Virus record (IMG/VR): IMGVR_UViG_3300017917_003016
Coordinates: 96,001 to 160,000 of that record
Strand: one strand, 5' to 3'
Source of the DNA: a virus
Taxonomy: Duplodnaviria; Caudoviricetes
Length of the DNA stretch: 64,000 bases
Shown here piece after piece: positions 1 through 64,000 of the stretch; positions within the stretch are counted from its first letter, which is position 1, and the number at the start of each line of letters is the position of its first letter. Under the pieces are notes generated by a model that had not been told where the DNA came from, ran no database searches, and worked only from the letters and a program-made list of their open reading frames with translations. Both the position numbers and the translations under genes were made by a program.

Positions 1-79
1 GCCGCCGTTTAAAAATACTTTTATTTCTACAAAAATTGAATTAAATACTAAGCAACGACTTTTATAAGGGGGTGCTATT

Positions 80-193
80 ATGTTAGAAATGCTATTTTGG
101 GTAGCAGTTGGTGCGGTTGTTGGTTGGCATGTTCCCCAACCTGCCTGGGCTAAGACTCTTCAAGATAAAGTTCTAAGTATTTTTGGAAAATAA
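80..193 (+). CDS. small putative membrane protein (37 aa, MLEMLFWVAVGAVVGWHVPQPAWAK...)
   Basis: Translated by hand; GGGGGTG RBS-like stretch upstream; one hydrophobic helix; below the ORF-track cutoff. Confidence 0.55.
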   Translation: MLEMLFWVAVGAVVGWHVPQPAWAKTLQDKVLSIFGK

Positions 194-202
194 TCACTTA
201 AC

Positions 203-586
203 ATGGCTTACAGTGACAAAGTAATTGAACATTATGAAAACCCACGCAATGTGGGAAGTTTTGACAAAGATGAGCAGGGAGTGGGCACCGGTATGGTTGG
301 TGCTCCTGCCTGCGGCGATGTGATGAAACTACAAATTAAAGTTGAAAATGACATCATTACAGATGCTAGATTTAAAACATACGGGTGTGGGTCGGCTATT
401 GCTAGTTCGTCTTTGGTTACCGAATGGGTTAAAGGCCGTACACTTGATCAGGCCCGGGCAATTAAGAATACAGAAATCGCAGAAGAACTTGCGCTTCCAC
501 CTGTCAAGATTCATTGCTCGATACTTGCAGAAGATGCAATACGTGCAGCCATAGACGACTACAGAAAGAAAAATCAAAATGATTGA
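203..586 (+). CDS. iscU: Fe-S cluster scaffold protein IscU
   Basis: YSDKVIEHYENPRNVG, APACGDVM, GCGSAIASSS, LPPVKIHCS motifs. Confidence 0.97.
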   Translation: MAYSDKVIEHYENPRNVGSFDKDEQGVGTGMVGAPACGDVMKLQIKVENDIITDARFKTYGCGSAIASSSLVTEWVKGRTLDQARAIKNTEIAEELALPPVKIHCSILAEDAIRAAIDDYRKKNQND

Positions 587-761
587 TAGTCCCTGTATTG
601 GTGTTTGTCGGTTAGAAAACGAAAAATGTGTGGGCTGTGGTCGCACCAAATCTGAAATTGCCGATTGGTGGGACATGACTGATAATCAAAAACAACAAAT
701 TTTAGATAGACTATTAGATGATTACCTTAACGAAAGCAGCCGCAACGGCTATTGGTCATAG
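579..761 (+). CDS. small Cys-rich protein, DUF1289-like
   Basis: SPCIGVC...CVGCGRT..EI..W pattern. Confidence 0.7.
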   Translation: MIDSPCIGVCRLENEKCVGCGRTKSEIADWWDMTDNQKQQILDRLLDDYLNESSRNGYWS

Positions 762-1038
762 CATAGACAAAAGAGGTCAAGGTCTAGGAATTCGTGTTGG
801 TGTTAAAACCACTGGTTGTAGCGGTATGAGTTACGTCTTAGAATATGTAGATGTTCAAAATGCTGATGATCAAATATTTGAATCTTATGGTGTAAAAATA
901 TTTGTAGATAGAAAAAATCTAATCTATGTTGATGGTTTGGTAATGGACTGGCAGCGACAGGGCCTTAATGAAGGATTTGAATTTTCCAACCCTAACGAAA
1001 AAGGACGTTGCGGTTGCGGGGAGAGTTTTACAGTATGA
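718..1038 (+). CDS. iscA: A-type Fe-S carrier IscA/HesB
   Basis: TTGCSGMSY and C-terminal CGCGESF. Confidence 0.95.
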   Translation: MITLTKAAATAIGHSIDKRGQGLGIRVGVKTTGCSGMSYVLEYVDVQNADDQIFESYGVKIFVDRKNLIYVDGLVMDWQRQGLNEGFEFSNPNEKGRCGCGESFTV

Positions 1039-1385
1039 AGTTCCCCGTCGTTGAAATAGTTGATCGATATGCTATTGCTGTAGTCAAATTTGAAATGACT
1101 GCCGGTGAAAACAAACAAGAATTAGATTTTTACACAGCACAAATAAATGAAGCAGGAATAGATGTTAATCACACGTTGTTACAAGAATTGATCGAGCACC
1201 ACAAATATGTTTGGTCGCTTGAAGATGACATAAAAAAAGGCAGAGCCGATGCTTTGCCTTTAGAAGAAATCGGAAGACGGGCACTACATGTACGGGATGT
1301 CATGAGTCAGCGTACAGAATTAAAAAATGCACTTGCAGAAGTATACAACGATCCAATACGAGAAATCAAACGTTATCCCGTTTAG
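1035..1385 (+). CDS. hypothetical protein
   Basis: ATG at 1035 overlaps the iscA stop (ATGA coupling). Confidence 0.7.
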   Translation: MKFPVVEIVDRYAIAVVKFEMTAGENKQELDFYTAQINEAGIDVNHTLLQELIEHHKYVWSLEDDIKKGRADALPLEEIGRRALHVRDVMSQRTELKNALAEVYNDPIREIKRYPV

Positions 1386-2388
1386 CCTTTATGGCCTTTT
1401 GAAATCCTTCATTAACCAATGCATTGAGATCTAGTGAATTAACTAGATTCTGATTATGTTCTAGTAATTCCAAATTTTCAAAGTAAATTTTATGGATTTC
1501 CTCAATTGGTTTTGATAAAAAATCGATCATTGATTTAGCCAATGCAACAACACGCCGGCTGTCATTTTCGATAGTGTCATAACTCTCATCGATAATGTGA
1601 GAAAAAGTTTTAAATCCAACAGATCTTAAATACTTCAAACTATGTGCTGGGCCAAGATAAAAAATAATATGTTTAAATAACATACTACAAAAGACCTTTT
1701 CGCTGAAAAATAAATGTTTCCCAGTGAAAAAGGTATCGGTTACTATTGATGTATAACACTCTCTACCAATTGACGGTGGTATCATTAATACCTCAGGTGA
1801 ATCATCAAACCCCGGTAACGGTAATAAACTATCGATAATTGAACAATCATCGATGAATTTATTTTGCACATCGTGTTGGAAACGTTCCATAGTATAATTT
1901 TTCACGTGGCACTTATATGAAACGTGTCCCTGCGCCAGAAGATTGTTTTTGTACAATTCACATAACAGATATTTTCTAGAAAGATAGTCTTTGGTACTGG
2001 CAAAAAGAAATTTTTTGGGTTTGGGCCATAAAGATAAATTTTCTGTTTCGTAATATGTTTTCACATAAAATTGAAAAAGCGGCCACTCGGCATAGGGAAA
2101 TCTAATAAGTTTATCAGGTTGTTGACAAATTTGACCGTTAACAAGAATCATAGGATTTGAAATTGATTCATAAAATTCATTTAATACTTCTATTTCCTGA
2201 TGATATATATCGATTCTGTGACCGATTCCCCATAATACAATCAGACTCTGATTGTTATGGATTTTAAGATTCTTAATAAATTCTGGATAGTTGTAACAGT
2301 CGTCACATCTTATATAATTCCAAGAAAAATTAAATTCGTCCGGAAAATTAAATGTTATATGGTAATTCTTTTCAACAAAAGACTGCAT
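1366..2388 (-). CDS. glycosyltransferase-like phage family protein (paralog 1 of 3)
   Basis: C-terminal SIVTDTFF...FFSEKVF...GFKTFSHIIDESYD motif shared with 31525-32541 and 43860-45023; GT function is inference. Confidence 0.7.
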   Translation of the reverse strand: MQSFVEKNYHITFNFPDEFNFSWNYIRCDDCYNYPEFIKNLKIHNNQSLIVLWGIGHRIDIYHQEIEVLNEFYESISNPMILVNGQICQQPDKLIRFPYAEWPLFQFYVKTYYETENLSLWPKPKKFLFASTKDYLSRKYLLCELYKNNLLAQGHVSYKCHVKNYTMERFQHDVQNKFIDDCSIIDSLLPLPGFDDSPEVLMIPPSIGRECYTSIVTDTFFTGKHLFFSEKVFCSMLFKHIIFYLGPAHSLKYLRSVGFKTFSHIIDESYDTIENDSRRVVALAKSMIDFLSKPIEEIHKIYFENLELLEHNQNLVNSLDLNALVNEGFQKAIKAKRDNV

Positions 2389-2430
2389 TAGATATTTACT
2401 TCCAAAAAAATAAACTATATACTATTTACA

Positions 2431-3129
2431 ATGTTAATCGATAAATTTAATTATACCCCCATCAATAGAGAAACCCTAGACGGTAAAAGGCACTACTGTT
2501 TACCTGATGGCAGTAAGGTCCCTAGCGTTACTACAATTTTAGATAAAACTAAACCTGAAGAAAAACGTCAGGCATTGGCTAACTGGAAAAAGCGTGTAGG
2601 TGAACAACAAGCACAACAGATCACCACAGAAGCCGCTGGCCGTGGTACTCGCATGCATAAGTATCTTGAGGACTATGTTAGAAACAATCGAGTGTTAACT
2701 GATCCAGGATCAAATCCTTTCAGCCAACAAGCACATCAAATGGCCAAAGAAATTATCAATAACGGGCTTGTGCACGTGGATGAAATGTGGGGAATAGAAG
2801 TTCCATTATATGTAAGTGGATTGTATGCAGGGACTACTGATGCTTGCGGTGTACACCAAGGTGCCCCTGCCATACTTGATTATAAACAAACTAACAAGCC
2901 CAAAAAAACCGAGTGGATTGAAGACTACTTCTTGCAGTTAGTAGCCTATGGTTTGGCACACAACGAAACATATGGGACAAATATACGCAAGGGTGTAATT
3001 CTAATGGCAGTAGCACCAAAGCCCAACGAATCAGCAGAATTTCAAACATGGACCATAGAAAATTCTGAATGGGAGCATTGGACTGAGAAATGGCTGTCCA
3101 GAGTTGAGCAGTATTACAAACTAGGATAA
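2431..3129 (+). CDS. PD-(D/E)XK exonuclease (Cas4-like phage exonuclease)
   Basis: PSVTTIL, GTRMH, YAGTTD, ILDYKQT, QLVAY motifs. Confidence 0.85.
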   Translation: MLIDKFNYTPINRETLDGKRHYCLPDGSKVPSVTTILDKTKPEEKRQALANWKKRVGEQQAQQITTEAAGRGTRMHKYLEDYVRNNRVLTDPGSNPFSQQAHQMAKEIINNGLVHVDEMWGIEVPLYVSGLYAGTTDACGVHQGAPAILDYKQTNKPKKTEWIEDYFLQLVAYGLAHNETYGTNIRKGVILMAVAPKPNESAEFQTWTIENSEWEHWTEKWLSRVEQYYKLG

Positions 3130-3157
3130 ATACTAGACAATAACTCAAGGTAAAGCC

Positions 3158-3760
3158 ATGGCAGTCATAACCGTTAGTAAAATACAAGTTCGTAGTGGAT
3201 TCCAGGAAGACCTTCCTTCTCTAGATACAGGTGAATTTGGCTGGTGTGTAGACACTCAACGTCTTTTTATAGGCAAGGGAACACTAGCAGAAGGTGCACC
3301 GACTGTGGGTGTCACTGAAATACTAACTGAATACTCTTCAGGGTTGATAAATATCAGCATTACTGCATTAGAAGCCAACGTTGCTAATCTACAGTCAAAT
3401 GTAGCATTTATATCTTCAATAGTTGGTAATTTAATACCAGTTACAACTCAGTTACTGGATAATCAATCTAGTATTGTTAATATATCAGGTGTGAGCATAG
3501 ATTCTCTTTCTTCTCGGGTTATTAATTATAACATTACTAGAAGTACAGCAATGCGCATTGGAACTATCAAAGTTTCAAACTACGCTGGCAATGCCATAAC
3601 ATTTTCAGATGATTATACCGAAACAGCCAGCACCGGCGTGACTTTGTATTTTACTGGCAATCTTAATTTTGGCAATGCCGTGTTGGGATATACCACAACC
3701 AACACAGGTATTAACGGAAATATTACCTACAACTATCAAGACTTAAGAACAATCACCTAG
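3158..3760 (+). CDS. probable virion structural protein
   Basis: N-terminal KIQVRSG...LDTGEFGWCVDTQRLFIG motif typical of tail/fibre proteins; beta-rich. Confidence 0.6.
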   Translation: MAVITVSKIQVRSGFQEDLPSLDTGEFGWCVDTQRLFIGKGTLAEGAPTVGVTEILTEYSSGLINISITALEANVANLQSNVAFISSIVGNLIPVTTQLLDNQSSIVNISGVSIDSLSSRVINYNITRSTAMRIGTIKVSNYAGNAITFSDDYTETASTGVTLYFTGNLNFGNAVLGYTTTNTGINGNITYNYQDLRTIT

Positions 3761-3761
3761 T

Positions 3762-4223
3762 ATGTGGACAAACTTTTGGAACCTGCGGGTCAATGATAGA
3801 CTAGCGCAGTGGAAAGATATTCGTCACCGGCTTAGTGATTTGCCTATTGATCAGGCTGTTAAAGAATTAAACGACATTTGGAGTTCTGCACCTTTTGTCA
3901 ATTATTATCTTGATCCCAGTAATCCAAGATCATGGCCAGATCCCTGGACTTTATTAGCCGAAAACTACTGGTGTGATGTTGCTAAAGCATTGGGTATCGT
4001 TTATACTTTATACTTCACACGGCATCGTCCGGTGCCAATGGAGATAAGAATTTACTATGATTACCAAGACAAGAGCAGATATAATTTATCTTGGATTGAT
4101 AATGGGAAATATATTCTTAATTGCTATCCCTATGAGATAGTAAATACAGAATCAGTTAAAGATAACAAATTACAATTATTATATCAATATTCAAGCATGG
4201 ACCTGGCACTAGACAAGTACTAA
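3762..4223 (+). CDS. hypothetical protein
   Basis: ORF track; contiguous with neighbours. Confidence 0.7.
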   Translation: MWTNFWNLRVNDRLAQWKDIRHRLSDLPIDQAVKELNDIWSSAPFVNYYLDPSNPRSWPDPWTLLAENYWCDVAKALGIVYTLYFTRHRPVPMEIRIYYDYQDKSRYNLSWIDNGKYILNCYPYEIVNTESVKDNKLQLLYQYSSMDLALDKY

Positions 4224-4236
4224 TAGAGGTAATCAA

Positions 4237-6561
4237 GTGAGTGATATTCAAGTTAAAAAACGTAGCGGAGCATTAGTTCCATTAGATCTAACCAAGTGGC
4301 AGAATCAGATCGCAAAGGTCTGTCAGAGAATCGCTGACGTTAGTCAAAGTATGATTGAAATCAAAGCGCAGCCGCATTTTTACGATGGGATTAGTACTCG
4401 AGAAATTGACGAAATTACTCTACGTGCTATAGTTGATCTTATTGATGTAGAACAGAATCCCAATGTTGGTCATACAAATTATCAATATGTAGCAGGTAAA
4501 CAGCGCCTTAGTATGCTACGTAAAGATGTATATGGCGACTACCAAGTTCCCCATCTCTATGAGATTGTTAAAAAAAATATAGCAACTGGCCTCTACACAC
4601 CAGAATTACTTGAATGGTATTCGGAAGAAGAGTGGGATCGTATGAATGATATTATTGACCACGACAAAGACGAAGAATATTCCTATGCTGCTATCGAGCA
4701 ACTAATTGAAAAATATTTGGTTCGCAATCGTAGTACCAAACAAATATATGAAACTCCACAGATAAGATATATCGTTGCTGCTGCTACGGTATTTCATGCT
4801 GAACCGCAAAAAGAAAGACTAAAATACGTTAAAGAATACTATAATGCCTCTAGTGATGGCCTATTTACTTTGGCCACCCCTGTGCTTGCTGGACTTGGCA
4901 CACCTACCAAACAGTTTAGTAGTTGTGTGCTCATCCGTAGTGATGATGATCTCGATAGTATTTTTGCCAGCGGTGAGATGATGGCCAAGTATGCCAGCAA
5001 ACGTGCTGGCATTGGTCTAGAAGTTGGCAGACTCAGACCCTTGGGTAGCCCTATTCGCGGCGGTGAAATCATGCATACTGGTATGATTCCATTTCTTAAA
5101 AAGTGGTTTGGTGATCTGCGTAGTTGCAGCCAGGGAGGCATACGCAACGCCAGTGCCACAGTGTTCTATCCCATATGGCATCATCAGTTTGATGATCTTA
5201 TTGTCCTTAAGAACAATCAGGGTACAGAAGAAACACGTGTACGGCACATGGACTATGGTGTTGTACTCAACGCCATGTTCTGGCGTCGTTTTAAAAATAA
5301 AGAAAATATCACATTCTTTGATCCTAATGAAGTCCCTGATCTATACGAAGCCTTTTATAGAGACACAAAACTATTTGAAGAACTCTACGAGAAGTATGAA
5401 GCCAAACGGGGACTACGCAAGAAGGTACTCAGCGCCGAGGAAGTATTCAAGAGTGGCATACTCAAAGAACGCACAGACACTGGACGCATCTATCTTGTGT
5501 TTATTGACAACGTAATGGATCAAGGACCATTTGACCCAGAATATCACACTATCTATCAAAGTAACTTGTGTTGCGAAATTTTACTGCCCACCAAACCTTT
5601 CAAACGTTTGGATGATACCAATGGAAGAATCGCTCTTTGTACGTTAGGCAGTATAAATTGGGGAGCGTTCCGTAATCCTGAAGATATGCGTAGAGCATGC
5701 CGTATCCTCCAACGCAGTTTGTGTAATATTTTAGACTACCAGGATTTCCTAAGTGTGCAAAGTCGACTCAGCAATGATGAGATTCAACCTTTGGGTATTG
5801 GTGTGACTAACTTGGCCTATTGGCACGCCAAACGCGGATTAAGATACGGCGAAAAAGATGCTCTACAAGAGGTCAAGTCTTGGATGGAGCATCAGGCTTT
5901 TTATCTAACCGAAGCCACGGTAGAATTGGCCAAAGAACGAGGTCCGTGTAAGCACAGCGAATTAACTCGCTATGGGAAAGGGCACTTTCCCTGGGAACGT
6001 CGAGCCTATGCCGTCAATGAACTAGCAGATTTCACCCCCACTAGAGAACTTGACTGGGAGCAATTAAGGTCAGAGATGAGACAATGGGGAGTTCGCAATG
6101 CCACACTTATGGCCATTGCTCCGGTTGAATCCAGTAGTGTGGTGATTAATTCGACCAATGGTATTGAAATGCCCATGAGTCTGATCAGTGTAAAAGAAAG
6201 TAAAGCAGGTTCATTTATACAGGTTGTACCGGAGTACAATAAACTAAAGAATCGTTACCAAATGATGTGGGAACAAACTGACTGCCAAGGTTATCTAAAA
6301 ACTGCTGCGGTGTTGGCTGCTTACGTTGATCAAAGTATAAGTACAAATACGTTTTATAATCCAGCGCACTTCCCAGACCGTAAGGTACCAACCACACTAA
6401 TTGCTAGGAATTTGATGCAGGCACATCGGTGGGGAATAAAGACTTTCTATTATAGTTTGATAAACAAACAGGGTTCCAAGGCACAAGAAGAAACTATTGC
6501 GGATAAATTGTCACTTTCAGAAGAATTACCAGAAGAGGATTGCGAAAGTTGTAAATTATGA
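4237..6561 (+). CDS. nrdA: class Ia ribonucleotide reductase alpha subunit with N-terminal ATP cone
   Basis: GTG start; VKKRSG cone; SSCVL; QSNLCCEI; APVESSS; C-terminal CESCKL. Confidence 0.98.
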   Translation: MSDIQVKKRSGALVPLDLTKWQNQIAKVCQRIADVSQSMIEIKAQPHFYDGISTREIDEITLRAIVDLIDVEQNPNVGHTNYQYVAGKQRLSMLRKDVYGDYQVPHLYEIVKKNIATGLYTPELLEWYSEEEWDRMNDIIDHDKDEEYSYAAIEQLIEKYLVRNRSTKQIYETPQIRYIVAAATVFHAEPQKERLKYVKEYYNASSDGLFTLATPVLAGLGTPTKQFSSCVLIRSDDDLDSIFASGEMMAKYASKRAGIGLEVGRLRPLGSPIRGGEIMHTGMIPFLKKWFGDLRSCSQGGIRNASATVFYPIWHHQFDDLIVLKNNQGTEETRVRHMDYGVVLNAMFWRRFKNKENITFFDPNEVPDLYEAFYRDTKLFEELYEKYEAKRGLRKKVLSAEEVFKSGILKERTDTGRIYLVFIDNVMDQGPFDPEYHTIYQSNLCCEILLPTKPFKRLDDTNGRIALCTLGSINWGAFRNPEDMRRACRILQRSLCNILDYQDFLSVQSRLSNDEIQPLGIGVTNLAYWHAKRGLRYGEKDALQEVKSWMEHQAFYLTEATVELAKERGPCKHSELTRYGKGHFPWERRAYAVNELADFTPTRELDWEQLRSEMRQWGVRNATLMAIAPVESSSVVINSTNGIEMPMSLISVKESKAGSFIQVVPEYNKLKNRYQMMWEQTDCQGYLKTAAVLAAYVDQSISTNTFYNPAHFPDRKVPTTLIARNLMQAHRWGIKTFYYSLINKQGSKAQEETIADKLSLSEELPEEDCESCKL

Positions 6562-7106
6562 CCTACGGATTTATTAAAAATGTTATCCTTCGTGAAGGCA
6601 AGGAAAAACTAGTCATTGAAGAATTGCCATACGGTAAGCGTGATCTCGCGCCCAGCATTTCCAAAGATACCATAGACTATCATTATGAGAACCTAGCCAA
6701 GACCTATGCCAAAAGATATAATGCAGGAGAAGGGGACCCTGACTTCAATGAAGCAGGCGTATTTCTACACAATACACTTTTTCCACAGTATAAAAAATAC
6801 GACAAAGATAATGCACCTGCGGGACAGATAGAAGAATTTATAAATAAACATTTTACCAGTTTTGCCAAGTTCAAAGAAGAATTTCAAAAAGTTGCTATGA
6901 CCATACAGGGCAGCGGTTGGGTTTATCTAAGTCAAAGCGGTAAAATTAAAACTATAAAGAATCATGAAATCAAAAGCGATATAGTATTATTGATAGATTG
7001 GTGGGAACATGCCTGGGCATTAGACTATCAGGCCGATAAAAAAGATTATTTAGAAAATCAGTGGTATATAATTAACTGGACAAAAATTGAGGAGCGACTA
7101 CGATGA
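6558..7106 (+). CDS. sod: Fe/Mn superoxide dismutase
   Basis: LPY..DLAPSIS, YH, FLHN, GSGWVYL, DWWEHAW; all four metal-ligand positions appear present. Confidence 0.92.
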   Translation: MTYGFIKNVILREGKEKLVIEELPYGKRDLAPSISKDTIDYHYENLAKTYAKRYNAGEGDPDFNEAGVFLHNTLFPQYKKYDKDNAPAGQIEEFINKHFTSFAKFKEEFQKVAMTIQGSGWVYLSQSGKIKTIKNHEIKSDIVLLIDWWEHAWALDYQADKKDYLENQWYIINWTKIEERLR

Positions 7107-8203
7107 GCCGAGCACAATACGACCTAAAACACGACACAGACTATCTTAACCGCAAGATGTTTTTAGATCCTGCAGGGCCTGTGACTATTCAACGTTTTGA
7201 AGAAGTCAAATATAATAAACTAGCAAAGTTTGAGCAGACTGCTCGCGGATTCTTTTGGGTTCCAGAAGAAATTAGTCTAACCAAAGATGCTAACGATTTT
7301 AAGGATGCCAGTAGCACAGTCAAACATATTTTTACCAGCAATCTGCTAAGACAAACTGCACTTGACAGCCTACAAGGCCGTGGCCCAGCACAGGTGTTTA
7401 CTCCTGTGGTAAGCATTCCTGAACTTGAAGCGTTGATGTACAACTGGAGTTTCTTTGAGACTAACATACATTCACGCTCATACAGCCACATTATTCGTAA
7501 CATCTACAATGTGCCTAAGGATGTGTTCAATACCATTCACGAAACTAAAGAAATTGTTGACATGGCATCTACTATTGGTCGCTATTATGATGCACTACAT
7601 GACGTCAACTGCCGTGTAGAAATGGGACAAAAAGTCACCGAAAAAGAACATATTAAGGCTATATGGCTGGCACTTAATGCCAGTTATGGCCTAGAAGCGT
7701 TCCGCTTTATGGTATCATTTGCTACTAGCCTTGCTATGGTGGAAAATAAGATCTTCATCGGCAATGGCAACATTATCAGTCTAATCCTGCAAGATGAAGT
7801 ACTGCACAAAGACTGGACCGCATGGTTAATCAATCAAGTGGTCAAGGAAGACCCTCGCTTTGCTGAAGTTAAACGTGAATGCGAGGGAGAAGTATATGCC
7901 ATGTACATGGATGTGATTCGTGAAGAAAAGGCATGGGCTGATTATCTATTCAAAATGGGTCCAGTTATTGGACTAAACGCCAATATTCTTAAGGATTTTG
8001 TTGACTATACTGCACTGAACGCGCTCAAAGAAATCGGCATTAAGTATCTTGAACCTGCCCCAAGAAACACACCTATTCCGTGGTTTAACAAGCACTCAGA
8101 CACTAGCAAGAAGCAGACTGCACTACAAGAAAATGAATCAACTAACTACGTCATAGGCGTTATGAGTGATGCTATCGACTATGATCTATTGCCAGAATTA
8201 TAA
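7103..8203 (+). CDS. nrdB: class Ia ribonucleotide reductase beta subunit
   Basis: FFWVPEEI, LDS, ETNIHSRSY (radical Tyr), LEAFRF, DEVLH. Confidence 0.97.
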   Translation: MSRAQYDLKHDTDYLNRKMFLDPAGPVTIQRFEEVKYNKLAKFEQTARGFFWVPEEISLTKDANDFKDASSTVKHIFTSNLLRQTALDSLQGRGPAQVFTPVVSIPELEALMYNWSFFETNIHSRSYSHIIRNIYNVPKDVFNTIHETKEIVDMASTIGRYYDALHDVNCRVEMGQKVTEKEHIKAIWLALNASYGLEAFRFMVSFATSLAMVENKIFIGNGNIISLILQDEVLHKDWTAWLINQVVKEDPRFAEVKRECEGEVYAMYMDVIREEKAWADYLFKMGPVIGLNANILKDFVDYTALNALKEIGIKYLEPAPRNTPIPWFNKHSDTSKKQTALQENESTNYVIGVMSDAIDYDLLPEL

Positions 8204-8214
8204 GAGGAAAAATT

Positions 8215-8478
8215 ATGTTAACTGTATATTCTAAATTAAACTGCCAATTTTGTGACCAGGCTAAACATCTACTCAAAAGCAAAGACATTGCTTTTGAAGA
8301 AGTAAGAGTTGATCAGGATTCGACTGCTCGTCAATTTTTAATGGAACAGGGTCATCGTTCAGTGCCGCAAATTTATCTAGGTAAAGAACTTTTTGTAGAA
8401 AACGGTTATCAAGGGCTGACCAAATTGTCAGACGATGAGTTACGTACAAAGTTAGGAGATTCAATTGTTAGCAACTAA
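8215..8478 (+). CDS. grx: glutaredoxin
   Basis: CQFC active site; RSVPQI. Confidence 0.92.
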   Translation: MLTVYSKLNCQFCDQAKHLLKSKDIAFEEVRVDQDSTARQFLMEQGHRSVPQIYLGKELFVENGYQGLTKLSDDELRTKLGDSIVSN

Positions 8479-8776
8479 GCCTTATGAAAAAGACACTATT
8501 GTTAGTTTAAAACTGGTTAACGGCGATGAAGTTGTGGCCAAAATTATTGAAGAGACTGCTACAAGTTATGTAGTTAGTAAACCTTGCACAGTTGTACCCA
8601 GTGCCAAGGGTTTGGGGCTTATACAGAGCCTCTTTACCAGCGACTTAAATAAGAGTATAACTCTAGACAAGAGCCATGTAATGCTGCATAGTATTACTAT
8701 CAAAGATGTTGAAAATTATTACATACAAACCACCACAGGAATAACTCCAGCGGGCAGCGGGGGTATTATAACCTAA
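8465..8776 (+). CDS. hypothetical protein
   Basis: TTG start with AGGAG upstream. Confidence 0.7.
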   Translation: MLATKPYEKDTIVSLKLVNGDEVVAKIIEETATSYVVSKPCTVVPSAKGLGLIQSLFTSDLNKSITLDKSHVMLHSITIKDVENYYIQTTTGITPAGSGGIIT

Positions 8777-8777
8777 A

Positions 8778-10304
8778 ATGTCTGAACACGACATAAATCT
8801 TGTAACTGCTAAAGCCGGATCTGTTGTAGCGGAGGGTCTCAAACTCAGCCTTGCTACCCCGGGTAGTAGCAGCCTTACTCCCAGTACCGTTACTGCTATG
8901 GTAGGTATTTCCAAAGGTGAGGCACTTGATCTAGCACCTGAAGTTAAAACGGTCATGTCAAAACTATCTGACTGTGCAGCCAACGTTGGCGGAATATATA
9001 CTCCGGCGCAGAGTGCAAATGCAGCAGCAGCACTATCGGACCTACAATCTCTTCAAAGTGATCTTGGTGTTACAGGCAATCCCAGTACTAACAAACTTGG
9101 TGTTTTTGGTGCCTTTATGGCTCAAGCACAGAGTCATATAAATGATTCCATTGAGTTGAAAAATGCCACAAGTTTTATGAGTAATGCCAGTTATTCTGGT
9201 CTTGGTTCTGGAATTACCAGTATGAGTTCAATGGTAGATCAGGGATTAACTGCAAAATTAGGAAATTTAACCGGCGCAGCAAATGTCATGGGCTCATTGG
9301 GTAAGATGTTTAATCTTAGAGACATGACTAATTTTGGCTCCGGTGCGGGATTAGTTAACCAACTTAATGCTAACAAGATTGGGAACCTCAGTGGAGTTAA
9401 CAAAGCACTGGTTGAAGCCGGAGTTGATACCAATGATTTAAGCAATCCAGTATATAAAGATTCTATTACAAAAGTTTTAGAAAATATCAAAGATCCTGTG
9501 GTCATAGGCCAAATCAAAGATCAATTGGAAATCTCTCCAGCAGGTCCAATTGGAAATCTCAATGATCTATTGGATGTAAAAAAATTCATGCCTCCAGGTT
9601 CAATTGTAGGATTGTCTGGTGGATTTGGTGATATAGGGCAAAAATTCAATGATCTGGGAGCAAAATTTACAGGACCCAATGCAGCAAAAAATATGTTGCA
9701 AAATATTTCAGTGCCCAACATTCCAAAATTAAACTCTGCGGCACCTAACCTTTCGTCTTTGATGACTGGTCAACAGGCTGAAATTAACAGCATGATAGGT
9801 TCAAATTTAACTTCGAGTCCGACTGGTATTCCTAATATGACCGACTTTATGGGAGTAGTTGGCGGCGGCGGCGTGATGAAGCAACTGAGCCAAAGTTCTA
9901 ATATAGATTCGATTATTGGCGGAGTTAAATCACAGGTAACTAACACACAGACACTGTTGTCTAAGGCTGGAATAGATACTGCTGCTCCCCCTCCATCGGG
10001 ACTTAGCACAGCAATGAATTTTGCTACAGGCCTACATAAATTTGGTGCAGATACCAGCGGCTCGGGAATTACTCAAATGCTTGGAAACATGGCTAACTCT
10101 TCTAGCCAGTATGGTGATGCCATACAGTCTAGTTTGGCCGAAGGAAAAAACAAAGCATTGATGCAGGCTTCGGGTATTAAGCCATTGGATTTCAGTGGTG
10201 TCCCAATTGGAGAAGGAATGAAAAATCTTCAAGAGGGAAAGTTTATACCAGGAACTGGACAAATGACTCCAGACCAGATCAATAAGATATTTGGCGGCGG
10301 ATAA
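8778..10304 (+). CDS. hypothetical Gly/Ser/Asn-rich protein, possibly virion-associated
   Basis: 508-aa ORF; no recognisable catalytic motif. Confidence 0.65.
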   Translation: MSEHDINLVTAKAGSVVAEGLKLSLATPGSSSLTPSTVTAMVGISKGEALDLAPEVKTVMSKLSDCAANVGGIYTPAQSANAAAALSDLQSLQSDLGVTGNPSTNKLGVFGAFMAQAQSHINDSIELKNATSFMSNASYSGLGSGITSMSSMVDQGLTAKLGNLTGAANVMGSLGKMFNLRDMTNFGSGAGLVNQLNANKIGNLSGVNKALVEAGVDTNDLSNPVYKDSITKVLENIKDPVVIGQIKDQLEISPAGPIGNLNDLLDVKKFMPPGSIVGLSGGFGDIGQKFNDLGAKFTGPNAAKNMLQNISVPNIPKLNSAAPNLSSLMTGQQAEINSMIGSNLTSSPTGIPNMTDFMGVVGGGGVMKQLSQSSNIDSIIGGVKSQVTNTQTLLSKAGIDTAAPPPSGLSTAMNFATGLHKFGADTSGSGITQMLGNMANSSSQYGDAIQSSLAEGKNKALMQASGIKPLDFSGVPIGEGMKNLQEGKFIPGTGQMTPDQINKIFGGG

Positions 10305-10306
10305 CT

Positions 10307-11020
10307 GTGTTTGCACTAGATCCAATTGATGAATTTCAAAAAATACAAAATTGGACCAATAGACTCGAAAACCTCTCACTAACTCCCTTGCATTTTATTC
10401 AACGCCTGGGACAATTTTTAAATAAAAGTCATCCTATAACAGTGCAACTGCATGATGGGGATTTGTATGGTCTCAACCCTAGAGATTTTTGCATTTCGGC
10501 GGAGTATGATCCTCATGAAGATCAATTGGGACTAAAGTGTTTTAAATTTGATTTCATAATTAACCATCCTAAAAATCAAATTTATATTTGGGATCAGGAT
10601 AAGATCAATGATTTGAACTTGCAACTGTGCGAATCTTTGGTTCACGAATATCAACATCAAAAACAGTTTCAAAGTAGAAAATTTAAAACAAAGTCTTTTA
10701 GATACTCCACTGATTCAGTAGATCAATCTTTGATAAAGGAACAGCAACATTATGCTCACCCAGACGAATTAGAAGCCTATGCAACAAATATTGCAACTAG
10801 AATATTTTTACTTAGAAAAATATTAAATACATGTGTGGACGTTCAGGAAAGTCTAGACTATCAACATTATCTAACTTTGTTTGGTTCTAGACACCACGTG
10901 GTCTGTACTCTGTATAGCCAAATACAACAAAATCTAAAAAGCCTAGAGGAATTAGCAAATGGCAAAATCCCACAGCAAAGTAGAAGAAGTTCAAGTCGAA
11001 GCAGAAGATTACCTAAGTGA
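10307..11020 (+). CDS. HExxH putative metallopeptidase
   Basis: LVHEYQH and downstream ELEAY. Confidence 0.6.
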   Translation: MFALDPIDEFQKIQNWTNRLENLSLTPLHFIQRLGQFLNKSHPITVQLHDGDLYGLNPRDFCISAEYDPHEDQLGLKCFKFDFIINHPKNQIYIWDQDKINDLNLQLCESLVHEYQHQKQFQSRKFKTKSFRYSTDSVDQSLIKEQQHYAHPDELEAYATNIATRIFLLRKILNTCVDVQESLDYQHYLTLFGSRHHVVCTLYSQIQQNLKSLEELANGKIPQQSRRSSSRSRRLPK

Positions 11021-11198
11021 ATTAGATGATCTTGACGAAGACGATTATATTTTTGTAGTCAATTCTGAAGGAGAAATGAAAACTGTAATTTTTCCACCCT
11101 CAGATGGTTTTGAATACAGCAAAAAACTACTCAAACTTTTTAAACTTTTAGGATGTAATAATCCGGACATTCTACTGCAGCGGCCTACTATACACTAG
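10959..11198 (+). CDS. hypothetical acidic protein
   Basis: ORF track; AGAGG RBS. Confidence 0.65.
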   Translation: MAKSHSKVEEVQVEAEDYLSELDDLDEDDYIFVVNSEGEMKTVIFPPSDGFEYSKKLLKLFKLLGCNNPDILLQRPTIH

Positions 11199-11434
11199 GA
11201 CCACTGCAGCAAGAAGGCCATAACATCTTTGTGATTATCGAAAGATATCACGCAGCCATTTATCTCAACTGCGTTTGAGATATTTTTATAGACCCATGAT
11301 TCAATCTCATCGTAGTTTTCCAGCCAGAAACTAAGATCTGCTGCCACAACAAAATGAACATCTTCATCGTAACCGTGATCGTTGGGGCCGCTATAAACAA
11401 ACCTGCGGCCCTGTACACCTTCTAAGAGACTCAT
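11195..11434 (-). CDS. hypothetical protein
   Basis: ORF track; part of a minus-strand operon. Confidence 0.6.
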   Translation of the reverse strand: MSLLEGVQGRRFVYSGPNDHGYDEDVHFVVAADLSFWLENYDEIESWVYKNISNAVEINGCVISFDNHKDVMAFLLQWS

Positions 11435-12253
11435 TTAGACCTCAAAGGTCACAGGCTCAAACTCCTGTGACCGCGGTTCATGCCCTGCATAACCTCGAGG
11501 ATTGCAAACAACTCTAGTGGTACCGATTGTATAATCAAACGGATCATGCATGTGTCCGTGACACCATAGACGAATCTGCGGATGGTCAAGGATCAACTCG
11601 CTCAAATCACTAGAGTAACCACCGTTCATTTCTCGGTCCTCTTTATACCAGTCGGCAATACTAAGATGACTAGGGGCATGATGTGTGACCACCACAACCT
11701 TACGGTCCTCAAGTTTTGCTAGTTCATCTCTAAGCCAATCTTTGGTCTGTTGGTGAATTTCACAGGTGTCTCTAGGATCCAACTTGCGATAAACACCGTG
11801 ATTGCAGTTTGTGATCACACGATAATCTGTCATCATGTTCTTGAGATACTGTATGGTCACAGGGTCCCCACGATTACAATCAGTCCACAAGGTAGCACCT
11901 AAAAAGGTTACATCATCTAAGTCAAACCTTTGCTGTTCTAGGAGTTCAACGTTGTCTGGCAAGTCTTGGTTAATTTCATTCCAAGTCTTCCACATCTTGC
12001 CGTGGTAATGTTCGTGGTTACCCATGACATAAATCACTCGGCTGTACTTAGCACATTCCTCCCAAAAGAAACGTGCCGCACGGTCCATGCGCCGGTTCCT
12101 TGAGTCTTTGACTAGAAGATTATAAGGGTCATACTTGTAATTGTTGAGTGTACGACTTTCGCAGGCATCACCTGCAATCACAAGAACTTCGCCACCGGGC
12201 AGGTCAAGGTCATCAAATTCAAGATGTAGATCGCTAACTAGTGTAATTTTCAT
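11435..12253 (-). CDS. calcineurin-like metallophosphoesterase
   Basis: SDLHLE, AGD, GNHEHY, THHAP, HGHMH. Confidence 0.9.
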   Translation of the reverse strand: MKITLVSDLHLEFDDLDLPGGEVLVIAGDACESRTLNNYKYDPYNLLVKDSRNRRMDRAARFFWEECAKYSRVIYVMGNHEHYHGKMWKTWNEINQDLPDNVELLEQQRFDLDDVTFLGATLWTDCNRGDPVTIQYLKNMMTDYRVITNCNHGVYRKLDPRDTCEIHQQTKDWLRDELAKLEDRKVVVVTHHAPSHLSIADWYKEDREMNGGYSSDLSELILDHPQIRLWCHGHMHDPFDYTIGTTRVVCNPRGYAGHEPRSQEFEPVTFEV

Positions 12254-12525
12254 AAGGTGTACTTTAAGTTGAATAATATAAATTTTTGTTCGTCGTATAC
12301 TCGATGTTCTGCAGTTAACATACCATCCATCATGACTACATCAAGTCCCCAGGTATCATGCATCCAACGACAGAACTCGCCGGTATTAAACATGCCCACA
12401 TCTAAGTTTTTAGACTCTTTAAGAAAATCTTCCTTGGCTCGACTGAGTTGTCCTAGATAGGTAATGTCGCCAAACAAGGTATCCCAACGCTGTTTTTGCG
12501 AACTGTATAGACTATTGTTGCCCAT
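12250..12525 (-). CDS. hypothetical protein
   Basis: ORF track; coupled overlaps. Confidence 0.6.
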   Translation of the reverse strand: MGNNSLYSSQKQRWDTLFGDITYLGQLSRAKEDFLKESKNLDVGMFNTGEFCRWMHDTWGLDVVMMDGMLTAEHRVYDEQKFILFNLKYTL

Positions 12526-12751
12526 ACTTAAGATACCAATAGGTCAAAAATCTTTCAAGGTCGTAATTTGATTTCCAATACCACATGTCATAACTCATGC
12601 GACGAACGCCGGGTCTATCTTTAAGATCCTCTACCAGGCGGTCAATCTCCGCTAATTCCCATTTGAACACTGGTCCATCGAATAAAGAAGGATTTATGTC
12701 TAGGTCTAATTGCATGACCCATGTATTGCGGCGTTGAAAGATTTTGAACAT
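12512..12751 (-). CDS. hypothetical protein (start moved to ATG 12751, downstream of the minus-strand promoter)
   Basis: The longer ORF-track start lies inside the predicted promoter. Confidence 0.55.
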   Translation of the reverse strand: MFKIFQRRNTWVMQLDLDINPSLFDGPVFKWELAEIDRLVEDLKDRPGVRRMSYDMWYWKSNYDLERFLTYWYLKYGQQ

Positions 12752-12758
12752 AGGAAGT

Positions 12759-12818
12759 ATTTTACACTCTACTGTAGAAAATGTCAAGGTTGACAGGTGT
12801 CCTTTTTTGTAATATAAT
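12759..12818. promoter_or_regulatory. back-to-back divergent sigma70-type promoters
   Basis: Plus strand: TTGACA 12790-95, 17 bp, TATAAT 12813-18. Minus strand: TTGACA 12787-82, 17 bp, TAAAAT 12764-59. Confidence 0.8.
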
Positions 12819-12863
12819 CACAGTGTAGTAATTATTTAACTGACTCTTAACCAGTGAGGCAAT

Positions 12864-13088
12864 ATGACTGTTCTACTGCATGCTGATACTATCAAACCTT
12901 CTTTGACCAATACTCACAAAAGGGTATTTGATCCAAATAATCAAGAAGATCTTAAGATCTATAAAAAGTTTCTTGAAACAGGAAGTTGGAGTCAAAAGCC
13001 TTGTCCATTTTTTCTTGAGTGGCCGTGGTTGACTATCCCCCATATGATCAATCATAAGATTACAGAAAGTGTTCTAGAAAAGATTTAA
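12864..13088 (+). CDS. hypothetical protein
   Basis: ORF track; GAGG RBS. Confidence 0.7.
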   Translation: MTVLLHADTIKPSLTNTHKRVFDPNNQEDLKIYKKFLETGSWSQKPCPFFLEWPWLTIPHMINHKITESVLEKI

Positions 13089-13094
13089 AATACC

Positions 13095-13122
13095 AAAAGC
13101 CCAGAATTGTCTGGGCTTTTTT
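13095..13122 (+). terminator. intrinsic terminator
   Basis: aaaagcccaga-attg-tctgggctttttt. Confidence 0.85.
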
Positions 13123-13141
13123 ACGGCTACTAAATATTTTT

Positions 13142-13420
13142 ATGGCCAGTTATAGTGTATACGCAAAATTAGACGAAAGCCAGACTAGTCCTATACTTGT
13201 TCGCGGTGAAATACGTATATCTGCAGACGTTACGGTCTACTATCGCATAGGCGAAAATCCTATAGCAGATTCCAGATGTGCAGTTATTAGAGCAGGGCAG
13301 AGTATAACCACTACACTACCTTCCTGTGGACTAAAAATTGCATTTTTAGCAACTAATAACTCAGGTCACGTCTCAATTGTACAGGTTAACAAAACCAAGG
13401 CCAGTTGTTCTGCTCGGTAG
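13142..13420 (+). CDS. small beta-rich protein (paralog of 13455-13787)
   Basis: Shared VYY.(I/V)G...CA.(I/L).A...(I/V)AF....G..VS(I/V) pattern. Confidence 0.65.
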   Translation: MASYSVYAKLDESQTSPILVRGEIRISADVTVYYRIGENPIADSRCAVIRAGQSITTTLPSCGLKIAFLATNNSGHVSIVQVNKTKASCSAR

Positions 13421-13454
13421 TTGATAAATAACTAAAAGTTCCGAGGAATTAACA

Positions 13455-13787
13455 ATGGCAACATTTAATATCATAGCACAGCCCAACGCTAGTAACGTCA
13501 GTGTAGCACTTAACAGCACCAAAGTTAAGGTTGTTAGCAATGTGGCTGTTTATTACGCTGTGGGAAATGGTACCCCAGTAGCATATACCACAGGTAACTG
13601 TGCACTTCTTCCCGCTAATACCATACGCGATATCAATTGTGGCCCAGGGGTACTAACCATTGATGCTAACCTAGCGGTCACCGTAACAGGAACCGGACCA
13701 AGGGTTGCATTTATCAGTGCTGGCGGAACTGCGTTAGTCAGCGTCACTGAAATTGGTTATGTAGATTTTACAAAAGTATCAAATTAA
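13455..13787 (+). CDS. small beta-rich protein (paralog of 13142-13420), possibly virion decoration
   Basis: See paralog; GAGGA RBS. Confidence 0.65.
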   Translation: MATFNIIAQPNASNVSVALNSTKVKVVSNVAVYYAVGNGTPVAYTTGNCALLPANTIRDINCGPGVLTIDANLAVTVTGTGPRVAFISAGGTALVSVTEIGYVDFTKVSN

Positions 13788-13867
13788 ATTCTACAATAGA
13801 AGAGTCTCAATAATTCAAAAAGGTTGCGCTCTAGCATTATCTTTTGCTAGAATAACTAGCGTAATCC

Positions 13868-13875
13868 TATAAATA
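13868..13875 (+). promoter_or_regulatory. T4-type late promoter TATAAATA
   Basis: Exact motif just upstream of an ATG; also at 18662, 21140, 28882, 32579, 38763 and 61093/61099. Confidence 0.7.
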
Positions 13876-13882
13876 CCTGACT

Positions 13883-15364
13883 ATGATATTTGGACTATTT
13901 GTATTAGCAGTTGCACTTGTTATCAGCGCAGTAGCCGCGTACTACAGTATTGCAGGTCTTACGGCTATATTCGCTGCGGCTGTTATACCTATCATTATAA
14001 TGGGTGCTGCTCTCGAAGCAGGTAAGATCACTGCCACAGTGTGGCTACACAAATATTGGCATCGAGCACCTATACAATTCAAACTCTATCTAGTTCCGGC
14101 TATTGTAATTTTAATGTTAATTACTAGCATGGGTATCTTTGGATACCTATCAAAAGCACACATGGATCAAACGCTAGTAGTAGGTGATAGTTCTAGCAAG
14201 GTATCTATCCTAGACGAAAAAATTGCCACAGAAAAGTCTAACATAGACAGTGCTCGTAAAGCCCTGCAGCAGATGGATGCACAGGTTGACCAACTCTTGG
14301 GTCGCACCACAGATGACCGAGGCGCTAACCGTGCAGTGCAGGTTCGTAAGCAACAGGCTAAAGAACGCAAGGCTTTACAGGATGAAATAAGCCAAGCACA
14401 GAAAAATATTGCGGCATTACAAAATGAACGTGCGCCTTTGGCAGCAGAAACTCGCAAGATAGAAGCAGAAGTTGGTCCTATCAAGTATATCGCAGCCCTG
14501 ATCTACGGCGACAATCCTGATGCTAATCTGCTAGAACGTGCGGTTCGTTGGGTTATTATTTTATTGGTGTTTGTATTTGATCCTCTTGCTCTTGTGCTAA
14601 TTCTTGCAGCAGAGCAAACTATCGAGTGGTCTAGAGAAGATAAGAAAAAGCAACCTGATCTGGGACTAAACATTCCTTTGCCTGAGGACGATGCTGCAGT
14701 GACAGATTTTTTTCGTCAGGGCAAGGAATTAGCAGAACGTATAGACCAGGGCGGCGGAACACTTACAGATGACGACCTTGCAGCCATGAATATTCGTCCG
14801 CCTAAAGACGAAGAAATCAGACCATTTATTGAAGAAGAAGTAGAGGCCCTGAACAGTTATGTTAGCAATATAACTGTTCAACTAGATTCAATCCCCAAAG
14901 TTGAAACTCCTACTGTAGAAGAAACACCTGTAGTAGATGAACTACCCCACGCTGATCCTCCCCCTATACGCGGGTTCCAACCACCAGCCATTGATGAGTC
15001 ACCGATAAACCCTCCGCCCAAATCAGTACAAATCGACGAAAATCAGGTGTTAATTCCTAACATGGCTTTAACCGCAGATGAAAATCCTGCTAGTGCTGGT
15101 TTTGGTACAGAGTTTCCGCAAAATCCCCAACGTGGTGATATGTTCCTCCGCGTAGACTATTTGCCTAGTAGACTTTACAAGTGGAATGACCGTAAGTGGA
15201 TAGAGGTCAGTAAGGAAAACTCAGATACACTGGCCTACGATGAACATTATATCAAACATCTAATAGAACGTATTGACCAAGGGGAGTATGATGTAGAACT
15301 ACTTTCTGATGTTGAACGTGAGCAAATTCAAAGGTACTTAAATGAAAAATCAAACACCCAGTAG
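13883..15364 (+). CDS. membrane protein with coiled coil and Pro/acidic linker
   Basis: 3 N-terminal TM helices, heptad region, a 4th TM, C-terminal P..P.RGD.F..D..P.RLYKW module. Confidence 0.7.
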   Translation: MIFGLFVLAVALVISAVAAYYSIAGLTAIFAAAVIPIIIMGAALEAGKITATVWLHKYWHRAPIQFKLYLVPAIVILMLITSMGIFGYLSKAHMDQTLVVGDSSSKVSILDEKIATEKSNIDSARKALQQMDAQVDQLLGRTTDDRGANRAVQVRKQQAKERKALQDEISQAQKNIAALQNERAPLAAETRKIEAEVGPIKYIAALIYGDNPDANLLERAVRWVIILLVFVFDPLALVLILAAEQTIEWSREDKKKQPDLGLNIPLPEDDAAVTDFFRQGKELAERIDQGGGTLTDDDLAAMNIRPPKDEEIRPFIEEEVEALNSYVSNITVQLDSIPKVETPTVEETPVVDELPHADPPPIRGFQPPAIDESPINPPPKSVQIDENQVLIPNMALTADENPASAGFGTEFPQNPQRGDMFLRVDYLPSRLYKWNDRKWIEVSKENSDTLAYDEHYIKHLIERIDQGEYDVELLSDVEREQIQRYLNEKSNTQ

Positions 15365-15665
15365 ATTTATAACCTATCCAGACGTAGTCAACTCAACAGG
15401 AAACCATACAGTTTTGTTGGTTGATGCAGACCTTGATGATGTTGCTAATCTAGCCACTTTCTGTAGTTTGAGCCGGAGAGACTATGACATTTATTTGTAC
15501 AAGGGATCGCAGGATGATCTACAATGGTTATCCTACGTAAACAATCTTTCTAGTAAGACCTTTATAAGAGAACCTAGCGAAGTTACCATAACCGGCGTAG
15601 AACGATATTCATCGATTGATAGACTCAAAGACTATTTTACTAATATTGATAAGTCTCCCCAGTAA
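15342..15665 (+). CDS. hypothetical protein
   Basis: ORF track. Confidence 0.65.
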   Translation: MKNQTPSRFITYPDVVNSTGNHTVLLVDADLDDVANLATFCSLSRRDYDIYLYKGSQDDLQWLSYVNNLSSKTFIREPSEVTITGVERYSSIDRLKDYFTNIDKSPQ

Positions 15666-15736
15666 TCAAAATTAATTTTTTTGATAAAAATTTAGCATGA
15701 TAAATAATATACTCATATATTGGGGAATACATTTTT

Positions 15737-15970
15737 ATGGGGTATGACAAAATAATCAAAGGCAACACTGTCTACGTTAAAAACGACAATGTAGATCAGG
15801 CTCTGCGCAAGTTTAAAAAACGTGTACAAGACAGTGGTTTACTGCAAGAACTTCGCGACCGCGAGTTTTATGAAAAGCCAACTAGCGTAAGAAAACGCAA
15901 GGTTGGTGCAGCCAAACAGCGTTGGCGCAAGCGTGTAGAGAGCGAGAAACTACCAAAGAAAATGTTCTAA
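15737..15970 (+). CDS. rpsU: ribosomal protein bS21
   Basis: NVDQALRKFKK...ELRDREFYEKPTSVRKRK. Confidence 0.93.
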   Translation: MGYDKIIKGNTVYVKNDNVDQALRKFKKRVQDSGLLQELRDREFYEKPTSVRKRKVGAAKQRWRKRVESEKLPKKMF

Positions 15971-17517
15971 GCAAGTATTTTTTTCATCCGATCGGTGATT
16001 AAATTATCTATAGGATAATTGCTGTTAAGAATATTTTTAATAATTACGTTATTTTGATTTTTATCTGCAAGCATGCTGTGATCGTAACCGATAGTCCTTA
16101 GTTCAGGATATTCAATTAGGTCCGCTGGGTAAAAATTATCGAAGTATTCTCGATCATCTTTTTCAACTAATTTGGCTACCTGTTTAAAACTTACCCCTAC
16201 ATTATTGACCCAACCGTCCTCTCCCCAAGTAAGTTGATATTTTTCATAGTCGTTACTCATTGAATTTGTTTTTATAACAATGTGTTTATGTTCGGGAGGG
16301 GTTACCCAAAGTGCACTATATTTGTAACTGTCAACCAATGGTGTAGTTTTTAACCAAGCCATTGTTTCTAAAATACTGTCGTACGGTTCCCATGGTAATC
16401 CGGCTATCATGAGAGCATTAATTAAAACATCCTGTTTCCATACAGATCTTAAGTGTTCAAGTGTTTCTATAATTCTAGATCGCCCAAGCCCTTTTCCAAC
16501 AAATTTGCCTGCTTTGTCATGCAAGGTTTCAATACCAAAACAACCTAATTTACAACCTGATTCCATCAACCATTGTGCACTTTCTGGATTTGACCAGATA
16601 AGGTCTAATCTCAAATAACTAACCCATTCTGGAGTAAAAGGCAATTTACTCCAAACTTCGTCGTAAAGCGTTTTAATCTTATGATCACTATCATTATACA
16701 AGTCGTCTAATAGATGATATTTGGTAACACCAAACAATTCATAATTTCGAATTAGTTCATCTAATAGCGTTTTGGTGTATTTTGTAGTATCAGATTTTCC
16801 TTTATGATCGTAGGTGCAATAAGCACATTTAAACGCACATCCTCGACTTACTTCTAAAGTTAGCCACTCATCTGGAAGGATATGATCGTTGGGAGTATAA
16901 ATTATACTACTCGATTTAAATTCTTTTTCTCCTTCGTATGACTGTGGAACTGTTGTTTTGTTTGATAAGGCGTTGGTAAAATCAACTATAAAATCTTCAG
17001 TATAACCTACTGAAAAGTGTATGAATGGGCTAGACAAATTTAACGCACCTTTTTTAATATGACTTACCCAGGTACCACCTATCATTAAATGAGCATTTGA
17101 TTTTTTAAAAGCATAATCCGCTAAGGCTGTTAATTCGTCTGTGCCCCAAGCCAGTTGCGTAACGGCGGTAGTTATATAGGTTAAGTTAGTTAATACATTA
17201 AGATTTAAAAAATCTTCAGAACTTTCTCGCCAAAGGGTTCGATATTCGTCAATATTATTAGATTTAATAGTTAAAAAGGTAGTGCTAACGCCTATCCACA
17301 ACAGTGTTGAGGCGTGTTGGTCAATGAGATTTTTAATTGCTCTTAACGTCAGACGCAGGCAATTTGGAACAACTAAAACTTCATACCCTTTAGAACGTAA
17401 CACGCTGGCTACTTTATAGGCTCCAGCGGCTCTAGAGTATCTTTCTAATTGTATACTTGTTCCTTGAAGTTCCCTTGTTAGCGGACTTCTGTCTGTAAAA
17501 AGAATTACTTGAGCCAT
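15967..17517 (-). CDS. radical SAM protein with N-terminal cobalamin-binding-like domain
   Basis: SRGCAFKCAYC (CxxxCxxC), DDLYN, FGIETL, MIAGLP. Confidence 0.8.
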   Translation of the reverse strand: MAQVILFTDRSPLTRELQGTSIQLERYSRAAGAYKVASVLRSKGYEVLVVPNCLRLTLRAIKNLIDQHASTLLWIGVSTTFLTIKSNNIDEYRTLWRESSEDFLNLNVLTNLTYITTAVTQLAWGTDELTALADYAFKKSNAHLMIGGTWVSHIKKGALNLSSPFIHFSVGYTEDFIVDFTNALSNKTTVPQSYEGEKEFKSSSIIYTPNDHILPDEWLTLEVSRGCAFKCAYCTYDHKGKSDTTKYTKTLLDELIRNYELFGVTKYHLLDDLYNDSDHKIKTLYDEVWSKLPFTPEWVSYLRLDLIWSNPESAQWLMESGCKLGCFGIETLHDKAGKFVGKGLGRSRIIETLEHLRSVWKQDVLINALMIAGLPWEPYDSILETMAWLKTTPLVDSYKYSALWVTPPEHKHIVIKTNSMSNDYEKYQLTWGEDGWVNNVGVSFKQVAKLVEKDDREYFDNFYPADLIEYPELRTIGYDHSMLADKNQNNVIIKNILNSNYPIDNLITDRMKKILA

Positions 17518-17550
17518 TTTAAATTTTTATCTACAACTATTTATAAGTAC

Positions 17551-17964
17551 ATGTATTACAGTCAAACTAAAGTGTCTAATATTGTTATAATTCTTGTTAG
17601 TGATTCCCCACCAAACCTATTCATTGAGTTGAACGGGCAATATGTGGAGAATAAAATATTGTGTGACGATAATCAGAAGGACACATGGAAGTTGTTATTT
17701 TCTGCAGATTTGAAATCAAAAAATGAAATTTGTGTTCATTGCGCTAATGTTAACAACTATATTAAAGTTGAAGAAGTAATAGTTGATGGGATTAATTTTG
17801 GTCTAGTAACATTCTTGTGTACCAACGTTGAAAATAAACAAGGCACACAGTTAAACAAAAGTGGAACAATAAAAATTGAATTAGAATTTCCAATTTGGAA
17901 ATTTTGGTGTGAAAAAATGAATGATTTTAACTACGAAAGGTATCCGCTTGGATCAACTGACTAA
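17551..17964 (+). CDS. hypothetical protein
   Basis: In-frame ATG 17551 follows a late-promoter-like TATAAGTA. Confidence 0.6.
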   Translation: MYYSQTKVSNIVIILVSDSPPNLFIELNGQYVENKILCDDNQKDTWKLLFSADLKSKNEICVHCANVNNYIKVEEVIVDGINFGLVTFLCTNVENKQGTQLNKSGTIKIELEFPIWKFWCEKMNDFNYERYPLGSTD

Positions 17965-18646
17965 AGATTTTTTTTCTAACGATTTTCCAAAATTTAATAA
18001 ATCAGTCACAATGAGTGATGATGTGTTGGAAACAGATATTCCTGTATTAGAACTTCCTCTGAGATTAAATGTAACTTACCTGTTGGAACTACTTAAAGAT
18101 CAAACAACTGAAATTCATGTTAGGCCAAAGTATCCGTATGAGACAGAACCAAGAATAGCCAATTGGAATATACAACCTCTTTGGAGCGATGGCACAATAA
18201 TAACAAACTACAGTGATTTTTATTATAAAAAATGTCAACCCCCCTGCGAAAAAGTTGAGCCAACTCCAACCAGCGCAATAATTAAAAATTATTTAGAACA
18301 ATTTGGTTTTACTTTGGGACTATGTTTTTATTCAGTTTTTGATGCTGGTGGTTACGTTAGACCTCACAGGGACATCAGACCTTCCCAAAAATCACTTGAT
18401 TATATATGGATTCCTTTGAATAATCCCAACGGTAGTGAATTAAAAGTCTATCCATACGGAACAGTTAAAATAAATTTAGGTAGTGCTTATTTGCTGAATC
18501 AAAGTAATTATGTACATGCAGTAAAAAATCAATCTAATGAGCAAAGAAAAGTATTGCTAGGATACATAAGAAAAACCAACAAAAATTTTTTAAATCTAGT
18601 AGAATCTTGTATTAGAGAAAAATATAGGTTGACTGATGAAAATTAG
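17921..18646 (+). CDS. 2OG-Fe(II) oxygenase (Asp/Asn beta-hydroxylase-like)
   Basis: VRPHRD (HxD) ... VHAVKN ... RKVL. Confidence 0.7.
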   Translation: MILTTKGIRLDQLTKDFFSNDFPKFNKSVTMSDDVLETDIPVLELPLRLNVTYLLELLKDQTTEIHVRPKYPYETEPRIANWNIQPLWSDGTIITNYSDFYYKKCQPPCEKVEPTPTSAIIKNYLEQFGFTLGLCFYSVFDAGGYVRPHRDIRPSQKSLDYIWIPLNNPNGSELKVYPYGTVKINLGSAYLLNQSNYVHAVKNQSNEQRKVLLGYIRKTNKNFLNLVESCIREKYRLTDEN

Positions 18647-18705
18647 TCATTTAAAATAAAGTATAAATAATGTTATAAGTTGCTCAGGTGAGGGCTTATA
18701 TTTAG

Positions 18706-18726
18706 ATCTTGCTTAACTAAGGAGAT
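18706..18726 (+). promoter_or_regulatory. ROSE-like RNA thermometer hairpin occluding the dnaK SD
   Basis: AUCUUGCU-UAACUA-AGGAGAU; UUGCU pairs with AGGAG leaving a bulged G. Confidence 0.7.
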
Positions 18727-18731
18727 ATGAT

Positions 18732-20648
18732 ATGTCAAAGATCATTGGTATTGACCTTGGCACCACAAATAGTTGTGTGGCCGTTCTTGAAAACAACAAA
18801 CCCCGCGTAATTGAAAATTCAGAAGGTGCTCGTACTACACCTAGTATCGTTGCCTACGGCGACGAAATCATCGTAGGTGCTAGCGCCAAACGACAAGCAG
18901 TGACCAATCCTAAGAAGACTATCTACGCTGCCAAACGTCTAATTGGTCGTAAGTTTGACGAAAAGGAAGTGCAAAAGGACATTGACCTTATGCCTTACAA
19001 GATTGTCAAGAATGACAACGGCGATGCATGGGTAGAAATTGATGACAAAAAACTAGCACCTCCGCAAATTTCAGCAGAAGTTTTGCGCAAAATGAAGAAG
19101 ACTGCCGAAGACTATCTGGGTCATGAAGTTACACAGGCTGTGATTACTGTGCCAGCCTACTTCAACGATGCACAACGCCAGGCCACTAAAGACGCTGGCA
19201 AGATTGCTGGTCTAGAAGTTTTGCGTATTATCAACGAGCCTACTGCTGCTGCACTGGCCTATGGCTGTGACAAGACCTCTAAGAAGGACCAGCGGGTTGC
19301 AGTATATGACCTAGGTGGTGGTACTTTTGATATTAGTATCATTGAAATTTCTGAAGTAGACGGCGAAAAGCAATTTGAAGTTCTTGCTACCAACGGTGAT
19401 ACATTCTTAGGCGGTGAAGACTTTGACCAACGTCTTATGGACTATCTCATTGACGAATTTAAGAAGGATTCAGGTATCGATCTTGGTAAGGATCCAATTG
19501 CCCTGCAACGTGTCAAATCTGCGGCTGAAAAGGCTAAGATCGAACTATCGGGTCAACAACAGACGGAAGTCAATGAACCCTACATTGCTATGGACTCTAC
19601 AGGGCCCAAGCATCTTAACGTTAAGATTACCCGTGCCAAATTTGAAAGTTTGGTTGCAGATCTTATCAAGCGTTCGATTGAACCCTGTAAAGCAGCCATC
19701 AAGGACAGTGGCGTAAATATCGCAGACATCGACGAAGTCATCCTCGTAGGCGGACAAACTCGCATGCCCAAAGTTCAAGAAGCAGTTAAGGAACTGTTTG
19801 GCAAGGAACCTCGCAAGGATGTCAACCCAGATGAAGCAGTTGCCGCCGGTGCTGCAATCCAAGGTGCTGTGTTGGGAGGAGATAAAACAGACGTACTGTT
19901 GCTGGACGTTACTCCTCTTTCTCTAGGAATTGAGACCATCGGTGGAGTGTTTACTAAATTAATTAGAAAGAATACAACTATTCCTACCAAGGCTACCCAA
20001 GTGTTCAGCACCGCAGACGACAATCAACCTGCAGTTACAGTCTGTATTGCACAGGGCGAACGTGAATTTATCAAAGATAACAAGATTCTTGGCCAGTTCA
20101 ACCTTGAGGGTATTGAACCTGCTCCACGTGGAATTCCTCAAATTGAAATTACTCTAGACATTGATGCCAATGGTATTCTTAAGGTATCGGCCAAAGACAA
20201 GAAGACCGGCAAAGAAAACAAGATTACCATCAAGGCCAACAGCGGTCTGAGTGAGGAAGAAATTGAACGCATGGTTAAGGATGCTGAAGCCAATGCTGAA
20301 GCAGATAAAAAAGCACGTGCACTAGTGGACACTAAAAACAATGCTGAACAGCAGATCTATAGTGTTAAGAAGACATTAGACGAACTTGGCGACAAGATTA
20401 CGTCTGATGAAAAGACCGCTATTGAAACTGCTATCAAAGCCGTTGAAGAAGCAATTAACGGCGATGATATTTCTGGTATTACTGACAAGGTGGAGGAACT
20501 TACCAAAGTTTCTGGTCCGCTATTTGCTGCATACCAGGCTGATGCTGCTGCCAAACAAGCAGAAGTGCAGCCCGGTGAGCCACAAAATTCAGAGAAGGCA
20601 GCGGATGTAGTTGATGCTGAATTCACTGAAGTAAAGAAAGATGCCTAA
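18732..20648 (+). CDS. dnaK: chaperone DnaK (Hsp70)
   Basis: [42 protein letters not shown]. Confidence 0.99.
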
Positions 20649-20665
20649 TGGGTCTTTCATGTTAA

Positions 20666-20684
20666 TCTTGCTTAATTAAGGAGA
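20666..20684 (+). promoter_or_regulatory. ROSE-like RNA thermometer hairpin occluding the hsp20 SD
   Basis: UCUUGCU-UAAUUA-AGGAGA. Confidence 0.7.
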
Positions 20685-20690
20685 CTAAAA

Positions 20691-21134
20691 ATGAAGCAAC
20701 ACTATGTTACAACTTTTGATATTCCAACAATCAGTCGTTTTGCTGTGGGTTTTGACCGTATGTTTGATGAACTTCAGCGCACCGCTACTACCCTTAATGG
20801 TACCAACTATCCTCCCTACAACATCGTTAGGGTCGATGAAACTCAATATGACATCGAGTTGGCCGTAGCAGGTTTTGAAGAAGATGAATTGGATGTTGAA
20901 GTACAAAATGGTGAACTCAGCATTCGCGGTGAAAGCAAGAGCGAGTCTGCTCGACTGGGAAATTATATCCATCAGGGTATTGCTAGTCGTAATTTTGTAC
21001 GTACATTTGCTCTGGCAGATAATGTAGAAGTCAGGACCGCCACTGTTAAGAATGGAATCCTTACAGTGAAGTTAGAAGTAATTGTGCCTGAGCACGAAAA
21101 GCCAAAAAAGATTGCTATTACTTTTCAAAAGTGA
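20691..21134 (+). CDS. hsp20: small heat-shock protein (IbpA/Hsp20 family)
   Basis: GFDRMFD, NYPPYNI, AVAGF, HQGIASRNF, NGILTV. Confidence 0.95.
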   Translation: MKQHYVTTFDIPTISRFAVGFDRMFDELQRTATTLNGTNYPPYNIVRVDETQYDIELAVAGFEEDELDVEVQNGELSIRGESKSESARLGNYIHQGIASRNFVRTFALADNVEVRTATVKNGILTVKLEVIVPEHEKPKKIAITFQK

Positions 21135-21188
21135 TATAATATAAATACTGGGGGAGGAAACTCCCCCAACTAATATAATAAGGACGCT

Positions 21189-21497
21189 ATGAGCACAAAA
21201 GTTGTTACCAAAACCAAAGTCTCGCCAAATCTTAATCTACAAGAGCCTCCTCAGTACAAGGTTATATATATCAATGATGATGTTACTACCATGGAGTTTG
21301 TAATTGAATCTTTGATTTCAGTTTTTGATTACACTCTCGATGATGCGGTATTTTTAACTAAGAAAATTCATGATGAAGGTACTGGAGTCGCTGCAATTCT
21401 TCCCTATGAAATGGCCGAACAGAAGGGAGTTGAAGTCACACAACTGGCGCGCAATAATGGATTTCCTTTAAATATTAAGTTGGAGCCGCAGGGATGA
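21189..21497 (+). CDS. clpS: N-degron adaptor ClpS
   Basis: YKVIYINDDVTTMEFV, IHDEG.GV, AEQK, FPL. Confidence 0.93.
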   Translation: MSTKVVTKTKVSPNLNLQEPPQYKVIYINDDVTTMEFVIESLISVFDYTLDDAVFLTKKIHDEGTGVAAILPYEMAEQKGVEVTQLARNNGFPLNIKLEPQG

Positions 21498-21973
21498 TTT
21501 TCAATCACATTAAAGAACTTAAATCAGCCGGTAAGAAAATAGGTATCACCTTCAGTACATTTGACATGCTGCATGCCGGACATGTGGCCATGCTTAGTGA
21601 AGCAAAAAATCATTGCGATTATTTGATCGTTGGTCTACAGACAGATCCAACTATTGACAGGCCTATGGAAAAGAACAAACCAGTTCAAAGCATAGTTGAA
21701 AGACAGATTCAACTGTCAGCCTGCAGATACGTAGATGAAATCGTAGTATACGAAACTGAAAGAGATCTAGTAGACATCCTGTTGACTCTGCCCATTGACG
21801 TGCGTATTCTTGGTGTAGAATACGAGGACAAGGATTTCACTGGCCGCGAAGAATGTATGATGAGAGGTATCGAACTAGTGTTTAACAGTCGAGATCACAG
21901 TTTCTCAAGTTCAAGTCTACGCAAACGTGTAGCACACGCCGAAACTCACAAAATACTCAAAGCAGACCTCTAA
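21494..21973 (+). CDS. cytidylyltransferase (TagD/RfaE-like HxGH nucleotidyltransferase)
   Basis: TFDMLHAGH, LIVGLQTDP, SSSSLR. Confidence 0.9.
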   Translation: MIFNHIKELKSAGKKIGITFSTFDMLHAGHVAMLSEAKNHCDYLIVGLQTDPTIDRPMEKNKPVQSIVERQIQLSACRYVDEIVVYETERDLVDILLTLPIDVRILGVEYEDKDFTGREECMMRGIELVFNSRDHSFSSSSLRKRVAHAETHKILKADL

Positions 21974-22509
21974 TGCATGTAATGCTGGATCTTGAGACTC
22001 TGAGCACTCGCCCAGATGCTACGATTCTTACCTTTGGTGCGTGTAAGTTTGATCCCTATCGTTTTCATGAAATTGATCAAGGGATATATTTTCGTATCGA
22101 CGTAGATGAACAAATTGGTCTAGGTCGTCATGTAGATGATAACACCATTGCTTGGTGGTCACAGCAGGCCCAAGATGTTCGTGAAGAGGCTCTAGGGGAT
22201 AGTAATCGTATTTCTTTAGAGCAATTTACGCAAGAATTAAATAGATTTATTGTTGGAGCCAAATGCATTTGGGCACAGGGTCCGGTTTTTGATATTGTTA
22301 TTTTAGAAAATCTCTATAGACAATTAGGCAAGCCTGCACCATGGCAGTATTGGCAAATTAGAGATAGTCGCACATTGTTAAGTACCCTAGGGGACCCTAG
22401 AGACAAAAACAAAGCAGGTCTGCACAATGCTCTAGAAGATTGCGTGAGCCAGGCTCAGGCAGTGCAGAAAATGTTTGGTCTATATAGTATTATTGACAAG
22501 GACAGATGA
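21973..22509 (+). CDS. DEDDh 3'-5' exonuclease
   Basis: MLDLETL, FDIVIL, RDSRTL, HNALEDC. Confidence 0.85.
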   Translation: MHVMLDLETLSTRPDATILTFGACKFDPYRFHEIDQGIYFRIDVDEQIGLGRHVDDNTIAWWSQQAQDVREEALGDSNRISLEQFTQELNRFIVGAKCIWAQGPVFDIVILENLYRQLGKPAPWQYWQIRDSRTLLSTLGDPRDKNKAGLHNALEDCVSQAQAVQKMFGLYSIIDKDR

Positions 22510-22826
22510 TGGATATAATTTTTGGTAGAGAAAACGCAGAAAGACTCCGTGAAAAATACACCGTGCTGGATCTTGAAACAGTCACTAAAGATGGAGTAAG
22601 TCTGGAAGTTTTTTGTCTTATACCTGCAGATAAAATTAGTATAATGGATCTTCCACAACTAGACAATTGGGTTAAATTGCATAACGATTTCCTGCATGGT
22701 TATCATTCTAAGCAATATAATTTCTGTCGACAGTGCATAGAGCATCTCAGAGGTAAATTCAGCGGAGAGTTAGATAGTTTCTACGATGAAATTCTAAAAC
22801 GCATTGACCAAGAAGAAAAAGTTTAA
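22506..22826 (+). CDS. stand-alone homolog of the C-terminal region of the CHASE2 adenylate cyclase (38833-40851)
   Basis: Manual alignment: IIFGRENAERLREKYTVLDLE vs MILGAKTADLVKDHFDLVELD; HNDFLHGY vs HDEFLKSY; FYDEILKRI vs YYEKMLERL. Confidence 0.65.
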   Translation: MMDIIFGRENAERLREKYTVLDLETVTKDGVSLEVFCLIPADKISIMDLPQLDNWVKLHNDFLHGYHSKQYNFCRQCIEHLRGKFSGELDSFYDEILKRIDQEEKV

Positions 22827-22894
22827 TATAGATTAAACCACTATATTATCTAGTCTAGATTCCTTGTAAATACTTTTGAGCAAGGAGCTAGACA

Positions 22895-23377
22895 ATGAAA
22901 AAAACAATAACCTACCTCGCTCTACTCGCCTCTGCACAGGTTGCTCAGGCGGCAGAGTTGGTACATCAATTTAACAGCCCGGCATTCAGTGGAGCCGGCT
23001 ACAGTGCTCACGTACTTACCGTTAAACAATTAGAAGATCAAGCCAAAGAAAAAAATCACGCTGCAGCCGAAGCCATAAAAGCAAAAGCAGAACAGGAAGC
23101 AGCCAATACTCCCCAGGCACGTTTTATTGCTAATCTAGAATCACGTATCTATAGTCAATTGGCTAAACAATTGACCGATACTATGTTTGGTGAAGGCGCG
23201 ACCTGTACAACCACTGGGGTTATTTGTGGTACTATTGACAACTTAGGTGGCAATAGTATTAGTTGGATGTTGGGTGCCGGCAGCGATGCAGGAAATATAA
23301 TTATAACAATTAGAGACCTTAATAATACTAGTAATATTACAACAATGAAGGTCCCTGCCGGTACGTTTTACTTTTAA
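22895..23377 (+). CDS. csgF: curli assembly protein CsgF
   Basis: Signal peptide AQA-AELV; HQFNSPAFSG; F..NLESRIYSQLAKQL. Confidence 0.85.
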   Translation: MKKTITYLALLASAQVAQAAELVHQFNSPAFSGAGYSAHVLTVKQLEDQAKEKNHAAAEAIKAKAEQEAANTPQARFIANLESRIYSQLAKQLTDTMFGEGATCTTTGVICGTIDNLGGNSISWMLGAGSDAGNIIITIRDLNNTSNITTMKVPAGTFYF

Positions 23378-23386
23378 GGATGCTAG

Positions 23387-24265
23387 ATGAAAAGATCAAT
23401 ACTTGCGATTGCAGTTCTGACTGCACTAACAGGGTGTGCTAGTTCTAGCGCACTTCGAGAAAAGGCCTTTGGTGAACAGTTTGACCCTCCTACTGTAGAG
23501 CGAGAAACATTTTTTACCAAAGCAGAAAATCAATTAGCGCCGCCGGCTAGTGGACCAATCCCTGTAGCAGTCTATAGTTTTACTGACCGCACTGGACAAC
23601 GTAAAAACATTCCTAACATTGCTAGTTTTTCAACAGCAGTGACACAAGGTGGAGAAGCCTATCTTATCAAGGCTCTTCAGGATGTTGGCAACGGTCGTTG
23701 GTTTACTGTATTAGAACGTGTGGGACTGGACAACCTCATTAAAGAACGTCAGATGATACGCCAAATGCGTGAGCAATATCAGGGACGCGATGCTAAACCA
23801 TTACCGCCAATGGTGTTTGCTGGCATGATTGTAGAAGGAGCAATCACAGGATACGACAGTAATAGTTTAACAGGCGGTAGCGGAGCAAGAATTTTAGGTA
23901 TTGGCGCACAGACACAGTACCAAAGCGATACTGTTACAGTTACCCTTAGAACTATCAGTGTTAATACAGGAGAAGTTTTAACCACTGTTACTGTTACAAA
24001 AACTGTGCTGAGTTATATGGACAAGTTTGGTGTACTTAAATTTGTCAGCGCAGGCGAGCGTGCTATAGAAGCAGAGGCCGGCATGAGCATAAACGAAAGC
24101 ATTAACAAGGCCACTAGTCTAGCGGTCAAAGCAGCAGTAGTAGAAACTATTCGAGAAGGTGTCCGTAAAGGATATTGGGCACACAAGGCAGACAATCAAG
24201 AATCTGCTGTCAAGGTCGTACCTTTGCCTGCAGAACCCGCAGTGCAAAGTGAACAATTAAATTAA
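23387..24265 (+). CDS. csgG: curli secretion channel CsgG (outer-membrane lipoprotein)
   Basis: Lipobox LTGC; VAVYSFTDRTGQRK, FSTAVTQG, WFTVLERVGLDNLIKERQ, EGAITGYDSN. Confidence 0.95.
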   Translation: MKRSILAIAVLTALTGCASSSALREKAFGEQFDPPTVERETFFTKAENQLAPPASGPIPVAVYSFTDRTGQRKNIPNIASFSTAVTQGGEAYLIKALQDVGNGRWFTVLERVGLDNLIKERQMIRQMREQYQGRDAKPLPPMVFAGMIVEGAITGYDSNSLTGGSGARILGIGAQTQYQSDTVTVTLRTISVNTGEVLTTVTVTKTVLSYMDKFGVLKFVSAGERAIEAEAGMSINESINKATSLAVKAAVVETIREGVRKGYWAHKADNQESAVKVVPLPAEPAVQSEQLN

Positions 24266-24277
24266 AGGAGCAAGGCA

Positions 24278-25057
24278 ATGAAACTAAAAACTTTAGTTAG
24301 TTTAGTCGCCCTAGTAGTAGCAGGATCGGCATATGCTGCCGGCGAAACCGGTCCAAACCGCGTGTATATTGAACAAATTGGTAACACTAACCTTATAACC
24401 ATTCAGCAGGTTGGTGGCACCAACGACGTTGGCGGTGTTGCAGGCAGTGCTAGTGTTGATGTAACAGGCGTAACAACCTTGACAGTTACAGCACCTAGTA
24501 CCAGTAACTACGCTACTATTAACGGCAGTAGTAACACAGTAACACTGACACAAACTGGTAGCAATAACCAAGCACAGTACAATATCAAAGGTGGTAACAA
24601 TACCTATACCAGCACAATGACTGGTAATAATAATCAAACCAAACTAACTGTGGGTTCTACCAATACCAACGGTTCACAAAATTCAATAACTGAAACTGCA
24701 ACCGGTAGCAGTAATATGTTTATCACTGATGTTGTAGGCAGTAGCAATACTTTGGCAACTACAGTAACTGGTAGTTCAAACCAAATTACTCAGAGTGTTT
24801 TAACTAGCAATGCTGACATTACTAATACTGTTAGTGGTAGCAACAATATTTTTAATATTCAACAACGTGATGCTGCAGGCAGTGCTGGACACAGTCTGAC
24901 CATGGCAACCACAGGTGACTACAATAGCATTACCACTCAGCAGCAAGGTACTAATGACACCACTGTTAATATTTCTACTCAAGGTGATCACAATACCATC
25001 ACAGTTCGTACTAGCAGCACTAGTATATTAAACTCAGCCACAGCCATAGCGAGGTAA
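24278..25057 (+). CDS. secreted curlin-repeat protein (CsgA/CsgB-like)
   Basis: Sec signal; repeated Q/T-x-G-(S/N)-(S/N)-N beta-arc units throughout. Confidence 0.8.
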   Translation: MKLKTLVSLVALVVAGSAYAAGETGPNRVYIEQIGNTNLITIQQVGGTNDVGGVAGSASVDVTGVTTLTVTAPSTSNYATINGSSNTVTLTQTGSNNQAQYNIKGGNNTYTSTMTGNNNQTKLTVGSTNTNGSQNSITETATGSSNMFITDVVGSSNTLATTVTGSSNQITQSVLTSNADITNTVSGSNNIFNIQQRDAAGSAGHSLTMATTGDYNSITTQQQGTNDTTVNISTQGDHNTITVRTSSTSILNSATAIAR

Positions 25058-25060
25058 GCC

Positions 25061-26146
25061 GTGAGGGCTTATCTTGCTGCGGCATTGCTGTTAGCCAGCG
25101 TTGGGGCATGGGCAGGCATAGGTGTAGTCAGTGACACCAAGGGATCTGCCTGTGCAATCGAACGTGCTAAAAAATCATTACCTGGAGACAAAGGTGCAGC
25201 CGTTGAATCAATGGACACCTATGTTACCGGTGGGTGTGTGAGTAACATAACCTTTAATGACGACACTCGGGTTAAAATAACAGAAAACAGTAGACTGCTA
25301 ATCGATGATTTTGTGTTTGATCCCAAAAAGAGCGATGCAGGCAAGTTGGCCTTAAAAGTTTCCATGGGCACGGTTCGGTATGCCAGCGGGCAAATAGCCA
25401 AGAACAATCCACAGCGAGTTGATATTAAAACACCCAGTGCTACTATTGCAGTGCGCGGTACTGATTTTAACATGACTGTTGATGAAACCGGTCAGAGTCT
25501 TGTGATTCTTGTACCTAGTTGTAGAGACAAAGACAAGGTCAAAGAGTATGAATTAGAGGAAAATACCTGTAAAGTAGGAAAGATTGAGGTGACCACCCTG
25601 GCGGGAACTGTGAGTCTGGACAAGGCGTTTGAAGCAACATATGTGGTCAATGCCACAGTACCGCCCACACCTCCGGTAGTGCTAAACACAGTAGAAGGTA
25701 AGATTAGTAATCTACTGATTATTTCTGGGCCGCCTGAAATTCAGCGAATGATGAAGGACAACAGTAAGGCCCGCAAAGAGCAAGAAGATTGGGAAGCCGA
25801 ACAGGCCAGACAGATAGCACAACGTATAAAAGAAGGTCAGCACGAAGAGACTCCTAAAGTAGTTTCCTACACATTTGACAATGGAAAAACCGGATGTAAC
25901 CCTTCTACTAGTATTTGTGTGCGTTGGGAAAAACCCGACGGAGAAACCATACAGGATCGAGGCAAGGGTACTGCCTTTCGCTCAAATGCAGATCACTATG
26001 CAGAAGTCAAAACTCTAGGCTATGACAGCAACACTTCTCTAACCATTACTCACGATGACAGTGTAGCCACAGCACAGATTGGCAGCGGTGATTTTGGAGG
26101 CAACGTAGTTAACATCAAACAAACTACCGGAGTTCTAAGAAAATGA
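25061..26146 (+). CDS. exported FecR-domain protein
   Basis: Signal peptide; F.D.T.V...ENS.L.IDDF, G..RYASG, TP.ATIAVRGTDF. Confidence 0.85.
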   Translation: MRAYLAAALLLASVGAWAGIGVVSDTKGSACAIERAKKSLPGDKGAAVESMDTYVTGGCVSNITFNDDTRVKITENSRLLIDDFVFDPKKSDAGKLALKVSMGTVRYASGQIAKNNPQRVDIKTPSATIAVRGTDFNMTVDETGQSLVILVPSCRDKDKVKEYELEENTCKVGKIEVTTLAGTVSLDKAFEATYVVNATVPPTPPVVLNTVEGKISNLLIISGPPEIQRMMKDNSKARKEQEDWEAEQARQIAQRIKEGQHEETPKVVSYTFDNGKTGCNPSTSICVRWEKPDGETIQDRGKGTAFRSNADHYAEVKTLGYDSNTSLTITHDDSVATAQIGSGDFGGNVVNIKQTTGVLRK

Positions 26147-27558
26147 AGTTCGTTATCGGTCTGATATTTTTGTTACTGTCTTCACTAGCACAGGCTCAAG
26201 ACCTCAGTTGGGAATCGGGTACACTCAATGGTTGGACTGTGGGTGGCGGTAGTTCAAGTTCTGTTAAATCATCAGGTTGGAGTTCAAACGGCATAGGTGC
26301 AGCAGTCAGTGGCGGTCTTACTAACTATTCTCCAGGCGGCGGCAAAACCTGGACTATTGCTCCCTATGGTACTTACATGGGTAGCCTGCAGCCAGGCAAC
26401 GGTTCGGTAACATTCGATACTGCTGTGTCAAATCTTGGATTAAGCAGCACAGAAAACACTGCAATAAAAAGTTATCTAAGTTATCAGGCCAGCAACGGCG
26501 GCGGTGGGAACCCTACACCAACTAACGCTACATGGATCAAACAAACTGTGGCACTCACAGCAGGGCAGACCTATACCATTGCATGGAACTATCTATCAAC
26601 AGATTACACTCCTTGGAACGACGGTTCTATGATAACGCTGACTCATACTACCAATGCCAATATCACTCCAACCCTAAATAACAAACAGCAAAGATATGGA
26701 CTATTGGGATTTACCAATCCGGGAACTGGTGAATATGCCACAGGTTCATACGGTAGTACCGGCTGGCAAGTGGCCGTGTTTACAGTGCCAGAAACAGGCA
26801 ACTATGTCTTAGGTTTTGCATCATTTAATCTAGGCGACACTGCACTAAGTCCTATTTTGTTTGTTGATCAATTGCAGGGTGTTACTACACTAAATGGTCA
26901 AAGTTTTGGTCCTGTTGCACCTAATCCTGGCAGCACAGCACCAACTGCACCTTCCGGTGGTGGCAGTTCTTTGTGCTGTGGCGGAAGTTCAGCAAGTTTT
27001 ACCATGGATGCAGACAAAGCAGCCAGTGTCAACGCATTTAAAAATCGTACCACAGCAGACAGTAAGGTCTACGTAGATCAAATTGGCAATGGCAATACTA
27101 TCACTGTTCAGCAAACGGGCACTAAAAATAACTATGCAGAATACAACGGCAATGGTAGTTCTAATACGGTAAACATAACTCAAAGCGGAACTGCAGCCAC
27201 AGAAGCCAACTATACAAGACTAGATATTATTGGCAACAGCAACACTGTCAATCTAACACAGACCAGCACTGGTGGGACTAAAAGTGTATTTGCCAGTATA
27301 AACAATAACAATAATTCAGTAACCATATTACAAAAAGACGCCGGCAGTCATCACCTAGATCTTACCTTAAGCGGTGGTGGCAAAACTGTAGACATCACAC
27401 AACAAGGATCTGCAGCACACATGGCAGACATTACCCTCACAGGCGCAGGTTCACGCAGCCTTACCTTGACTCAGCAGGGCAGTACTCAGCAATTCTACAG
27501 TATTAACAGCAGTTGTGCTTCAAGTTGTCAGGCCATAACCGTCACACAAGGACAATAA
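26143..27558 (+). CDS. secreted two-domain protein: N-terminal beta-sandwich-like domain plus C-terminal curlin repeats
   Basis: Signal peptide; P/S/G linker; VYVDQIGNGNTITVQQTG matches VYIEQIGNTNLITIQQVG of 24278. Confidence 0.75.
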   Translation: MKFVIGLIFLLLSSLAQAQDLSWESGTLNGWTVGGGSSSSVKSSGWSSNGIGAAVSGGLTNYSPGGGKTWTIAPYGTYMGSLQPGNGSVTFDTAVSNLGLSSTENTAIKSYLSYQASNGGGGNPTPTNATWIKQTVALTAGQTYTIAWNYLSTDYTPWNDGSMITLTHTTNANITPTLNNKQQRYGLLGFTNPGTGEYATGSYGSTGWQVAVFTVPETGNYVLGFASFNLGDTALSPILFVDQLQGVTTLNGQSFGPVAPNPGSTAPTAPSGGGSSLCCGGSSASFTMDADKAASVNAFKNRTTADSKVYVDQIGNGNTITVQQTGTKNNYAEYNGNGSSNTVNITQSGTAATEANYTRLDIIGNSNTVNLTQTSTGGTKSVFASINNNNNSVTILQKDAGSHHLDLTLSGGGKTVDITQQGSAAHMADITLTGAGSRSLTLTQQGSTQQFYSINSSCASSCQAITVTQGQ

Positions 27559-27580
27559 ATATCTAGTGGAGGACCACAAA

Positions 27581-27661
27581 ATGAGTTGGACTAATCACAA
27601 AACGCCCACACCAAAAGTACCACCAAGCCAATCAAAACCACCGCACCAGCCTAATCGTTGA
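27581..27661 (+). CDS. putative 26-aa Pro/Lys-rich micropeptide MSWTNHKTPTPKVPPSQSKPPHQPNR
   Basis: GGAGG RBS at 27568-72; stop codon lies inside the operon terminator. Confidence 0.4.
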   Translation: MSWTNHKTPTPKVPPSQSKPPHQPNR

Positions 27662-27673
27662 TTAGGCTTTTTT
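27648..27673 (+). terminator. intrinsic terminator closing the curli operon
   Basis: agcctaatc-gtt-gattaggct followed by a T-run. Confidence 0.8.
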
Positions 27674-27796
27674 AATGGTTTTACGCATGGTTTTTAGGGG
27701 TTTTAGGCCATATACTGTGTATAAGTAATTGTGTAACAGTATTCATTGTTATACGGTTACGAGACAACTTTAGTTTTTTATAAAGGAGAAATAAAC

Positions 27797-27868
27797 ATGT
27801 GGACCAAACCCGCTGCTCAAGACAAGCGTTTCGGTTTTGAAGTAACCATGTATATTGCTGCTCGCTAA
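27797..27868 (+). CDS. pqqA: pyrroloquinoline quinone precursor peptide PqqA (MWTKPAAQDKRFGFEVTMYIAAR)
   Basis: 23 aa; MWxKP...R(F/L)G(F/L)EVT(M/L)Y signature with E-x3-Y; AAGGAG RBS; own terminator. Confidence 0.93.
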   Translation: MWTKPAAQDKRFGFEVTMYIAAR

Positions 27869-27885
27869 TCGAGTAACAAGTACTG

Positions 27886-27912
27886 AAAAGCCCGCCTAGT
27901 GCGGGCTTTTTT
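27886..27912 (+). terminator. intrinsic terminator after pqqA
   Basis: aaaagcccgc-ctagt-gcgggctttttt. Confidence 0.9.
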
Positions 27913-27955
27913 ATTGATATTTTATCAAATAAATATTATTGAATTTCAATAACAC

Positions 27956-28852
27956 ATGACTCGATATTCTTCCTATCATGAATTTGATCAAGATACAAAA
28001 AACTTACCAAGAATAAGTTATCTTGAGACCATGCTGACCTATGCTTGCACACTGAGTTGTCGCAGTTGTACAAACTACAGCGACTACGGTATGAAAGGTG
28101 GGCATGTCAAATGGTCTACAGCGAAACCGTGGTTAGATGCATGGTTTGATCGTATACGAGTGGACTGCTTTGGTTTTATTGGTGGCGAACCTCTAATGAA
28201 TCCAGAATTAGAAACATGGATTAGAGAATTTCGTAAAAACTATCCATTTACTACAATTATGATTGTAACCAATGCTCAACTGTTTACAAAAAATCTTTGG
28301 ATACTAGATGTTATGGAAGAACTAGGTATGATTTACCTTAAGTTCACTAATCACATTCCCAAAGCCAAATATTTTACCAAAGCGGTGGATACAGTATTAT
28401 CTAGATTTCCGTGGGAATATAAACCCGAGTGGGAAAGGTATTTTTATCAAGAAAAAATTCTAGACTTTCTTGTTAGTGAATCACCAACTTTTATGAAAAC
28501 CTATCGGGGTGAGTATGGTTCAATGAAACCCTACAACAACGATCCACAACAGGCATTTAAGATTTGTAATCAACAAATTTGTCCTCTTCTTTATAACGGT
28601 CGCCTCTACAAGTGTAGCAGCCTAGGTATGCTATCGAGAGTTTTACAAGACCACGGCCAAGTTGACGATCCTGACTGGCAACCGTTTGTGCAAAATCAAG
28701 GATTGGATTTAAGTTGTTCTGATGAAGAATTGCGAGCATGGGCTGATAATTTTGGTAAGCCTATTAAAGAATGTAGGATGTGCCCAACAGAGAAAGATAA
28801 ACCTTTTCATTCTCACTATGACACAGTTGTTAATAGAATTAACATTTTTTAA
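27956..28852 (+). CDS. radical SAM protein with C-terminal Cys cluster (twitch/SPASM-like)
   Basis: CTLSCRSC, GGEPLMNP, TNA; C-terminal CNQQIC...YKCS...ECRMCP. Confidence 0.85.
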   Translation: MTRYSSYHEFDQDTKNLPRISYLETMLTYACTLSCRSCTNYSDYGMKGGHVKWSTAKPWLDAWFDRIRVDCFGFIGGEPLMNPELETWIREFRKNYPFTTIMIVTNAQLFTKNLWILDVMEELGMIYLKFTNHIPKAKYFTKAVDTVLSRFPWEYKPEWERYFYQEKILDFLVSESPTFMKTYRGEYGSMKPYNNDPQQAFKICNQQICPLLYNGRLYKCSSLGMLSRVLQDHGQVDDPDWQPFVQNQGLDLSCSDEELRAWADNFGKPIKECRMCPTEKDKPFHSHYDTVVNRINIF

Positions 28853-28943
28853 TAGAAATCACATGTGATTTTTTGGACAAGTATAAATAAAATGTATGGT
28901 TGATACAAGTCAACGTAAGTATTACAATAGGCGTTATACAAAG

Positions 28944-29069
28944 ATGAACACAAATCTTAACCTAAGACCAACACAGCCCAAAACACTAACCAGTGTTGTA
29001 GCATCCTATTGGTCACAGTTTGAGAGTCTAAATTGCGATCGCAGCATTGGCGGGGGGGTTCTAGGTTAA
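28944..29069 (+). CDS. 41-aa leader peptide of a putative transcription attenuator
   Basis: MNTNLNLRPTQPKTLTSVVASYWSQFESLNCDRSIGGGVLG; follows late promoter 28882; its last codons overlap the antiterminator arm. Confidence 0.6.
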   Translation: MNTNLNLRPTQPKTLTSVVASYWSQFESLNCDRSIGGGVLG

Positions 29070-29128
29070 CGGTATAGCAGCACATGCACACTAACTTAGG
29101 ACCCTGGACAGAAAATCCAGGGTTTTTT
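29056..29128 (+). terminator. conditional terminator with overlapping antiterminator
   Basis: Terminator accctgga-cagaaaa-tccagggt+T-run (29101-29128); mutually exclusive 13-bp helix 29056-68/29092-104. Confidence 0.75.
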
Positions 29129-29151
29129 GTTTTGTGCAGTAGAAAAAGAGG

Positions 29152-29180
29152 TTGACACTGGCGCAGATTAGTACTATACT
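29152..29180 (+). promoter_or_regulatory. sigma70-type promoter for the ncRNA/tRNA array
   Basis: TTGACA-17-TATACT. Confidence 0.85.
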
Positions 29181-29189
29181 GTGCAACAT

Positions 29190-29957
29190 GTTAACTAAAC
29201 ATGCGGTTGTAAGGTGTGGTGGGTAACGAGGACCCAGACAGCACTCTAAACATTGTCAAACGGGCGGAGGCTGGGAGTCACAACAAACAGTCAGGGTACA
29301 GACGGTGTACCCACTATACATAAGCACACTGAAGGGCATTACCGCGTGTCTAACACTGCCCGATGAGTTAGACCAGTGTGCTTATGTATAGTGAAATCAG
29401 TTTTGGGGAGGGCACCTCCGTGACGGGAGGTTTTGATCGCCAGTGCAGTTGGGTCCCGGGTTAGTGGACAGAAAGACTGCCCTGCGTCACCAGAGTGCAC
29501 ATCAAGCGCCTCTCCAACCCTTTTATGAGGCTGCAGCCTCATATACGGAAGATGAGTAAACTCGAGTAAAACTCATCAAGGCACAAACAGCGGAGGCGTA
29601 TCGTCCCTCCCATGCTGAACCTGACAGCCTGGAAAGACAGGCACTATAGATAAGTGCTGTCAAGGGTATCGTTACGGGACGCCGTAACTATGCGGGCCTA
29701 ACTGGCGTGGAACAGGTCCTGATATAACCGCTATACGCTGTGGGATGGAAGCACCAGACCCCTAAATTGGCAAGACAGCACTTTTCTATAGTTTTCAAAA
29801 ACTATAAATCTGCACGGTAGCGAAAGGAGTCTAGTCAACTCGCCCACCTGCAAGGGTAGTACATATGCCATCCCTGGCCCTGCTGACCCAGGATAACCCA
29901 GGTGACACCAGAGCCGCTTACATGAGGCTCACGCAGGGTGCAGATCTATAGTTTTTT
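29190..29957 (+). ncRNA. large structured non-coding RNA region of unknown class (several discrete domains)
   Basis: No credible ORF; GC-richer than flanks; many long helices: 29312-31/29374-93, 29403-11/29509-17, 29622-62 three-way junction, 29797-815/29938-56. Confidence 0.7.
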
Positions 29958-30045
29958 GGAAGTGCGGCTCAGATGGCGGATGGGCACCGGACTGTAAATT
30001 CGGCACACAGAAACGCAGTAGGTTCGAATCCTACCACTTCCACCA
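29958..30045 (+). tRNA. tRNA-Tyr(GTA)
   Basis: Cloverleaf with long variable arm, encoded CCA. Confidence 0.93.
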
Positions 30046-30048
30046 TTC

Positions 30049-30190
30049 AATGACGACCGGCTAAATCTGCGGAGTGCAGGCCCAGGTTGGGGGTGATACG
30101 CCACTCAAGTTCCAACCCGTCATTTATCAAAAAGGGAGAGCGTTGAGCATGAAACCATGCCTGCTCTTAAACGACAATGACTGCGTCCCT
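30049..30190 (+). ncRNA. two small structured RNA modules between tRNA-Tyr and tRNA-Glu
   Basis: aatgacg/cgtcatt closing helix with inner ggttggg/tccaacc and possible gagtg/cactc pseudoknot; aggga/tccct closing helix with gcatg-aaac-catgc hairpin. Confidence 0.5.
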
Positions 30191-30200
30191 AGAGATTCCC

Positions 30201-30278
30201 GTCCCTATAGATTACGATTGGTTAGATCATCACCCTTTCAAGGTGAAGAACCGGGATCGTCGCCCGGTAGGGACGCCA
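30201..30278 (+). tRNA. tRNA-Glu(TTC)
   Basis: Cloverleaf, CCA; atypical T-loop. Confidence 0.9.
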
Positions 30279-30284
30279 GTTTTA

Positions 30285-30373
30285 GGAGAGTTGCCAGAGT
30301 GGTAATGGAGCGGATTGCTAATCCGTCGTTTGCGAAAGCAGGCGCATTGGTTCGAATCCAATACTCTCCGCCA
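30285..30373 (+). tRNA. tRNA-Ser(GCT)
   Basis: Long variable arm, G73, CCA. Confidence 0.95.
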
Positions 30374-30378
30374 AGTAT

Positions 30379-30455
30379 GGTCTGTTAGAATAGTGGCCTA
30401 ATTCGCCTGCCTGTCACGCAGGAGATCAGGGGTTCAAATCCCCTACAGACCGCCA
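30379..30455 (+). tRNA. tRNA-Asp(GTC)
   Basis: Cloverleaf, CCA. Confidence 0.95.
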
Positions 30456-30457
30456 TT

Positions 30458-30532
30458 TGCCGCGTAGCTCAGAGGAAGAGCAATCGGTTGATAACCGATA
30501 GGTCGACATTTCAAAACTGTCCGTGGCAACCA
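30458..30532 (+). tRNA. tRNA-Ile(GAT)
   Basis: Cloverleaf, CCA; one T-stem mismatch. Confidence 0.88.
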
Positions 30533-30537
30533 ATTAT

Positions 30538-30611
30538 TGGGGTATGGTGAAATGGTATCACACAGGATTTTGATTCCCGTGTTCTTGGTTCGATTCCAAG
30601 TACCCCTGCCA
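30538..30611 (+). tRNA. tRNA-Gln(TTG)
   Basis: Cloverleaf, CCA. Confidence 0.92.
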
Positions 30612-30612
30612 A

Positions 30613-30688
30613 GGTAATGTAGCACAGCGGGAAGTGCAGCGTCTTCATATGTCGCAGGTCGTTGGTTCAAATCCAACCATTACCACCA
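30613..30688 (+). tRNA. tRNA-Met(CAT), probably elongator
   Basis: Cloverleaf, paired 1:72, CCA. Confidence 0.85.
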
Positions 30689-30692
30689 AAAT

Positions 30693-30769
30693 ACGCCTGT
30701 AGTTCAGCGGAATAGAACACTGGTCTACGAAACCAGAGGTCGGTGGTTTGAATCCACCCAGGTGTGCCA
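30693..30769 (+). tRNA. tRNA-Arg(ACG)
   Basis: Cloverleaf, CCA. Confidence 0.93.
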
Positions 30770-30835
30770 AATTTACTGATCAGTAAATTTACAGTTAAAA
30801 CTAACTGAATTAGTAAAATTATTACTGATCAGTAA
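30769..30835. repeat. array of AT-rich palindromes with ACTGATCAGT core
   Basis: 22-bp perfect palindrome 30769-90, degenerate copy about 30801-16, 14-bp perfect palindrome 30822-35. Confidence 0.85.
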
Positions 30836-30842
30836 ATTTTAT

Positions 30843-30917
30843 GGTGTCTGTAGTGTAGCGGCAACACTCAAGATTGTGGATCTTGCATCATGAGTTCGAA
30901 CCTCATCGGGCACCCCA
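30843..30917 (+). tRNA. tRNA-His(GTG)
   Basis: G-1:C73, CCA. Confidence 0.93.
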
Positions 30918-30918
30918 C

Positions 30919-30947
30919 TTGACAATTGGTCAGTTTACAGTTATAAT
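30919..30947 (+). promoter_or_regulatory. sigma70-type promoter
   Basis: TTGACA-17-TATAAT. Confidence 0.88.
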
Positions 30948-30970
30948 TATGAAAATTTAAAGGAGGCAAC

Positions 30971-31528
30971 ATGCCAGCAACATTTTTGGTCAGCGACACG
31001 CATTTTGGTCACGCTGGCGTCTGCCGATTCCTGCGTGAGGATGGTACTAAACTCAGACCATTTGACACGCCCGAAGACATGGACGAATTCATGATCAAGG
31101 CGTGGAACGACCGTGTTAAGCCTAACGACAAGGTCTACCATCTCGGTGATGTGGTCATTAACCGCAAGTCTCTCAAAACTCTTGCTCGCCTTAACGGTGA
31201 CAAAGTGCTTATCAAGGGTAACCACGATATCTTTGCACTAGAGGATTATACCACCTACTTTAGAGATATTCGCGGTTATCACGTCATGAATGGCATGATC
31301 CTTAGTCATATCCCTGTGCATGCAGACAGTCTTGCACGTTTTGGTACCAACATTCACGGACATCTGCACGCCAATCGTGTCATGAAAGATGGAGTTATTG
31401 ATCCAAGATACCACTGTGTTTGTGTAGAGCACACCGACTATGCTCCTATACTGTTTGAGGATGTAATCAAACGTATTCTAGAAGAAGGCGGCAGTGTGGG
31501 TTTTAGGAACGGCAACGGTCCACTTTAA
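30971..31528 (+). CDS. calcineurin-like phosphoesterase
   Basis: SDTHFGH, HLGDV, KGNHD, LSHIP, HGHLH. Confidence 0.9.
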   Translation: MPATFLVSDTHFGHAGVCRFLREDGTKLRPFDTPEDMDEFMIKAWNDRVKPNDKVYHLGDVVINRKSLKTLARLNGDKVLIKGNHDIFALEDYTTYFRDIRGYHVMNGMILSHIPVHADSLARFGTNIHGHLHANRVMKDGVIDPRYHCVCVEHTDYAPILFEDVIKRILEEGGSVGFRNGNGPL

Positions 31529-32541
31529 TAGGCCAGCAGATTTCTTGCTGGCCTAATCCAATCAGTCATTAGAAAATGCTGCTTGTTGTGATCTAATACA
31601 GGTTGCAACCTTTCAATTATTTGTCTGGGGTTCTGTTGACAAAGATATTCAACCTGCTGCCACGCTAGTTTGAATCGTGTTTGATCATTGGCATGGTCAT
31701 CATAACTTTCATCGATTACACTACTAAAAGTTTGAAAACCTAATTTTTTTAGATTTCTTAGATAGTGTTGACCTGCAAACACAACAAAAGGTCTTAATGC
31801 TACTATAGGTTTTGCAACTTTTTCTGTAAAATGACTGTATTCGTTTGTGGATATGGTCTCGGCAACAACGGAGTAGTAACTGTTGTTATAGATATCAGTG
31901 GGTATCATAGCACTGACGCGAGCGTCCTCATCGTCAATTTTAAATTGATTAGAAGTAAGAGGTACTCCAAGTTTTGAAGGATGATATTTTGAATCCCATA
32001 GACCATTTTCTATGCGGTATTTAAAATAAGAAAAAATAATTTGATCTTTATACGGACTAGTCTGATATAACTTTTCAATAAAATCTCTATGAGTTTTTGT
32101 TGAGCCCAAAAGACAATCAAACATTTTTGGTCTATCATAGGTATGATTTAGTTGCCCTAGTAATTTTTTAGCCCAGTTAGCAGTAGCATAGTAATTAACA
32201 TGATCAATGAACCAACAGACTAAAGGTAAACATCTAGCATGATTTAGATTAAAATTGAGAATTGTATCACTAAAAAAAATTATTTTTTCGTAGTCATTGG
32301 CTTTGATAAAATCAGCATAGTTAGTTGATTCGTTATGCACTGCTTCATTGTTATAGACAAAAAGTCTGGTACACCTGTTCAACAAATGGTTGATGATCTC
32401 AGACTGCTGATCATAGTCATAGGTATAAAAATCGATGGCAATCGTATCGGCTGATCTATCAAATTTGATAAAATCATCAGGTTCAATAAGATGATGTTCT
32501 TGTTGATTAAACTGCCAAAAAAAGGGTCCGGAATAAATCAT
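31525..32541 (-). CDS. glycosyltransferase-like phage family protein (paralog 2 of 3)
   Basis: YSVVAETI...FTEKVAKPI...GFQTFSSVIDESYD. Confidence 0.7.
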   Translation of the reverse strand: MIYSGPFFWQFNQQEHHLIEPDDFIKFDRSADTIAIDFYTYDYDQQSEIINHLLNRCTRLFVYNNEAVHNESTNYADFIKANDYEKIIFFSDTILNFNLNHARCLPLVCWFIDHVNYYATANWAKKLLGQLNHTYDRPKMFDCLLGSTKTHRDFIEKLYQTSPYKDQIIFSYFKYRIENGLWDSKYHPSKLGVPLTSNQFKIDDEDARVSAMIPTDIYNNSYYSVVAETISTNEYSHFTEKVAKPIVALRPFVVFAGQHYLRNLKKLGFQTFSSVIDESYDDHANDQTRFKLAWQQVEYLCQQNPRQIIERLQPVLDHNKQHFLMTDWIRPARNLLAY

Positions 32542-32592
32542 ACAGAATATTTAGCAAGTGTCAAGAGTCTCTATCCCTTATAAATATTTGAA

Positions 32593-33099
32593 ATGAAAAG
32601 ATACTTTTGGATCATAGCATTTTTATTGTCTCCTGCTAGAGCATCTGATACTATTGATTTTGATAAATTATCGCGAGAGACATTTGATCTATATCCTATA
32701 AAAGTAGAATATAGTCAACCTCCTTTAGAACGCATTTCTCCACAGGAACTACATCAATGGATCTGCGGAGACAAATGTCCTGAAGGCATTGAAGTCAAAG
32801 GAGTGTACTTCCAAGGAACAATTTATTTGATTGATAATATTGTTACCTGGGACGACTGGGAAAAAAGTCTTTATGTACATGAGGTCGTGCACTATATACA
32901 GGATTTGATAGGCAAAACTACCAGATCTGGTAGAGAACCATGTACAAATCATCTGGCATTAGAACTAGAAGCCTATAGCCTACAAAGTCAATGGCTCAGG
33001 CAACACGGAAAATTTATCAAACATTCAGACATAGTTGATCTAGCCAGGGCAAGTGCAGCCAGAGGCTGCAAAAAAACAGTTGACACTGTAAAAAAGTGA
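32593..33099 (+). CDS. exported HExxH protein (paralog of 35553-36047)
   Basis: Signal peptide; YVHEVVHYIQ ... ELEAY..Q. Confidence 0.65.
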   Translation: MKRYFWIIAFLLSPARASDTIDFDKLSRETFDLYPIKVEYSQPPLERISPQELHQWICGDKCPEGIEVKGVYFQGTIYLIDNIVTWDDWEKSLYVHEVVHYIQDLIGKTTRSGREPCTNHLALELEAYSLQSQWLRQHGKFIKHSDIVDLARASAARGCKKTVDTVKK

Positions 33100-33108
33100 C
33101 TATATAAT
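33080..33108 (+). promoter_or_regulatory. sigma70-type promoter for the second tRNA block
   Basis: TTGACA-17-TATAAT. Confidence 0.88.
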
Positions 33109-33153
33109 AGATGTATTGGTTAGACACGTTCATTAAAAATTTAGCAGTTCAGT

Positions 33154-33228
33154 CGCGGGATAGTGAAATGGCATCACGGTGGTCTCATAAGCCACAGTTC
33201 CTAGTTCGAATCTAGGTCTCCGCAACCA
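33154..33228 (+). tRNA. tRNA-Met(CAT), initiator-like
   Basis: C1:A72 mismatch; lacks the 3GC anticodon-stem pairs; CCA. Confidence 0.8.
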
Positions 33229-33234
33229 GATTTT

Positions 33235-33309
33235 GCCGCGTTAGCACAGTGGTAGTGCAACGGTTTTGTAAACCGTAGGTCGTCTGTTCGAATCAGACAC
33301 GCGGCACCA
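33235..33309 (+). tRNA. tRNA-Thr(TGT)
   Basis: Cloverleaf, CCA. Confidence 0.95.
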
Positions 33310-33316
33310 GATTATT

Positions 33317-33399
33317 GCCCGGGTGGTGGAATTGGTAGACACGCTGGTCTTAGAAGCCAGTGCTTCGGCGTAAGTGTTCGAGTCTCTTCTTGGGCACCA
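33317..33399 (+). tRNA. tRNA-Leu(TAG)
   Basis: Long variable arm, CCA. Confidence 0.92.
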
Positions 33400-33406
33400 A
33401 AGTTTT

Positions 33407-33480
33407 GCGGCGTTCGTAAAATGGTATTACCTTAGCCTTCCAAGCTAAAGTCGCGAGTTCGATTCTCGCACGCCGCTCCA
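33407..33480 (+). tRNA. tRNA-Gly(TCC)
   Basis: Cloverleaf, U73, CCA. Confidence 0.95.
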
Positions 33481-33484
33481 AGTT

Positions 33485-33575
33485 TCACATAAGTCAGATG
33501 AAGATGATGCCGTTGAAAGCGTGTGAAGATAGTGGACGATAAAACTTTAATTATAGCAGTACACTGGCTTATGTG
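33485..33575 (+). ncRNA. putative small RNA closed by a 13-bp stem
   Basis: tcacataagtcag/ctggcttatgtga; shares ACATAAG/CTTATGT with the 29312-29393 stem. Confidence 0.5.
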
Positions 33576-33579
33576 ATTT

Positions 33580-33655
33580 GGGGGTGTAGCTCAGTTGGGA
33601 GAGCGCCAGCTTTGCAAGCTGGATGTCGCAAGTTCGATCCTTGTCACCTCCACCA
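33580..33655 (+). tRNA. tRNA-Ala(TGC)
   Basis: G3:U70, CCA. Confidence 0.96.
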
Positions 33656-33662
33656 AATTTCT

Positions 33663-33738
33663 GCGGGCGTAACTCAGTTGGGAGAGTGCAACCTTGCCAA
33701 GGTTGATGTCGAGAGTTCGAACCTCTTCGCCCGCTCCA
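33663..33738 (+). tRNA. tRNA-Gly(GCC)
   Basis: Cloverleaf, CCA. Confidence 0.96.
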
Positions 33739-33745
33739 TGTTTTT

Positions 33746-33821
33746 GGAAGGTTAGCTCAGTTGGTAGAGCATCGCCCTTACAAGGCGAGGGTCACTGGTT
33801 CGAGCCCAGTACCTTCCACCA
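33746..33821 (+). tRNA. tRNA-Val(TAC)
   Basis: Cloverleaf, CCA. Confidence 0.96.
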
Positions 33822-33826
33822 AACAC

Positions 33827-34036
33827 TACCGTGTCCTGACGGTTTATCAGGAGGTTGTGAGTATAGGTTGGCCAAACCTTCCAGAAACTCTCAGGTGCTC
33901 TGTCCACCTTAAGGCTACAGCGTAGACGTAGGCCCTGCGATAACGGCCCGCAGGTGTGATGTTCCTCTAGAGTGAACATACGGACAGGGTAACAACTCAG
34001 TTAGGGGCCATGGTGGTGCAGGTAGCCTAACACTGA
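33827..34036 (+). ncRNA. approximately 210-nt structured RNA between tRNA-Val and tRNA-Asn
   Basis: taccgtgtcc/ggacagggta closing helix, tcctga-cggttta-tcagga hairpin, 3' tcag-ttagg/cctaa-ctga domain; no ORF with an RBS. Confidence 0.55.
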
Positions 34037-34040
34037 CACT

Positions 34041-34117
34041 TCCCCGATAGCTCAGTTGGTAGTAGCAATGGACTGTTAATCCATGTGTCCCTGGTTCGAG
34101 CCCAGGTCGGGGAGCCA
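34041..34117 (+). tRNA. tRNA-Asn(GTT)
   Basis: Cloverleaf, CCA. Confidence 0.95.
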
Positions 34118-34122
34118 TTATT

Positions 34123-34199
34123 CGGACATTAGCGCAGCCCGGTAGCGCATCTGCTTTGGGAGCAGAGGGTCGTAGGTTCGAATCCTACATGTCCGACCA
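34123..34199 (+). tRNA. tRNA-Pro(TGG)
   Basis: Cloverleaf, CCA. Confidence 0.96.
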
Positions 34200-34224
34200 T
34201 TTTTAATTTAACTAAAGGTAATGT

Positions 34225-34695
34225 ATGCAAAAACTTGACTTTGACGAAGTGCGGACGTTTATTCAGCAGCAAAGCCCAGAAACCAAAATCTACATTGGTG
34301 GCGATAGTCGTAGATTTCGTAAGGACAATACCTGGCATGCTGAATACACCCTTGCTGTTGTAGTTCATATCGATGGCAAGCATGGCTGCAAGATTTTTGG
34401 TGAGTCTTGCATTGAGCGTGATTTTGATCAACGTCGAGACCGCCCTAGCATGCGTCTTATGAATGAAGTCTACAAGATTAGTGAACTTTACCTTAAGTTA
34501 CACGAAGTTTTAGAAGATCGTGATGTTGAAGTACACCTAGATATTAACCCCAATGAAATGTACGGCAGTAGTTGTGTGGTACAACAGGCAGTGGGTTATA
34601 TTCGTGGTGTATGTAATGTTGTACCAATGGTTAAGCCTCGTGCGTTTGCTGCCAGTTACGCCGCAGACAGACTCAAGGAGGTATTGGCAGCATAA
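34225..34695 (+). CDS. RNase H-like YkuK-family protein
   Basis: KIYIGGDS, RLMNEVYK, EVHLDIN, KP.AFAASYAAD. Confidence 0.8.
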   Translation: MQKLDFDEVRTFIQQQSPETKIYIGGDSRRFRKDNTWHAEYTLAVVVHIDGKHGCKIFGESCIERDFDQRRDRPSMRLMNEVYKISELYLKLHEVLEDRDVEVHLDINPNEMYGSSCVVQQAVGYIRGVCNVVPMVKPRAFAASYAADRLKEVLAA

Positions 34696-34703
34696 AAGTT
34701 TAC

Positions 34704-34779
34704 GGGACGGTAGCTCAGTTGGTAGAGCAGCGGACTTTTAATCCGTTGGTCGCGAGTTCGAACCTCGCTCGTCCTACCA
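34704..34779 (+). tRNA. tRNA-Lys(TTT)
   Basis: Cloverleaf, CCA. Confidence 0.96.
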
Positions 34780-34799
34780 ATATTAAAGGAGATCACAAA

Positions 34800-34982
34800 A
34801 TGAAAACGGTGGTTTTTAAAAATCGAAGATCAAATGAAAAATTTGTCTGCGACAACGTCCGTGATGTCCGTGTGATTGAAGGAGTTGAATATCTACAGGT
34901 ACATCGTCCGGACAATCCTAGAAACTTTTTGATGCGTAAAGATGCACTAGAAAGGGTAGAATCATCCCGCTTGCCGCGTTAG
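34800..34982 (+). CDS. hypothetical protein (60 aa)
   Basis: AAGGAG RBS, ATG 34800. Confidence 0.7.
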   Translation: MKTVVFKNRRSNEKFVCDNVRDVRVIEGVEYLQVHRPDNPRNFLMRKDALERVESSRLPR

Positions 34983-35324
34983 GAAGTTGGCTCGCATGCT
35001 CTTTGGTTTGAAATATTCACGCACAACTTCTTTGACAATATCTATGCTGAATTCTTTGCAACTAAAAACGTCTAGATATAGATCGCCGGTTGAATCTATA
35101 AAGTGTGCAACAATACTGGATGTAACTATGATCTGCACAGCAGTGAATCCTGCTTTGTCGGGTTGATCTCCTGCTGTGTATTCTATCCAAGGTGTGCCAA
35201 TTGGCTCCATGTCAATTCTTTGCACTAGTTCTTCGATAAAGTTTTTAACATTCCATTTTTCCATGATCAGTGCACGGTTGCAGTCATGACAGTCTAATGT
35301 TAGATGATAACCCCAAAAACTCAT
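34962..35324 (-). CDS. speD: S-adenosylmethionine decarboxylase proenzyme
   Basis: WGYHL.LDC; G.TAVQII.TSSI.AH (putative autocleavage Ser); YLDVFSCK.F. Confidence 0.85.
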   Translation of the reverse strand: MSFWGYHLTLDCHDCNRALIMEKWNVKNFIEELVQRIDMEPIGTPWIEYTAGDQPDKAGFTAVQIIVTSSIVAHFIDSTGDLYLDVFSCKEFSIDIVKEVVREYFKPKSMRANFLTRQAG

Positions 35325-35395
35325 TGATGTCTCCTTGACATAGAATTCGTAAGAAAGTATAGTTATTTATTGTGCAGAGCAAAAAGTTAGATATA

Positions 35396-35469
35396 CCCGG
35401 TGTAGTTTAATGGTAGAACCGCAGCCTCCAAATCTGCATGTGGGAGTTCGATTCTCTCCACCGGGCCCA
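35396..35469 (+). tRNA. tRNA-Trp(CCA)
   Basis: Cloverleaf, CCA; unusual C73 and one anticodon-stem mismatch. Confidence 0.8.
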
Positions 35470-35474
35470 TTTAT

Positions 35475-35552
35475 GTAGAGGTGGCAGAGTGGCCCAATGC
35501 AAGGGATTGCAAATCCCTAAAACCGTGAGTTCGAATCTCACCCTCTACTCCA
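35475..35552 (+). tRNA. tRNA-Cys(GCA)
   Basis: U73, CCA. Confidence 0.93.
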
Positions 35553-36047
35553 TTACCTGCACTGTTCTATTAGATTGGGCACTGCAAACCCTGTACTACC
35601 GTGTTTTTTCAAAAAATTACTCTGTGCGGTATAGGCATGCTGTTCGCTCTTAGCCCAGTGTAGGCAGTCTGGTTCATTTTTAAACAAATTGTTTTTTACC
35701 TGAGCCCAGTGTACTAATTCATGAAATACCACACTGGCAGTGAATAGGTTAATCTGCAGCAATGCTGGACTGATCAGTATCTCACCAGTCTCGTCGTCTG
35801 TGATAGCAGCCACATGACAGTCATGATTGACATCTTTGCAGTAGGCTGCTTCTATGGCCTGCCTGCTGGCTAGATAAACTTTGGGTTGTTCTTTAGGCAA
35901 AGGTAATCTGGTTATTTCAGTTATTTCTGTCATCAAAGGTCTGATCAGATTCTCATACATAATTGGCGGAATTGGAGTCTTAGAAATTTCTTGTGCATGG
36001 CTCCGGGCTGTGACCAGCAGCGCCAGGAGGAATATAATTTTTTTCAT
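35553..36047 (-). CDS. exported HExxH protein (paralog of 32593-33099)
   Basis: Signal peptide; VFHELVHWAQ ... EQHAY.AQ. Confidence 0.65.
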   Translation of the reverse strand: MKKIIFLLALLVTARSHAQEISKTPIPPIMYENLIRPLMTEITEITRLPLPKEQPKVYLASRQAIEAAYCKDVNHDCHVAAITDDETGEILISPALLQINLFTASVVFHELVHWAQVKNNLFKNEPDCLHWAKSEQHAYTAQSNFLKKHGSTGFAVPNLIEQCR

Positions 36048-36078
36048 TTTAATTCCAAGTATCTACATACTTATGCTA

Positions 36079-36155
36079 GCCCCCGTAGCTCAGTGGACCA
36101 GAGCGGTGCGCTTCGAACGCACGGGTCGGGAGTTCGAATCTCTCCGGGGGCTCCA
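36079..36155 (+). tRNA. tRNA-Arg(TCG)
   Basis: Cloverleaf, CCA. Confidence 0.93.
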
Positions 36156-36214
36156 AATAAATAACTGTTGACAGCGGTTTAATGTATTTGATTTGATTTT
36201 TCATAAATAAAATT

Positions 36215-36850
36215 ATGCATACTTGTTTATACTGTCAAAAAAATTTTACTAACCTGGGTGGTTTGGGGGCGCATCACCCTTATTGTAAATCTAACCCAGA
36301 AAGAAAACAGCGTACAAAATCTCCCAATGCACATCGTAAAAAAGGTTCAATACCCTGGAACAAAGGGTTATCTATAGAAACTGATCAAAGAATAAAACCA
36401 AGATTAGAACTACAAGGTAAAAGATTTGGTGCTTCGTTAAACGGTCACAGTGAAGAGACTAAGAAAAAACTATCAGAAATCGCCAAAGAACGTAAATTAG
36501 GTGGATATGTAAAAGGCTCCGGAAGAGGTAAAAAAGGCTGGTACAAAGGATTTTTTTGCGACAGTAGTTGGGAACTTGCCTATGTAATTTATTGTTTAGA
36601 ACACGGTATAGATATTAAAAGAAATACAGAAATCAGAGAATACATATGGAAAGGGCAAGTTAAAAAATATATTCCTGATTTTAATGTACAAGGTGTAATA
36701 ACTGAAATTAAGGGTTACAAGACAGAACAATGGCTAGCAAAATTAAAAGCAAATATTGATGTAAAAGTCTTGTATGAAAAAGATTTAGAGTATATAATAG
36801 AGTATGTTAGTAGCAAATACGGTAAAGATTTTGTAAAGTTGTACGAGTAA
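36215..36850 (+). mobile_element. free-standing homing-endonuclease-like gene (Zn finger, NUMOD3-like motif, PD-(D/E)XK/TnsA-like domain)
   Basis: CLYC...H...C; HSEETKKKLSE; DSSWELAY...YIPDF...EIKGY. Confidence 0.7.
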
Positions 36851-36855
36851 TGTTT

Positions 36856-36946
36856 GGAGGGGCAAACCGATTGGTGACGGTACCTGTCTTGAAAACAGTT
36901 GAGCGTTAATAGCGCCTTGGGGGTTCGACTCCGCCTCCCTCCGCCA
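36856..36946 (+). tRNA. tRNA-Ser(TGA)
   Basis: Long variable arm, CCA. Confidence 0.92.
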
Positions 36947-36961
36947 ATTTTATGAGGCTGT

Positions 36962-37582
36962 ATGATTAAACTGCTAGGAAAACTACCGCGAGAAATTTGG
37001 GTAGCCTGCTCAGGTGGTGTCGATAGTCTTGCTGCTGTAGATTTTCTCAAAAACAATCATCGCGTTAGTGTGGTTTTTGTGCATCATGGCACAGAAGCCA
37101 GCGACCAAGGCATGATCAAAGTCTGCGAATATGCAGACACACACGCACTGCCGGTAGTGGTAAAATACATCGATACCCATCGGCCGCGCCAGCAAAGTCA
37201 GGAAGAATACTGGCGTCGAGAACGCTATGAGTTTTTTGATGAATTGCACAACGAATGGCCGTTGGTCACTGCACATCATCTAGATGACTGTGTGGAAACT
37301 TATGTATGGAGTATGTGTCATGGCCGCGGCAAGGTAATTCCCCATCGTCGTGGTCGCGTGATTAGGCCGTTTCTTCTTAACTCTAAACAGGAATTGATTG
37401 ATTGGGCTGAACTGCATGGCCTGTCCTGGCATGATGATGCCAGCAATCACGATATTAAGTATACACGCAATCTTGTACGACACGAAGTACTTCCACAGGT
37501 TCTACGGGTCAACCCCGGCATCGCACAAGTTGTGCGCAGGATTGTTAAAGATAATTTTGATCTTGACAGGCATCAATACTGA
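36962..37582 (+). CDS. tilS: tRNA(Ile)-lysidine synthetase, catalytic domain only
   Basis: ACSGGVDS, R..RY, TAHHLDD..ET, RPFL, D.SN....YTRN..RH. Confidence 0.9.
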   Translation: MIKLLGKLPREIWVACSGGVDSLAAVDFLKNNHRVSVVFVHHGTEASDQGMIKVCEYADTHALPVVVKYIDTHRPRQQSQEEYWRRERYEFFDELHNEWPLVTAHHLDDCVETYVWSMCHGRGKVIPHRRGRVIRPFLLNSKQELIDWAELHGLSWHDDASNHDIKYTRNLVRHEVLPQVLRVNPGIAQVVRRIVKDNFDLDRHQY

Positions 37583-37591
37583 ATATATACT
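37563..37591 (+). promoter_or_regulatory. sigma70-type promoter overlapping the tilS 3' end
   Basis: TTGACA-17-TATACT. Confidence 0.8.
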
Positions 37592-37607
37592 ATGTAATGA
37601 AAGTTAC

Positions 37608-37684
<77 letters not shown>

Positions 37685-37704
37685 ATATATTACTAGGTTT
37701 AATC

Positions 37705-37914
37705 ATGATAGAAAAAGAGTTGATTGATCTAATGCTAAGTATTAAGCATGAATTAATTGCTATCAGAACTGATCTAACATTGATTAATCATGATGTAATT
37801 AAAATTAACGAACGTATAGATACGTTGACAACTTTGGCTATGCAACCTCAAGAAAGTATTGGAATCGCTCCAAACACACCGCATCCAAGTTATCTTCCTC
37901 CAGAGGTAATGTAG
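37705..37914 (+). CDS. hypothetical coiled-coil protein
   Basis: ATG 37705, downstream of the tRNA. Confidence 0.6.
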   Translation: MIEKELIDLMLSIKHELIAIRTDLTLINHDVIKINERIDTLTTLAMQPQESIGIAPNTPHPSYLPPEVM

Positions 37915-37947
37915 TCAAAACTTAAATTATTTTATAAGGAAACTAAA

Positions 37948-38277
37948 ATGTTAACAATGCTTTCTGTAGTAGTGGTACTGCTGGTAGCAGGGTATATTAT
38001 TAATACACGACTGCAAAAGTCGCAGACTAAGACCAGCCAACCTACTCCCACTGAACCCGTCAAAGTTACTGTCAGTGAAGAAGTTGTCACAGGGTTGACT
38101 GATCAAAAGATTGATGAAGTTGCTGCGGTAGTCGAGGGTGTTGAAGCAGTAGTGCCAGAAACTAAGGTAGAGGTTGTAGTCGAAACTACTGCCAAGAAGC
38201 CTGCAGCACGTAAGTCTTCAGCACGTAAGCCCGCTGCTAAGAAGGCACCTGCTAAGAAGCCTGCTGCTAAGAAGTAA
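37948..38277 (+). CDS. membrane-anchored protein with Lys/Ala/Pro histone-like tail
   Basis: N-terminal TM helix; C-terminal KKPAARK repeats; AAGGA RBS. Confidence 0.7.
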   Translation: MLTMLSVVVVLLVAGYIINTRLQKSQTKTSQPTPTEPVKVTVSEEVVTGLTDQKIDEVAAVVEGVEAVVPETKVEVVVETTAKKPAARKSSARKPAAKKAPAKKPAAKK

Positions 38278-38286
38278 AGTTTAATT

Positions 38287-38374
38287 GCCCGGGTGGTGAA
38301 ATAGGTAGACACAACGGACTTAAAATCCGTCGCCCTAAACAGGCGTACCGGTTCGATTCCGGTCCCGGGCACCA
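38287..38374 (+). tRNA. tRNA-Leu(TAA)
   Basis: Long variable arm, CCA. Confidence 0.95.
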
Positions 38375-38382
38375 ACAATACT

Positions 38383-38586
38383 ATGGACGTTAATCAACTT
38401 ATTAATCGTGTAAAAAATCTCCAGTACTGGGAAGTGACAATACCAGTACCACCGTTGGTAAAGTTTTCTGGGCGTGTGCCTTTTACTGTAAAAATAGTTG
38501 ATGACCGTGCTGTATGTAAGGTTTTAGCAGTTGACATAGTTGAAGCAGAACGCAGGGTTTTAGAATACTTTAATTCACAAGTTTAA
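38383..38586 (+). CDS. hypothetical protein
   Basis: ORF track. Confidence 0.6.
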   Translation: MDVNQLINRVKNLQYWEVTIPVPPLVKFSGRVPFTVKIVDDRAVCKVLAVDIVEAERRVLEYFNSQV

Positions 38587-38587
38587 A

Positions 38588-38662
38588 CTGCTCGTAGCCT
38601 AATGGAAAGGCAACACTCTTCTAAAGTGTCTTATGGGGGTTCGAGTCCCTCCGGGCAGGCCA
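38588..38662 (+). tRNA. tRNA-Arg(TCT)
   Basis: Cloverleaf, CCA. Confidence 0.9.
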
Positions 38663-38668
38663 AGTTAA

Positions 38669-38759
38669 GGAGAGTTGGCCGAGCGGTCGATGGCACCGGT
38701 CTACTAAACCGGCATACAGTTAACCTGTATCCAGGGTTCGAATCCCTGACTCTCCGCCA
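38669..38759 (+). tRNA. tRNA-Ser body with anticodon ACT
   Basis: GGAGAGT/ACTCTCC acceptor identical to Ser(GCT), G73, long variable arm; loop CT-ACT-AA between CCGGT/ACCGG. Confidence 0.88.
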
Positions 38760-38832
38760 TTTTATAAATAATTTAGTAAGACACCTATCTGTAACAATTC
38801 TTTAGACATGGTGTTAACAGGGGATCCAAACC

Positions 38833-40851
38833 ATGAAAAAACATCTAAAGAAAATTTTGCTAACTCCTTGGACTGCACTGGTTACTCTAGCAGTGATTGT
38901 GGCCACAGTCTATCAAGGACCTGTGTTTGTTGAATCAGTTAAGTTACGATATTTTGACCAACTGATAACCAGTCAAACGCCGGTAGACAACCACATCTAT
39001 ACCGTAAACATAGATGAAGACACACTGAACAAGTACGGACAGTGGCCTTTCCGTCGCGATGTATATGCTCGTATCATCCAAGACCTTTATGCACACAATG
39101 CTGGTCTTGTGGTTTGGAACATCATGATGCCCGAGAGAGATCGACTGGGTGGCGACGATGCTCTTGCACAGACTCTGCAGAAGTATCCTGTAATCCTGAG
39201 CAATACTGTAGCAGAAAAAACTAAAAACACACCCAAGCGTCCAGGTAGTGCTGTTATTGGCTCTGAAAATCTAGATACCATTTATAACTATCCGGGCATT
39301 ATTGCTAATATTTCAGAATTAGAAAAACCTGCAGCGGGTGTAGGACTGGCCAACACTCTGCCGGAAATTGATGGTGTTAATCGTAGACTGCCGTTGTTTG
39401 CTGCCTATGATGGCAATGTTTATCCCAGCATACCTTTGGAAGTACTCAGAGTCGTAGCACAGGATTCAACATTTCAAGTTAAACTCAATGCCAACGGCGT
39501 TGAGAAAATGCGGGTACCAAGTTTTCGTCCCATAGCCACAGACAGTCTAGGTCAAATTTGGATCGACTGGAGTCAGAAGTCTTCTGCAGTGTCTGCAGTT
39601 AATTTGCCCACGGATTTTAATGGTGCTGTTGTAATTGTAGGTACCACTGCTGCCGGTCTAGGTAATCCAGTACCAACTAGCCTGGGCAGCATTTGGCCGC
39701 AGGAAATGCAGGCCGCAGTCATAGGTACGCTAGCCAACAATGTCAACATTGAACGTCCAGATTGGGCGCCTGCTGCAGAATTGTTGACCTTGATTGCTGT
39801 GAGTTTGGTTTTACTAACAGCCAGCAGATGGACCTATGCAGGCCTAGTCAGTGGAGTGGTTCTGTTGGTCAGCATAATTCCCATCAGTATGTATCTCTTT
39901 AACGAATACAAATTCCTAGTCGACGGTATAGTTCCAACTATAGGTGGCGGTATTGTCATGCTGCATGCCTATGGGGTCAAATTCATACAAGAATTCCTAC
40001 AAAAGCAGCAGATCAAACGTCAGTTTGGCACTTATCTGTCGCCTGACCTAGTAGCACAACTACAACGCAATCCAGACCTACTGCGTCTGGGGGGCACCAA
40101 GCAAGATCTGACCATCATGTTTACAGACGTCAGAGGATTTACCACAATCAGTGAACACTATGGTGAGGACGTTGAAGGATTAACCAGCATCATGAATCGT
40201 TACATGACTGCTATGACTCGTAAAATTTTGGAAAATCGTGGAACACTCGACAAGTATATCGGTGATGCTCAAATGGCCTTTTGGAATGCGCCAATTCAAG
40301 ATCCTGAACATGCTGTCCACGCAGTGCGTACAGGCCTAGAAATGATGGAGAGTTTAGATGCGTTTAATAAAGAAATTGCTCTGGAGGGAGTTCCCGCCTT
40401 CGGGATGGGGCTTGGCATTAATACTGGTCCTGTTGTTGTTGGTAATATGGGGAGTGAACAGCGTTTCGACTACACCTGCCTCGGTGACGCCGTTAATTTG
40501 GCGAGTCGCCTAGAGGGTCAATCAAAGCCCTACGGAGTCAAGATGATTCTAGGAGCCAAGACTGCTGATTTGGTCAAGGATCATTTTGACCTAGTAGAGT
40601 TGGATAGGATTGCAGTCAAAGGCAAAACAGTGGGTGTTAAAATCTACACCATTGGCAAGACTATCAAATACAAGCACGATGAATTTCTAAAATCTTATTA
40701 TAGGGGTGATTGGGACCGTGCTAAAAAGTTTTGCCGAGAACTAGTCAATGACAAGACCAATGTCACTGACTACTATGAGAAGATGCTGGAACGACTCAAT
40801 GAAGGTATCCCAGATAACTGGGATGGTACCTACCGAGCAACCAGCAAGTAA
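38833..40851 (+). CDS. CHASE2-domain class III adenylate cyclase (membrane sensor)
   Basis: CHASE2 (VNIDE..L..YGQWPF.R); 3 TM helices; MFTDVRGFT, DKYIGDA, DYT.LGDAVNLASRLEG (ATP-type K/D). Confidence 0.93.
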   Translation: MKKHLKKILLTPWTALVTLAVIVATVYQGPVFVESVKLRYFDQLITSQTPVDNHIYTVNIDEDTLNKYGQWPFRRDVYARIIQDLYAHNAGLVVWNIMMPERDRLGGDDALAQTLQKYPVILSNTVAEKTKNTPKRPGSAVIGSENLDTIYNYPGIIANISELEKPAAGVGLANTLPEIDGVNRRLPLFAAYDGNVYPSIPLEVLRVVAQDSTFQVKLNANGVEKMRVPSFRPIATDSLGQIWIDWSQKSSAVSAVNLPTDFNGAVVIVGTTAAGLGNPVPTSLGSIWPQEMQAAVIGTLANNVNIERPDWAPAAELLTLIAVSLVLLTASRWTYAGLVSGVVLLVSIIPISMYLFNEYKFLVDGIVPTIGGGIVMLHAYGVKFIQEFLQKQQIKRQFGTYLSPDLVAQLQRNPDLLRLGGTKQDLTIMFTDVRGFTTISEHYGEDVEGLTSIMNRYMTAMTRKILENRGTLDKYIGDAQMAFWNAPIQDPEHAVHAVRTGLEMMESLDAFNKEIALEGVPAFGMGLGINTGPVVVGNMGSEQRFDYTCLGDAVNLASRLEGQSKPYGVKMILGAKTADLVKDHFDLVELDRIAVKGKTVGVKIYTIGKTIKYKHDEFLKSYYRGDWDRAKKFCRELVNDKTNVTDYYEKMLERLNEGIPDNWDGTYRATSK

Positions 40852-40863
40852 AAGGAGACTTGG

Positions 40864-41631
40864 ATGAAAAAATTACTATGCGTGGCTCTTGCCACCTTTG
40901 TAAGTTTCACCGTACAGGCAAAAGCAATTACTGCCAAAAGTTTTTTAGTAGCCGACAATCACGGCGAAATACTTGCAGAAAAAAACCCAGAAAGAACACA
41001 ACCCATTGCCAGTATTACTAAACTAATGACGGTAATGGTTGTGTTAAATGCCAGACAAGATTTGTCTGATGATCTAAATCTTGAATGGAAATTGAGAGGT
41101 AGATATCACACTAGACTACCTAGATATCTGAAAACTCTAACCCGAGGCGAACTTGTACAATTGGCCATTGTAAAGAGTGATAACTTTGCTGCATATACTC
41201 TTTGTCAAAATTATCCTGGGGGTGTAGAAAATTGTGTGTTGGCTATGAATCGAGAAGCCGCAAGAATAGGCATGCGCGATACCTATTTTACTGATCCAAC
41301 TGGATTGGACCGGGGCAATGTCAGCAATGCTCGAGATTTGGTTAAATTAGTATTAGCCGCGCATCAATACTCAGAAATCACTGCTGCTAGTTCTCAGGCT
41401 AAAGTCAGTATAACTGCACGCCGCGGCCATGCCGAATTTGGCAATACCAATCCTATGGTTAGAATGGGCGAGGATGTAATAGTCAGCAAAACGGGTTATA
41501 TTAACAGCAGCGGCGGCTGTATTGTTATGATGTTAAACACTCGCGAGGGGCCGCGTGTTGTAGTGGTCCTGGGCAGTCGTAATACTCGTACACGAATACC
41601 TGAGGCTAAACTGATTATGGCTAGGCTCTGA
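40864..41631 (+). CDS. peptidase S11 D-Ala-D-Ala peptidase (PBP7/PbpG-like)
   Basis: Signal peptide; SITK (SxxK), SDN (SxN), KTG. Confidence 0.92.
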   Translation: MKKLLCVALATFVSFTVQAKAITAKSFLVADNHGEILAEKNPERTQPIASITKLMTVMVVLNARQDLSDDLNLEWKLRGRYHTRLPRYLKTLTRGELVQLAIVKSDNFAAYTLCQNYPGGVENCVLAMNREAARIGMRDTYFTDPTGLDRGNVSNARDLVKLVLAAHQYSEITAASSQAKVSITARRGHAEFGNTNPMVRMGEDVIVSKTGYINSSGGCIVMMLNTREGPRVVVVLGSRNTRTRIPEAKLIMARL

Positions 41632-42322
41632 TTTTAGCCAATTTGAAGTATTCAAATAACTTAATCCAGACCCATCCAATGTCAAACTCATACCATTTTA
41701 GGCTTAGTTTGGCATTGGCTCCATTGCCATGATGATTGTTGTGTAATTCTTCGCCGCCAATCCAAATCCCCCATGGCAGCAAATTGCGGCTGGTGTCTGC
41801 AACATCATAGTTGCGATATCCCCACCAGTGTGCTAGGCCATTAATAACACCTGCTGCCCAAAAAGGTATCCATAGCAGTTGAACTAGCCACACTAAAATT
41901 CCCCACCAATCAAACAGCAGAACGTTAAAAAACAGCAGAATGGTAAACCCAAGGGTACTATATTTAGAGTAGACGTTACGTTCAACCCAATCATTGGGTG
42001 TACCTACTCCCAATTCCAGTACTTTGGGATCACGAGCAGCCCGTTTGTATAACCATACCCCCTTGAACAAGACTGTCCAAATTCCGTAAATTTTAGGACT
42101 GTGCGGATCTAATTCAGTGTCACTGGCCTGATGATGTTTGCGATGCACTGCCACCCACTCTCGAGTAACCATGCCAGTGGTTAGCCATAACCAGAAACGC
42201 ATAAAGTGTGATATCGCAGGATGAAATGTTACCGAACGATGTGCTTGACTACGGTGTAGATAAAGTGTGACGCACATAATAGTAATGTGCGTCAACACCA
42301 AAGTATAGATGACAGGAGACAT
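41621..42322 (-). CDS. membrane fatty-acid (delta-9-type) desaturase
   Basis: His boxes HRSQAH, HRKHH, HNNHH. Confidence 0.93.
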   Translation of the reverse strand: MSPVIYTLVLTHITIMCVTLYLHRSQAHRSVTFHPAISHFMRFWLWLTTGMVTREWVAVHRKHHQASDTELDPHSPKIYGIWTVLFKGVWLYKRAARDPKVLELGVGTPNDWVERNVYSKYSTLGFTILLFFNVLLFDWWGILVWLVQLLWIPFWAAGVINGLAHWWGYRNYDVADTSRNLLPWGIWIGGEELHNNHHGNGANAKLSLKWYEFDIGWVWIKLFEYFKLAKIRA

Positions 42323-42329
42323 CTAGTAT

Positions 42330-42671
42330 TTAACCTTCTCCTGCCGCTGCTGTATTATCGTCTTCTGTTCGTTTCTTTTCCGCGTCGAAGTGCGGACGAT
42401 TTATTATTTTTTCTGCTTCGACACGTTCATACTCAATGGTTTTACCGCGTAGGTGTAGCACTGTATTGACCTTTTGATTAAGTCTAATTAGGTCGTTGTC
42501 CAGCATACGAATGCGGTCAATCAGTGCAATCAACACTGTATTGGCCTCGCTCAGCACGGGTTTGGCTTCTTTTGTAGCCCATAACCACACATAGTACACC
42601 AAATAACCCGCACCAACTGCTGCTACTATAGGAAAACCATATTTTGAAATTAAACCAGCGATGTCTTCCAT
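42330..42671 (-). CDS. small membrane protein (paralog of 43488-43769)
   Basis: GFPI.AA...GY...; L..RI..(L/M)..D..R. Confidence 0.65.
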   Translation of the reverse strand: MEDIAGLISKYGFPIVAAVGAGYLVYYVWLWATKEAKPVLSEANTVLIALIDRIRMLDNDLIRLNQKVNTVLHLRGKTIEYERVEAEKIINRPHFDAEKKRTEDDNTAAAGEG

Positions 42672-42681
42672 TTTTTAATCC

Positions 42682-43257
42682 TTAGAAAAATAAGAATAAA
42701 CCCTGCAGCATTAAAACCAGACCAGCGCCAGCCACAACAAAACTTCCCCAAAACAATGCCATGCTTATTGATAAAATACTAGCACTTAATAATACAATGC
42801 TCAATTGATAAGCAGTGCTGGCATATCCTACCCATGGAAGTTGTTCTTTGTGATGATCACGTTCTGCTTCTAATGCTTTGGCTCGAACAAATAGTTCTTT
42901 CTTTCCTTCTCCAGAGGATACATCGCTTTCATAACTTTCAGCCTTGTTTTGATATTTGGCTGCTGCTATAAAATTACCTCGATCCTGTGCTTGCTGTGCG
43001 GCTAACTCATACTGAGTTTGTTTAATTGATTTGGCTTGATAGAAAGCCCATAAGTCATTGGCCTGTATGGTATTGTTCATTACCTTACTGTTAAGACTGC
43101 CCTGCAGCCACATGTTAAAAGCCAACAGTGCAGCAAACACATTGATGACCATCCCTGCGCGAGTTTTGATGAATCTTTCTCTCGCAGTAACTTCGATGGG
43201 CATTTCTTTTTCCTTATGCCGAGTAACCATTTTTAAAACGGTGTCTGTAAATGCCAT
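42682..43257 (-). CDS. membrane protein, DUF4337-like
   Basis: AN..WAFYQAKSIK motif; 3 TM helices. Confidence 0.65.
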   Translation of the reverse strand: MAFTDTVLKMVTRHKEKEMPIEVTARERFIKTRAGMVINVFAALLAFNMWLQGSLNSKVMNNTIQANDLWAFYQAKSIKQTQYELAAQQAQDRGNFIAAAKYQNKAESYESDVSSGEGKKELFVRAKALEAERDHHKEQLPWVGYASTAYQLSIVLLSASILSISMALFWGSFVVAGAGLVLMLQGLFLFF

Positions 43258-43278
43258 TTTTCTAGCTCCTAGTGTCGT

Positions 43279-43488
43279 TTAATAAACAGGAATAGGTGGT
43301 ATAGATTCTTCTGTAGTTGTTTTAGAAATCTCACCTTGTTTGATTTTATATAATACTATCCTGTTATTGAATAGTTTTACTTCAAAATGATCTCCGTCAC
43401 TCCAGTTTAATTTTTCTAGAGTAAGTTCTCGATCTAAAATCATGTTACCATTTGGACCAACTTCAAAGTAGTAATCGACGAATAACAT
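43279..43488 (-). CDS. hypothetical protein (AbrB-like beta-barrel possible)
   Basis: L...L.W..GD.F.V pattern; weak. Confidence 0.5.
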   Translation of the reverse strand: MLFVDYYFEVGPNGNMILDRELTLEKLNWSDGDHFEVKLFNNRIVLYKIKQGEISKTTTEESIPPIPVY

Positions 43489-43769
43489 TAGTCTCTCCTT
43501 GCGTCATTTTTACCGTCAGCACGGGCTATACGGTCAACATCAGGGCGCAGACCTAATGCATTTGAAACTATGGTATCTATACGTACTACATCATGGTTCA
43601 TGGTCTTAACACGATTATCTAGGGCCACAATGATACCAGCCATGCCTTTGATACTACCAAGCACGCCTGCTAGGATAAATTTTAGTGTTAGGAAAACGAA
43701 ATAACCACCCGCCGTTGCGGCGGCAATCGGAAAACCCACCTCGCCGATGAGTTTAAATATATCACCCAT
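43488..43769 (-). CDS. small membrane protein (paralog of 42330-42671)
   Basis: VGFPIAAA...GY; LDNRVKTMNHDVVRID; GGAG RBS. Confidence 0.65.
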   Translation of the reverse strand: MGDIFKLIGEVGFPIAAATAGGYFVFLTLKFILAGVLGSIKGMAGIIVALDNRVKTMNHDVVRIDTIVSNALGLRPDVDRIARADGKNDARRD

Positions 43770-43859
43770 TTGTCTGCTCCTTGAAACTCTTTTATGCCAC
43801 TTTGAATTATTATTATCGGCAAGTTTTTATTGTAAAAATATTTATAGGAGTTGAATAAT

Positions 43860-45023
43860 TTAATGTGTTAGCACTTTATAAATTGCCTTATAGTCAATAT
43901 GGCTATCGTCATATCCTAATTCTTTGAACAGTGTTTGACAATTTTCTAACAGTTCTTTGGTGATGACGTGTTTAAAGTCACTGTAAAAGTGATTGAAGTT
44001 ATGCTCAACGATGGGAGCAATTTCTCTAGCGATTTCTAATTTTTCTCCAGCAGACAAATTGCAGTATCGATGCAGTTCTTGAACCACAAATTCAATTCTT
44101 TGATCATTGTCTTTGATATCATCATATGATTCATCGATGAATGGCGAGAAACTTTTGAAACCGTAGTGTTTTAGATAGGCTAGATTGCCTGGTGCAGCCA
44201 AAAGAATAAAAGGTTGTTTGCTGACAATAGGTTTAAATGTTTTTTCTGTTAAGTGCAGTTTATCATAGTAGAAAACCGTTTCGGTTACCACATGCCAAAA
44301 TGCACTGTAGTCTTTGACATTATTGTTTTCGTCGTGTATGTCTAGAGTTCTGGGAATATCAGCACTGGCACTACCGTGTACATAAGGTCGATCGATTACC
44401 AATTTGTCAAGTTTGGCCATGTGCGTTTGTATATGTTGTATGGCATTGTAACTAAGTTTAGTTTGAGGATCTGTCACCTCAACACGCCAATCTGATTCAT
44501 CGTTATCGGTAACTCCAAAACTGACCAGCCCTTGATTGAGTAACTGATGTTCTTTTAGAAGAGACACAAAATAAATCCTAAAACTTCGATCCCCATATAT
44601 AAGTCTATTATAGGTGATAAAGTCTTTTTTAGGTTGTTCCGTCATTGGTTTATTATAATTCAAAGTATGATAACCACGGAACCAATCTAGAGCCGCAAAG
44701 CCATGAAAAAAGTAGTAAAGCGAACTGAGTTTATACTTTGTGCAGATGTCAGTTACTAATCGAGATTTTTCACTGGACACAAAAACACCGGGTACTGGAA
44801 TATTTTCAAGATGATCTAAGTAAGGTTTTGTTGTTGAAAGTAATACCGGTTCTTGGTCATAAAAAAAGATTTTTCTCTCAGCGTGGGGAGTTTGCGTAAA
44901 TACCATTATGTCAGATCTTGACGCATTTACTATGATTGGTACTCCTCTATCTAGATACCAAAATAAAAAATCTTTAAAAATTTTATCGTAGAAAAATTCG
45001 TAAACGTGATCAACTTGGAGCAT
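43860..45023 (-). CDS. glycosyltransferase-like phage family protein (paralog 3 of 3)
   Basis: HVVTETVFY...LTEKTFKPI...GFKSFSPFIDESYD. Confidence 0.7.
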   Translation of the reverse strand: MLQVDHVYEFFYDKIFKDFLFWYLDRGVPIIVNASRSDIMVFTQTPHAERKIFFYDQEPVLLSTTKPYLDHLENIPVPGVFVSSEKSRLVTDICTKYKLSSLYYFFHGFAALDWFRGYHTLNYNKPMTEQPKKDFITYNRLIYGDRSFRIYFVSLLKEHQLLNQGLVSFGVTDNDESDWRVEVTDPQTKLSYNAIQHIQTHMAKLDKLVIDRPYVHGSASADIPRTLDIHDENNNVKDYSAFWHVVTETVFYYDKLHLTEKTFKPIVSKQPFILLAAPGNLAYLKHYGFKSFSPFIDESYDDIKDNDQRIEFVVQELHRYCNLSAGEKLEIAREIAPIVEHNFNHFYSDFKHVITKELLENCQTLFKELGYDDSHIDYKAIYKVLTH

Positions 45024-45024
45024 T

Positions 45025-46272
45025 ATGTCATTTCAATTAAAAACTGTAGGTTTTGTTGGTATTGGTAAACTAGGACTTCCCTGCGCTGAGTCAATGGCGC
45101 AAAAATATGATGTTACGGGCTATGATATTTACTCTAAAAAGTCAGACAAGATCAAGATATCTGATAATTTAGAGGGTGCTTGTAAAAACAAGGATGTTAT
45201 TTTTGTGGCTGTGCAAACACCGCACGATCCAATATATGATGGTAGTCAACCTATCACACATTTGGACAACAAAGACTTTGACTATACTGCAGTCAAACAA
45301 GTGCTGGCTAACATAAATCAATATGTAAACAATCAACAACTAGTGGTTCTTATATCAACAGTTCTGCCCGGAACCACACGACGAGAACTACGTAAATGTA
45401 TATCTAATGCAAGATTTATATACAATCCTTATCTAATTGCTATGGGCAGTGTGGCCTGGGACATGGTCAATCCTGAAATGATCATTATTGGTACCGAAGA
45501 CGGCAGTTTAACTGGTGACGCTCAATTGCTCAAAGACTTCTATGATCCGTTAATGGAAAACAATCCTCGCTATGCCATTGGCACATGGGATGAAGCCGAA
45601 GCAATTAAAATTTTCTATAATACATTTATCAGTGCTAAGATTGGCCTAGTAAACATGATTCAGGACGTGGCTATGAAAAACGGTAACATCAACGTTGATA
45701 TAGTTACAGAGGCTCTGGCAAACAGCACTAAACGCATAGTCAGCAGCAAATATATGAAGGCAGGTATGGGAGATGCTGGACCTTGTCATCCCCGCGATAA
45801 CATAGCATTGCGTTGGTTAGCAGAACATTTAGATCTAGGCTATGATATTTTTGATACCATCATGCATGCCAGAGAAAAGCAAGCAGAAAATTTGGCTAAA
45901 TTTTTAATTCAACTACAAAAAGAAAACAATTTGCCCATAGTCATGCACGGCAAGGCCTACAAGCCAGACATCGACATCTTAGATGGTAGTTACAGTCTGT
46001 TAATCGGCAGTTATCTAAAAGAATCTAAGGCTAATTTCTTTTATGTCGATCCCATGACCAAAGATCTTTGGCACGACCCAAAGCCAGCAATTATTCTTTT
46101 GGCACACAATAGACAGGTTACCTATGGATATACAGGCACTGCAAGTGAACAGGATTTATATTTTATTCCCTCTGGTGGCAGCATCATTGTTGACCCGTGG
46201 AGAACCTTCACTACTGATATAAAAAACTATCGAGTAATTCACTATGGCAACACTAGAAAAATTTCATCTTGA
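45025..46272 (+). CDS. UDP-glucose/GDP-mannose dehydrogenase family protein
   Basis: GIGKLG Rossmann motif, FVAVQTP, STVLPGT, K.F.N, GD.GPCHPRD, K.YKP. Confidence 0.92.
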   Translation: MSFQLKTVGFVGIGKLGLPCAESMAQKYDVTGYDIYSKKSDKIKISDNLEGACKNKDVIFVAVQTPHDPIYDGSQPITHLDNKDFDYTAVKQVLANINQYVNNQQLVVLISTVLPGTTRRELRKCISNARFIYNPYLIAMGSVAWDMVNPEMIIIGTEDGSLTGDAQLLKDFYDPLMENNPRYAIGTWDEAEAIKIFYNTFISAKIGLVNMIQDVAMKNGNINVDIVTEALANSTKRIVSSKYMKAGMGDAGPCHPRDNIALRWLAEHLDLGYDIFDTIMHAREKQAENLAKFLIQLQKENNLPIVMHGKAYKPDIDILDGSYSLLIGSYLKESKANFFYVDPMTKDLWHDPKPAIILLAHNRQVTYGYTGTASEQDLYFIPSGGSIIVDPWRTFTTDIKNYRVIHYGNTRKISS

Positions 46273-46756
46273 ACCTTTTTGGGATAACCAATATGTTAGA
46301 CTAGAATACAAAAATGAACCATTTAACAGCCACCTTGATGTGTCACGGTGGTTGGTAATGGGCTACGGACCTAAATTCACTGGCGACATGTGTGACATGA
46401 GAAAATCTCAGCCCGATTGGAACAATCAAATAATCAAACACTTTCAAAATTTGGGTTGGCAAGATGTCTGCACTAGTTACTACCGAATGACCAGCGGCAC
46501 TGTATTGCCCGAACATATTGATACCTACAAACGATACATAGAAATTTTTAACCTCAAAGGTTGCGAACAGACCATACAACGTGCATTGATATTTTTAGAA
46601 GATTGGGCCAGTGGTCACTATTTGGAAATAGAACAGGTTCCCATAACGGGCTGGGCACGAGGAGACTACTATGTTTGGTCTAAAGACACACCACATATGG
46701 CTGCAAACCTAGGTGCAAGACCTAGATATACTCTACAGGTCACTGGACACCTATGA
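46244..46756 (+). CDS. 2OG-Fe(II) oxygenase-like protein
   Basis: LPEHID (HxD) ... PHMAAN ... RYTLQ. Confidence 0.7.
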   Translation: MATLEKFHLEPFWDNQYVRLEYKNEPFNSHLDVSRWLVMGYGPKFTGDMCDMRKSQPDWNNQIIKHFQNLGWQDVCTSYYRMTSGTVLPEHIDTYKRYIEIFNLKGCEQTIQRALIFLEDWASGHYLEIEQVPITGWARGDYYVWSKDTPHMAANLGARPRYTLQVTGHL

Positions 46757-47664
46757 TAATAAACAGCACCAACGAATGGGGAAGATTGCGCAGTGTAGTT
46801 GTGGGCACGGCCAATCATGCTAACTGGCCAACAAATGATCCAGTTTTTTCTCAAGAAAGTCTCAAAACAACATGGAAAGAAACCCCAGTGCCACAGGGTC
46901 CCGTTCCACAATGGATTATCGACGAAACCAACGAAGACTTAGAAAAATTAGTCGATACTTTGAAACTAATGTCTATAGATGTAGTACGTCCTAAAGACAT
47001 GAATTTTCAACAGTTGGGGGGAATGTATAACTACTGCCCCCGTGATCGCTTGTTAATCTGGAAAGATTATATAGTTGATACTGCCATGATGTATCCCTGT
47101 CGAAACATGGAAATTCATGCATTGTCTGACATAACCGCTGCCGGAAAAGTAATCAGCATGCCTCGTGATCAAGGTCTGATCCTTGATGCGGCCAATATCT
47201 GTCGATTAGGCAACACTTGGTTATTTTTAGAAAGTTCTAGTGGCAATCGTTTGGCCTACGAGTGGTTACAAAAACGATTTAGCGATATCAATATCGAGTT
47301 GGTAAATTTTTACTCTGGTGTACATATTGACTCGACTATATGTCCGCTGCGTGAGGGATTTGTAGTGTTAAATGCCAGTCGTGTCACAGCCAGCAATTGT
47401 CCTAAAGCCTTTGACGGGTGGACGAAGTTATGGGTTGACCATGTAGAAGCACAGAGTTTCTACCAATATCCCTATGCCAGCAAATGGATCGGTCTTAACA
47501 TGTTAAGTATCGATCCAAACACCGTTGTTGTTGATCAAAATCAAGTGCAGTTAATCAAAGATCTAGAAAAATTTGGGTTTACGGTAATACCTTTAGAACT
47601 ACGACATTCACGTACTCTAGGGGGAGGGTTCCACTGTGTAACCCTTGATTTACTTAGGGATTAA
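46753..47664 (+). CDS. amidinotransferase (glycine/inosamine-phosphate type)
   Basis: NEWGRLRSVVVG, YCPRD, DAAN, HIDST, GGGFHCVT (catalytic Cys). Confidence 0.9.
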   Translation: MIINSTNEWGRLRSVVVGTANHANWPTNDPVFSQESLKTTWKETPVPQGPVPQWIIDETNEDLEKLVDTLKLMSIDVVRPKDMNFQQLGGMYNYCPRDRLLIWKDYIVDTAMMYPCRNMEIHALSDITAAGKVISMPRDQGLILDAANICRLGNTWLFLESSSGNRLAYEWLQKRFSDINIELVNFYSGVHIDSTICPLREGFVVLNASRVTASNCPKAFDGWTKLWVDHVEAQSFYQYPYASKWIGLNMLSIDPNTVVVDQNQVQLIKDLEKFGFTVIPLELRHSRTLGGGFHCVTLDLLRD

Positions 47665-47688
47665 TAAATAATAAAAAATGGAAATTTT

Positions 47689-48420
47689 ATGTCCCAAAGT
47701 TTTGCTAGGTACACAGAAACATCTGTAAAAGCCTACCAGTTCAATCCAAAGAAGAACGAGATCATTGATCGTAAAAAAGAAATATTGGATTCTATAATCG
47801 ATCATTATGGTAGTTCTCCTTCCTCTGTTCTATTCTACGGGTTTAGTCCTCTTATGCTGGGCTGTAATTCCAAACAGATTGCAGTGGCCAGTATAACTTC
47901 TGAAATAAAAACTTTTCTGGATACGCTGTCAATTAAATACAGTTATATCAAAGAAGAAGATTTAACACAGTATCGCAAGAAATTTAACTGGGTAATTGCT
48001 GGAGATGAGTATTTTACTTTTGCGCAGTCTGAACAGGAACAAATGACTAAAATACAAGAAACCTGCTCGTTGGCACAAGATCTAATGATTACAACCCTAA
48101 AAGACTACAAGAATCAAGATTTTCGAGACCGTGAATTTAGCCAGCCGTTGGCTGTGCACTGTCAAAATAATACAAAAATATTTTTAGAGAATCATGACCA
48201 TGATTTAACTGATAGAAATTCATGGCAAACCACAGTGTGGGAATTAGAAAAAACAAAGTCTAACGTATACGGACCTTTTGCCAGACGTAGCATGTATTTT
48301 AAACAGATGGCTAAATTTTCAATTGATGCAGGTGCTAAGAATTTCTTTGTACATAAGAATTTAATGTACAAAAGTTTAATAAAAAAGAACTACGAGCACG
48401 TAATATCAATTAGTTTTTAA
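47689..48420 (+). CDS. hypothetical protein (possible degenerate methyltransferase fold)
   Basis: ORF track; VLFYGF could correspond to motif I; weak. Confidence 0.6.
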   Translation: MSQSFARYTETSVKAYQFNPKKNEIIDRKKEILDSIIDHYGSSPSSVLFYGFSPLMLGCNSKQIAVASITSEIKTFLDTLSIKYSYIKEEDLTQYRKKFNWVIAGDEYFTFAQSEQEQMTKIQETCSLAQDLMITTLKDYKNQDFRDREFSQPLAVHCQNNTKIFLENHDHDLTDRNSWQTTVWELEKTKSNVYGPFARRSMYFKQMAKFSIDAGAKNFFVHKNLMYKSLIKKNYEHVISISF

Positions 48421-48453
48421 AACTTGTAAACTGATAGTTTAATTCAAAGACAT

Positions 48454-49728
48454 ATGGATATCAATAGCCAATTACAGCCAATTATTGCCGGCATGATAAA
48501 TGATCTTAAGGTACAGATCAATCATGAATTGCGGCAACAATTATCCGGTGAAATAGTCAAAAGTTTGGCTGCTACAGAATTGACCAGCATAATTCAACAG
48601 GCAGTTAAAAATCAAGTTGAGGCCAGATTAGAAAAATTTGATTTTGCTGGTACCGGACAGCAGGAATTAAAAATAGCATTTAAACAGATCACTGACACGG
48701 TTAATAAAAATCTTGCCGCAGCCACTAACAAACAAATCACTGAGTTTGTCAATCAAAAATTAGCCCAGATAAACATACAAGATTCAATTGCAGCCGTGGT
48801 ACAGACAGCCTTGGGAGAAAATCTCAAAGGTACTACATTTCCTGCGGGCAGTATTCATCATTCATCTGTTAACTTTGCTGGATTTCAAATAACAGGTAGT
48901 GCGATCAAAGGCGGAATCATTGAAAATTTTGGCAGCGTTGGCGTAGAAGATCGTGCCAGTCATGTTCAAATGACCATAATGGACCATGCTGTGGCTTTTG
49001 AAAATCCTGTATACAGCCCCGAGTTAAATGTCACAGGTAACCTCACAGTAAATGGTCAGGTTGTTTTATATGGTGGGTTAGACAGCGATTCTCCGGGATT
49101 TAAACAATTGGTTAATAAAACCAGCGATGCTGTTAGAGAAGACCTAAATGATGAACTATTCTCTGGCTTTAGTGACACTGTCTTTAATCAAATCAAAAAC
49201 CAAGGAATAGATCTAGACAAGGTTTCACAAGGCGGCCGCGAAATTGTCAGTGGCAACCGACTGGGTTATCATATTGTTGATACTAATATTCAACGTGTTG
49301 GGATATTGAATGATCTACAGACCTCCGGCGAAAATCTTCTGTGTGATACCTTGTATGTGACTGCGCGCCGCGTGGGTATTAACACCATGGAGCCGACTAA
49401 TACCCTGAGCATATGGGATCAGGAAGTTGAATTTTCTGTAACCAAACATAGTCAAGACACTGGCTACATCGGCACTCCTCGAAATCAAAAACTAGTCTTA
49501 GGATCAAACAACAAACAAAATCTTGTGCTTAATCCAGACGGCACTGTCAAGGTAGAACACCTAGATATTGGTCCCATTGCCATGACCAGCCATAATGTAA
49601 TACCTAATTATCCCAGCAGGGCTGGACATATAGTTTGGAACACTGCACCAGCAGAAGGTGGAGTTATAGGATGGGTCTGTCTAGGTGGTGCCCAGTGGGC
49701 AGGGTTTGGCAAGATAGAAAACCATTGA
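48454..49728 (+). CDS. probable virion structural protein
   Basis: N-terminal helical region; C-terminal G.IVWN..P..GG.IGWVC motif seen in phage fibre proteins. Confidence 0.55.
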   Translation: MDINSQLQPIIAGMINDLKVQINHELRQQLSGEIVKSLAATELTSIIQQAVKNQVEARLEKFDFAGTGQQELKIAFKQITDTVNKNLAAATNKQITEFVNQKLAQINIQDSIAAVVQTALGENLKGTTFPAGSIHHSSVNFAGFQITGSAIKGGIIENFGSVGVEDRASHVQMTIMDHAVAFENPVYSPELNVTGNLTVNGQVVLYGGLDSDSPGFKQLVNKTSDAVREDLNDELFSGFSDTVFNQIKNQGIDLDKVSQGGREIVSGNRLGYHIVDTNIQRVGILNDLQTSGENLLCDTLYVTARRVGINTMEPTNTLSIWDQEVEFSVTKHSQDTGYIGTPRNQKLVLGSNNKQNLVLNPDGTVKVEHLDIGPIAMTSHNVIPNYPSRAGHIVWNTAPAEGGVIGWVCLGGAQWAGFGKIENH

Positions 49729-49753
49729 CAATCTTTAAGATTGTACGTATAAT
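49725..49753 (+). promoter_or_regulatory. sigma70-type promoter (the -35 box includes the upstream stop codon)
   Basis: TTGACA-17-TATAAT. Confidence 0.85.
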
Positions 49754-49783
49754 AAACTATCTTGTACTTTATCGGACACTGTT

Positions 49784-50815
49784 TTGACCACTCAACGCAT
49801 CGGCTTTGCCTGCAAATGGATTGATGACCCCAGTCAAGTTAACGGCATCAAAGCCAAAGACACCTGCAAAATCTATAACACTGGCACTACCACAGTAGCA
49901 TGGTTAAATAGACAGGCACGAGATGTGTCTGTGGCAAAACTGTGGTCTTTAATGCAACAGAACATTGAATCTACACAAAAACTTATCGAAAAGGTTGGTG
50001 CACTAGATGAACACCTTAGAATGGTTCGTCTCTCAAGTGATATACTTCCAGTATATACAGAGTCTAATTGGAGTTGGTTTTGGCGTGAGCCTGACGTTAG
50101 GCTTTATGCTGAACGGGCGTTTGGCAAGGTTGGTGATGCTGCTAGGCGCCTTGGTGTGCGCATTAGTTTTCATCCGGGTCAATTCTGCGTTTTGGCTTCA
50201 GATTCTGTCAACATTGTTGACCGTAGTATAGAAGAATTTGAATATCACGCGGACATGGCTCGCTGGATGGGCTACGGCCGTGAATTCCAAGACATGAAGA
50301 TCAACGTACACATTGCCGGCCGGCAAGGCCCTGAAGGTATTCGTCGTGTACTAAACAGACTCACACCCGAAGCACGTAATTGTATTACTATTGAAAACGA
50401 GGAGATGAAACATGGACTTGACGATTGTCTCAGCATCAGTGATTGTGTGCCTATTGTTCTTGACATACACCATCATTGGGTTCGCGAGGGGGAATACATT
50501 CAAGCAAATGATGATAGAGTTAAACGAGTTTGGGATAGTTGGCGCGGCCGTCGTCCTACTTGCCATTATAGTGTTAGTCGAGAAGACGTCCTTGTAAACC
50601 ATTGCGGCCAAACTCTGCCCGATCATCAGATCTTGTTAGAAACAGGCTATAAGAAAAGCCATCTCCGTGCACACAGCAACTTCTACTGGAACTCTAAGGT
50701 CAACGATTGGGCCTTGACTTTCTGGGAAAAATTTGATATAATGTGTGAATCAAAAGCAAAAAACCTTGCTAGTTTTGCCTTGTTTGAGCATGCTAAGGCT
50801 AACGGGGTAGTGTAA
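49784..50815 (+). CDS. uvsE: UV-damage endonuclease UvsE/UvdE
   Basis: RIGFACK, RLSSDILP, SFHPGQF, IHI/VHI, ENEE, LDIHHH, CE.K.K. Confidence 0.92.
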   Translation: MTTQRIGFACKWIDDPSQVNGIKAKDTCKIYNTGTTTVAWLNRQARDVSVAKLWSLMQQNIESTQKLIEKVGALDEHLRMVRLSSDILPVYTESNWSWFWREPDVRLYAERAFGKVGDAARRLGVRISFHPGQFCVLASDSVNIVDRSIEEFEYHADMARWMGYGREFQDMKINVHIAGRQGPEGIRRVLNRLTPEARNCITIENEEMKHGLDDCLSISDCVPIVLDIHHHWVREGEYIQANDDRVKRVWDSWRGRRPTCHYSVSREDVLVNHCGQTLPDHQILLETGYKKSHLRAHSNFYWNSKVNDWALTFWEKFDIMCESKAKNLASFALFEHAKANGVV

Positions 50816-51066
50816 TGTTTGGTGGCCCAAGTATTCCTGAACGTTTTTTATGGTGGAAGCATCAGATGGACGGCAGGTACGTTTGGCAGCGCAGATTCGC
50901 ACTACTACCACGTCGGAGTATGAGGTCAGACACAATGATTTGGCTGCAATGGGCCTGGCAAGGTCAGAGAATTATTACCGGACCTGGAGAACCAGTGGTT
51001 ATGATTCAATGGTTGACTGATAAAGAATTTACCTGGGAACAACTAAGGAGTAAAAATGGGACTTGA
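50815..51066 (+). CDS. hypothetical Trp-rich protein
   Basis: ORF track; coupled start. Confidence 0.6.
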   Translation: MFGGPSIPERFLWWKHQMDGRYVWQRRFALLPRRSMRSDTMIWLQWAWQGQRIITGPGEPVVMIQWLTDKEFTWEQLRSKNGT

Positions 51067-51466
51067 TATGTATGCCTATAGTGCTACCAAAGTCAACACA
51101 CAACGAGACTATTGGGATGGATATGATTTTGAAAAGAAAAAGTCTAACAGTCCAGAGCCCAAAGAACTGGCCTACTGGCGCAAGCATCCCAACCTCCATG
51201 GTTGGATGGAACGTCTATGGGAAAGCAAGGGCTGTCCTGGAGACAATCCAGAAGATATGTTCAACGGTGTAGAACTGGAATTGACCTGGGAGGATCTTGA
51301 ACAACTAGAACAAGATGTCAGTGCTGGTCGATTACCTGAAACCGCAGGTTTCTTTTTCGGCGCCGCCAGCGATGAATATTATCGAGAACAGGATCTTCAG
51401 TTTATTCGTGAGGCCAAAGCAGATATCATTGTGGGACTAAAGGTTTTTTACAATAGTTCATGGTAA
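51056..51466 (+). CDS. conserved phage hypothetical protein
   Basis: MGLDMY...YWRKHPNLHGWM...GFFFG. Confidence 0.75.
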   Translation: MGLDMYAYSATKVNTQRDYWDGYDFEKKKSNSPEPKELAYWRKHPNLHGWMERLWESKGCPGDNPEDMFNGVELELTWEDLEQLEQDVSAGRLPETAGFFFGAASDEYYREQDLQFIREAKADIIVGLKVFYNSSW

Positions 51467-51693
51467 CTGATCAATTGAATTGGTATTTGGAGTGGATAGC
51501 CACAGCCGTGCTGATCTTTGGTACTGCTGTAAACAGTCTTGGCTACTATCCCCTGGGTCCCATTCTCTTGTGCCTGGGCGGCGCTATTTGGACTGTGGTA
51601 GCGATACGCTGGCGTAGACCTAGTCTAATTGTAGTTAATATCATTATGCTACTAACAGGCATTACTGGTCTAGCATGGAATTATCTTGCATGA
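51460..51693 (+). CDS. small 3-TM membrane protein
   Basis: Hydrophobicity pattern. Confidence 0.65.
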   Translation: MVTDQLNWYLEWIATAVLIFGTAVNSLGYYPLGPILLCLGGAIWTVVAIRWRRPSLIVVNIIMLLTGITGLAWNYLA

Positions 51694-51944
51694 AAGAATT
51701 AGAATTTAACGATGATTGGCAGTATAATAATGAAGAAGAAGCCGAGATGGGCCAACTTCATGCCATTCACAACAACATGAATGCTGTAGCAGATGTTCGC
51801 CGTAGACTTGAAAAACAGTCAAGTCAACCATCGGCTGAATTCTGTGAAGAATGTGGTGATGACATTCCTTTGGCTCGCCGCACGGCTGTGCCCGGAGTAA
51901 AGTATTGCATTTTTTGTCAAGAAAAACACGAACGGAGATATTAA
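51690..51944 (+). CDS. DksA/TraR-family C4 zinc-finger protein
   Basis: CEECG..IP..RR.AVPG...CI.CQ. Confidence 0.85.
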   Translation: MKELEFNDDWQYNNEEEAEMGQLHAIHNNMNAVADVRRRLEKQSSQPSAEFCEECGDDIPLARRTAVPGVKYCIFCQEKHERRY

Positions 51945-51947
51945 AAC

Positions 51948-52538
51948 ATGCCTAATCTAGTACCAATGGTTCTTGAACGCACCAGTCAAGGTGAACGCAG
52001 TTATGATTTGTATTCAAGACTGCTCAAAGACCGCATTGTGATTCTTGACACTGACGTCAACGAACACTCAGCAAGTCTTATTGTTGCTCAATTGCTGTTC
52101 CTTGAAGCAGAAGATGCTGAAAAAGATATTTTGTTCTATATCAACAGTCCAGGGGGTATTATCACTGCTGGTATGAGCATTTATGATACCATGCAGTTTA
52201 TTCGTCCTCAGGTCAGCACCATTGTAATGGGACAGGCCTGCTCAATGGGCAGTTTTCTTGCACAAGCAGGGGCCCCAGGCAAACGTATGATGCTGCCCAA
52301 TGCTCGACACATGATTCACCAACCTAGCGGTGGTGCACGTGGCATGGCTTCAGACATTGAAATTTCCTACAAGGAAATCATGCACTGGAAGCAACGTCTA
52401 ACAGAACTTTATGTAGAGCACAATACCTCAGGTAAAACCTATGAAGATTTTGAGCGGGACATGGATCGTGACACTTTTATGAGTGCACAGGAATCTCTGG
52501 AGTATGGCCTCTGTGACGAAATTATCACTAAACGATAA
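51948..52538 (+). CDS. clpP: ClpP protease subunit
   Basis: [21 protein letters not shown] (Ser), MIHQP (His), RDTFM (Asp). Confidence 0.97.
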
Positions 52539-53841
52539 TTTTTGCTCTAGCCCGTGGTTTCATGTCAAAATAAATCCCGGCGGTGACTTTGTTCCTTGCC
52601 GCTGGGACGCCGTCACGCTGACTAGTGATTATAATATTGCAAATACCAGTATCAGCGAATATATAAATTCCTTGCCCATGCAAACTTTACGCATGGATCT
52701 ACTAGAAGGAAAACAAATAAAAATCTGTGATTCATGTAAAAATGAAGATCGGAATCACAAGGTCAGCGGAAGAAGTCGACAACTGCTCAAAAGTGCAATA
52801 GACATAGAAAATTTTAATAAAACTTTTTGTGCCAGTCCGCATTTTGAATGGTTTGACTATTCCTATAGAAATCAAGGTCTGACTAAAAATTTGCCTGTAG
52901 ACCTTCAAATTGATTTGGGCAATGCCTGCAACAGCGGGTGTTTAATGTGCCATCCAATTTATAGTAGTAGGTTGCATACAGATTATCAAAAACTTTACAA
53001 ATCAGATCCAATTGTTTTTGATTACACTACACCAAAACGAAATTGGACCGATGACAAATTTCTAGTGGATAAGTTTGTAGATGAACTATCAACTATTCCA
53101 AATTTGAGATATCTGCATTTACTTGGTGGTGAAACACTTTATCTAGAAAGTTTTTATGCTATATGTGAAAAACTTATCGAAAAAGGGTTGGCTAAAAATA
53201 TAAGCCTAGGCACTACAACAAACTGCACAGTGTATACCCCTAGATTAGAAAAAATACTACAAGAGTTCAAACATGTTCATATTGGTCTGAGTATCGAAGC
53301 ATTTCATCCTCTCAACGATTACATTAGATGGCCTAGCAAATTAGAAGACGTTCAAGAAAATATCAAAAAATTTGTGGCTTTGAGAAACTCCTCAGATCTA
53401 CAGTTGAGTTTGAGAATTACTCCCTGTAATCTCAGTATTGGTCACTTGGATACTGTGTTTGATTTTATGATCAAACATTCTATAATTGCTGAAAGTTGTA
53501 ATCTCTTAGTGAACCCTAGTTTCTTACGAATTGAAATTCTACCGCATAACCTGTTAATGTCCGCTTTAGATAAAATCAATAATGTGATTAAAAAACACAA
53601 GTTGATCCCCAATTATGATGCATATGTCAATAGAAGAAACGAGTCTATTAGAAATGAAATTGTTTCTAAGACTATTTTTGAATACAAAGACCTATTAGAA
53701 AATCTGCAACCAGTTGAAAATCCAAAGCAGGAAAGACTGAATTTGGTTAAATTTTTAAAGGGATTTGAAGAACTTAGAAAAAACTGTATCCTAGACTATC
53801 TGCCAGAATATGAAGAATTTTTACGAAGCCACAATTACTAG
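52483..53841 (+). CDS. radical SAM protein with N-terminal twitch/SPASM-like domain
   Basis: FC..PW; CDSC; [12 protein letters not shown]; GGET; true start may be 52501. Confidence 0.82.
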
Positions 53842-54193
53842 ACCTAAACTAAAACTAGACCTGTGTCTGAAGTTAGACCCGGTTGGTGCAGTTCCCTGTC
53901 GAGTTGTTATAAATGAAAAACTGCTCTGTGACGGATTACTTGACTGTGAAAAAACTGTAGTATATCAGATTCCTCTGACAGACCCAATTGACCTGGAGAT
54001 TCAAATACAGAGACTACATCCAGAGGCAGTCAAGGTATCTTTGCAAATTGACGGCAAAGAAATCTTGCCAAGATATCAGGCCATGGCAGCACCGCCAACC
54101 TGCTACTTAGACAATAACGACCTTTGGAGATTTAAGATTCCAAATTTCTATTCTTGGTATCATGAGATTACAGGGCAGGGATGGATTATCTAA
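53810..54193 (+). CDS. hypothetical protein
   Basis: ORF track. Confidence 0.6.
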   Translation: MKNFYEATITRPKLKLDLCLKLDPVGAVPCRVVINEKLLCDGLLDCEKTVVYQIPLTDPIDLEIQIQRLHPEAVKVSLQIDGKEILPRYQAMAAPPTCYLDNNDLWRFKIPNFYSWYHEITGQGWII

Positions 54194-54201
54194 GATTTTG
54201 G

Positions 54202-54230
54202 TTGACAATCTCATCGAAATATCTTATACT
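54202..54230 (+). promoter_or_regulatory. sigma70-type promoter
   Basis: TTGACA-17-TATACT. Confidence 0.85.
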
Positions 54231-54265
54231 AACAGAGTAGTAAATTTTAACCATCCAACAAGGAG

Positions 54266-54457
54266 ATGTACATGCAGTACGAAGTTAATGTTGACACCGC
54301 AATTCAACGTTTTAACAGCGGCAGTTACATCAGCCAAAGCCGTAATCAAGGAACTGTCACGGTCAATGCCAGCAGCATTAACCAAGCACAACGGTTGGTT
54401 TCTAATATGTTTGGCGGTTACAACAACTGTCAAGTTCGTTCAGTCCATCAAAAGTAA
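54266..54457 (+). CDS. hypothetical protein
   Basis: AAGGAG RBS. Confidence 0.65.
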   Translation: MYMQYEVNVDTAIQRFNSGSYISQSRNQGTVTVNASSINQAQRLVSNMFGGYNNCQVRSVHQK

Positions 54458-54466
54458 GGAGTAGTT

Positions 54467-54805
54467 ATGTTTACAGTAGCAGGTGTTAGTACTCATCGCG
54501 GACAGACTAAGGTCCGTTTCGCTAATGATTTGGTCAGTCGAGTTAAGATGCTAGTCAAGGACGGTCATACTGATGTAGAACTTTATGAATTGCCTGAACC
54601 TATGACCAAGGCAGAAGCCTGTGACTATCTTCGGCACAGCGACCTTGCACTTATGACTGTGCCGCATCTCGCTGAGGCTGTGGTCTCTGCCTGGGACAAG
54701 TATCATACGGTCAAGGTCACTAAGACTGCTAAGATTACTGTTAACCTTGAAGATCTCAAAGCACGTGCAGAAGCAGCCACTACCAAGAACGACGTTCCTT
54801 TTTAA
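54467..54805 (+). CDS. hypothetical protein
   Basis: AGGAG RBS. Confidence 0.7.
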   Translation: MFTVAGVSTHRGQTKVRFANDLVSRVKMLVKDGHTDVELYELPEPMTKAEACDYLRHSDLALMTVPHLAEAVVSAWDKYHTVKVTKTAKITVNLEDLKARAEAATTKNDVPF

Positions 54806-54824
54806 CCTGTAACAAATTTCTTGC

Positions 54825-54851
54825 AAAAAAAGGGGGTACTGCCCCCTTTTT
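54825..54851. terminator. bidirectional intrinsic terminator
   Basis: aaaaaaaggggg-tactg-cccccttttt. Confidence 0.8.
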
Positions 54852-54864
54852 CCATAAATACATT

Positions 54865-55041
54865 ATGGACAAGAACTTTTATTACTTTAGCGATGTTGAA
54901 TGGAGCAAAGTATTTGGCTATAGTTCTAGCCCTGAAGACTGCAGATATCCAGAAAATTGGCATCGCGAAGGGGAAATAAGAGTTACTCCCACGGGAGATT
55001 TGGAGATATACAGTGAAGGTTCATGGATCCCAAAATACTAA
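54865..55041 (+). CDS. hypothetical protein (58 aa)
   Basis: Translated by hand; follows CATAAATA. Confidence 0.5.
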   Translation: MDKNFYYFSDVEWSKVFGYSSSPEDCRYPENWHREGEIRVTPTGDLEIYSEGSWIPKY

Positions 55042-55102
55042 AATAACTTTTTGGCCATGGCATGCGTTTGGCTGCACTTGTCCCTTTTGTGCGAGATAAA
55101 TC

Positions 55103-55219
55103 ATGTGGCCAGCACTGATAGGTTTTTTTGTATTAATAGCAGTTTACTGCATAGTTACTTTTTCTGACGATATATTTGATATTTTTAACAACGACAACAA
55201 CGACAACAACGAGCAATGA
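55103..55219 (+). CDS. small membrane peptide (38 aa, MWPALIGFFVLIAVYCIV...NNDNNDNNEQ)
   Basis: Translated by hand; ATGA overlap with the next ORF. Confidence 0.5.
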   Translation: MWPALIGFFVLIAVYCIVTFSDDIFDIFNNDNNDNNEQ

Positions 55220-55377
55220 TTGTTTGTATTTGTAGAGATATTAGAACCAGCCAATACACTTGCGAAGAAGAACTTCGTGAGCGTATACTAGAGAATGACT
55301 TCAAGTGCGGTCTCTGTCAACTTCAATATCTAAATGAGTGCCCAAACAATAATCGAGTTCTTCAGGACCAACAGTGA
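55216..55377 (+). CDS. BFD-like [2Fe-2S] ferredoxin (53 aa)
   Basis: MIVCIC...KCGLC; four Cys in the BFD arrangement; below the ORF-track cutoff. Confidence 0.7.
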   Translation: MIVCICRDIRTSQYTCEEELRERILENDFKCGLCQLQYLNECPNNNRVLQDQQ

Positions 55378-56611
55378 CCATAGGGGAATACCCCACATAC
55401 CTAACAGTGTTTGGTTAGAGTTTATCAACAAACACGATCGTCAACTGATCAAAGATGCACTGGCTGACTATATTGTAGATAACCGTGTGCCCTTTCCTAG
55501 CGCAGAGATTGATTTAACTGATTTTGAAAATCTCTTTGTTAAATTTGCCAACACAACAATGTTGGACGAGTTCAAAACATTCGATCAAGTTCTAGAAAAA
55601 CATCCTTATCAATATCCATATGAGGACAAGCCTCTAGGAGTCATTGACAAAAGTCATGTTTACAATCCTGTGAGTAATTATTTCCAGCAGGAAAATCGCA
55701 TGCGTTGCGGTAGTAATCAAGTGGCCAGTCCCTGGGAATTTTGGCATGACCGAGAACTGTTGGCCAAAATGAATTGGCATTTTTGGCGCAAGGGCGCACT
55801 GGGGGACAGTGATGTCTGTGCACAGACTTTTCGATCGGCATTTCGTATCGGTACATACACAGCCACTCAGTTTAGACCTAGTGTGGCCAAAGCCATATAC
55901 GAACGTCACCGTGCTGAGTATGTGTTAGATACCAGTTGTGGTTGGGGCGATCGACTAGCAGGATTCTATGCTACACCTTGTACAAAGACCTATGTTGGTT
56001 GCGATCCAAATCCTGAGGTCTATACCACGTATCAACAGCAGTGCCTAGCATACGAACGCTTGTTAGGTCATACCGCCACACTAACCGTCTACGACGACCA
56101 CTTTGTGTGTCAAGGTAGTCGACGTGTAGAAATTTGGAATCTACCTAGTGAGGACGTCAACTGGCTGCAGTATCAAAATACATTTGATCTGTATTTTACT
56201 AGTCCTCCTTACTATTCTACAGAAAAGTATGCAGAGCATACTAGCAATAGCGCAGCACAAAGTTGGTGCCGCTATCCCTCATTTGAGTCATGGAAGCAGG
56301 ATTTCTTTTTTGCTATTAATCGCAAGATTTGGCAAACAATGAAAAGCCAGGCCTATTTTATGATCAACATTGTAGAACCTGTGAATGGCCGATATAAACT
56401 ATGCGATGACATGGTCAATGACATCCTGACCTATCCTGGTGCTAACTATGTTGGTAAGATTGGCATGCGGCTACAGGCCCGCCCGCATTCAATTGTACAA
56501 GCCAACAAAAATTCTGTGTTTGTAGAACCCATATGGGTGTTTCGCAAAGATACCTCTAACTACGATATAACTAAGGCATCAACATTTTGTAGTTTGTTTG
56601 AGTTTGCTTAA
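55334..56611 (+). CDS. amino-type (N4-C/N6-A) DNA methyltransferase-like protein
   Basis: DTSCGWGDRL (motif I) followed by FTSPPY (motif IV). Confidence 0.8.
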   Translation: MSAQTIIEFFRTNSDHRGIPHIPNSVWLEFINKHDRQLIKDALADYIVDNRVPFPSAEIDLTDFENLFVKFANTTMLDEFKTFDQVLEKHPYQYPYEDKPLGVIDKSHVYNPVSNYFQQENRMRCGSNQVASPWEFWHDRELLAKMNWHFWRKGALGDSDVCAQTFRSAFRIGTYTATQFRPSVAKAIYERHRAEYVLDTSCGWGDRLAGFYATPCTKTYVGCDPNPEVYTTYQQQCLAYERLLGHTATLTVYDDHFVCQGSRRVEIWNLPSEDVNWLQYQNTFDLYFTSPPYYSTEKYAEHTSNSAAQSWCRYPSFESWKQDFFFAINRKIWQTMKSQAYFMINIVEPVNGRYKLCDDMVNDILTYPGANYVGKIGMRLQARPHSIVQANKNSVFVEPIWVFRKDTSNYDITKASTFCSLFEFA

Positions 56612-56641
56612 ATACTTTATACTACTATATGGACGAATATT

Positions 56642-56773
56642 ATGAAAGTCAAAAACCTAATTAAAAAACTTTATAGTTCTATAATCAGCGGTCGTAAAAA
56701 TTTAGAAAAGAAAGTCTACGAAAAAATAACTCGTAAAAGTTTGAAGCACAAGCACACACAGGCTGTGAGATAA
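56642..56773 (+). CDS. small basic hypothetical protein (43 aa)
   Basis: Translated by hand: MKVKNLIKKLYSSIISGRKNLEKK... Confidence 0.45.
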   Translation: MKVKNLIKKLYSSIISGRKNLEKKVYEKITRKSLKHKHTQAVR

Positions 56774-56813
56774 AATTATGAATTATAAAATTGGTGAATA
56801 TTTACTGACTGCA

Positions 56814-56842
56814 TTGACATACATTGCCATTGCTGTTATAAT
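56814..56842 (+). promoter_or_regulatory. sigma70-type promoter of the tmRNA gene
   Basis: TTGACA-17-TATAAT. Confidence 0.88.
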
Positions 56843-56864
56843 TATTGAACTATTTTTGAAGTAA

Positions 56865-56936
56865 ATAAGAGTATTGCTGTATGAAGTTGATGGAAAGGTG
56901 TTCTGGACGCGGGTTCGACTCCCGCCGACTCCACCA
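56865..56936 (+). ncRNA. ssrA: two-piece tmRNA, acceptor piece (5' boundary approximate)
   Basis: GGAC-GCGGG-TTCGACT-CCCGC-CGACTCC-ACCA T-arm and acceptor strand. Confidence 0.9.
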
Positions 56937-56948
56937 AAAATGCACTGT

Positions 56949-57161
56949 ATGACTGAAGACCAAAGACGTTACGCCTATGAATTGTTTTACCTAGTAAAAG
57001 GCCATGTCAAGTATTTTGACGATGCTGACCTAGAGGCCATAGTCAAAGATTATACTCGGCGTCTGTGGTACAATGAAGAAGCACATTTGTACCGTGAAGG
57101 GTTTGAAGAAGCATATCGTGTGTTTTCGCTGGGGTCGTACAGGTTTCGACAGGGCAAATGA
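56949..57161 (+). CDS. 70-aa ORF within the tmRNA intervening segment
   Basis: Open frame MTEDQRRYAYELFYLVKGH...; protein-like composition; last 10 codons overlap the tmRNA coding piece. Confidence 0.55.
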   Translation: MTEDQRRYAYELFYLVKGHVKYFDDADLEAIVKDYTRRLWYNEEAHLYREGFEEAYRVFSLGSYRFRQGK

Positions 57162-57352
57162 GTACGGATATGGACAGCACGGTAGGCGAAGACCGTAAAT
57201 CTAGCAAAACTTATAGATGCCAACACATCTAAATTTGGTACTGCAAAAGTATCTATGGGCCGCGGCTTCCGCTTCGGTACTCGTAGTGCTGAGGCAGTAG
57301 CAGCCTAAACTCTGCAACCACGGGGTTGGTTAGCCTTGTTACCCAATTAACC
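57131..57352 (+). ncRNA. ssrA: two-piece tmRNA, coding piece; tag ANTSKFGTAKVSMGRGFRFGTRSAEAVAA (57219-57308)
   Basis: GGGGTCG pairs with CGACTCC including G3:U70; GTTTCGAC D-loop analogue; resume GCC after ATAGAT; tag ends in AA-stop. Confidence 0.9.
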
Positions 57353-57377
57353 AAAGCCCACTTCGGTGGGCTTTTTT
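57353..57377 (+). terminator. intrinsic terminator after the tmRNA
   Basis: aaagcccac-ttcg-gtgggctttttt. Confidence 0.92.
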
Positions 57378-57421
57378 ATCTTGATTATAGACAAAATAAA
57401 TATCTAAAAGGATGAGAAAGC

Positions 57422-57796
57422 ATGGGAATTATTATCAGACCCGGGGTTACTATTGGTGGTGGTGTCTCCATAACAGCAGCAGGTGGCGGCGGTAGCCCGC
57501 CCACAGGGGTATATGGATCCGCAGAAGGACTTGGTACGTTTTTTTATACCAGTTTTTCGGGCGGACTTGATGTAAGCTATACCACAGGAACTGCTGCGGA
57601 AACCGCACTGGCAGCATTGAAAACCGGTTCTACACTGATTTTACTTGCCGGAAACGGGTTCAACAATGTAGGAGTGACCGTGAACGCTCCCGGCACTGGC
57701 GGTGGAGGTCTGTATTCGTTTACCGTGACTTTCAATAACACCAGTGGTTTCAACTTTAGTGAAAACGGCAGCAGTATTAACATCCTGTCTTTTTAA
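57422..57796 (+). CDS. hypothetical Gly-rich beta protein, possibly virion-associated
   Basis: ORF track. Confidence 0.6.
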   Translation: MGIIIRPGVTIGGGVSITAAGGGGSPPTGVYGSAEGLGTFFYTSFSGGLDVSYTTGTAAETALAALKTGSTLILLAGNGFNNVGVTVNAPGTGGGGLYSFTVTFNNTSGFNFSENGSSINILSF

Positions 57797-57892
57797 AACA
57801 GGATGTTGAGTTGTCTTATTCAAATTATATTGTACAGGTCAACTGCCCCAAAAATATGTATACCTTATAAAAAGATAGTCTTGCTCTAATGG

Positions 57893-57921
57893 TTGACAAT
57901 CTAAACGATTGATGTTAGACT
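57893..57921 (+). promoter_or_regulatory. sigma70-type promoter
   Basis: TTGACA-17-TAGACT. Confidence 0.7.
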
Positions 57922-57931
57922 GCTTGTTATT

Positions 57932-58519
57932 ATGCAACCTCTAGAAAAGATCTATACCGATATGAACTATGCTGCTGAAATTCGCCAGTCTCTAGATTTC
58001 AATCGTTATGCTAAACTGATTCAAGCATTGGGCAATTCACTCAATGACCGCAAGAGCCGCTTTGACAAAAGCGACATCATCGAACAAAGCATTGAAACCT
58101 ATAGCAATGGTCGGTTCAAGTGGGTTGACGATATTGGTCGTGACCATGTTGACACTGAAACAGGCCATGATCTAGAGTTCAAATATGCGCAGAGCAGTCT
58201 TTACAATCACAAGGGCAAGCCCAAGGCCACAGTCAAGGTCAAGATTAAAAACAGCCTAGGTGAACACAAGGGTACTAATATTGACAATCCTGCAGACTAC
58301 TATGTGATTGGCCAGCAAGATGCTATGGCTGTGATTTCCTATGAACAGTTGAAACCTTACTTGGTTGCAGTGCCCGACGGCATCGAAGCACATATTCCTT
58401 TTGAACAACTGTCGGTGATTTTTGCACCCAGCGATGTCAAAAACTCCTCTGCCCAGTGCCAGGTAGATTATCTCAAATTCAAGCGCGAGGCACAGCGCCG
58501 CCTTATTGAGAGTGTATAA
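57932..58519 (+). CDS. hypothetical protein, possible PD-(D/E)XK nuclease
   Basis: GRDHVD...LEFKY resembles PD...(D/E)xK. Confidence 0.55.
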   Translation: MQPLEKIYTDMNYAAEIRQSLDFNRYAKLIQALGNSLNDRKSRFDKSDIIEQSIETYSNGRFKWVDDIGRDHVDTETGHDLEFKYAQSSLYNHKGKPKATVKVKIKNSLGEHKGTNIDNPADYYVIGQQDAMAVISYEQLKPYLVAVPDGIEAHIPFEQLSVIFAPSDVKNSSAQCQVDYLKFKREAQRRLIESV

Positions 58520-58520
58520 A

Positions 58521-59015
58521 ATGGATGATCAGCAACTAAATGAGATTCTGGTAATCGACAGAGAGACTCTAATGTCAGTGGTGCCAAAAATTAATAATCG
58601 CCCGTTGAATATTGGAGACTATGATAAAATTTGGCGTTTAAATTTTAGATGGCACGATGTAGTCCAGGGGTTGAACAACAGACTGTCAAACTGCAAAAAA
58701 CGTGCTAAAAATATGAATTTTGATGTTGACCTTGATCTGGGTTATCTTTCAAATCTTTGGTTAGATCAACAGGGTAGATGCGTAATTACAGACAAGATTA
58801 TGAGTTTCACTAGCGGTTCTTTGTATGATAAAAATCCCCTGGCCTGTTCCATTGATAGAATTGACAACGACCATGGATATATTCGAGGTAATGTGCGATT
58901 ATTGACGCATTGGGCCAACAATGCTAAAAGTACCTGGGATCATGACATCTTTGAATCAATGATTGCCAGTAGTGCACGTAAATTGCAACTTGTTGAGCAT
59001 AACCAAAAAGTTTGA
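58521..59015 (+). CDS. HNH-like endonuclease-related protein
   Basis: QQGRC.IT...SIDRIDNDHGY..GNVRL....N.AK. Confidence 0.6.
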   Translation: MDDQQLNEILVIDRETLMSVVPKINNRPLNIGDYDKIWRLNFRWHDVVQGLNNRLSNCKKRAKNMNFDVDLDLGYLSNLWLDQQGRCVITDKIMSFTSGSLYDKNPLACSIDRIDNDHGYIRGNVRLLTHWANNAKSTWDHDIFESMIASSARKLQLVEHNQKV

Positions 59016-59040
59016 CATAAATAATTCTGCTATGTATCAT
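59012..59040 (+). promoter_or_regulatory. sigma70-type promoter of groES-groEL
   Basis: TTGACA-17-TATCAT. Confidence 0.8.
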
Positions 59041-59078
59041 AGCAGTTTCGTGCCTAGATCAGGGCGGAACGAAAATTT

Positions 59079-59100
59079 TATTTGCTTACTAAAAGGAGTA
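59079..59100 (+). promoter_or_regulatory. ROSE-like RNA thermometer hairpin occluding the groES SD
   Basis: UAUUUGCUU-ACUAA-AAGGAGUA with bulged G; preceded by a second hairpin at 59046-59074. Confidence 0.65.
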
Positions 59101-59105
59101 AAACA

Positions 59106-61039
<1,934 letters not shown>

Positions 61040-61062
61040 TTAACTAACCAGTTAACTGCACT

Positions 61063-61093
61063 AAAAATAGCGGCCCTGGGCCGCTATTTTTTT
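61063..61093 (+). terminator. intrinsic terminator after groEL
   Basis: aaaaatagcggcc-ctg-ggccgctattttt; abuts tandem late promoters. Confidence 0.9.
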
Positions 61094-61138
61094 ATAAATA
61101 TAAATAAGATAAACAAGTCATTTGGGAGATATGGAACA

Positions 61139-61687
61139 GTGGCTAACTCATACTTCGTAGTCCATAATGGACTTACGGTAGGTCCTCTTAGCATCGATGC
61201 AACAACTGGTGACATTTCTACACCAGGCAATGTTAACTTATCCGGTAATATTGGTGTAAGTGCAATAAGATCAGGTGATTCAAGTGTTGCAGTCACAGAT
61301 CTTGGAACTAACAGTGTTATTAATTTTAACGTTGATGGTAATACTGCTGCCAATATTACCACCGCCGGTGCATGGTTTGCTGGTAATGTCTATGCTGCAT
61401 CTATAAACACCGTAGGAGGTGGCTCCGCTAATATTTCAGGAGTTAACGGTCTAAGTGCGGTCACTATAAGTGCCAGCGGGTTTATTAACTCTTCGGGCAA
61501 CATACTTGGTCGAGGGGGTATATTTAATGGATTAACGGTTAATGGTAACGAGTCTATTACTGGTTATTTAAATGTCACTGGTAATATTCTTGGCGCCACT
61601 GCAACATTTTCAGCATTGAACGTTGCTGGTGCAGCAGTGGCTTCAGTAGATGATGCCACAGCATTGGCAATTGCATTAGGCGGGTAA
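61139..61687 (+). CDS. virion structural protein
   Basis: After late promoter; Gly/Asn/Thr beta-repeats; C-terminal ATALAIALG. Confidence 0.7.
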   Translation: MANSYFVVHNGLTVGPLSIDATTGDISTPGNVNLSGNIGVSAIRSGDSSVAVTDLGTNSVINFNVDGNTAANITTAGAWFAGNVYAASINTVGGGSANISGVNGLSAVTISASGFINSSGNILGRGGIFNGLTVNGNESITGYLNVTGNILGATATFSALNVAGAAVASVDDATALAIALGG

Positions 61688-61700
61688 TTAGGAAAATATT

Positions 61701-62033
61701 ATGGCAAATACTTTTTATAGAAAAGTCAGCGCAAACGTAGGTACATCGGCAACCCCAGTAGGAGGATATACTGTTGGTGGTAGTACCACCACAATTGTAA
61801 TAGGACTGACAATTTCAAATACCACAGGAGCCACTGTGAATGCTAGTTTGTTTTTGAACAACGGCGCAAACAACTACTATATAGTTAAAAATGCTCCAAT
61901 TTCTTCAGGTGCAACATTAGTTCCGATTGGCGGCGAACAAAAAATGGTCTTGCAAACCAACGACAACGTAAAGGTTGTAAGCGACTCGGCCAGTTCACTT
62001 GATGTGGTCATGAATATCATGGAGATAACATAA
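61701..62033 (+). CDS. virion structural protein
   Basis: Small beta-sandwich type; late operon. Confidence 0.7.
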   Translation: MANTFYRKVSANVGTSATPVGGYTVGGSTTTIVIGLTISNTTGATVNASLFLNNGANNYYIVKNAPISSGATLVPIGGEQKMVLQTNDNVKVVSDSASSLDVVMNIMEIT

Positions 62034-62034
62034 G

Positions 62035-63510
62035 ATGGCTTATGTTGGATTACGGCCGGTTACACAAACTCTAAGCACTGCCACACAATACTTTAATGGT
62101 AACGGTAGTACCTTAGAATTTACTCTACAGCAGGGAATTGGCAAAGCCTCAGACATAATTGTGGTAGTGGGCAACACCCTGCAGGTTCCCGGCACTGATT
62201 ATACAGCATCCGGAACGGCACTGATTTTTAATTCAGGTAAAGCACCAACTGCTGGCACAAATAACGTTGCTGTAACATTTATCAGCGGACAGTTGCAGAC
62301 ATTATATGTAACTGCCAATGCCTATCCAACAGGTAACACAGTATCACCGTCTATATACAGTGTAAGCAGTCCGGCTACTGGTATATACTGGCCAAGTGCT
62401 ATTTCTTTGGCATTGACTGCATCCGGTAACACGCGAGTTATTGTAAGTGATGCTGCTTCGGGGGTAGCAACCAGTACTGGAACAGGCGCCCTACGTGTCA
62501 GTGGTGGTGCTGGTGTTACAGGTGCGCTATATGCGAACTCTTTGGTTATTGTAGGGGGTGCTCCCAGTACCAGTACAGCCTCCGGTGCTGTACAGGTCAC
62601 CGGAGGCGTTGGTGTAACAGGAGCATTTTACCTAGGTGGGTCAATGACTATCTCCGGAGGACTAACTGTTGCTGGAGCATTCAATACCACCGCAACCAAT
62701 AGTTTAACCATAAACACCCCCTTTATCTTCGTAGCCAATACCAACGTTGGTGATGCAATTGACCAGGGATTAGTTGGGACCTACAATGATGGCGTACAGA
62801 GATATACTGGTGTCGTGCGTACACAGTCAGATGGTCGATGGAAGATTTTTGCTAATCTTACTAACCCGCCAACCACTCTGGTAGACACTGCCAATGTAAG
62901 TTATCGCTATGCTGACCTATGGGTAGGCAATGCTAATATAACCGCAACCACAGAGTCAACCACATCGTTAACTGGTGCATTGACTGTCAACGGCGGTCTT
63001 GGCGTTCGTAGCAGTATGTATGTAAACAGTAACAATAATGGTATAGCAATTGGTAACGGCGGAACCAGCGGGGTTGGCAACATCGGTGCGTCTGGCTCAG
63101 CATTTGGCACGGTCTTTGCCGTATCAACTTCGGCGCAATATGCTGACCTTGCAGAAAAATATCGTGCAGACGCAGATTACGAACCGGGAACAGTTCTAAT
63201 GTTTGGTGGCACTGCAGAAGTAACTCTGGCAGAAAACGAAACAGCAAGAGTAGCCGGAATAGTGTCTACTAAACCTGCATATTCAATGAATGATCAATTG
63301 ACCGGAGGACACATTGTAGAATTAGCATTGCAAGGGCGTGTCCCCTGCAAGATTTTAGGTACAGTTCGCAAGGGCGACATGATGACTGCGGCCGATAATG
63401 GACGAGCGCATGCTAATCCTAATCCAGTTATGGGCAGCGTAATTGGCAAGGCTCTGGAAGATCACGATGGACCCGAGGGCATAATTGAAGTTGTAGTTGG
63501 AAGATTATAG
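62035..63510 (+). CDS. tail-fibre-like virion protein
   Basis: STGTGAL.V.GG.G repeats; C-terminal YADLAEKY...GRVPCK module. Confidence 0.75.
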   Translation: MAYVGLRPVTQTLSTATQYFNGNGSTLEFTLQQGIGKASDIIVVVGNTLQVPGTDYTASGTALIFNSGKAPTAGTNNVAVTFISGQLQTLYVTANAYPTGNTVSPSIYSVSSPATGIYWPSAISLALTASGNTRVIVSDAASGVATSTGTGALRVSGGAGVTGALYANSLVIVGGAPSTSTASGAVQVTGGVGVTGAFYLGGSMTISGGLTVAGAFNTTATNSLTINTPFIFVANTNVGDAIDQGLVGTYNDGVQRYTGVVRTQSDGRWKIFANLTNPPTTLVDTANVSYRYADLWVGNANITATTESTTSLTGALTVNGGLGVRSSMYVNSNNNGIAIGNGGTSGVGNIGASGSAFGTVFAVSTSAQYADLAEKYRADADYEPGTVLMFGGTAEVTLAENETARVAGIVSTKPAYSMNDQLTGGHIVELALQGRVPCKILGTVRKGDMMTAADNGRAHANPNPVMGSVIGKALEDHDGPEGIIEVVVGRL

Positions 63511-63518
63511 GAGTTCAT

Positions 63519-63923
63519 ATGGCATACTTAGGTCAACCCCCGCAGGTAGGAAACTTTGTAAAATTAGATGATATCAGTACCCAGTTTAATGGTGTCCTTT
63601 CTACTTTCAATACCACAGTCAGTGGGACAGCATATACGGTAAGTAATCCATATGCAACTATTTGCGTTTTGGGAGGATTAGTAAAAAATCCTGGAATTGA
63701 CTATAACTTTAATGGAACAACTGTGGTTTTTTCGCAGGCACCTAGTGCTAGTTTTTTAGGTAATAGTTGGATTATGGTATTTGGAGATGTGCTGACTACA
63801 GGAACTCCCAGTGATGGTACTATTACCAACAGTAAACTAGCACAGGGAACAGTACAATACGACAGACTAGCAGCAACTACCAAGGCAACATTGCTAGCAA
63901 ATTCTTTACTATTTGGGGCATAA
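63519..63923 (+). CDS. virion structural protein
   Basis: MAYLG..P; FNG....F; ALLFG-type terminus resembling 61139. Confidence 0.7.
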   Translation: MAYLGQPPQVGNFVKLDDISTQFNGVLSTFNTTVSGTAYTVSNPYATICVLGGLVKNPGIDYNFNGTTVVFSQAPSASFLGNSWIMVFGDVLTTGTPSDGTITNSKLAQGTVQYDRLAATTKATLLANSLLFGA

Positions 63924-63926
63924 AAG

Positions 63927-64000
63927 ATGGCAAGACAACAACTTAAAAATTATGTTTTTACTCCGGGCGGTGCAGGTGTTGGCACAGTTAAAGTACCGGG
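63927..64000 (+). CDS. partial structural gene running off the window end
   Basis: MARQQLKNYVFTPGGAGVGTVKVP... Confidence 0.55.
   Translation, partial: MARQQLKNYVFTPGGAGVGTVKVP

Follow-up and report, generated by a model that had tools for sequence, protein, structure and literature searches.

How does a phage that carries its own chaperone genes control their expression? The window studied here, 64,000 nt of a 201.7-kb Caudoviricetes record, encodes DnaK, Hsp20 and GroES-GroEL. ROSE-type thermometers are known from proteobacterial small heat-shock genes, and the classical regulators of dnaK and groESL are sigma32 or HrcA/CIRCE. A preliminary description of the window had noted one motif overlapping the Shine-Dalgarno (SD) sequence of dnaK, hsp20 and groES, and had read it as three ROSE-like RNA thermometers. 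Are the three leaders copies of a single RNA element and, if so, is temperature the signal to which it responds? The relevant features are listed below; bit scores are those of R1, a covariance model built from an equal-length set of related leaders (A2), with the window's dnaK and groES leaders kept out of the seed.

18629-18669, + strand: dnaK promoter region, with a sigma70-like TTGACT-17-TAAAAT at 18629-18657 (promoter scan) and a T4-late-type TATAAATA box at 18662-18669, 5 nt 5ʹ of hairpin I
18673-18726, + strand: dnaK leader element; hairpin I at 18674-18700, hairpin II at 18706-18726 (AUCUU-G-CUU / AAG-GAGAU over the SD); 47.9 bits, E 4e-10, outside the seed
18732-20648, + strand: dnaK, 638 aa (Pfam HSP70, E 3e-257)
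20634-20685, + strand: hsp20 leader element; hairpin I at 20636-20658, hairpin II at 20666-20684; 56.1 bits
20691-21134, + strand: hsp20, 147 aa (Pfam HSP20, E 3e-20)
59012-59040, + strand: groES promoter TTGACA-17-TATCAT, 11 of 12 matches (promoter scan), overlapped by a palindrome at 59027-59045
59043-59100, + strand: groES leader element; hairpin I at 59045-59070, hairpin II at 59079-59100 (UAUUU-G-CUU / AAG-GAGUA); 39.7 bits, E 6.5e-8, outside the seed
59106-61039, + strand: groES-groEL operon, groES at 59106-59396 and groEL at 59417-61039 (Pfam Cpn10 and Cpn60_TCP1)
61065-61090, + strand: hairpin and T-run 3ʹ of groEL that reads as an intrinsic terminator (read from the sequence; absent from the pattern-scan list)

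The SD-overlapping motif is present at all three genes, as described: AUCUUGCUUAACUAAGGAGAU at 18706-18726 before dnaK (ATG at 18732), UCUUGCUUAAUUAAGGAGA at 20666-20684 before hsp20 (ATG at 20691) and UAUUUGCUUACUAAAAGGAGUA at 59079-59100 before groES (ATG at 59106). The reported pairing geometry is also confirmed, with UUGCU opposite AGGAG in each of the three leaders and the G unpaired in the predicted folds. All three share one layout, in which a 5ʹ hairpin (hairpin I) is followed by a CUUGCUU / AAGGAG pairing over the SD with one unpaired G (hairpin II). Two upstream hairpins had been proposed. The dnaK hairpin stands at 18674-18700, the groES hairpin falls at 59045-59070 rather than at 59046-59074, and a third, at 20636-20658 before hsp20, had been missed. 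The dnaK stop codon, TAA (20646-20648), lies in the loop of this hsp20 hairpin I.

The same element recurs in related phages. R1 gives 143 matches in 81 dnaK/hsp20 sources (80 related viral loci and the window), before dnaK as well as before hsp20, and the element is found 5ʹ of groES in about 36 of 80 groEL loci. More than 200 copies are present in the loci examined, and the element is widespread in uncultured phages. A MAFFT alignment of 52 leaders (A1) was dropped, since the 3ʹ arm of hairpin II came out misaligned and RNAalifold showed hairpin I only.

Within the 201.7-kb record, R1 returns the three chaperone leaders and one weak site (18.6 bits) before a small ORF, and nothing else. The pattern TTGCTTA..GGAG occurs three times, once at each of the three chaperone genes. 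Relaxing the pattern to TTGCT-N3-9-AGGAG adds three matches, two of them just 5ʹ of start codons (those of an 89-aa ORF and of one of 31 codons). Hence, the initial impression that the motif is absent before non-chaperone genes holds for the strict pattern and, apart from the weak site, for R1. The element is absent from the phage's DnaJ-domain gene and from clpS, so the chaperone regulon is incomplete.

Could an AT-rich leader with a strong SD simply happen to hold UUGCU? The looser genome matches speak for this reading, and the isolated hairpins, with folding-energy z-scores of -0.2 to -1.8, are not set apart from shuffled sequences by energy alone. Nonetheless, the comparative data already refute coincidence and leave it next to no probability: R1 detects leaders outside its seed with E values of 4e-10 and 6.5e-8, and the more than 200 conserved copies are spread over divergent phages and bacteria and covary.

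This covariation is clearest in hairpin I, which is 98.7% paired across relatives and in which both sides change in seven of nine pairs. Its covariation score is 0.380; shuffles give 0.146, and sliding the partners yields no more than 0.092. The core (YGCC...GGGY) is conserved and the stem covaries freely; G-U intermediates keep the pairing intact, and one position has 79 UG and 22 CG pairs. These features bear on a second alternative, that the element is a DNA-level operator or promoter for a heat-shock or phage regulator and that the RNA hairpins are incidental. CTTGCTT is similar to the CTTGAA core of the sigma32 -35 box, the element always lies near promoters, and the separate palindrome described above overlaps the groES -10 box. 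However, pairing of stem I through G-U intermediates and conserved U.G pairs makes sense only in RNA, and every match is on the sense strand, all 143 in dnaK loci and all 63 in groEL loci. Moreover, the predicted promoters are upstream of the element, which abuts the SD and start codon, and a -35 box ~20 nt 5ʹ of the ATG would leave the SD untranscribed. We consider a DNA-level function very improbable.

In 102 distinct related leaders, the CUUGCUU and AAGGAG of hairpin II are near-invariant, although UCGCU variants exist, and the unpaired G is kept in 100. The spacer and loop are variable, with 62 different loops of 2-12 nt. Because hairpin II is near-invariant, the case for its predicted pairing is made by conservation and a single weakly covarying pair, and the 3ʹ arm would be constrained anyway as the SD. 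The covarying pair is the outermost one (U-A in 60, A-U in 5, every y1=U occurring with x1=A), and the observed count was reached by 17 of 2000 shuffles. In the window itself, the outer pairs of groES hairpin II are swapped relative to those of dnaK (A-U/U-A versus U-A/A-U).

Folding of the three 5ʹ UTRs gave an equivocal outcome. When the dnaK leader is cut at its predicted transcript start, the minimum free energy (MFE) structure is the ROSE fold, with two hairpins and the unpaired G at 20 °C, but the groES MFE structure is in a shifted register and the result varies with the chosen boundaries. In one hsp20 MFE structure, UUGCUU pairs with codons 2-3. In the ROSE-type register, hairpin II has nearest-neighbour free energies at 20 °C of -6.2 (dnaK), -3.8 (hsp20) and -5.3 kcal/mol (groES), approaching 0 at 45-50 °C. 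A genome-wide calculation of SD occlusion by partition function, in windows from -60 to +12, ranked the chaperone leaders 36, 38 and 56 of 60, with their SDs no more hidden than those of other genes, and had no temperature trend; this ranking is boundary-sensitive and is therefore not counted as evidence in either direction.

Do the leaders belong to a known thermometer family? At the gathering threshold, Rfam models matched only tRNAs and a tmRNA in the window, and nothing in 20 related loci. ROSE_3 (RF02523) is the only Rfam family to align over its full model length, at 38.3, 30.8, 30.6 and 26.5 bits, one of these being a dnaK leader; the gathering score is 43. In the window, ROSE_3 matches the hsp20 leader (30.6 bits), and the dnaK and groES leaders have no match. 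The proposed ROSE affinity thus appears in Rfam as full-length ROSE_3 alignments of 26-38 bits, but every one is below the gathering score. The ROSE (RF00435) and ROSE_2 (RF01832) models have no match to the three leaders at E values up to 10, and FourU (RF01795) reaches 11.4 bits, far from its gathering score of 60. The freshwater-2 RNA (RF02980) was rejected as a candidate for the groES leader, with 22.2 versus 49.9 bits and several stems mispaired.

The closest counterparts among characterized thermometers are the ROSE-like (ROSE_3) leaders of Pseudomonas ibpA, two-hairpin leaders that thermoregulate in vivo and in vitro and in which hairpin II alone suffices for thermoregulation (Krajewski et al. 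2013, PMC3669281). The phage leaders likewise have only two hairpins, a stable 5ʹ hairpin with shared core letters (GAUGCC...GGGUC) and a 3ʹ hairpin in which U(U/C)GCU pairs with the SD around an unpaired G, adjoining the start codon of a heat-shock gene. In contrast, the phage leaders lack the G-C clamps found on either side of the Pseudomonas core, and their hairpin II is much weaker, with a predicted -1.3 to -2.9 kcal/mol at 37 °C as against -7.8 for the ROSE_3 consensus. The phage leaders further differ in being phage-borne, in having sigma70-like or TATAAATA promoters rather than sigma32 promoters, and in serving dnaK and groES-groEL as well. The ROSE_3-type combination of a small heat-shock gene and a sigma32 promoter is absent from the phage, where one gene of the three is hsp20, and present in leaders of the Pelagibacter order. 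Classical Rhizobiales ROSE (RF00435) and enterobacterial ibpA ROSE_2 (RF01832) also pair U(U/C)GCU with the SD around an unpaired G, before small heat-shock genes, but their thermosensing stems are longer and they comprise three or four hairpins (PMC3669281), as opposed to two in the phage leaders. Together, the covariation, the sub-threshold ROSE_3 matches and homologous bacterial hsp20 leaders support the view that a single conserved RNA element of ROSE architecture precedes all three genes.

Those bacterial leaders include copies from the order holding a Ca. Pelagibacter metagenome-assembled genome (MAG), in which R1 detects the element before hsp20 in 47 of 121 genomes, with one copy in 46 of them and two in G001. 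All 30 of the sites that were fetched precede hsp20. The copies are mostly on large chromosomal contigs and have CTTGAAA...CCCATAT (sigma32-type) promoters. R1 scores for bacterial hsp20 leaders, from the Pelagibacter/SAR11 order and some other Alphaproteobacteria, are 30-55 bits. The Pelagibacter-order leader shares both the CUUGCUU...AAGGAG hairpin and the YGCC...GGG hairpin with the phage leader; it differs in being confined to hsp20, among the sites examined, and in its sigma32-type promoter, whereas the phage leader is also found on dnaK and groES. A betaproteobacterial origin, hinted at by a beta_tmRNA match and a "Polynucleobacter" MAG, was rejected, since the element is missing from 120 other genomes of the same order. 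The MAG itself has two copies on short contigs, one with a phage-type TTGACA...TATAAAT promoter.

In GenBank phage records, mostly of cultured phages, a scan of hsp20 leaders found the element in seven of eight tested, at 18-41 bits: P-SSM4, P-TIM40, HTVC008M, HTVC103P, Atu_ph07, Phosso and C48C1 all have an R1 match adjoining hsp20. No close dnaK or groES was found in GenBank phages, the best matches being largely host DNA or distant. A full-text literature search turned up no description of ROSE-like elements from phages or Pelagibacter.

The transcription of the phage copies sets them apart from their bacterial counterparts. Hairpin I starts 5-7 nt past the predicted -10 boxes, placing it at or near the predicted mRNA start. 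The groES leader is predicted to be about 59 nt long, in agreement with the earlier estimate of ~60 nt, and its promoter layout is shared by relatives L081, L086, L088 and L098. In related dnaK leaders, an (N)ATAAATA box recurs with the same spacing to hairpin I. No separate promoter precedes the hsp20 copy, which sits within the dnaK-hsp20 transcript. Promoters of phage copies are sigma70-like or TATAAATA, whereas those of bacterial (Pelagibacter-order) copies are sigma32-type, and we infer that the phage chaperone leaders are independent of sigma32.

What is the function of this element? We propose that it is probably a divergent, short ROSE-like translational switch that phages recruited to dnaK and groES; thermosensing is suggested by analogy with Pseudomonas ibpA. 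Hairpin I is the stable structure at the 5ʹ end. In the weak 3ʹ hairpin II, the anti-SD (U/A)(C/U)UU-G-CUU would pair with AAG-GAG(A/U) around the unpaired G and block 30S binding. If the element behaves as the Pseudomonas ibpA leaders do, SD occlusion would operate in vivo and warming would gradually open hairpin II, allowing translation, with hairpin I remaining folded and protecting or scaffolding the transcript. Phages may have taken the leader from a setting of hsp20 with a sigma32-type promoter, as seen in the bacteria searched, brought it under sigma70-like and TATAAATA promoters of their own, and gone on to use it for dnaK and groES-groEL as well. With the leader behind the phage's own promoters, the phage would therefore set when chaperone mRNA is made, and the state of the hairpin would govern its translation.

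An alternative explanation is that the element is a genuine SD-occluding RNA whose signal is not temperature. It could be a constitutive throttle combined with mRNA stabilization by the 5ʹ hairpin, or its opening could depend on a trans factor, for example an RNA chaperone or helicase of phage or host origin, a small RNA, or the chaperones acting by feedback. Conservation proves function, not signal, and the predicted hairpins are weak and, in some windows, partly open at all temperatures. The TATAAATA late-type box drives dnaK in many relatives, so infection timing may outweigh heat. Furthermore, the YGC/GG unpaired-G motif occurs in hairpin I as in hairpin II, and could be a shared protein-recognition feature. 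However, with the exception of one weak case, the element in phages is attached only to heat-shock chaperone genes; bacterial copies are on hsp20, with sigma32-type heat-shock promoters in Pelagibacter-order genomes; the design matches that of experimentally demonstrated thermometers (PMC3669281); and no candidate trans factor was identified. We therefore regard a non-thermal signal as rather unlikely, if a serious contender. The temperature-sensing, sigma32-independent regulon originally envisaged is supported in part by a conserved element of ROSE architecture, confined to chaperone genes and placed behind phage promoters that are not of the sigma32 type, but it is weakened by the sub-threshold Rfam scores, the equivocal folds and the lack of the element at the DnaJ-domain gene and clpS.

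A single RNA device shared by the three chaperone systems of one phage, widespread in uncultured phages and present 5ʹ of hsp20 in cultured cyanophages, pelagiphages and Agrobacterium phage Atu_ph07, suggests that phages tune the supply of chaperones for virion assembly to temperature, post-transcriptionally and without the host stress Sigma factor. The chances seem evenly balanced that large aquatic phages have their own post-transcriptional heat-shock regulon, in which a portable ROSE-like leader has been copied onto dnaK, groES-groEL and possibly a small protein, and fused to early or late promoters. The leaders are a natural series of very weak putative thermometers, perhaps adjusted to cool waters. 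If the thermometer reading is correct, an infected cell would make phage chaperones upon temperature or protein-folding stress without host sigma32. ROSE would then count as a regulatory cassette that is mobile, and as the first family of RNA thermometers with demonstrated control over the synthesis of Hsp70 and chaperonin.

The SD sequences of the phage dnaK, hsp20 and groES genes lie within a shared two-hairpin, ROSE-like RNA leader. The motif sequences given for these genes in the preliminary description are identical to the letters of the window. In all three leaders, a 5ʹ hairpin (hairpin I) is followed by (A/U)(U/A)(C/U)UU-G-CUU, a loop of 4–5 nt, and AAG-GAG(A/U)(U/A). Because these two stretches face each other in each leader, the SD is paired around one unpaired G (hairpin II). 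The pattern TTGCTTA..GGAG matches the whole record three times, exactly at the dnaK, hsp20 and groES leaders. The features concerned are:

window 18732-20648: dnaK
window 20691-21134: hsp20
window 21189-21497: clpS
window 59106-59396: groES
window 59417-61039: groEL
window 56842-57378 and 29958-38756: permuted two-piece tmRNA (tmRNA_permuted 119 bits, beta_tmRNA 86 bits) and tRNA arrays (~25 tRNA genes, two arrays)
full record G000:C1:197860-198780 (L325:1450-1530): DnaJ-domain gene, open frame of ~290 aa

The source record, of which the window is bases 96001-160000, is a single virus sequence of 201,732 bp (41.7% G+C) that IMG/VR classes as linear and CheckV estimates to be 56% complete. Its gene products include a large terminase, a tail sheath, helicases and a ligase; GrpE was looked for in the record and not found. 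The terminase has its nearest relatives among the PA5oct-group jumbo myophages (54%); its identity to the terminase of Sinorhizobium phage Phosso is 51%.

We scanned the full record with R1, a covariance model of the element whose seed of 20 related leaders includes the window hsp20 leader and excludes the window dnaK and groES leaders. The hsp20 leader scored 56.1 bits, dnaK 47.9 bits (E 4e-10) and groES 39.7 bits (E 6.5e-8). There is one extra match, a weak one of 18.6 bits, outside the window at G000:C1:38924-38980 (L162:19124-19180). This UCGCU variant stands before a 63-aa ORF (L162:19186-19377) with no Pfam family. In a second jumbo phage (L340), a homologue of the ORF (39% identity, E 9e-8) follows a similar leader (R1 26.7 bits), and two remoter homologues lack one. 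The DnaJ-domain gene has neither an SD nor the element. Because its start codon lies 7 nt past TTGACT-17-TAGAAT, with no SD, its mRNA may be leaderless. clpS is outside the ROSE set: its upstream region (window 21139-21188) has its own TATAAATA box, a free SD, and a strong 5ʹ hairpin, GGGGGAG-GAAA-CTCCCCC, that differs from the element.

None of the window's three leaders has a sigma32-type box. The groES promoter, TTGACA-17-TATCAT, ends 5 nt upstream of hairpin I. Upstream of dnaK are TTGACT-17-TAAAAT and, 5 nt before hairpin I, a TATAAATA box; an ATAAATA box recurs at equal distance from hairpin I in relatives. The window hsp20 lacks its own promoter, and hsp20 leaders of relatives often have TTGACA-N17-TATAAT immediately upstream of hairpin I. 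A palindrome, CTGCTATG-tat-CATAGCAG (window 59027-59045), overlaps the groES -10 box, and relatives have other palindromes at that position, e.g. CTAGTATA/TATACTAG. The palindrome may act as an operator or fold into a hairpin in read-through transcripts.

The element is conserved in related phages. Among 80 IMG/VR loci encoding DnaK proteins 72–84% identical to that of the window, the motif precedes dnaK in all 80 and the downstream hsp20 in 64 of 76; in some relatives, hsp20 lacks its own leader and is translationally coupled to dnaK. All 143 R1 matches in these loci and the window are on the sense strand. The element is directly upstream of groES in ~36 of 80 groEL loci, where R1 matches 3ʹ of groEL stand before hsp20 or dnaK. 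Five large relatives (three 95–100% complete) have 1–3 copies per genome, before hsp20, dnaK or groES; one copy precedes a small ORF. R1-type elements also precede hsp20 in phages P-SSM4, P-TIM40, HTVC008M, HTVC103P, Atu_ph07, Phosso and C48C1.

Six loci of related phages (L108, L109, L113, L128, L149 and L152; ~1000-1100) have the full element behind a TATAAATA box and before only a mini-ORF of 8–14 codons (e.g. MSKHTYVT), followed by a further sigma70-like promoter and a groES leader of another kind. The mini-ORF may encode a leader peptide or be what is left of a gene that was displaced.

The structure of hairpin I is well supported by the aligned leaders, with 98.7% pairing and both-side changes at 7 of 9 pairs. 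Taken over both hairpins together, the covariation score was 0.380, versus 0.146 for shuffles and ≤0.092 with partners slid, in an alignment that was fitted to the model and so somewhat favours the structure. Hairpin II is unprovable by covariation because it is nearly invariant. Conservation of its 5ʹ arm and unpaired G (G in 100 of 102 rows) equals that of the SD, and its spacer and loop vary freely (62 distinct loops, 2–12 nt). Its outermost pair covaries, being U-A in the dnaK type of leader and A-U in the groES type. A U after GGAG has an A opposite in 5/5 cases, a count reached by 17 of 2000 shuffles. Since C64 is substituted only by U, retaining the pairing with G92, the unpaired-G register is better supported than a G.G one. 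Both hairpins contain the local motif Y-G-C facing G-G with an unpaired G. Folding predictions for the three leaders are equivocal.

How does the element relate to known thermometers? ROSE_3 (RF02523), the Rfam family of short two-hairpin Pseudomonas ibpA thermometers, is the only Rfam family that aligns with the leaders, and the alignment spans the entire model and keeps both hairpins in register. It scored 30.6 bits for the window hsp20 leader, 38.3 and 30.8 for related hsp20 leaders and 26.5 for a related dnaK leader; none of these reached the gathering score of 43. The ROSE, ROSE_2 and FourU models did not match the leaders. In Pseudomonas ibpA leaders, two hairpins are enough, hairpin II melts while hairpin I remains folded, and repression is locked when the G facing the SD is deleted (Krajewski et al., PMC3669281). 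The phage leaders share this two-hairpin design. Unlike Pseudomonas ibpA leaders, they have no flanking G-C clamps, and their hairpin II is much weaker, with a ΔG at 37°C of -2.9, -1.3 and -2.2 kcal/mol, versus -7.8 for the ROSE_3 consensus. The predicted ΔG of the phage hairpins reaches zero near 45–50°C. Such weak hairpins may suit cool waters.

We searched bacterial genomes by an exact-pattern scan and scored the matches with R1. The full element was recovered before hsp20 in marine alphaproteobacterial single-cell genomes and a Candidatus Pelagibacter MAG. Of 121 genomes in the MAG's order, 47 carry the element (a single copy in 46, two in genome G001), mostly on large chromosomal contigs, and all 30 sites fetched precede hsp20. 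Among sampled genomes from the rest of the class, five had a match; the four that were readable were all before hsp20. In the small alphaproteobacterial genomes of the Ca. Pelagibacter MAG's order (L296-L324), the two-hairpin leader of hsp20 follows a CTTGAAA...CCCATAT promoter, which fits the sigma32 consensus. We found no publication on a ROSE-like hsp20 leader in genomes of this order. A Polynucleobacter-labelled MAG (G005) has two short contigs (L290 and L294) with hsp20 and a phage-type leader, one with a TTGACA...TATAAAT promoter and an Hsp20 59% identical to that of the window; the element was found in 0 of 120 other Burkholderiales genomes. Phage origin is probable for both contigs, which would have entered the MAG at binning. 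In a few MAG contigs, hairpin II stands before dnaK; at least one of them also has a TATAAATA box and may be phage DNA. In the bacteria searched, hsp20 is the gene that carries the full element with both hairpins; its placement before dnaK and groES appears to have arisen in phages.

The leader is a real phage variant of the short ROSE-like type and is widespread. It is apparently undescribed so far: a full-text literature search found no paper on ROSE-like leaders in phages or Pelagibacter. Given its design and its homology to tested leaders, its most likely mode of action is to occlude the SD in a temperature-sensitive manner. Phages appear to have extended this ROSE-like leader from hsp20 to dnaK and groES-groEL.

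Follow-up and report, generated by a model that had tools for sequence, protein, structure and literature searches.

Phages carrying the gene for PqqA, the peptide precursor of the redox cofactor PQQ, are not a new concept, because a viral PqqA from Lake Baikal was reported in 2020 (PMC7678222). The PqqA of that virus population, VP_266, was proposed to boost PQQ for methanol dehydrogenase (Coutinho et al. 2020, Microbiome 8:163, PMC7678222); viruses of this type were assigned to Methylophilaceae, and some carry a methanol dehydrogenase (PMC7678222). Viral PqqA has also been listed among phosphorus-cycling genes in reservoir sediments (PMC13188868). A glutamate and a tyrosine of PqqA are the cross-linked pair from which PQQ is formed (Barr et al. 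2016, as cited in PMC7678222). In bacteria, linkage of pqqA to pqqBCDE is not obligatory; orphan pqqA genes are common in methylotrophs, and members of the Methylophilaceae have 3–12 pqqA copies versus a single pqqBCDE (PMC4109929). This copy excess supports a dosage logic that operates on the host side and is independent of the phage data. A functional analogy may be drawn, from general knowledge, with psbA (D1) of cyanophages, likewise a phage copy of a fast-consumed host energy component without the rest of the machinery, but the psbA protein and its pathway are unrelated to PqqA.

A tblastn search of GenBank phages, a check proposed in an earlier note made from the DNA described below, shows that intact, stand-alone pqqA recurs in cultured phages. 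It is found in Melnitz (four strains), Venkman, P19250A, MEP301, MEP401 and MEP402, as well as in an uncultured podovirus; the nine cultured Methylophilales phage records represent four or more genome types, Kyanoviridae and Zobellviridae among them. The cultured-phage genes are 23–24 codons long with no other pqq genes nearby, and all of the GenBank phage copies have an upstream Shine-Dalgarno sequence. Gene callers miss pqqA: in the records inspected it has no annotation, or else a 'hypothetical protein' is called over it on the opposite strand. The Melnitz paper names PQQ only as an ingredient of the OM43 medium, present at 1 nM (PMC9004378), and our full-text literature searches found no paper noting pqqA in cultured methylophages. 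The two matches in 'Acinetobacter phage MD-2021a' are not viral and were rejected: they belong to a pqqABCDE operon of bacterial origin with fur and ppk next to it. We note that in MT375522 (Venkman), MW452941 (MEP301) and MW202481 (Manatee Spring podovirus) pqqA lies by recombination modules, opposite in strand to one or both neighbours. Such a position, beside recombination modules, is also typical of attachment sites; a role for pqqA as an integration attachment site, considered for small temperate-looking phages with the gene between divergent modules, does not fit a giant myophage.

The pqqA gene examined here lies in a window of 64,000 nucleotides, by which we mean the whole stretch of DNA analysed, corresponding to bases 96001–160000 of IMG/VR record IMGVR_UViG_3300017917_003016 (201,732 bp, rated about 56% complete). 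In the record a tail sheath and a large terminase are matched with 705 and 404 bits, and virion proteins and a helicase are encoded as well; judged by this gene content it is a genuine giant myophage from a lake; the window also encodes ribonucleotide reductase, Hsp70, GroEL, ClpP and a curli-type CsgG module. As in VP_266, pqqA stands alone on an uncultured freshwater phage; unlike VP_266, the record has no PQQ-dependent methanol/ethanol dehydrogenase that we could find in its 202 kb, the phage belongs to a giant myophage lineage, and its peptide is of a YIAAR-tail subtype matching that of betaproteobacterial metagenome-assembled genomes (MAGs) of non-RuMP type. The gene likewise resembles those of the cultured Methylophilales phages in being intact and stand-alone with its own Shine-Dalgarno sequence. 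The cultured-phage peptides, however, are of the Methylophilaceae type ending in ...EMRFGFEVTMYVMNK, or in ...YIMTR in Melnitz, whereas the window peptide combines Gln8 and Lys10 with an IAAR tail; and the hosts of the cultured phages are known, whereas that of the window phage is deduced. The window contributes a second subtype of the peptide, a lineage of giant phages, another putative group of hosts and a recent transfer that can be seen in the sequences. The features of the locus are as follows.

27648–27668, plus strand: Rho-independent terminator of the upstream operon, a 9-pair stem followed by a T-run (terminator scan)
27783–27788, plus strand: Shine-Dalgarno sequence AAGGAG, 8 nt 5' of the pqqA ATG (read from the sequence)
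27797–27868, plus strand: pqqA coding sequence, 23 codons plus stop, 72 bp, product MWTKPAAQDKRFGFEVTMYIAAR
27885–27917, plus strand: Rho-independent terminator of the pqqA unit, an 11-pair GC-rich stem with a 5-nt loop and a T-run
27956–28852, plus strand: gene for a radical SAM protein of 298 residues with no clear family, 88 nt downstream of pqqA

The 27797–27868 product is a real member of the PqqA family. It matches the PF08042 PqqA profile with 35.4 bits (gathering cut-off 21.1) and TIGR02107 with 34.1 bits (cut-off 20), and a six-frame PqqA search of the whole 201,732-bp record returns this gene, at 31.5 bits, as the sole match above the cut-off. The earlier note had called PqqA at this position and suggested a profile search; both profiles exceed their curated cut-offs, and the call and its translation are exact. 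The E-x3-Y pair is present as Glu15 and Tyr19, inside FEVTMY. The residue at position 10 is atypical: every one of the 21 bacterial copies of the YIAAR type described below has Leu or Met there, as do 187 of 195 viral copies among the matches listed, but the window copy has Lys and its sister phages have Thr or Ala. A PDB sequence search with the peptide gave no match.

The gene is flanked by phage genes, namely the curli-type module and a tRNA array shared with sister phages, and since the curli-type operon is ended by the terminator at 27648–27668, pqqA constitutes a separate unit. With a Shine-Dalgarno sequence and terminators on both sides, it is predicted to be a self-contained unit of about 250 nt. 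The hairpin at 27885–27911 folds as RNA with an energy of -19.8 kcal/mol (z = -4.3), a stability that no sequence among 200 shuffles equals; together with the AAGGAG 8 nt upstream, this bears out the reading in the earlier note that the gene has its own ribosome binding site and terminator. The layout of Shine-Dalgarno sequence, pqqA and hairpin is common to phage and bacterial copies: (A)AGGAG occurs with the same spacing in all viral and bacterial YIAAR-type copies, and a hairpin terminator lies 3' of the stop codon in every viral or bacterial copy shown with enough 3' flank. A sigma-70 promoter scan of 27400–28100 returned none, including in the 128-nt spacer upstream of pqqA, and comparison by eye of the upstream spacers of the sister pqqA copies showed no obvious common motif.

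The partners of pqqA in PQQ synthesis were sought in the whole record. A profile search for PqqD found no match in the 202 kb (about 56% of the genome), and PqqC was not found either, a weak negative as control genomes gave no match; the PqqE model gives only a sub-cut-off match in the whole record, to the neighbouring radical SAM protein (17.8 bits versus a cut-off of 381). The statement of the earlier note that pqqB–E are absent from the window is in keeping with these results, and in the 202-kb record, about 56% complete, the window pqqA is not linked to pqqBCDE. We also considered pmoC and methanol dehydrogenase as companion auxiliary genes and found neither in the record, although for pmoC this is a weak negative, no control genome having matched either.

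Two degenerate-pattern scans of IMG/VR, combined with a YIAAR scan, gave a set of at least 195 viral loci. Among the matches listed, pqqA is intact at exactly 23 codons in 195 of 195 viral loci, and there are no pqqB–E genes in the 1.58 Mb of sequence flanking them. The positions of pqqA fixed by the pattern are invariant in this set because the search demands them, but the free positions 4, 6, 8, 10 and 20–23 show modest variation (195 loci among the matches listed). A control search with the Pseudomonas/Acinetobacter-type pattern RIGFEVTMY yields only two viral contigs, both with the betaproteobacterial VMNK tail, and viral pqqA thus appears to be concentrated in phages of betaproteobacterial C1-oxidisers.

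A pattern search of IMG/VR for the C-terminal FGFEVTMYIAAR identified 10 more viral loci on nine contigs of up to 215 kb. These sister contigs share many proteins with the record, at 40–78% identity, and their pqqA neighbours differ. In one, the 18-kb interval that in the window separates 22506–22826 from 40864–41631 and includes the curli module, radical SAM gene, tRNA array and a cyclase has given way to about 2 kb in which pqqA is retained, with homologues of those two open reading frames on either side. Between the window gene and its closest sisters there are 5–9 synonymous differences and one non-synonymous difference (pS 0.35–0.63, pN 0.018), and the pN/pS of about 0.03–0.05 against sister phage copies points to purifying selection on pqqA in the phage lineage. 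Codon usage gives an indication of its age: the GC3 of the window gene is 0.43, as compared with 0.74–0.78 in bacterial copies of the same type and an overall GC content of 41.7% in the phage record, suggesting that its codon usage has drifted to that of the phage during a long residence. The sister copy L134 has a host-like GC3 of 0.74 and is 92–94% identical in DNA sequence, over 72–99 nt, to an operon-linked bacterial copy, with the longest alignments taking in 27 nt of 3' flank; we interpret L134 as a recent host-to-phage transfer that is visible in the sister contig. With an ameliorated copy in the window and a host-like one in L134, the lineage thus appears to display both an old copy and a recent capture. 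The contig bearing L134, IMGVR_UViG_3300048670_001567 (94.5 kb; loci L134 and L137), is the one of the nine sister contigs that has two pqqA copies; the second is an Ile8, Ala10 variant in a slot syntenic with that of the window copy.

The peptide subtype provides a host prediction for this uncultured giant lake phage. A search of 185,579 species genomes with the YIAAR pattern gave 21 loci, mostly in freshwater betaproteobacterial MAGs, whose record titles name Betaproteobacteria, Burkholderiales or Rhodocyclaceae. Seven of the genomes, of 1.7–2.1 Mb, top each other's lists of relatives, and each of the seven has two or three pqqA genes, one heading pqqBCDE and one or two being orphans with their own Shine-Dalgarno sequence and hairpin. 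The window gene resembles the orphan pqqA genes of bacterial methylotrophs in being a short unit of Shine-Dalgarno sequence, pqqA and hairpin located away from pqqBCDE, but differs from them in its position between phage genes, its GC3 (0.43 versus 0.74) and its substitutions at positions 8 and 10. Five of the YIAAR MAGs were tested for enzymes of alcohol and C1 metabolism: they have 1–3 PQQ dehydrogenases of the methanol/ethanol family above the cut-off (best matches 702–790 bits), each has 2–3 copies of formaldehyde-activating enzyme (Fae; about 250 bits), and none of the five has a hexulose-phosphate synthase above the cut-off. In the one MAG locus examined, cytochrome c550 PedF adjoins the PQQ dehydrogenase. 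This profile fits a PQQ-dependent C1/alcohol oxidiser and not a typical RuMP-cycle member of the Methylophilaceae. The peptide type, together with one near-identical sister copy, supports the YIAAR-type betaproteobacterial group as a candidate host of the phage, and the suggestion of a PQQ-dependent, possibly methylotrophic host made in the earlier note gains support from the pqqABCDE genes, PQQ alcohol dehydrogenases and Fae of MAGs of the same subtype. Viral pqqA would accordingly extend past phages of Methylophilaceae to those of another putative methylotroph group. Five of the bacterial loci (L143, L151, L155, L156 and L160; CAZGBK01 and CAMDGF01) are in genomes of 1.7–1.8 Mb titled 'uncultured Enterobacteriaceae' or 'Klebsiella pneumoniae'; these titles look wrong, and the CAZGBK01 and CAMDGF01 MAGs appear in the nearest-relative lists of the freshwater MAGs from Betaproteobacteria.

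A broader generalization seems possible, although we would stop somewhat short of calling it likely. The pqqA gene may be a near-universal signature of phages of PQQ-dependent C1- or alcohol-oxidising Betaproteobacteria, as psbA is in cyanophages, and unrelated families of phages, from podophages of 35 kb to giants of about 350 kb, may each have picked it up on repeated occasions. The peptide tail would then report the host clade, with VMNK corresponding to Methylophilaceae and IAAR to the small-genome, Fae-positive, RuMP-negative freshwater group, and the giant-phage lineage would have further tuned the leader of its peptide (Gln8, Lys10) to its own ends.

We consider it probable that the window gene is a functional phage pqqA, an auxiliary metabolic gene that feeds host PQQ synthesis. 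It lies inside a bona fide phage genome and appears to be maintained by selection, as is expected of an auxiliary gene. The earlier note had likewise read it as supplying the precursor, and the purifying selection, the recurrence of the gene in cultured methylotroph phages and the presence of at least 195 loci without pqqB–E all favor that reading. The gene, with its strong ribosome binding site and a terminator on either side, would give a short monocistronic transcript of about 250 nt, and the 23-residue peptide would pass to PqqD/PqqE, PqqB, PqqC and peptidases of the host, which would cross-link Glu15 to Tyr19 and then excise PQQ. One peptide would be destroyed for each PQQ made, while the enzymes could be reused; because the precursor is consumed and the enzymes are not, the precursor and its mRNA would be expected to fail first when the phage stops host transcription. 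Resupply by the phage could keep the periplasmic PQQ-dependent alcohol and methanol dehydrogenases loaded, and these would sustain the energy supply through a long infection. PqqA is in this sense the sole consumable of PQQ synthesis, and a lone phage copy would indicate which step becomes limiting once host transcription stops. The analysis shows the identity of the gene, its expression signals, the selection on it, its distribution and the match to a type of host; expression during infection, acceptance of the peptide by the host enzymes and benefit to the phage are what we infer. Because Lys10 is atypical, with Leu or Met in most other copies, PqqD/PqqE need not accept the peptide. As PQQ is stable and can be reused, and as the candidate hosts have two or three pqqA genes of their own, the benefit per infection cycle is not self-evident. 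The presence of pqqA in cultivable phage-host pairs, including Melnitz and Venkman on OM43, makes the hypothesis directly testable.

The same residue 10 could be taken to indicate that the phage peptide acts as a decoy, titrating host PqqD/PqqE, or that it throttles or re-times host PQQ synthesis, since a Lys at this position (Thr or Ala in the sisters, Leu or Met in 21 of 21 bacterial copies) could alter binding or processing. Purifying selection, however, has held both cross-link residues and the conserved core, and most viral copies, including all of those in cultured phages, are of the host type, with some of the giant-phage sister copies identical in protein sequence to bacterial ones; we regard a decoy as unlikely. 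Alternatively, the phage could raise PQQ output for a payoff outside energy metabolism, either in metal or lanthanide handling or in superinfection exclusion, with PQQ blocking a TonB-dependent importer used as a receptor. Producers do secrete PQQ, and in E. coli a phage that depends on the PQQ importer PqqU is blocked when PQQ is bound there (PMC12124388), but nothing in the window points to such a payoff, viral pqqA is tightly tied to C1- and alcohol-oxidising hosts, and supply of the dehydrogenases is the simpler explanation; a payoff of this kind seems to us quite improbable.

Auxiliary supply of the PQQ precursor, which remains our preferred reading, must also be weighed against a use for the peptide within the phage itself, as pqqA is directly beside a radical SAM gene whose product could take the peptide as its substrate and convert it, instead of to PQQ, to a modified peptide specific to the phage. 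PqqE, the enzyme for which PqqA is the substrate, also belongs to the radical SAM enzymes, there are two further radical SAM genes in the window, and the 27956–28852 product has a CxxxCxxC motif at residues 31–38 and six further C-terminal cysteines. However, its match to the PqqE model TIGR02109, at 17.2–17.8 bits against the cut-off of 381, leaves it outside the PqqE family, its best NCBIfam match being viperin-like at 25 bits; only about 30 residues precede the CxxxCxxC motif, so that there is no space for a PqqD-like recognition domain, and the record, as noted above, has no PqqD that we could find. The pqqA terminator stands between the two genes, and no obvious Shine-Dalgarno sequence precedes the ATG of 27956–28852. 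Among GenBank phages its product is related, at 25–28% identity, only to a protein of a marine single-cell virus and to one of Synechococcus phage S-SCSM2R, the latter carrying the annotation radical SAM maturase. No homologue of the 27956–28852 product is near pqqA at any of the 10 sister-phage loci or at any of the 195 viral loci among the matches listed, the cultured phages bearing pqqA have no homologue, and its one relative in IMG/VR (53% identity) lacks a pqqA in the 4 kb upstream. Because this relative is without pqqA and the viral pqqA loci are without the homologue, we treat the adjacency as incidental. The 27956–28852 product was also rejected as a substitute for PqqE, being far below the PqqE cut-off in a record with no PqqD found, and with homologues that are not near other pqqA genes. 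That the peptide serves as its substrate is very unlikely.

It is just as hard to credit that the gene is a functionless passenger, whether a chance scrap of host DNA, as the clearly recent host-derived copy in one sister contig might suggest, or an open reading frame and terminator that serve the gene downstream as leader or attenuator, as might the sub-threshold matches to leader-peptide families that an Rfam scan of 27300–28300 places on the end of the reading frame and the terminator, since these matches lie far under the gathering scores and are driven by the hairpin, synonymous differences have come close to saturation while the amino-acid sequence has hardly changed, codon usage has been ameliorated, pqqA has been kept while its neighbours were swapped, and all 195 viral copies among the matches listed are intact at exactly 23 codons.

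Several other features of the window were noted. The curli-type module upstream of pqqA (23387–27558, plus strand) encodes a CsgG protein (171 bits), a FecR-domain protein and a curlin-repeat protein; a CsgG homologue (46% identity) is near pqqA in one of the 195 viral loci among the matches listed (L124). Starting 24 nt past the stop codon of the 471-residue curlin-repeat gene is a 26-codon Pro/Lys-rich open reading frame, MSWTNHKTPTPKVPPSQSKPPHQPNR (27582–27661, plus strand), which has GGAGG 8 nt upstream and ends within the terminator at 27648–27668; compared by eye, its DNA is not similar to that of pqqA. The other two radical SAM genes are a B12-binding one of the methyltransferase class at 15967–17517 on the minus strand (PhpK family, 67 bits, below the cut-off) and a twitch-domain one at 52483–53841 on the plus strand (NF033640, 243 bits, above the cut-off), which starts just before the ClpP stop codon.

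Follow-up and report, generated by a model that had tools for sequence, protein, structure and literature searches.

The window analysed here is a stretch of 64,000 nucleotides from a 201.7-kb IMG/VR virus record. At the head of its tRNA region lies a short open reading frame (ORF), the leader, between a promoter and an intrinsic terminator (Table 1). The first-pass annotation had placed a late promoter, TATAAATA, at 28882, a 41-codon ORF at 28944-29069, a terminator at 29101-29128, a 13-bp pairing of the end of the ORF with 29092-29104, and a separate sigma-70 promoter at 29152. All of these were found again: the motif is present on the plus strand, the ORF runs from an ATG at 28944 to its TAA at 29067-29069, the terminator was independently picked up by a pattern scan, two of the 13 base pairs of the helix are G-U, and the separate promoter matches at 11 of 12 positions. 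The last codons of the ORF and part of its stop (segment B) pair with segment C. The triplet CCC (29102-29104) is common to C and the terminator 5' arm, and the last 3-4 nt of C (CCCT, 29102-29105) form the base of that arm. Folding of 29040-29135 with RNAfold forms the B:C helix (z = -3.6 vs shuffled sequences). The terminator stem can be extended by AGGA:TTTT pairs from 29098.

Table 1 Features of the leader locus in the window, and variant terminator stems among its relatives
Feature	Position	Strand	Remarks
TATAAATA, T4-type late-promoter motif	28882-28889	+	from the sequence; enriched in the window
Sigma-70-like promoter TTGATA-17-TACAAT	28900-28928	+	counterpart of GTTGACA-17-TACAAT in relatives
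Leader ORF, 41 codons + TAA	28944-29069	+	19/20 amino acids, His absent
Trp codon TGG	29010-29012	+	position fixed in 56/56 occupied alignment cells
Segment B, GGGTTCTAGGTTA	29056-29068 (29055 in the parts list)	+	antiterminator 5' strand; last codons, overlapping the stop codon
Segment C, TAACTTAGGACCC	29092-29104 (to 29105 in the parts list)	+	antiterminator 3' strand; pairs with B
Intrinsic terminator	29102-29128	+	CCCTGGA (29102-29108), loop CAGAAAA (29109-29115), TCCAGGG (29116-29122), six T (29123-29128)
Sigma-70-type promoter TTGACA-17-TATACT	29152-29180	+	specific to this phage
Conserved RNA block AACGAGGACCC..GCACT..AAACGGGCGGA	29226-29300	+	after the terminator or small ORF in relatives
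First tRNA block: Tyr, Glu, Ser, Asp, Ile, Gln, Met, Arg, His	29958-30917	+	
Sigma-70-type promoters, 11-12 of 12	30919-30947, 33080-33108, 35335-35363, 37563-37591	+	before successive tRNA blocks or genes
Variant terminator stem CCTCGGA/TCCGAGG			L089, B = TTCGAGG
Variant terminator stem GCCTCTAAA/TTTAGGGGC			L198, B = GAGGC
Variant terminator stem GCCCCGGA/TCCGGGGC			L215 (GCCCCGGA arm), B = GGGGC
Variant terminator arm CAGAGCC			L206, B = GGTTCTG
Variant terminator stem CCTCAAG/CTTGAGG			promoter-anchored scan
Variant terminator stem CCCTAGG/CCTAGGG			promoter-anchored scan
Variant terminator stem CCCTGAG/CTCAGGG			promoter-anchored scan
Variant terminator stem GCCTCTAA/TTAGGGGC			promoter-anchored scan

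The window has 11 copies of the motif TATAAATA, where 4.6 are expected; most are on the plus strand and just 5' of ORFs, and because of this enrichment and placement its use as a T4-type late promoter is plausible. The late start predicted from it (~28895) coincides with an alternative in-frame ATG at 28896, from which the leader would have 57 codons. Absent from the first-pass annotation is a sigma-70-like promoter at 28900-28928, the position that is conserved in relatives; its predicted start (~28935) lies 9 nt before the ATG at 28944. The second sigma-70-type promoter, at 29152-29180, is an insertion between the terminator and the conserved RNA block downstream. A run of seven G is found at 29052-29058, at the end of the leader ORF. 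A TAG of the +1 frame (29062-29064) is also inside B, and with one G more or fewer the frame would still end within B.

Upstream of the leader, a 23-codon ORF, MWTKPAAQDKRFGFEVTMYIAAR (27797-27868, plus strand), scores 33.1 bits with the PqqA precursor model TIGR02107 (cut-off 20), and is equipped with a good ribosome-binding site and a terminator of its own (27885-27911). The gene that follows (27956-28852) encodes a radical SAM protein, for which the PqqE model is not reached (17 bits vs 381). The leader as a RiPP precursor for this radical SAM enzyme was considered and rejected; the genes upstream of the leader differ in relatives (an AhpD-like gene in the locus L088). Elsewhere, at 18732-20648, 22895-27558 and 38833-40851, the window encodes a full-length Hsp70/DnaK (Pfam E = 3e-257), a FecR-domain protein, a curlin-repeat protein and a CHASE2-adenylate/guanylate cyclase. 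Pelagibacter phage HTVC008M and Methylophilales phage Melnitz have counterparts of the FecR-like and CHASE2-cyclase proteins, at 38-45% identity. The distance from FecR to the cyclase is ~2 kb in Melnitz; here the two are separated by the radical SAM gene, the leader and the entire tRNA region. ARAGORN also predicts a permuted tmRNA with a 29-residue tag at 56844-57399 (plus strand).

Relatives of the leader were collected by combining two scans, one with the exact pattern of the terminator and the other anchored on the promoter and blind to the terminator. Together they provide 88 distinct leaders from uncultured T4-like phages, the presence of the ORF and of a Trp being among the criteria for membership; the pattern matches that were excluded look unrelated. 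All family statistics given here take the members as independent, with shared ancestry uncorrected. The relatives present one anatomy: a strong promoter, a frame of 27-54 codons that is always open, the helix B:C enclosing the stop, and an intrinsic terminator. The arrangement seen in the window is beyond chance because it recurs in 88 distinct relatives, and both the ORF and the antiterminator, whose loss in related phages would have spoken against the first-pass proposal, are conserved.

The flanking protein genes helped little in the search for relatives. At least 597 relatives of the phosphoesterase gene, which lies inside the tRNA region, are in IMG/VR. In one of these loci, L088, the same layout stands before tRNA-Tyr: TTGACA-17-TACAAT with TATAAATA in its spacer, a 42-codon ORF, an identical terminator, and a B:C helix in which the distal part is of different sequence with its pairing kept. 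The radical SAM neighbour led to one truncated locus only, and the loci found through the curlin-repeat neighbour are without the leader element. Searching deposited phage genomes by blastn with the window leader and two relatives found no match. Comparison of 27500-40000 with Rfam (cmscan, E <= 1) found no match within 28880-29135 to leader families such as Trp_leader, Phe_leader and His_leader, T-box included; weak Rfam leader matches are located at another terminator (27832-27957). The MAFFT alignments (A1-A3) lost the register of B and C, and the pair statistics come from anchored scripts instead; RNAalifold on alignment A1 returned the terminator only.

The reading frame of the leader is preserved throughout. 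Among the 57 members from the terminator-anchored scan there is no stop in the leader frame, against 205 and 204 in the other two (about 3.6 each per sequence), and only one of the 57 has a second open frame. Indels between close relatives are in-frame. The leader is kept open and is also placed for translation, with a 5'-proximal ATG or a ribosome-binding site, and it is probably translated. Constraint on the peptide is weak, with a pooled pN/pS of ~0.55 and entropies of 1.45, 1.43 and 1.55 at the three codon positions; identical codons at some positions, together with this ratio, show RNA-level constraints that blur the coding signal. The TGG codon for Trp occupies every one of the 56 alignment cells; as Trp was an admission criterion, only its fixed position counts. 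A tRNA-Trp gene is present in most of the downstream arrays. The C-terminal motifs are those of subfamilies (NSDR, NSIPG, ECG, RTPE). Comparison of the leader peptide with Pfam, PHROG and NCBIfam found no match. Tested as a small-protein family or type I toxin, the peptides match no profile, and they are polar and varied, not hydrophobic and membrane-spanning.

The promoter conserved in the family is of sigma-70 type, GTTGACA-17-TACAAT with ATAAATA in the spacer, and matches at 11-12 of 12 positions. In 38 of 55 relatives ATAAATA is found no more than 75 nt 5' of the ATG. Where a promoter can be recognised (42 members), the distance from the end of the -10 element to the ATG is 6-10 nt in 38, and therefore the mRNA would be leaderless or nearly so. 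A subgroup with a 5' UTR of ~55 nt has an AAGGA-like ribosome-binding site. The leader promoter of the window (10/12 positions) is weaker and rearranged, with TATAAATA separated from the sigma-70-like promoter. The family promoter being sigma-70-type, the late gating proposed by the first-pass annotation is one possible route only.

To follow the relation between the antiterminator and the terminator, 65 distinct B/C combinations were put in register by the base of B that pairs with the final C of the shared triplet. Pairing is kept in 86-97% of them at positions 1-6 of B:C and in 74-86% at positions 9-12, each of the latter showing three or four pair types; between the two, positions 7-8 are often an internal loop. 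Choosing the best helix for each member favours pairing, a bias that is addressed by pairing each upstream region with the C of another member: the region that holds B scores a mean of 20.4 with its own C vs 13.9 with a foreign C, and the own-C score is the higher in 54 of 56 members. In nearly all members this best helix includes 3-7 nt of the terminator 5' arm, 4 nt being the commonest extent. The terminator stem itself varies with compensating substitutions across the relatives (Table 1). In the variant terminators B is altered in step, with the pairing to the shared bases kept. B:C therefore covaries while still reaching the terminator arm, the outcome that the first-pass annotation had asked related phages to provide. 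The three-way agreement of B, C and terminator stem argues that the helix competition itself is under selection.

An antiterminator that excludes the terminator, as proposed from the window, is supported: the competition between the two helices is conserved. Most members, though, have only ~3-4 nt of overlap, and much of both folds can form at the same time. Calculated with the U-tract omitted, the energy gap between the terminator state and the full B:C state is ~1.2 kcal/mol in 42 of 57 members. With so short an overlap and nearly equal energies, the effect is likely graded and kinetic; the switch is likely a short strand exchange at the stem base beside the U-tract. It may be that B:C does no more than tune a leaky terminator.

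From the stop codon to the base of the terminator, where the shared triplet lies, the distance is 31-34 nt (interquartile range). This spacing holds in both architectural classes, with the stop inside B or in a loop that B:C encloses, and in both a terminating ribosome would block the pairing of B. The trp/his-type four-segment geometry of the first-pass annotation did not hold, as a 1:2 anti-antiterminator is not conserved: upstream complementarity to B is at or below the level of shuffled sequences (mean z +0.37; p <= 0.05 in one of 57 members). A candidate A:B helix from the minimum-free-energy fold of the window (segment 1 at 28957-28968) was discarded, being at chance level (z = -1.37) and not conserved. 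With no conserved 1:2 helix, untranslated RNA would read through by default, unlike trp. Pairing of the A-rich terminator loop with the U-tract was also tried and is not general; some relatives have a longer, GAAA-capped hairpin.

The association of the leader with tRNA genes is constant. Same-strand tRNA genes are found downstream in all 61 members with at least 1.2 kb of sequence, the first at 111-2192 nt; no same-strand tRNA is found in the 2 kb upstream in 52 of 72 members, and some contigs have two cassettes. Mostly there is one cassette per tRNA region, and a subgroup of short leaders precedes small Cys/Trp/Gly/Glu arrays. Between the terminator and the first tRNA, 30 of 45 members have no promoter matching at 10 or more of 12 positions. 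A small ORF, its ATG preceded by a ribosome-binding site, begins ~5-40 nt past the T-run in 47 distinct relatives; in others a conserved RNA block comes directly after the terminator. Since there is mostly no intervening promoter and in many relatives a ribosome-binding site stands right after the T-run, read-through is needed for what lies downstream.

The post-terminator ORF encodes 50-60 conserved residues with the motif LTxEQ..LIxxKxERA (examples are L108:7261-7437, L122:3694-3849 on the minus strand and L080:3210-3380). It has no meaningful match in Pfam or PHROG, and no clear copy was found in the 201-kb record of this phage. The RNA block has the consensus AACGAGGNCC..GCACU..AACGGGCGGA..GGCGRNAAC hairpin and is found family-wide between the terminator and the first tRNA, including L088 (1106-1195); an Rfam search with the block of the window (29226-29300) found no match.

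ARAGORN finds 27 tRNA genes in the window, between 29958 and 38759. A consensus promoter lies 24 nt past the leader terminator, and a search for a further plus-strand intrinsic terminator of good score inside the tRNA region found none. Every tRNA block has its own consensus promoter, and for this reason the attenuator is not the main control of the tRNAs of this phage. Here the device can only add to the expression of the array, perhaps late in infection as first proposed. One of the tRNA genes, a tRNA-Ser (38669-38759, plus strand; ARAGORN), has the unusual anticodon ACT and an Rfam tRNA score of 55.6 bits. Related phages carry tRNAs with the anticodons CTA and TTA (L015 2920-2994 and 8065-8138; L020 6729-6803); these would read the stops TAG and TAA, and are possible candidate suppressor tRNAs.

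The composition of the leader bears on what it could sense. The first-pass annotation had noted a peptide with no run of one amino acid; such runs are absent from the leaders of the family, whose composition is instead maximally diverse. All 20 amino acids are present in 34 of the 88 leaders, in ~41 residues, where random dealing of the residues gives 1.5 on average and 7 at most; at least 19 are present in 54 of the 88 (9.1 expected, maximum 21). Leaders with at least 19 amino acids make up 61% of the family, vs 7.5% of 42-residue windows of real proteins on the same contigs. Distinct amino acids number 18.6 in the ~41 residues of a leader vs 16.3 in 54 residues of neighbouring small proteins, none of which has all 20. 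The diversity is seen also in the codons at least 13 nt 5' of B (17.5 distinct amino acids vs 15.25 in the control).

The amino acids of the leader show a slight relation to the tRNAs that follow. For the first 3, 5 and 8 tRNAs, the amino acids are covered slightly better by the actual leader than by leaders paired with arrays at random (p = 0.026, 0.001 and 0.015, kinship uncorrected). In arrays where at least 15 tRNAs were found, an amino acid is missing from the leader in 1.1% of cases if its tRNA is downstream vs 6.9% if it is not (p = 0.003, relatedness uncorrected). Taken alone, the window leader and its 19 amino acids do not reach significance (p = 0.12), and there is no enrichment among its codons for the anticodons of the phage (21 matches vs 19.3 expected, p = 0.34). 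That leaders hold nearly all amino acids supports the suggestion, already made from the window, that such a leader would sense decoding in general and not one amino acid.

These results point to a ribosome-dependent transcription attenuator at the head of the tRNA region that senses general decoding speed, a reading to which we assign a probability of about 0.65. Its core, a translated leader with a 3' antiterminator that would compete with the terminator before a tRNA array, was put forward by the first-pass annotation and is supported by the open frame, the covariation of B:C and the constant tRNA link. The promoter would give an RNA whose first feature is the short ORF, with almost no 5' leader. 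B, made of the last codons and the stop, would pair with C just 5' of the terminator, reaching 3-7 nt into the arm, at the pairs beside the U-tract. If the first ribosome keeps up with RNA polymerase and is at the stop codon, B would be held unpaired, the terminator would form, and termination would leave a leader RNA of ~190 nt. With no ribosome there, or with one that is late or stalled at any hungry codon, B:C would form first and compete for the base of the terminator stem; where it wins, more polymerases would read through into the RNA block and the tRNA genes. The leader would thus report the general supply of aminoacyl-tRNA, or decoding speed, and exert negative feedback on tRNA supply. 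The report would be general rather than for a single amino acid, since nearly all amino acids occur in the leader. How large the effect is, which way it goes and what it responds to are what we infer from the anatomy of the family.

Several features of the family would be left without a reason if the unit were an independent micro-gene, encoding a small protein or combining a coding with an RNA role, that has its own promoter and a leaky terminator and senses nothing. These are the 39% of leaders with all 20 amino acids in ~41 residues, the tracking of changes in the terminator arm by B, the constant spacing from stop to terminator, and the constant place before tRNA blocks; the peptide, moreover, is the one that matches nothing in Pfam, PHROG or NCBIfam. 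B:C would then just stabilise the 3' end or fix the level of read-through. We regard this reading as unlikely, even though the unit owns a strong promoter and a terminator, the Trp codon and Asn/Asp/Arg positions are conserved with a pN/pS (0.55) below 1, the array of the window has its own promoters, and the two folds can largely coexist.

The fate of the ribosome could instead be set by the peptide it makes. As with TnaC or SecM, the ribosome would be arrested through the invariant Trp and the N-S-D-R region in response to a small molecule or factor, and this would decide whether B:C or the terminator forms. The geometry suits this, as a ribosome stalled at D-R or I-P-G would leave B free, and a conserved D-R or I-P-G is found 9-13 residues past the Trp. 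TGG fills 56/56 cells though its RNA pairing partners vary by subfamily, but the Trp is at the same time a criterion by which the family was selected. The C-terminal motifs vary widely (from NSDR and NSIPG to ECG and RTPE), and third codon positions are fixed too (GAT, AAT, TAT, GCC), which argues for constraint at the nucleotide or codon level. A nascent-peptide sensor would also leave the amino-acid diversity unexplained, and we consider it improbable.

Least probable is a non-coding structured leader or tRNA-precursor processing signal, for example an RNase III-type helix of B:C stacked on the hairpin, with the ORF incidental: together, B:C and the hairpin do amount to 20-28 bp of quasi-continuous helix, interrupted by an internal loop at positions 7-8, and there are local conserved hairpins inside the ORF and conservation at the nucleotide level, but an incidental frame would not stay open in ~90 diverged sequences with ~3.6 stops in each of the other frames, the in-frame indels and the 5'-proximal ATG or ribosome-binding site would be unexpected, and no Rfam family matches.

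Comparison of the proposed attenuator with known systems places it near, and apart from, several of them. The leader-peptide attenuators of amino-acid operons in E. coli and Salmonella include trpL, hisL, pheL, leuL, thrL and ilvL. In common with the trpL/hisL type, the phage element has a short leader ORF, an intrinsic terminator before the genes that would be regulated, an antiterminator that shares bases with the terminator 5' arm, and a stop placed so that a ribosome would mask the 5' strand of the antiterminator. Unlike that type, the phage family has no conserved 1:2 anti-antiterminator or pause helix, and no run of codons for a single amino acid, nearly all 20 being sampled once or a few times. 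Its regulated genes would be tRNAs and not biosynthetic enzymes, its mRNA is nearly leaderless, its helices overlap by 3-7 nt only, and it matches no Rfam leader model.

Another parallel in logic is offered by leaders of the mgt type. The mgtL and mgtP leaders sense proline or ATP-linked signals, and mgtA acts through Rho. In these leader ORFs of Salmonella mgtA and mgtCBR, the coupling or uncoupling of leader translation selects one of two alternative stem-loops (PMC3641672). The phage element would share this two-state logic without a separate 1:2 element, the speed of leader translation picking the helix; it differs in its canonical intrinsic terminator, its nearly complete set of amino acids and the tRNA genes downstream. 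The likeness to T-box riboswitches is that tRNA status would decide between antiterminator and terminator upstream of translation-related genes. T-box riboswitches (RF00230) bind tRNA directly and are untranslated; the phage locus, unlike them, has an always-open ORF, and no T-box match was found there at E <= 1. As in TnaC and SecM, there is a short ORF with a Trp ~10-12 residues before the site where a ribosome would wait, and the position of the ribosome would control downstream expression. The tna system uses Rho and free tryptophan. The phage leader, unlike TnaC and SecM, has no sequence similarity to them, and arrest in it is only hypothetical.

Ideas on the reason for which phages carry tRNA genes, and on when these are used, include compensation for codon usage, replacement of degraded host tRNAs and escape from tRNA-cleaving defences. 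The first-pass annotation knew of no description of such a device for phage tRNA arrays, and our literature search likewise found no published description of this leader family or device. Most likely the leader allows more tRNA to be made when translation slows, a form of control not known to have been described for tRNA genes. Whether a widespread clade of uncultured T4-like phages with large tRNA sets measures global decoding capacity by way of a nearly leaderless 'test' ORF, and adjusts its own tRNA supply to it, is to us an evenly balanced proposition; such sensing would serve, for instance, when host tRNAs are degraded or are cleaved by defence nucleases. If the proposal is true, leader-peptide attenuation would extend to RNA genes, to a sensor of all amino acids and to nearly leaderless mRNAs. 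The element would also be a compact natural part that reports translation capacity, and the family makes ~90 natural variants with built-in compensatory changes available. For the phages themselves it would mean that a conserved cis-acting sensor stands before the arrays and that their tRNA supply is regulated by decoding speed.

Follow-up and report, generated by a model that had tools for sequence, protein, structure and literature searches.

In a two-piece tmRNA gene of a phage (Duplodnaviria; Caudoviricetes), the intervening segment (IVS) between the two pieces holds what the pattern of substitutions among relatives indicates to be a genuine protein gene under strong purifying selection. 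A survey of other viral tmRNAs showed that the IVS is a general gene slot holding many unrelated small genes, and comparison of relatives showed that the gene studied here has moved repeatedly relative to it. The window, by which we mean the whole stretch of 64,000 nucleotides that was analyzed, covers positions 96,001 to 160,000 of a 201,732-base virus record (IMGVR_UViG_3300017917_003016), and the contig is 56% complete.

ARAGORN called a permuted tmRNA at 56844-57399, the only one in the window, beside 27 tRNA genes, and Rfam matched RF04321 over 56875-57308 with 119.2 bits against a cut-off of 47. The acceptor piece (T-arm and CCA) precedes the coding piece, as in the permuted two-piece class, and the alanine identity is intact: GGGGUCG pairs with CGACUCC-A-CCA, with a G-U pair in the 7-bp acceptor stem and A as the discriminator. 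The order acceptor, IVS, coding and the intact tRNA-like domain and tag are the same as in known permuted tmRNAs (RF04321/RF01850; OM43 phage Melnitz, PMC9004378; PMC11915505), genes that aquatic phages commonly carry (PMC9004378; PMC11915505). The window tmRNA is a member of this class except for its coding IVS, which at 194 nt differs from the short, non-coding IVS of bacteria. A database paper of 2025 describes IVSs that hold a tRNA-Ala gene or a repeat and mentions no ORF (PMC11915505), and the IVS is not mentioned in the Melnitz paper (PMC9004378). We found no published account of a protein-coding phage tmRNA IVS in the searchable papers, a set outside which some primary papers on two-piece tmRNA fall. 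The features of the locus are as follows.

56814..56842, plus strand: sigma-70-type promoter-like site, TTGACA-17-TATAAT with extended TG (12/12 consensus match only)
56875..56936, plus strand: tmRNA acceptor piece with T-arm, acceptor 3' strand and CCA at 56934-56936 (ARAGORN, Rfam; 5' end approximate)
56937..57130, plus strand: IVS of 194 nt, between CCA and GGGGTCG (equal length in 5/5 beta-type IVS-borne copies)
56937..56951, plus strand: 5' arm of the IVS closing helix, holding the start codon 56949-56951 (predicted pairing)
56949..57161, plus strand: 70-codon gene of an all-alpha phage family with FYxVKGH, RLWYNEE and EGFEEAY (homology, model, dN/dS)
57112..57126, plus strand: 3' arm of the IVS closing helix, also coding residues 55-60 (14/15 pairs)
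57131..57308, plus strand: tmRNA coding piece to the tag stop, with acceptor 5' strand GGGGTCG from 57131, D-like loop and tag ORF 57219-57308 (ARAGORN, Rfam)
57353..57380, plus strand: intrinsic-terminator-like hairpin, end of the transcription unit (sequence)

Ahead of the tmRNA and the ORF, the one strong promoter-like site in sense orientation was that at 56814-56842, and no other was found between it and the ORF start; the simplest reading is therefore that the two would be co-transcribed on one RNA. The tag ORF is unusually long, with 29 codons, an Ala resume codon and the hydrophobic end AVAA (Ala-Ala). The encoded 29 residues are basic, whereas the nearest relatives, L001 and L303, have acidic tags of 12-14 residues, and no other long tag of the survey was similar. 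This tag may direct tagged proteins differently.

The ORF has two candidate starts, ATG 56940 and ATG 56949, which lie 3 and 12 nt past the CCA and have no Shine-Dalgarno sequence (SD) ahead of them. It fills the whole spacer and ends at TGA 57159-57161, 31 nt into the coding piece, with its last ten residues read from tmRNA sequence. ARAGORN, Rfam and the sequence agree on this layout, which the first-pass annotation of the window had described. Of the two starts that it left open, 56949 is the one kept in IVS-borne relatives, where the 56940 codon is ATA, ACA or GTG. We rejected initiation at ATG 56940 or at TTG 56874, neither of which is conserved in those relatives. A 23-codon frame at 56881-56952 crosses the acceptor piece and ends in a TGA that overlaps the ORF start as ATGA; the overlap is also present in L056 and L057 and is absent in L001, and it could reflect translational coupling or be a by-product of RNA conservation.

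The protein has 18 homologues at 75-91% identity and belongs to a family of 435 viral loci (158 representatives at 50% identity), whose members have ~60-75 residues and the motifs FYxVKG, RLWYNEE and EGFEEAY. The family is widespread among phages and unnamed. The protein is near neutral (12 K/R, 13 D/E), and AlphaFold2 gave an all-alpha model with a mean pLDDT of 84 in which the RNA-derived tail was poorly predicted. Four other beta-type tmRNAs (L001, L056, L057 and L303) also hold the gene in a 194-nt IVS. We computed dN/dS on the IVS loop, with the helix arms left out. Relative to L056, which shares the IVS length and junctions of the window, dN/dS was 0.066 (18 synonymous and 6 non-synonymous differences; Fisher p=5.5e-9), and it was 0.10-0.15 for more distant pairs (0.07-0.15 among beta-type IVS copies overall). 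The frame of the ORF was free of stops among the relatives while the other two frames held 1-7, and the core had neither an indel nor a stop in any of the 17 IVS copies. The conservation and dN/dS check that had been proposed thus bore out the claim of a protein gene in the spacer. The tree did not resolve the beta-type IVS copies into a single clade, so some of their divergence may be older than their entry into the IVS. On the other hand, ten copies from IVSs of alpha-type tmRNAs form a well-supported (starred) clade with a median dN/dS of 0.25, which points to selection after IVS entry. Six marine members of this clade (L041-L043, L045, L051 and L054) have ATA or ATT in place of the family ATG, behind an SD-like motif, and these copies are still under purifying selection.

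Searches for a name gave no match in Pfam, PHROGs, PDB sequences, isolated phages or ESM Atlas features. The best fold match in the PDB had a Z of 3.9, nothing in BFVD fell under an E of 1.4, and an unnamed viral cluster (75 aa) matched at TM 0.51; such missing sequence and fold matches do not establish a new fold. Our best guess is that the protein is a small helical host-interaction factor.

To place the coding IVS in context, we compared it with 112 distinct viral permuted tmRNAs that were found by RNA motifs alone. Their IVSs had a median length of 94.5 nt, and 31 of them were 135 nt or longer. The first-pass annotation had called bacterial IVSs short and non-coding, and the 116 alphaproteobacterial genes agreed with this: the median was 29.5 nt, and the single IVS over 135 nt (139 nt) had no ORF. 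Among the 31 long viral IVSs, 24 had a sense ORF covering at least 75% of the segment, compared with 3 in antisense and a mean of 1.6 (maximum 5) after shuffling. IVSs of at least 100 nt held 36 such ORFs, which fell into 21 BLAST families; a few of these could collapse into one another, and chance may account for some of the short singletons. These cargo ORFs start 8-45 nt past the CCA, after the 5' helix arm, and often have an SD inside the arm. It is because related phages fill the same spacer with so many unrelated small genes that we regard the IVS as a gene slot. Some phages (L019/L024/L164, L031 and L180) have a member of the window family outside the tmRNA and another ORF (75, 47 and 55 codons, respectively) in the IVS. 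Four beta-type phage tmRNAs (L003, L072, L080 and L134) lack an encoded CCA, and their IVS is nearly absent, with about 4 nt past the place of the CCA.

The ends of the window IVS pair in a closing helix of 14 out of 15 possible pairs. Four relatives retained it despite variation at five pairs, one of which had changed on both sides, a pattern of substitution that shows the helix to be conserved. Folding predicted an unpaired probability of 0.00 for the AUG at 56949 both in the excised IVS and in the full precursor, and a cost of opening it of ~10 kcal/mol as compared to 5 in nascent RNA without the 3' arm. The predicted start accessibility changed in the same direction in 29 of 39 ORF-bearing IVSs. 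The excised spacer had earlier been pictured as a nearly leaderless mRNA. Since its AUG is predicted to be locked in the closing helix and open only in nascent RNA, we would expect a poor message instead. Initiation on nascent RNA may itself be weak because there is no SD.

We examined 84 distinct family members, a sample biased towards IVS copies since the junctions were searched for. The gene was in the IVS in 17, directly upstream of the acceptor piece in 12 and elsewhere in the tmRNA locus in 10; the other 45 had no tmRNA within the fetched flank. The junction pattern in metagenomes gave mostly chance matches and five distinct IVS copies. In further close relatives, the gene was directly before the acceptor piece in 6 out of 7, and a permuted tmRNA was found in 2 of 10 partial contigs that carry the gene, which as fragments are weak evidence. 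Changes of position could be seen directly. In L431 the order is a 68-aa gene, the ORF and the acceptor piece, while in L057 the same 68-aa gene is followed by the acceptor piece and then the ORF. In L058 the ORF is flanked by two decayed copies of the acceptor piece (54 nt at 93% and 28 nt at 89%), which is what a duplication intermediate would look like. On the protein tree, which cannot tell entry from exit, the IVS label changed 4 times, at least 3 of the changes being forced by starred branches. The IVS copies formed one group in 0 of 200 bootstrap trees, and the AU test rejected a single clade (p=0.0026). Both at L058:181-489 and at protein P0019, decayed acceptor sequence beside a free-standing copy reads in frame into the gene. 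Fragments with a tRNA-like T-arm and CCA were noted directly before the gene (L003:1270-1312) and between the gene and the tmRNA (L436:1050-1110).

Taken with the survey, we consider it probable that the IVS is a passenger slot and that one transcript serves first as messenger and then as tmRNA precursor, the gene being read on nascent, uncut RNA before the helix closes. The gene, which is small and conserved in phages, is usually found immediately upstream of the tmRNA; it would have moved into the hairpin loop of the IVS, probably through a local duplication of the acceptor piece and a subsequent deletion. A single transcript would start at or near 56849 and run from the promoter at 56814-56842 to the terminator at 57380. 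During synthesis of some 160 nt the AUG would be exposed, so that a ribosome could load and read the IVS. A round of translation would end normally at 57161, briefly holding the 5' strand of the acceptor stem open. The 14-pair helix would close over the AUG as soon as the 3' arm had been synthesized and was free, and the tRNA-like domain would fold. The IVS would then be removed by tRNA-processing enzymes (PMC11915505) as a largely silent by-product. Any ribosome still in the loop when the cut is made would be left on a non-stop RNA of 60 codons and would be tagged, a leak that may be tolerated. The strong selection on the core implies that intact protein is made by some route.

The first-pass annotation had pointed out that an RNase P-type cut at 57131 would take away the stop codon, and that translation of the uncut precursor would unfold the tRNA-like domain. 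Both points hold on the sequence, with the cut placed from the tRNA-like fold, since a ribosome that finishes the ORF must open the 5' strand of the acceptor stem. It had gone on to suggest a feedback loop coupling tmRNA maturation to a small protein. In a selected loop of this kind, maturation would make the message non-stop, and the 60-residue product would be tagged and degraded for as long as trans-translation operates and would build up on its failure. The 60 codons left by the cut are the whole conserved core, the gene often adjoins the tmRNA, and the phage has a ClpP-like protease. There are also precedents. The smpB-ssrA overlap of Carsonella ruddii is one for which Mao et al. 2009 is reportedly the source. 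The smpB coding sequence ends inside the 5' end of the tmRNA sequence there, and maturation should remove the stop (Hudson, Lau and Williams 2014, PMC4131195). The window resembles it in that the coding sequence runs into tmRNA sequence and should lose its stop on maturation, but in Carsonella it is smpB upstream of a one-piece gene, while here the IVS encloses an unrelated phage gene; a search of the phage contig (56% complete) found no smpB. Likewise, arfA and brfA are repressed by trans-translation through non-stop mRNA (PMC8012679), and their size is similar, with about 70 codons of which about 60 are left on the truncated message. Truncation by RNase III or a terminator is the rule in arfA and brfA, whereas that of the window gene depends on position and is not conserved, most family copies being free-standing with their own stop and L234 having its stop inside the IVS. 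No Pfam, PDB sequence or fold match listed for the near-neutral window protein linked it to ArfA or BrfA, factors that are themselves poorly conserved.

The stop positions in relatives, the check that had been proposed for the loop, gave a divided answer. In 16 of the 17 IVS copies of the window family, from 3 of 4 lineages, the stop was beyond the cut in the coding piece, the exception being L234 at -1. However, the position varied (-1, +13, +31, +34 or +67 relative to the coding piece), the nearest relatives are free-standing with their own stop, and 14 of all 21 cargo families had the stop inside the IVS, where a feedback purpose would lead one to expect it in the coding piece. A simpler cause is probably the junction itself. 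Free-standing relatives end in A-Y-R-x-F and the 3' arm of the IVS reads Y-R-V-F in the ORF frame, so that keeping the C-terminal Y-R-x-F would put out of frame the TGA found in other spacers right ahead of the coding piece. The stops beyond the cut do count against the passenger-slot explanation, and the junction argument covers them by inference only. With the AUG predicted to be locked in the excised IVS, and with 8 of 10 partial contigs that carry the gene showing no permuted tmRNA (weak evidence, being fragments), we regard a selected loop as unlikely; self-tagging looks like a side effect. A wider version makes two-piece tmRNA genes expression cassettes with a built-in sensor, in which a stop placed in the mature tmRNA lets a translation or proteolysis factor accumulate only when trans-translation or maturation lags during infection; we hold this to be decidedly unlikely as well.

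A message could also be the excised IVS itself, stabilized by the helix, outliving the precursor, with a 12-nt leader and with back-up rescue freeing the non-stop ribosomes. Cargo ORFs do fill the IVS end to end from 8-45 nt past the CCA, and most would be complete messages since they stop inside it. The window copy would have no stop on the excised piece, though, its start region is within the closing helix, and the 23S IVS of Coxiella is degraded rapidly once excised, with its ORF apparently untranslated in vivo (PMC4990558), which leaves this reading a slim chance. That Coxiella IVS with its S23p ORF (PMC4990558) is similar in that a segment closed by a helix carries an ORF and is cut out of the precursor of a stable RNA. 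It differs in being one selfish, decaying family, whereas phage tmRNA IVSs hold many unrelated families that are under purifying selection and also occur free-standing; here the host RNA is a tmRNA and the ORF has no Pfam match, so the window gene does not belong to S23p. The same precedent, the missing SD and the several alpha-type IVS copies with only ATA or ATT at the start position might suggest a relic that rearrangement brought into the IVS and that is no longer translated here. The 18 synonymous against 6 non-synonymous differences to L056, the core intact in 17 of 17 copies and the conserved ATG make this very improbable. Equally far-fetched is a tmRNA broken by the insert so that the protein gene alone works. 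The IVS is in the longest class, and the basic 29-codon tag is atypical, the nearest relatives having 12-14 codons. However, the acceptor stem with its G-U pair, the T-arm and the CCA are all intact, columns of the tmRNA hardly vary whereas synonymous sites in the IVS loop are saturated, and the closing helix was kept through its five variable pairs.

Under the passenger-slot explanation, the gene may be likened to a spacer gene between two co-transcribed tRNA genes. T4-like phages have protein genes interspersed in their tRNA clusters, and the likeness lies in small ORFs between a CCA end and the 5' end of the next RNA on a shared precursor. The window differs in that both flanks of the ORF belong to one RNA that pairs across it, with a helix that closes over the start codon. 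The 27 tRNA genes of the window are themselves interleaved with protein genes (29958-38759), including a TilS-like protein, so named from its motifs (36962-37582), and an endonuclease-like gene (36215-36850). The tmRNA has a protein quality-control neighbourhood, with a ClpP-like protease (51948-52538) and GroES/GroEL (59082-61039) encoded no more than 5 kb away.

Two-piece tmRNA IVSs are regarded as disposable and RNA annotation masks them, so that a class of small, conserved genes of phages has been hidden there. Natural pairs, i.e. near-identical genes inside or just outside the IVS and with stops inside or beyond it, make it testable whether non-stop messages made by RNases are regulation or a tolerated accident, a question that Carsonella smpB raises too. 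A transcript that would be an mRNA and then a stable-RNA precursor, with a helix shutting the start codon, would be a compact way to time and cap expression. If the protein is a host-interaction factor, it would thereby gain the strong tmRNA promoter and a capped output.
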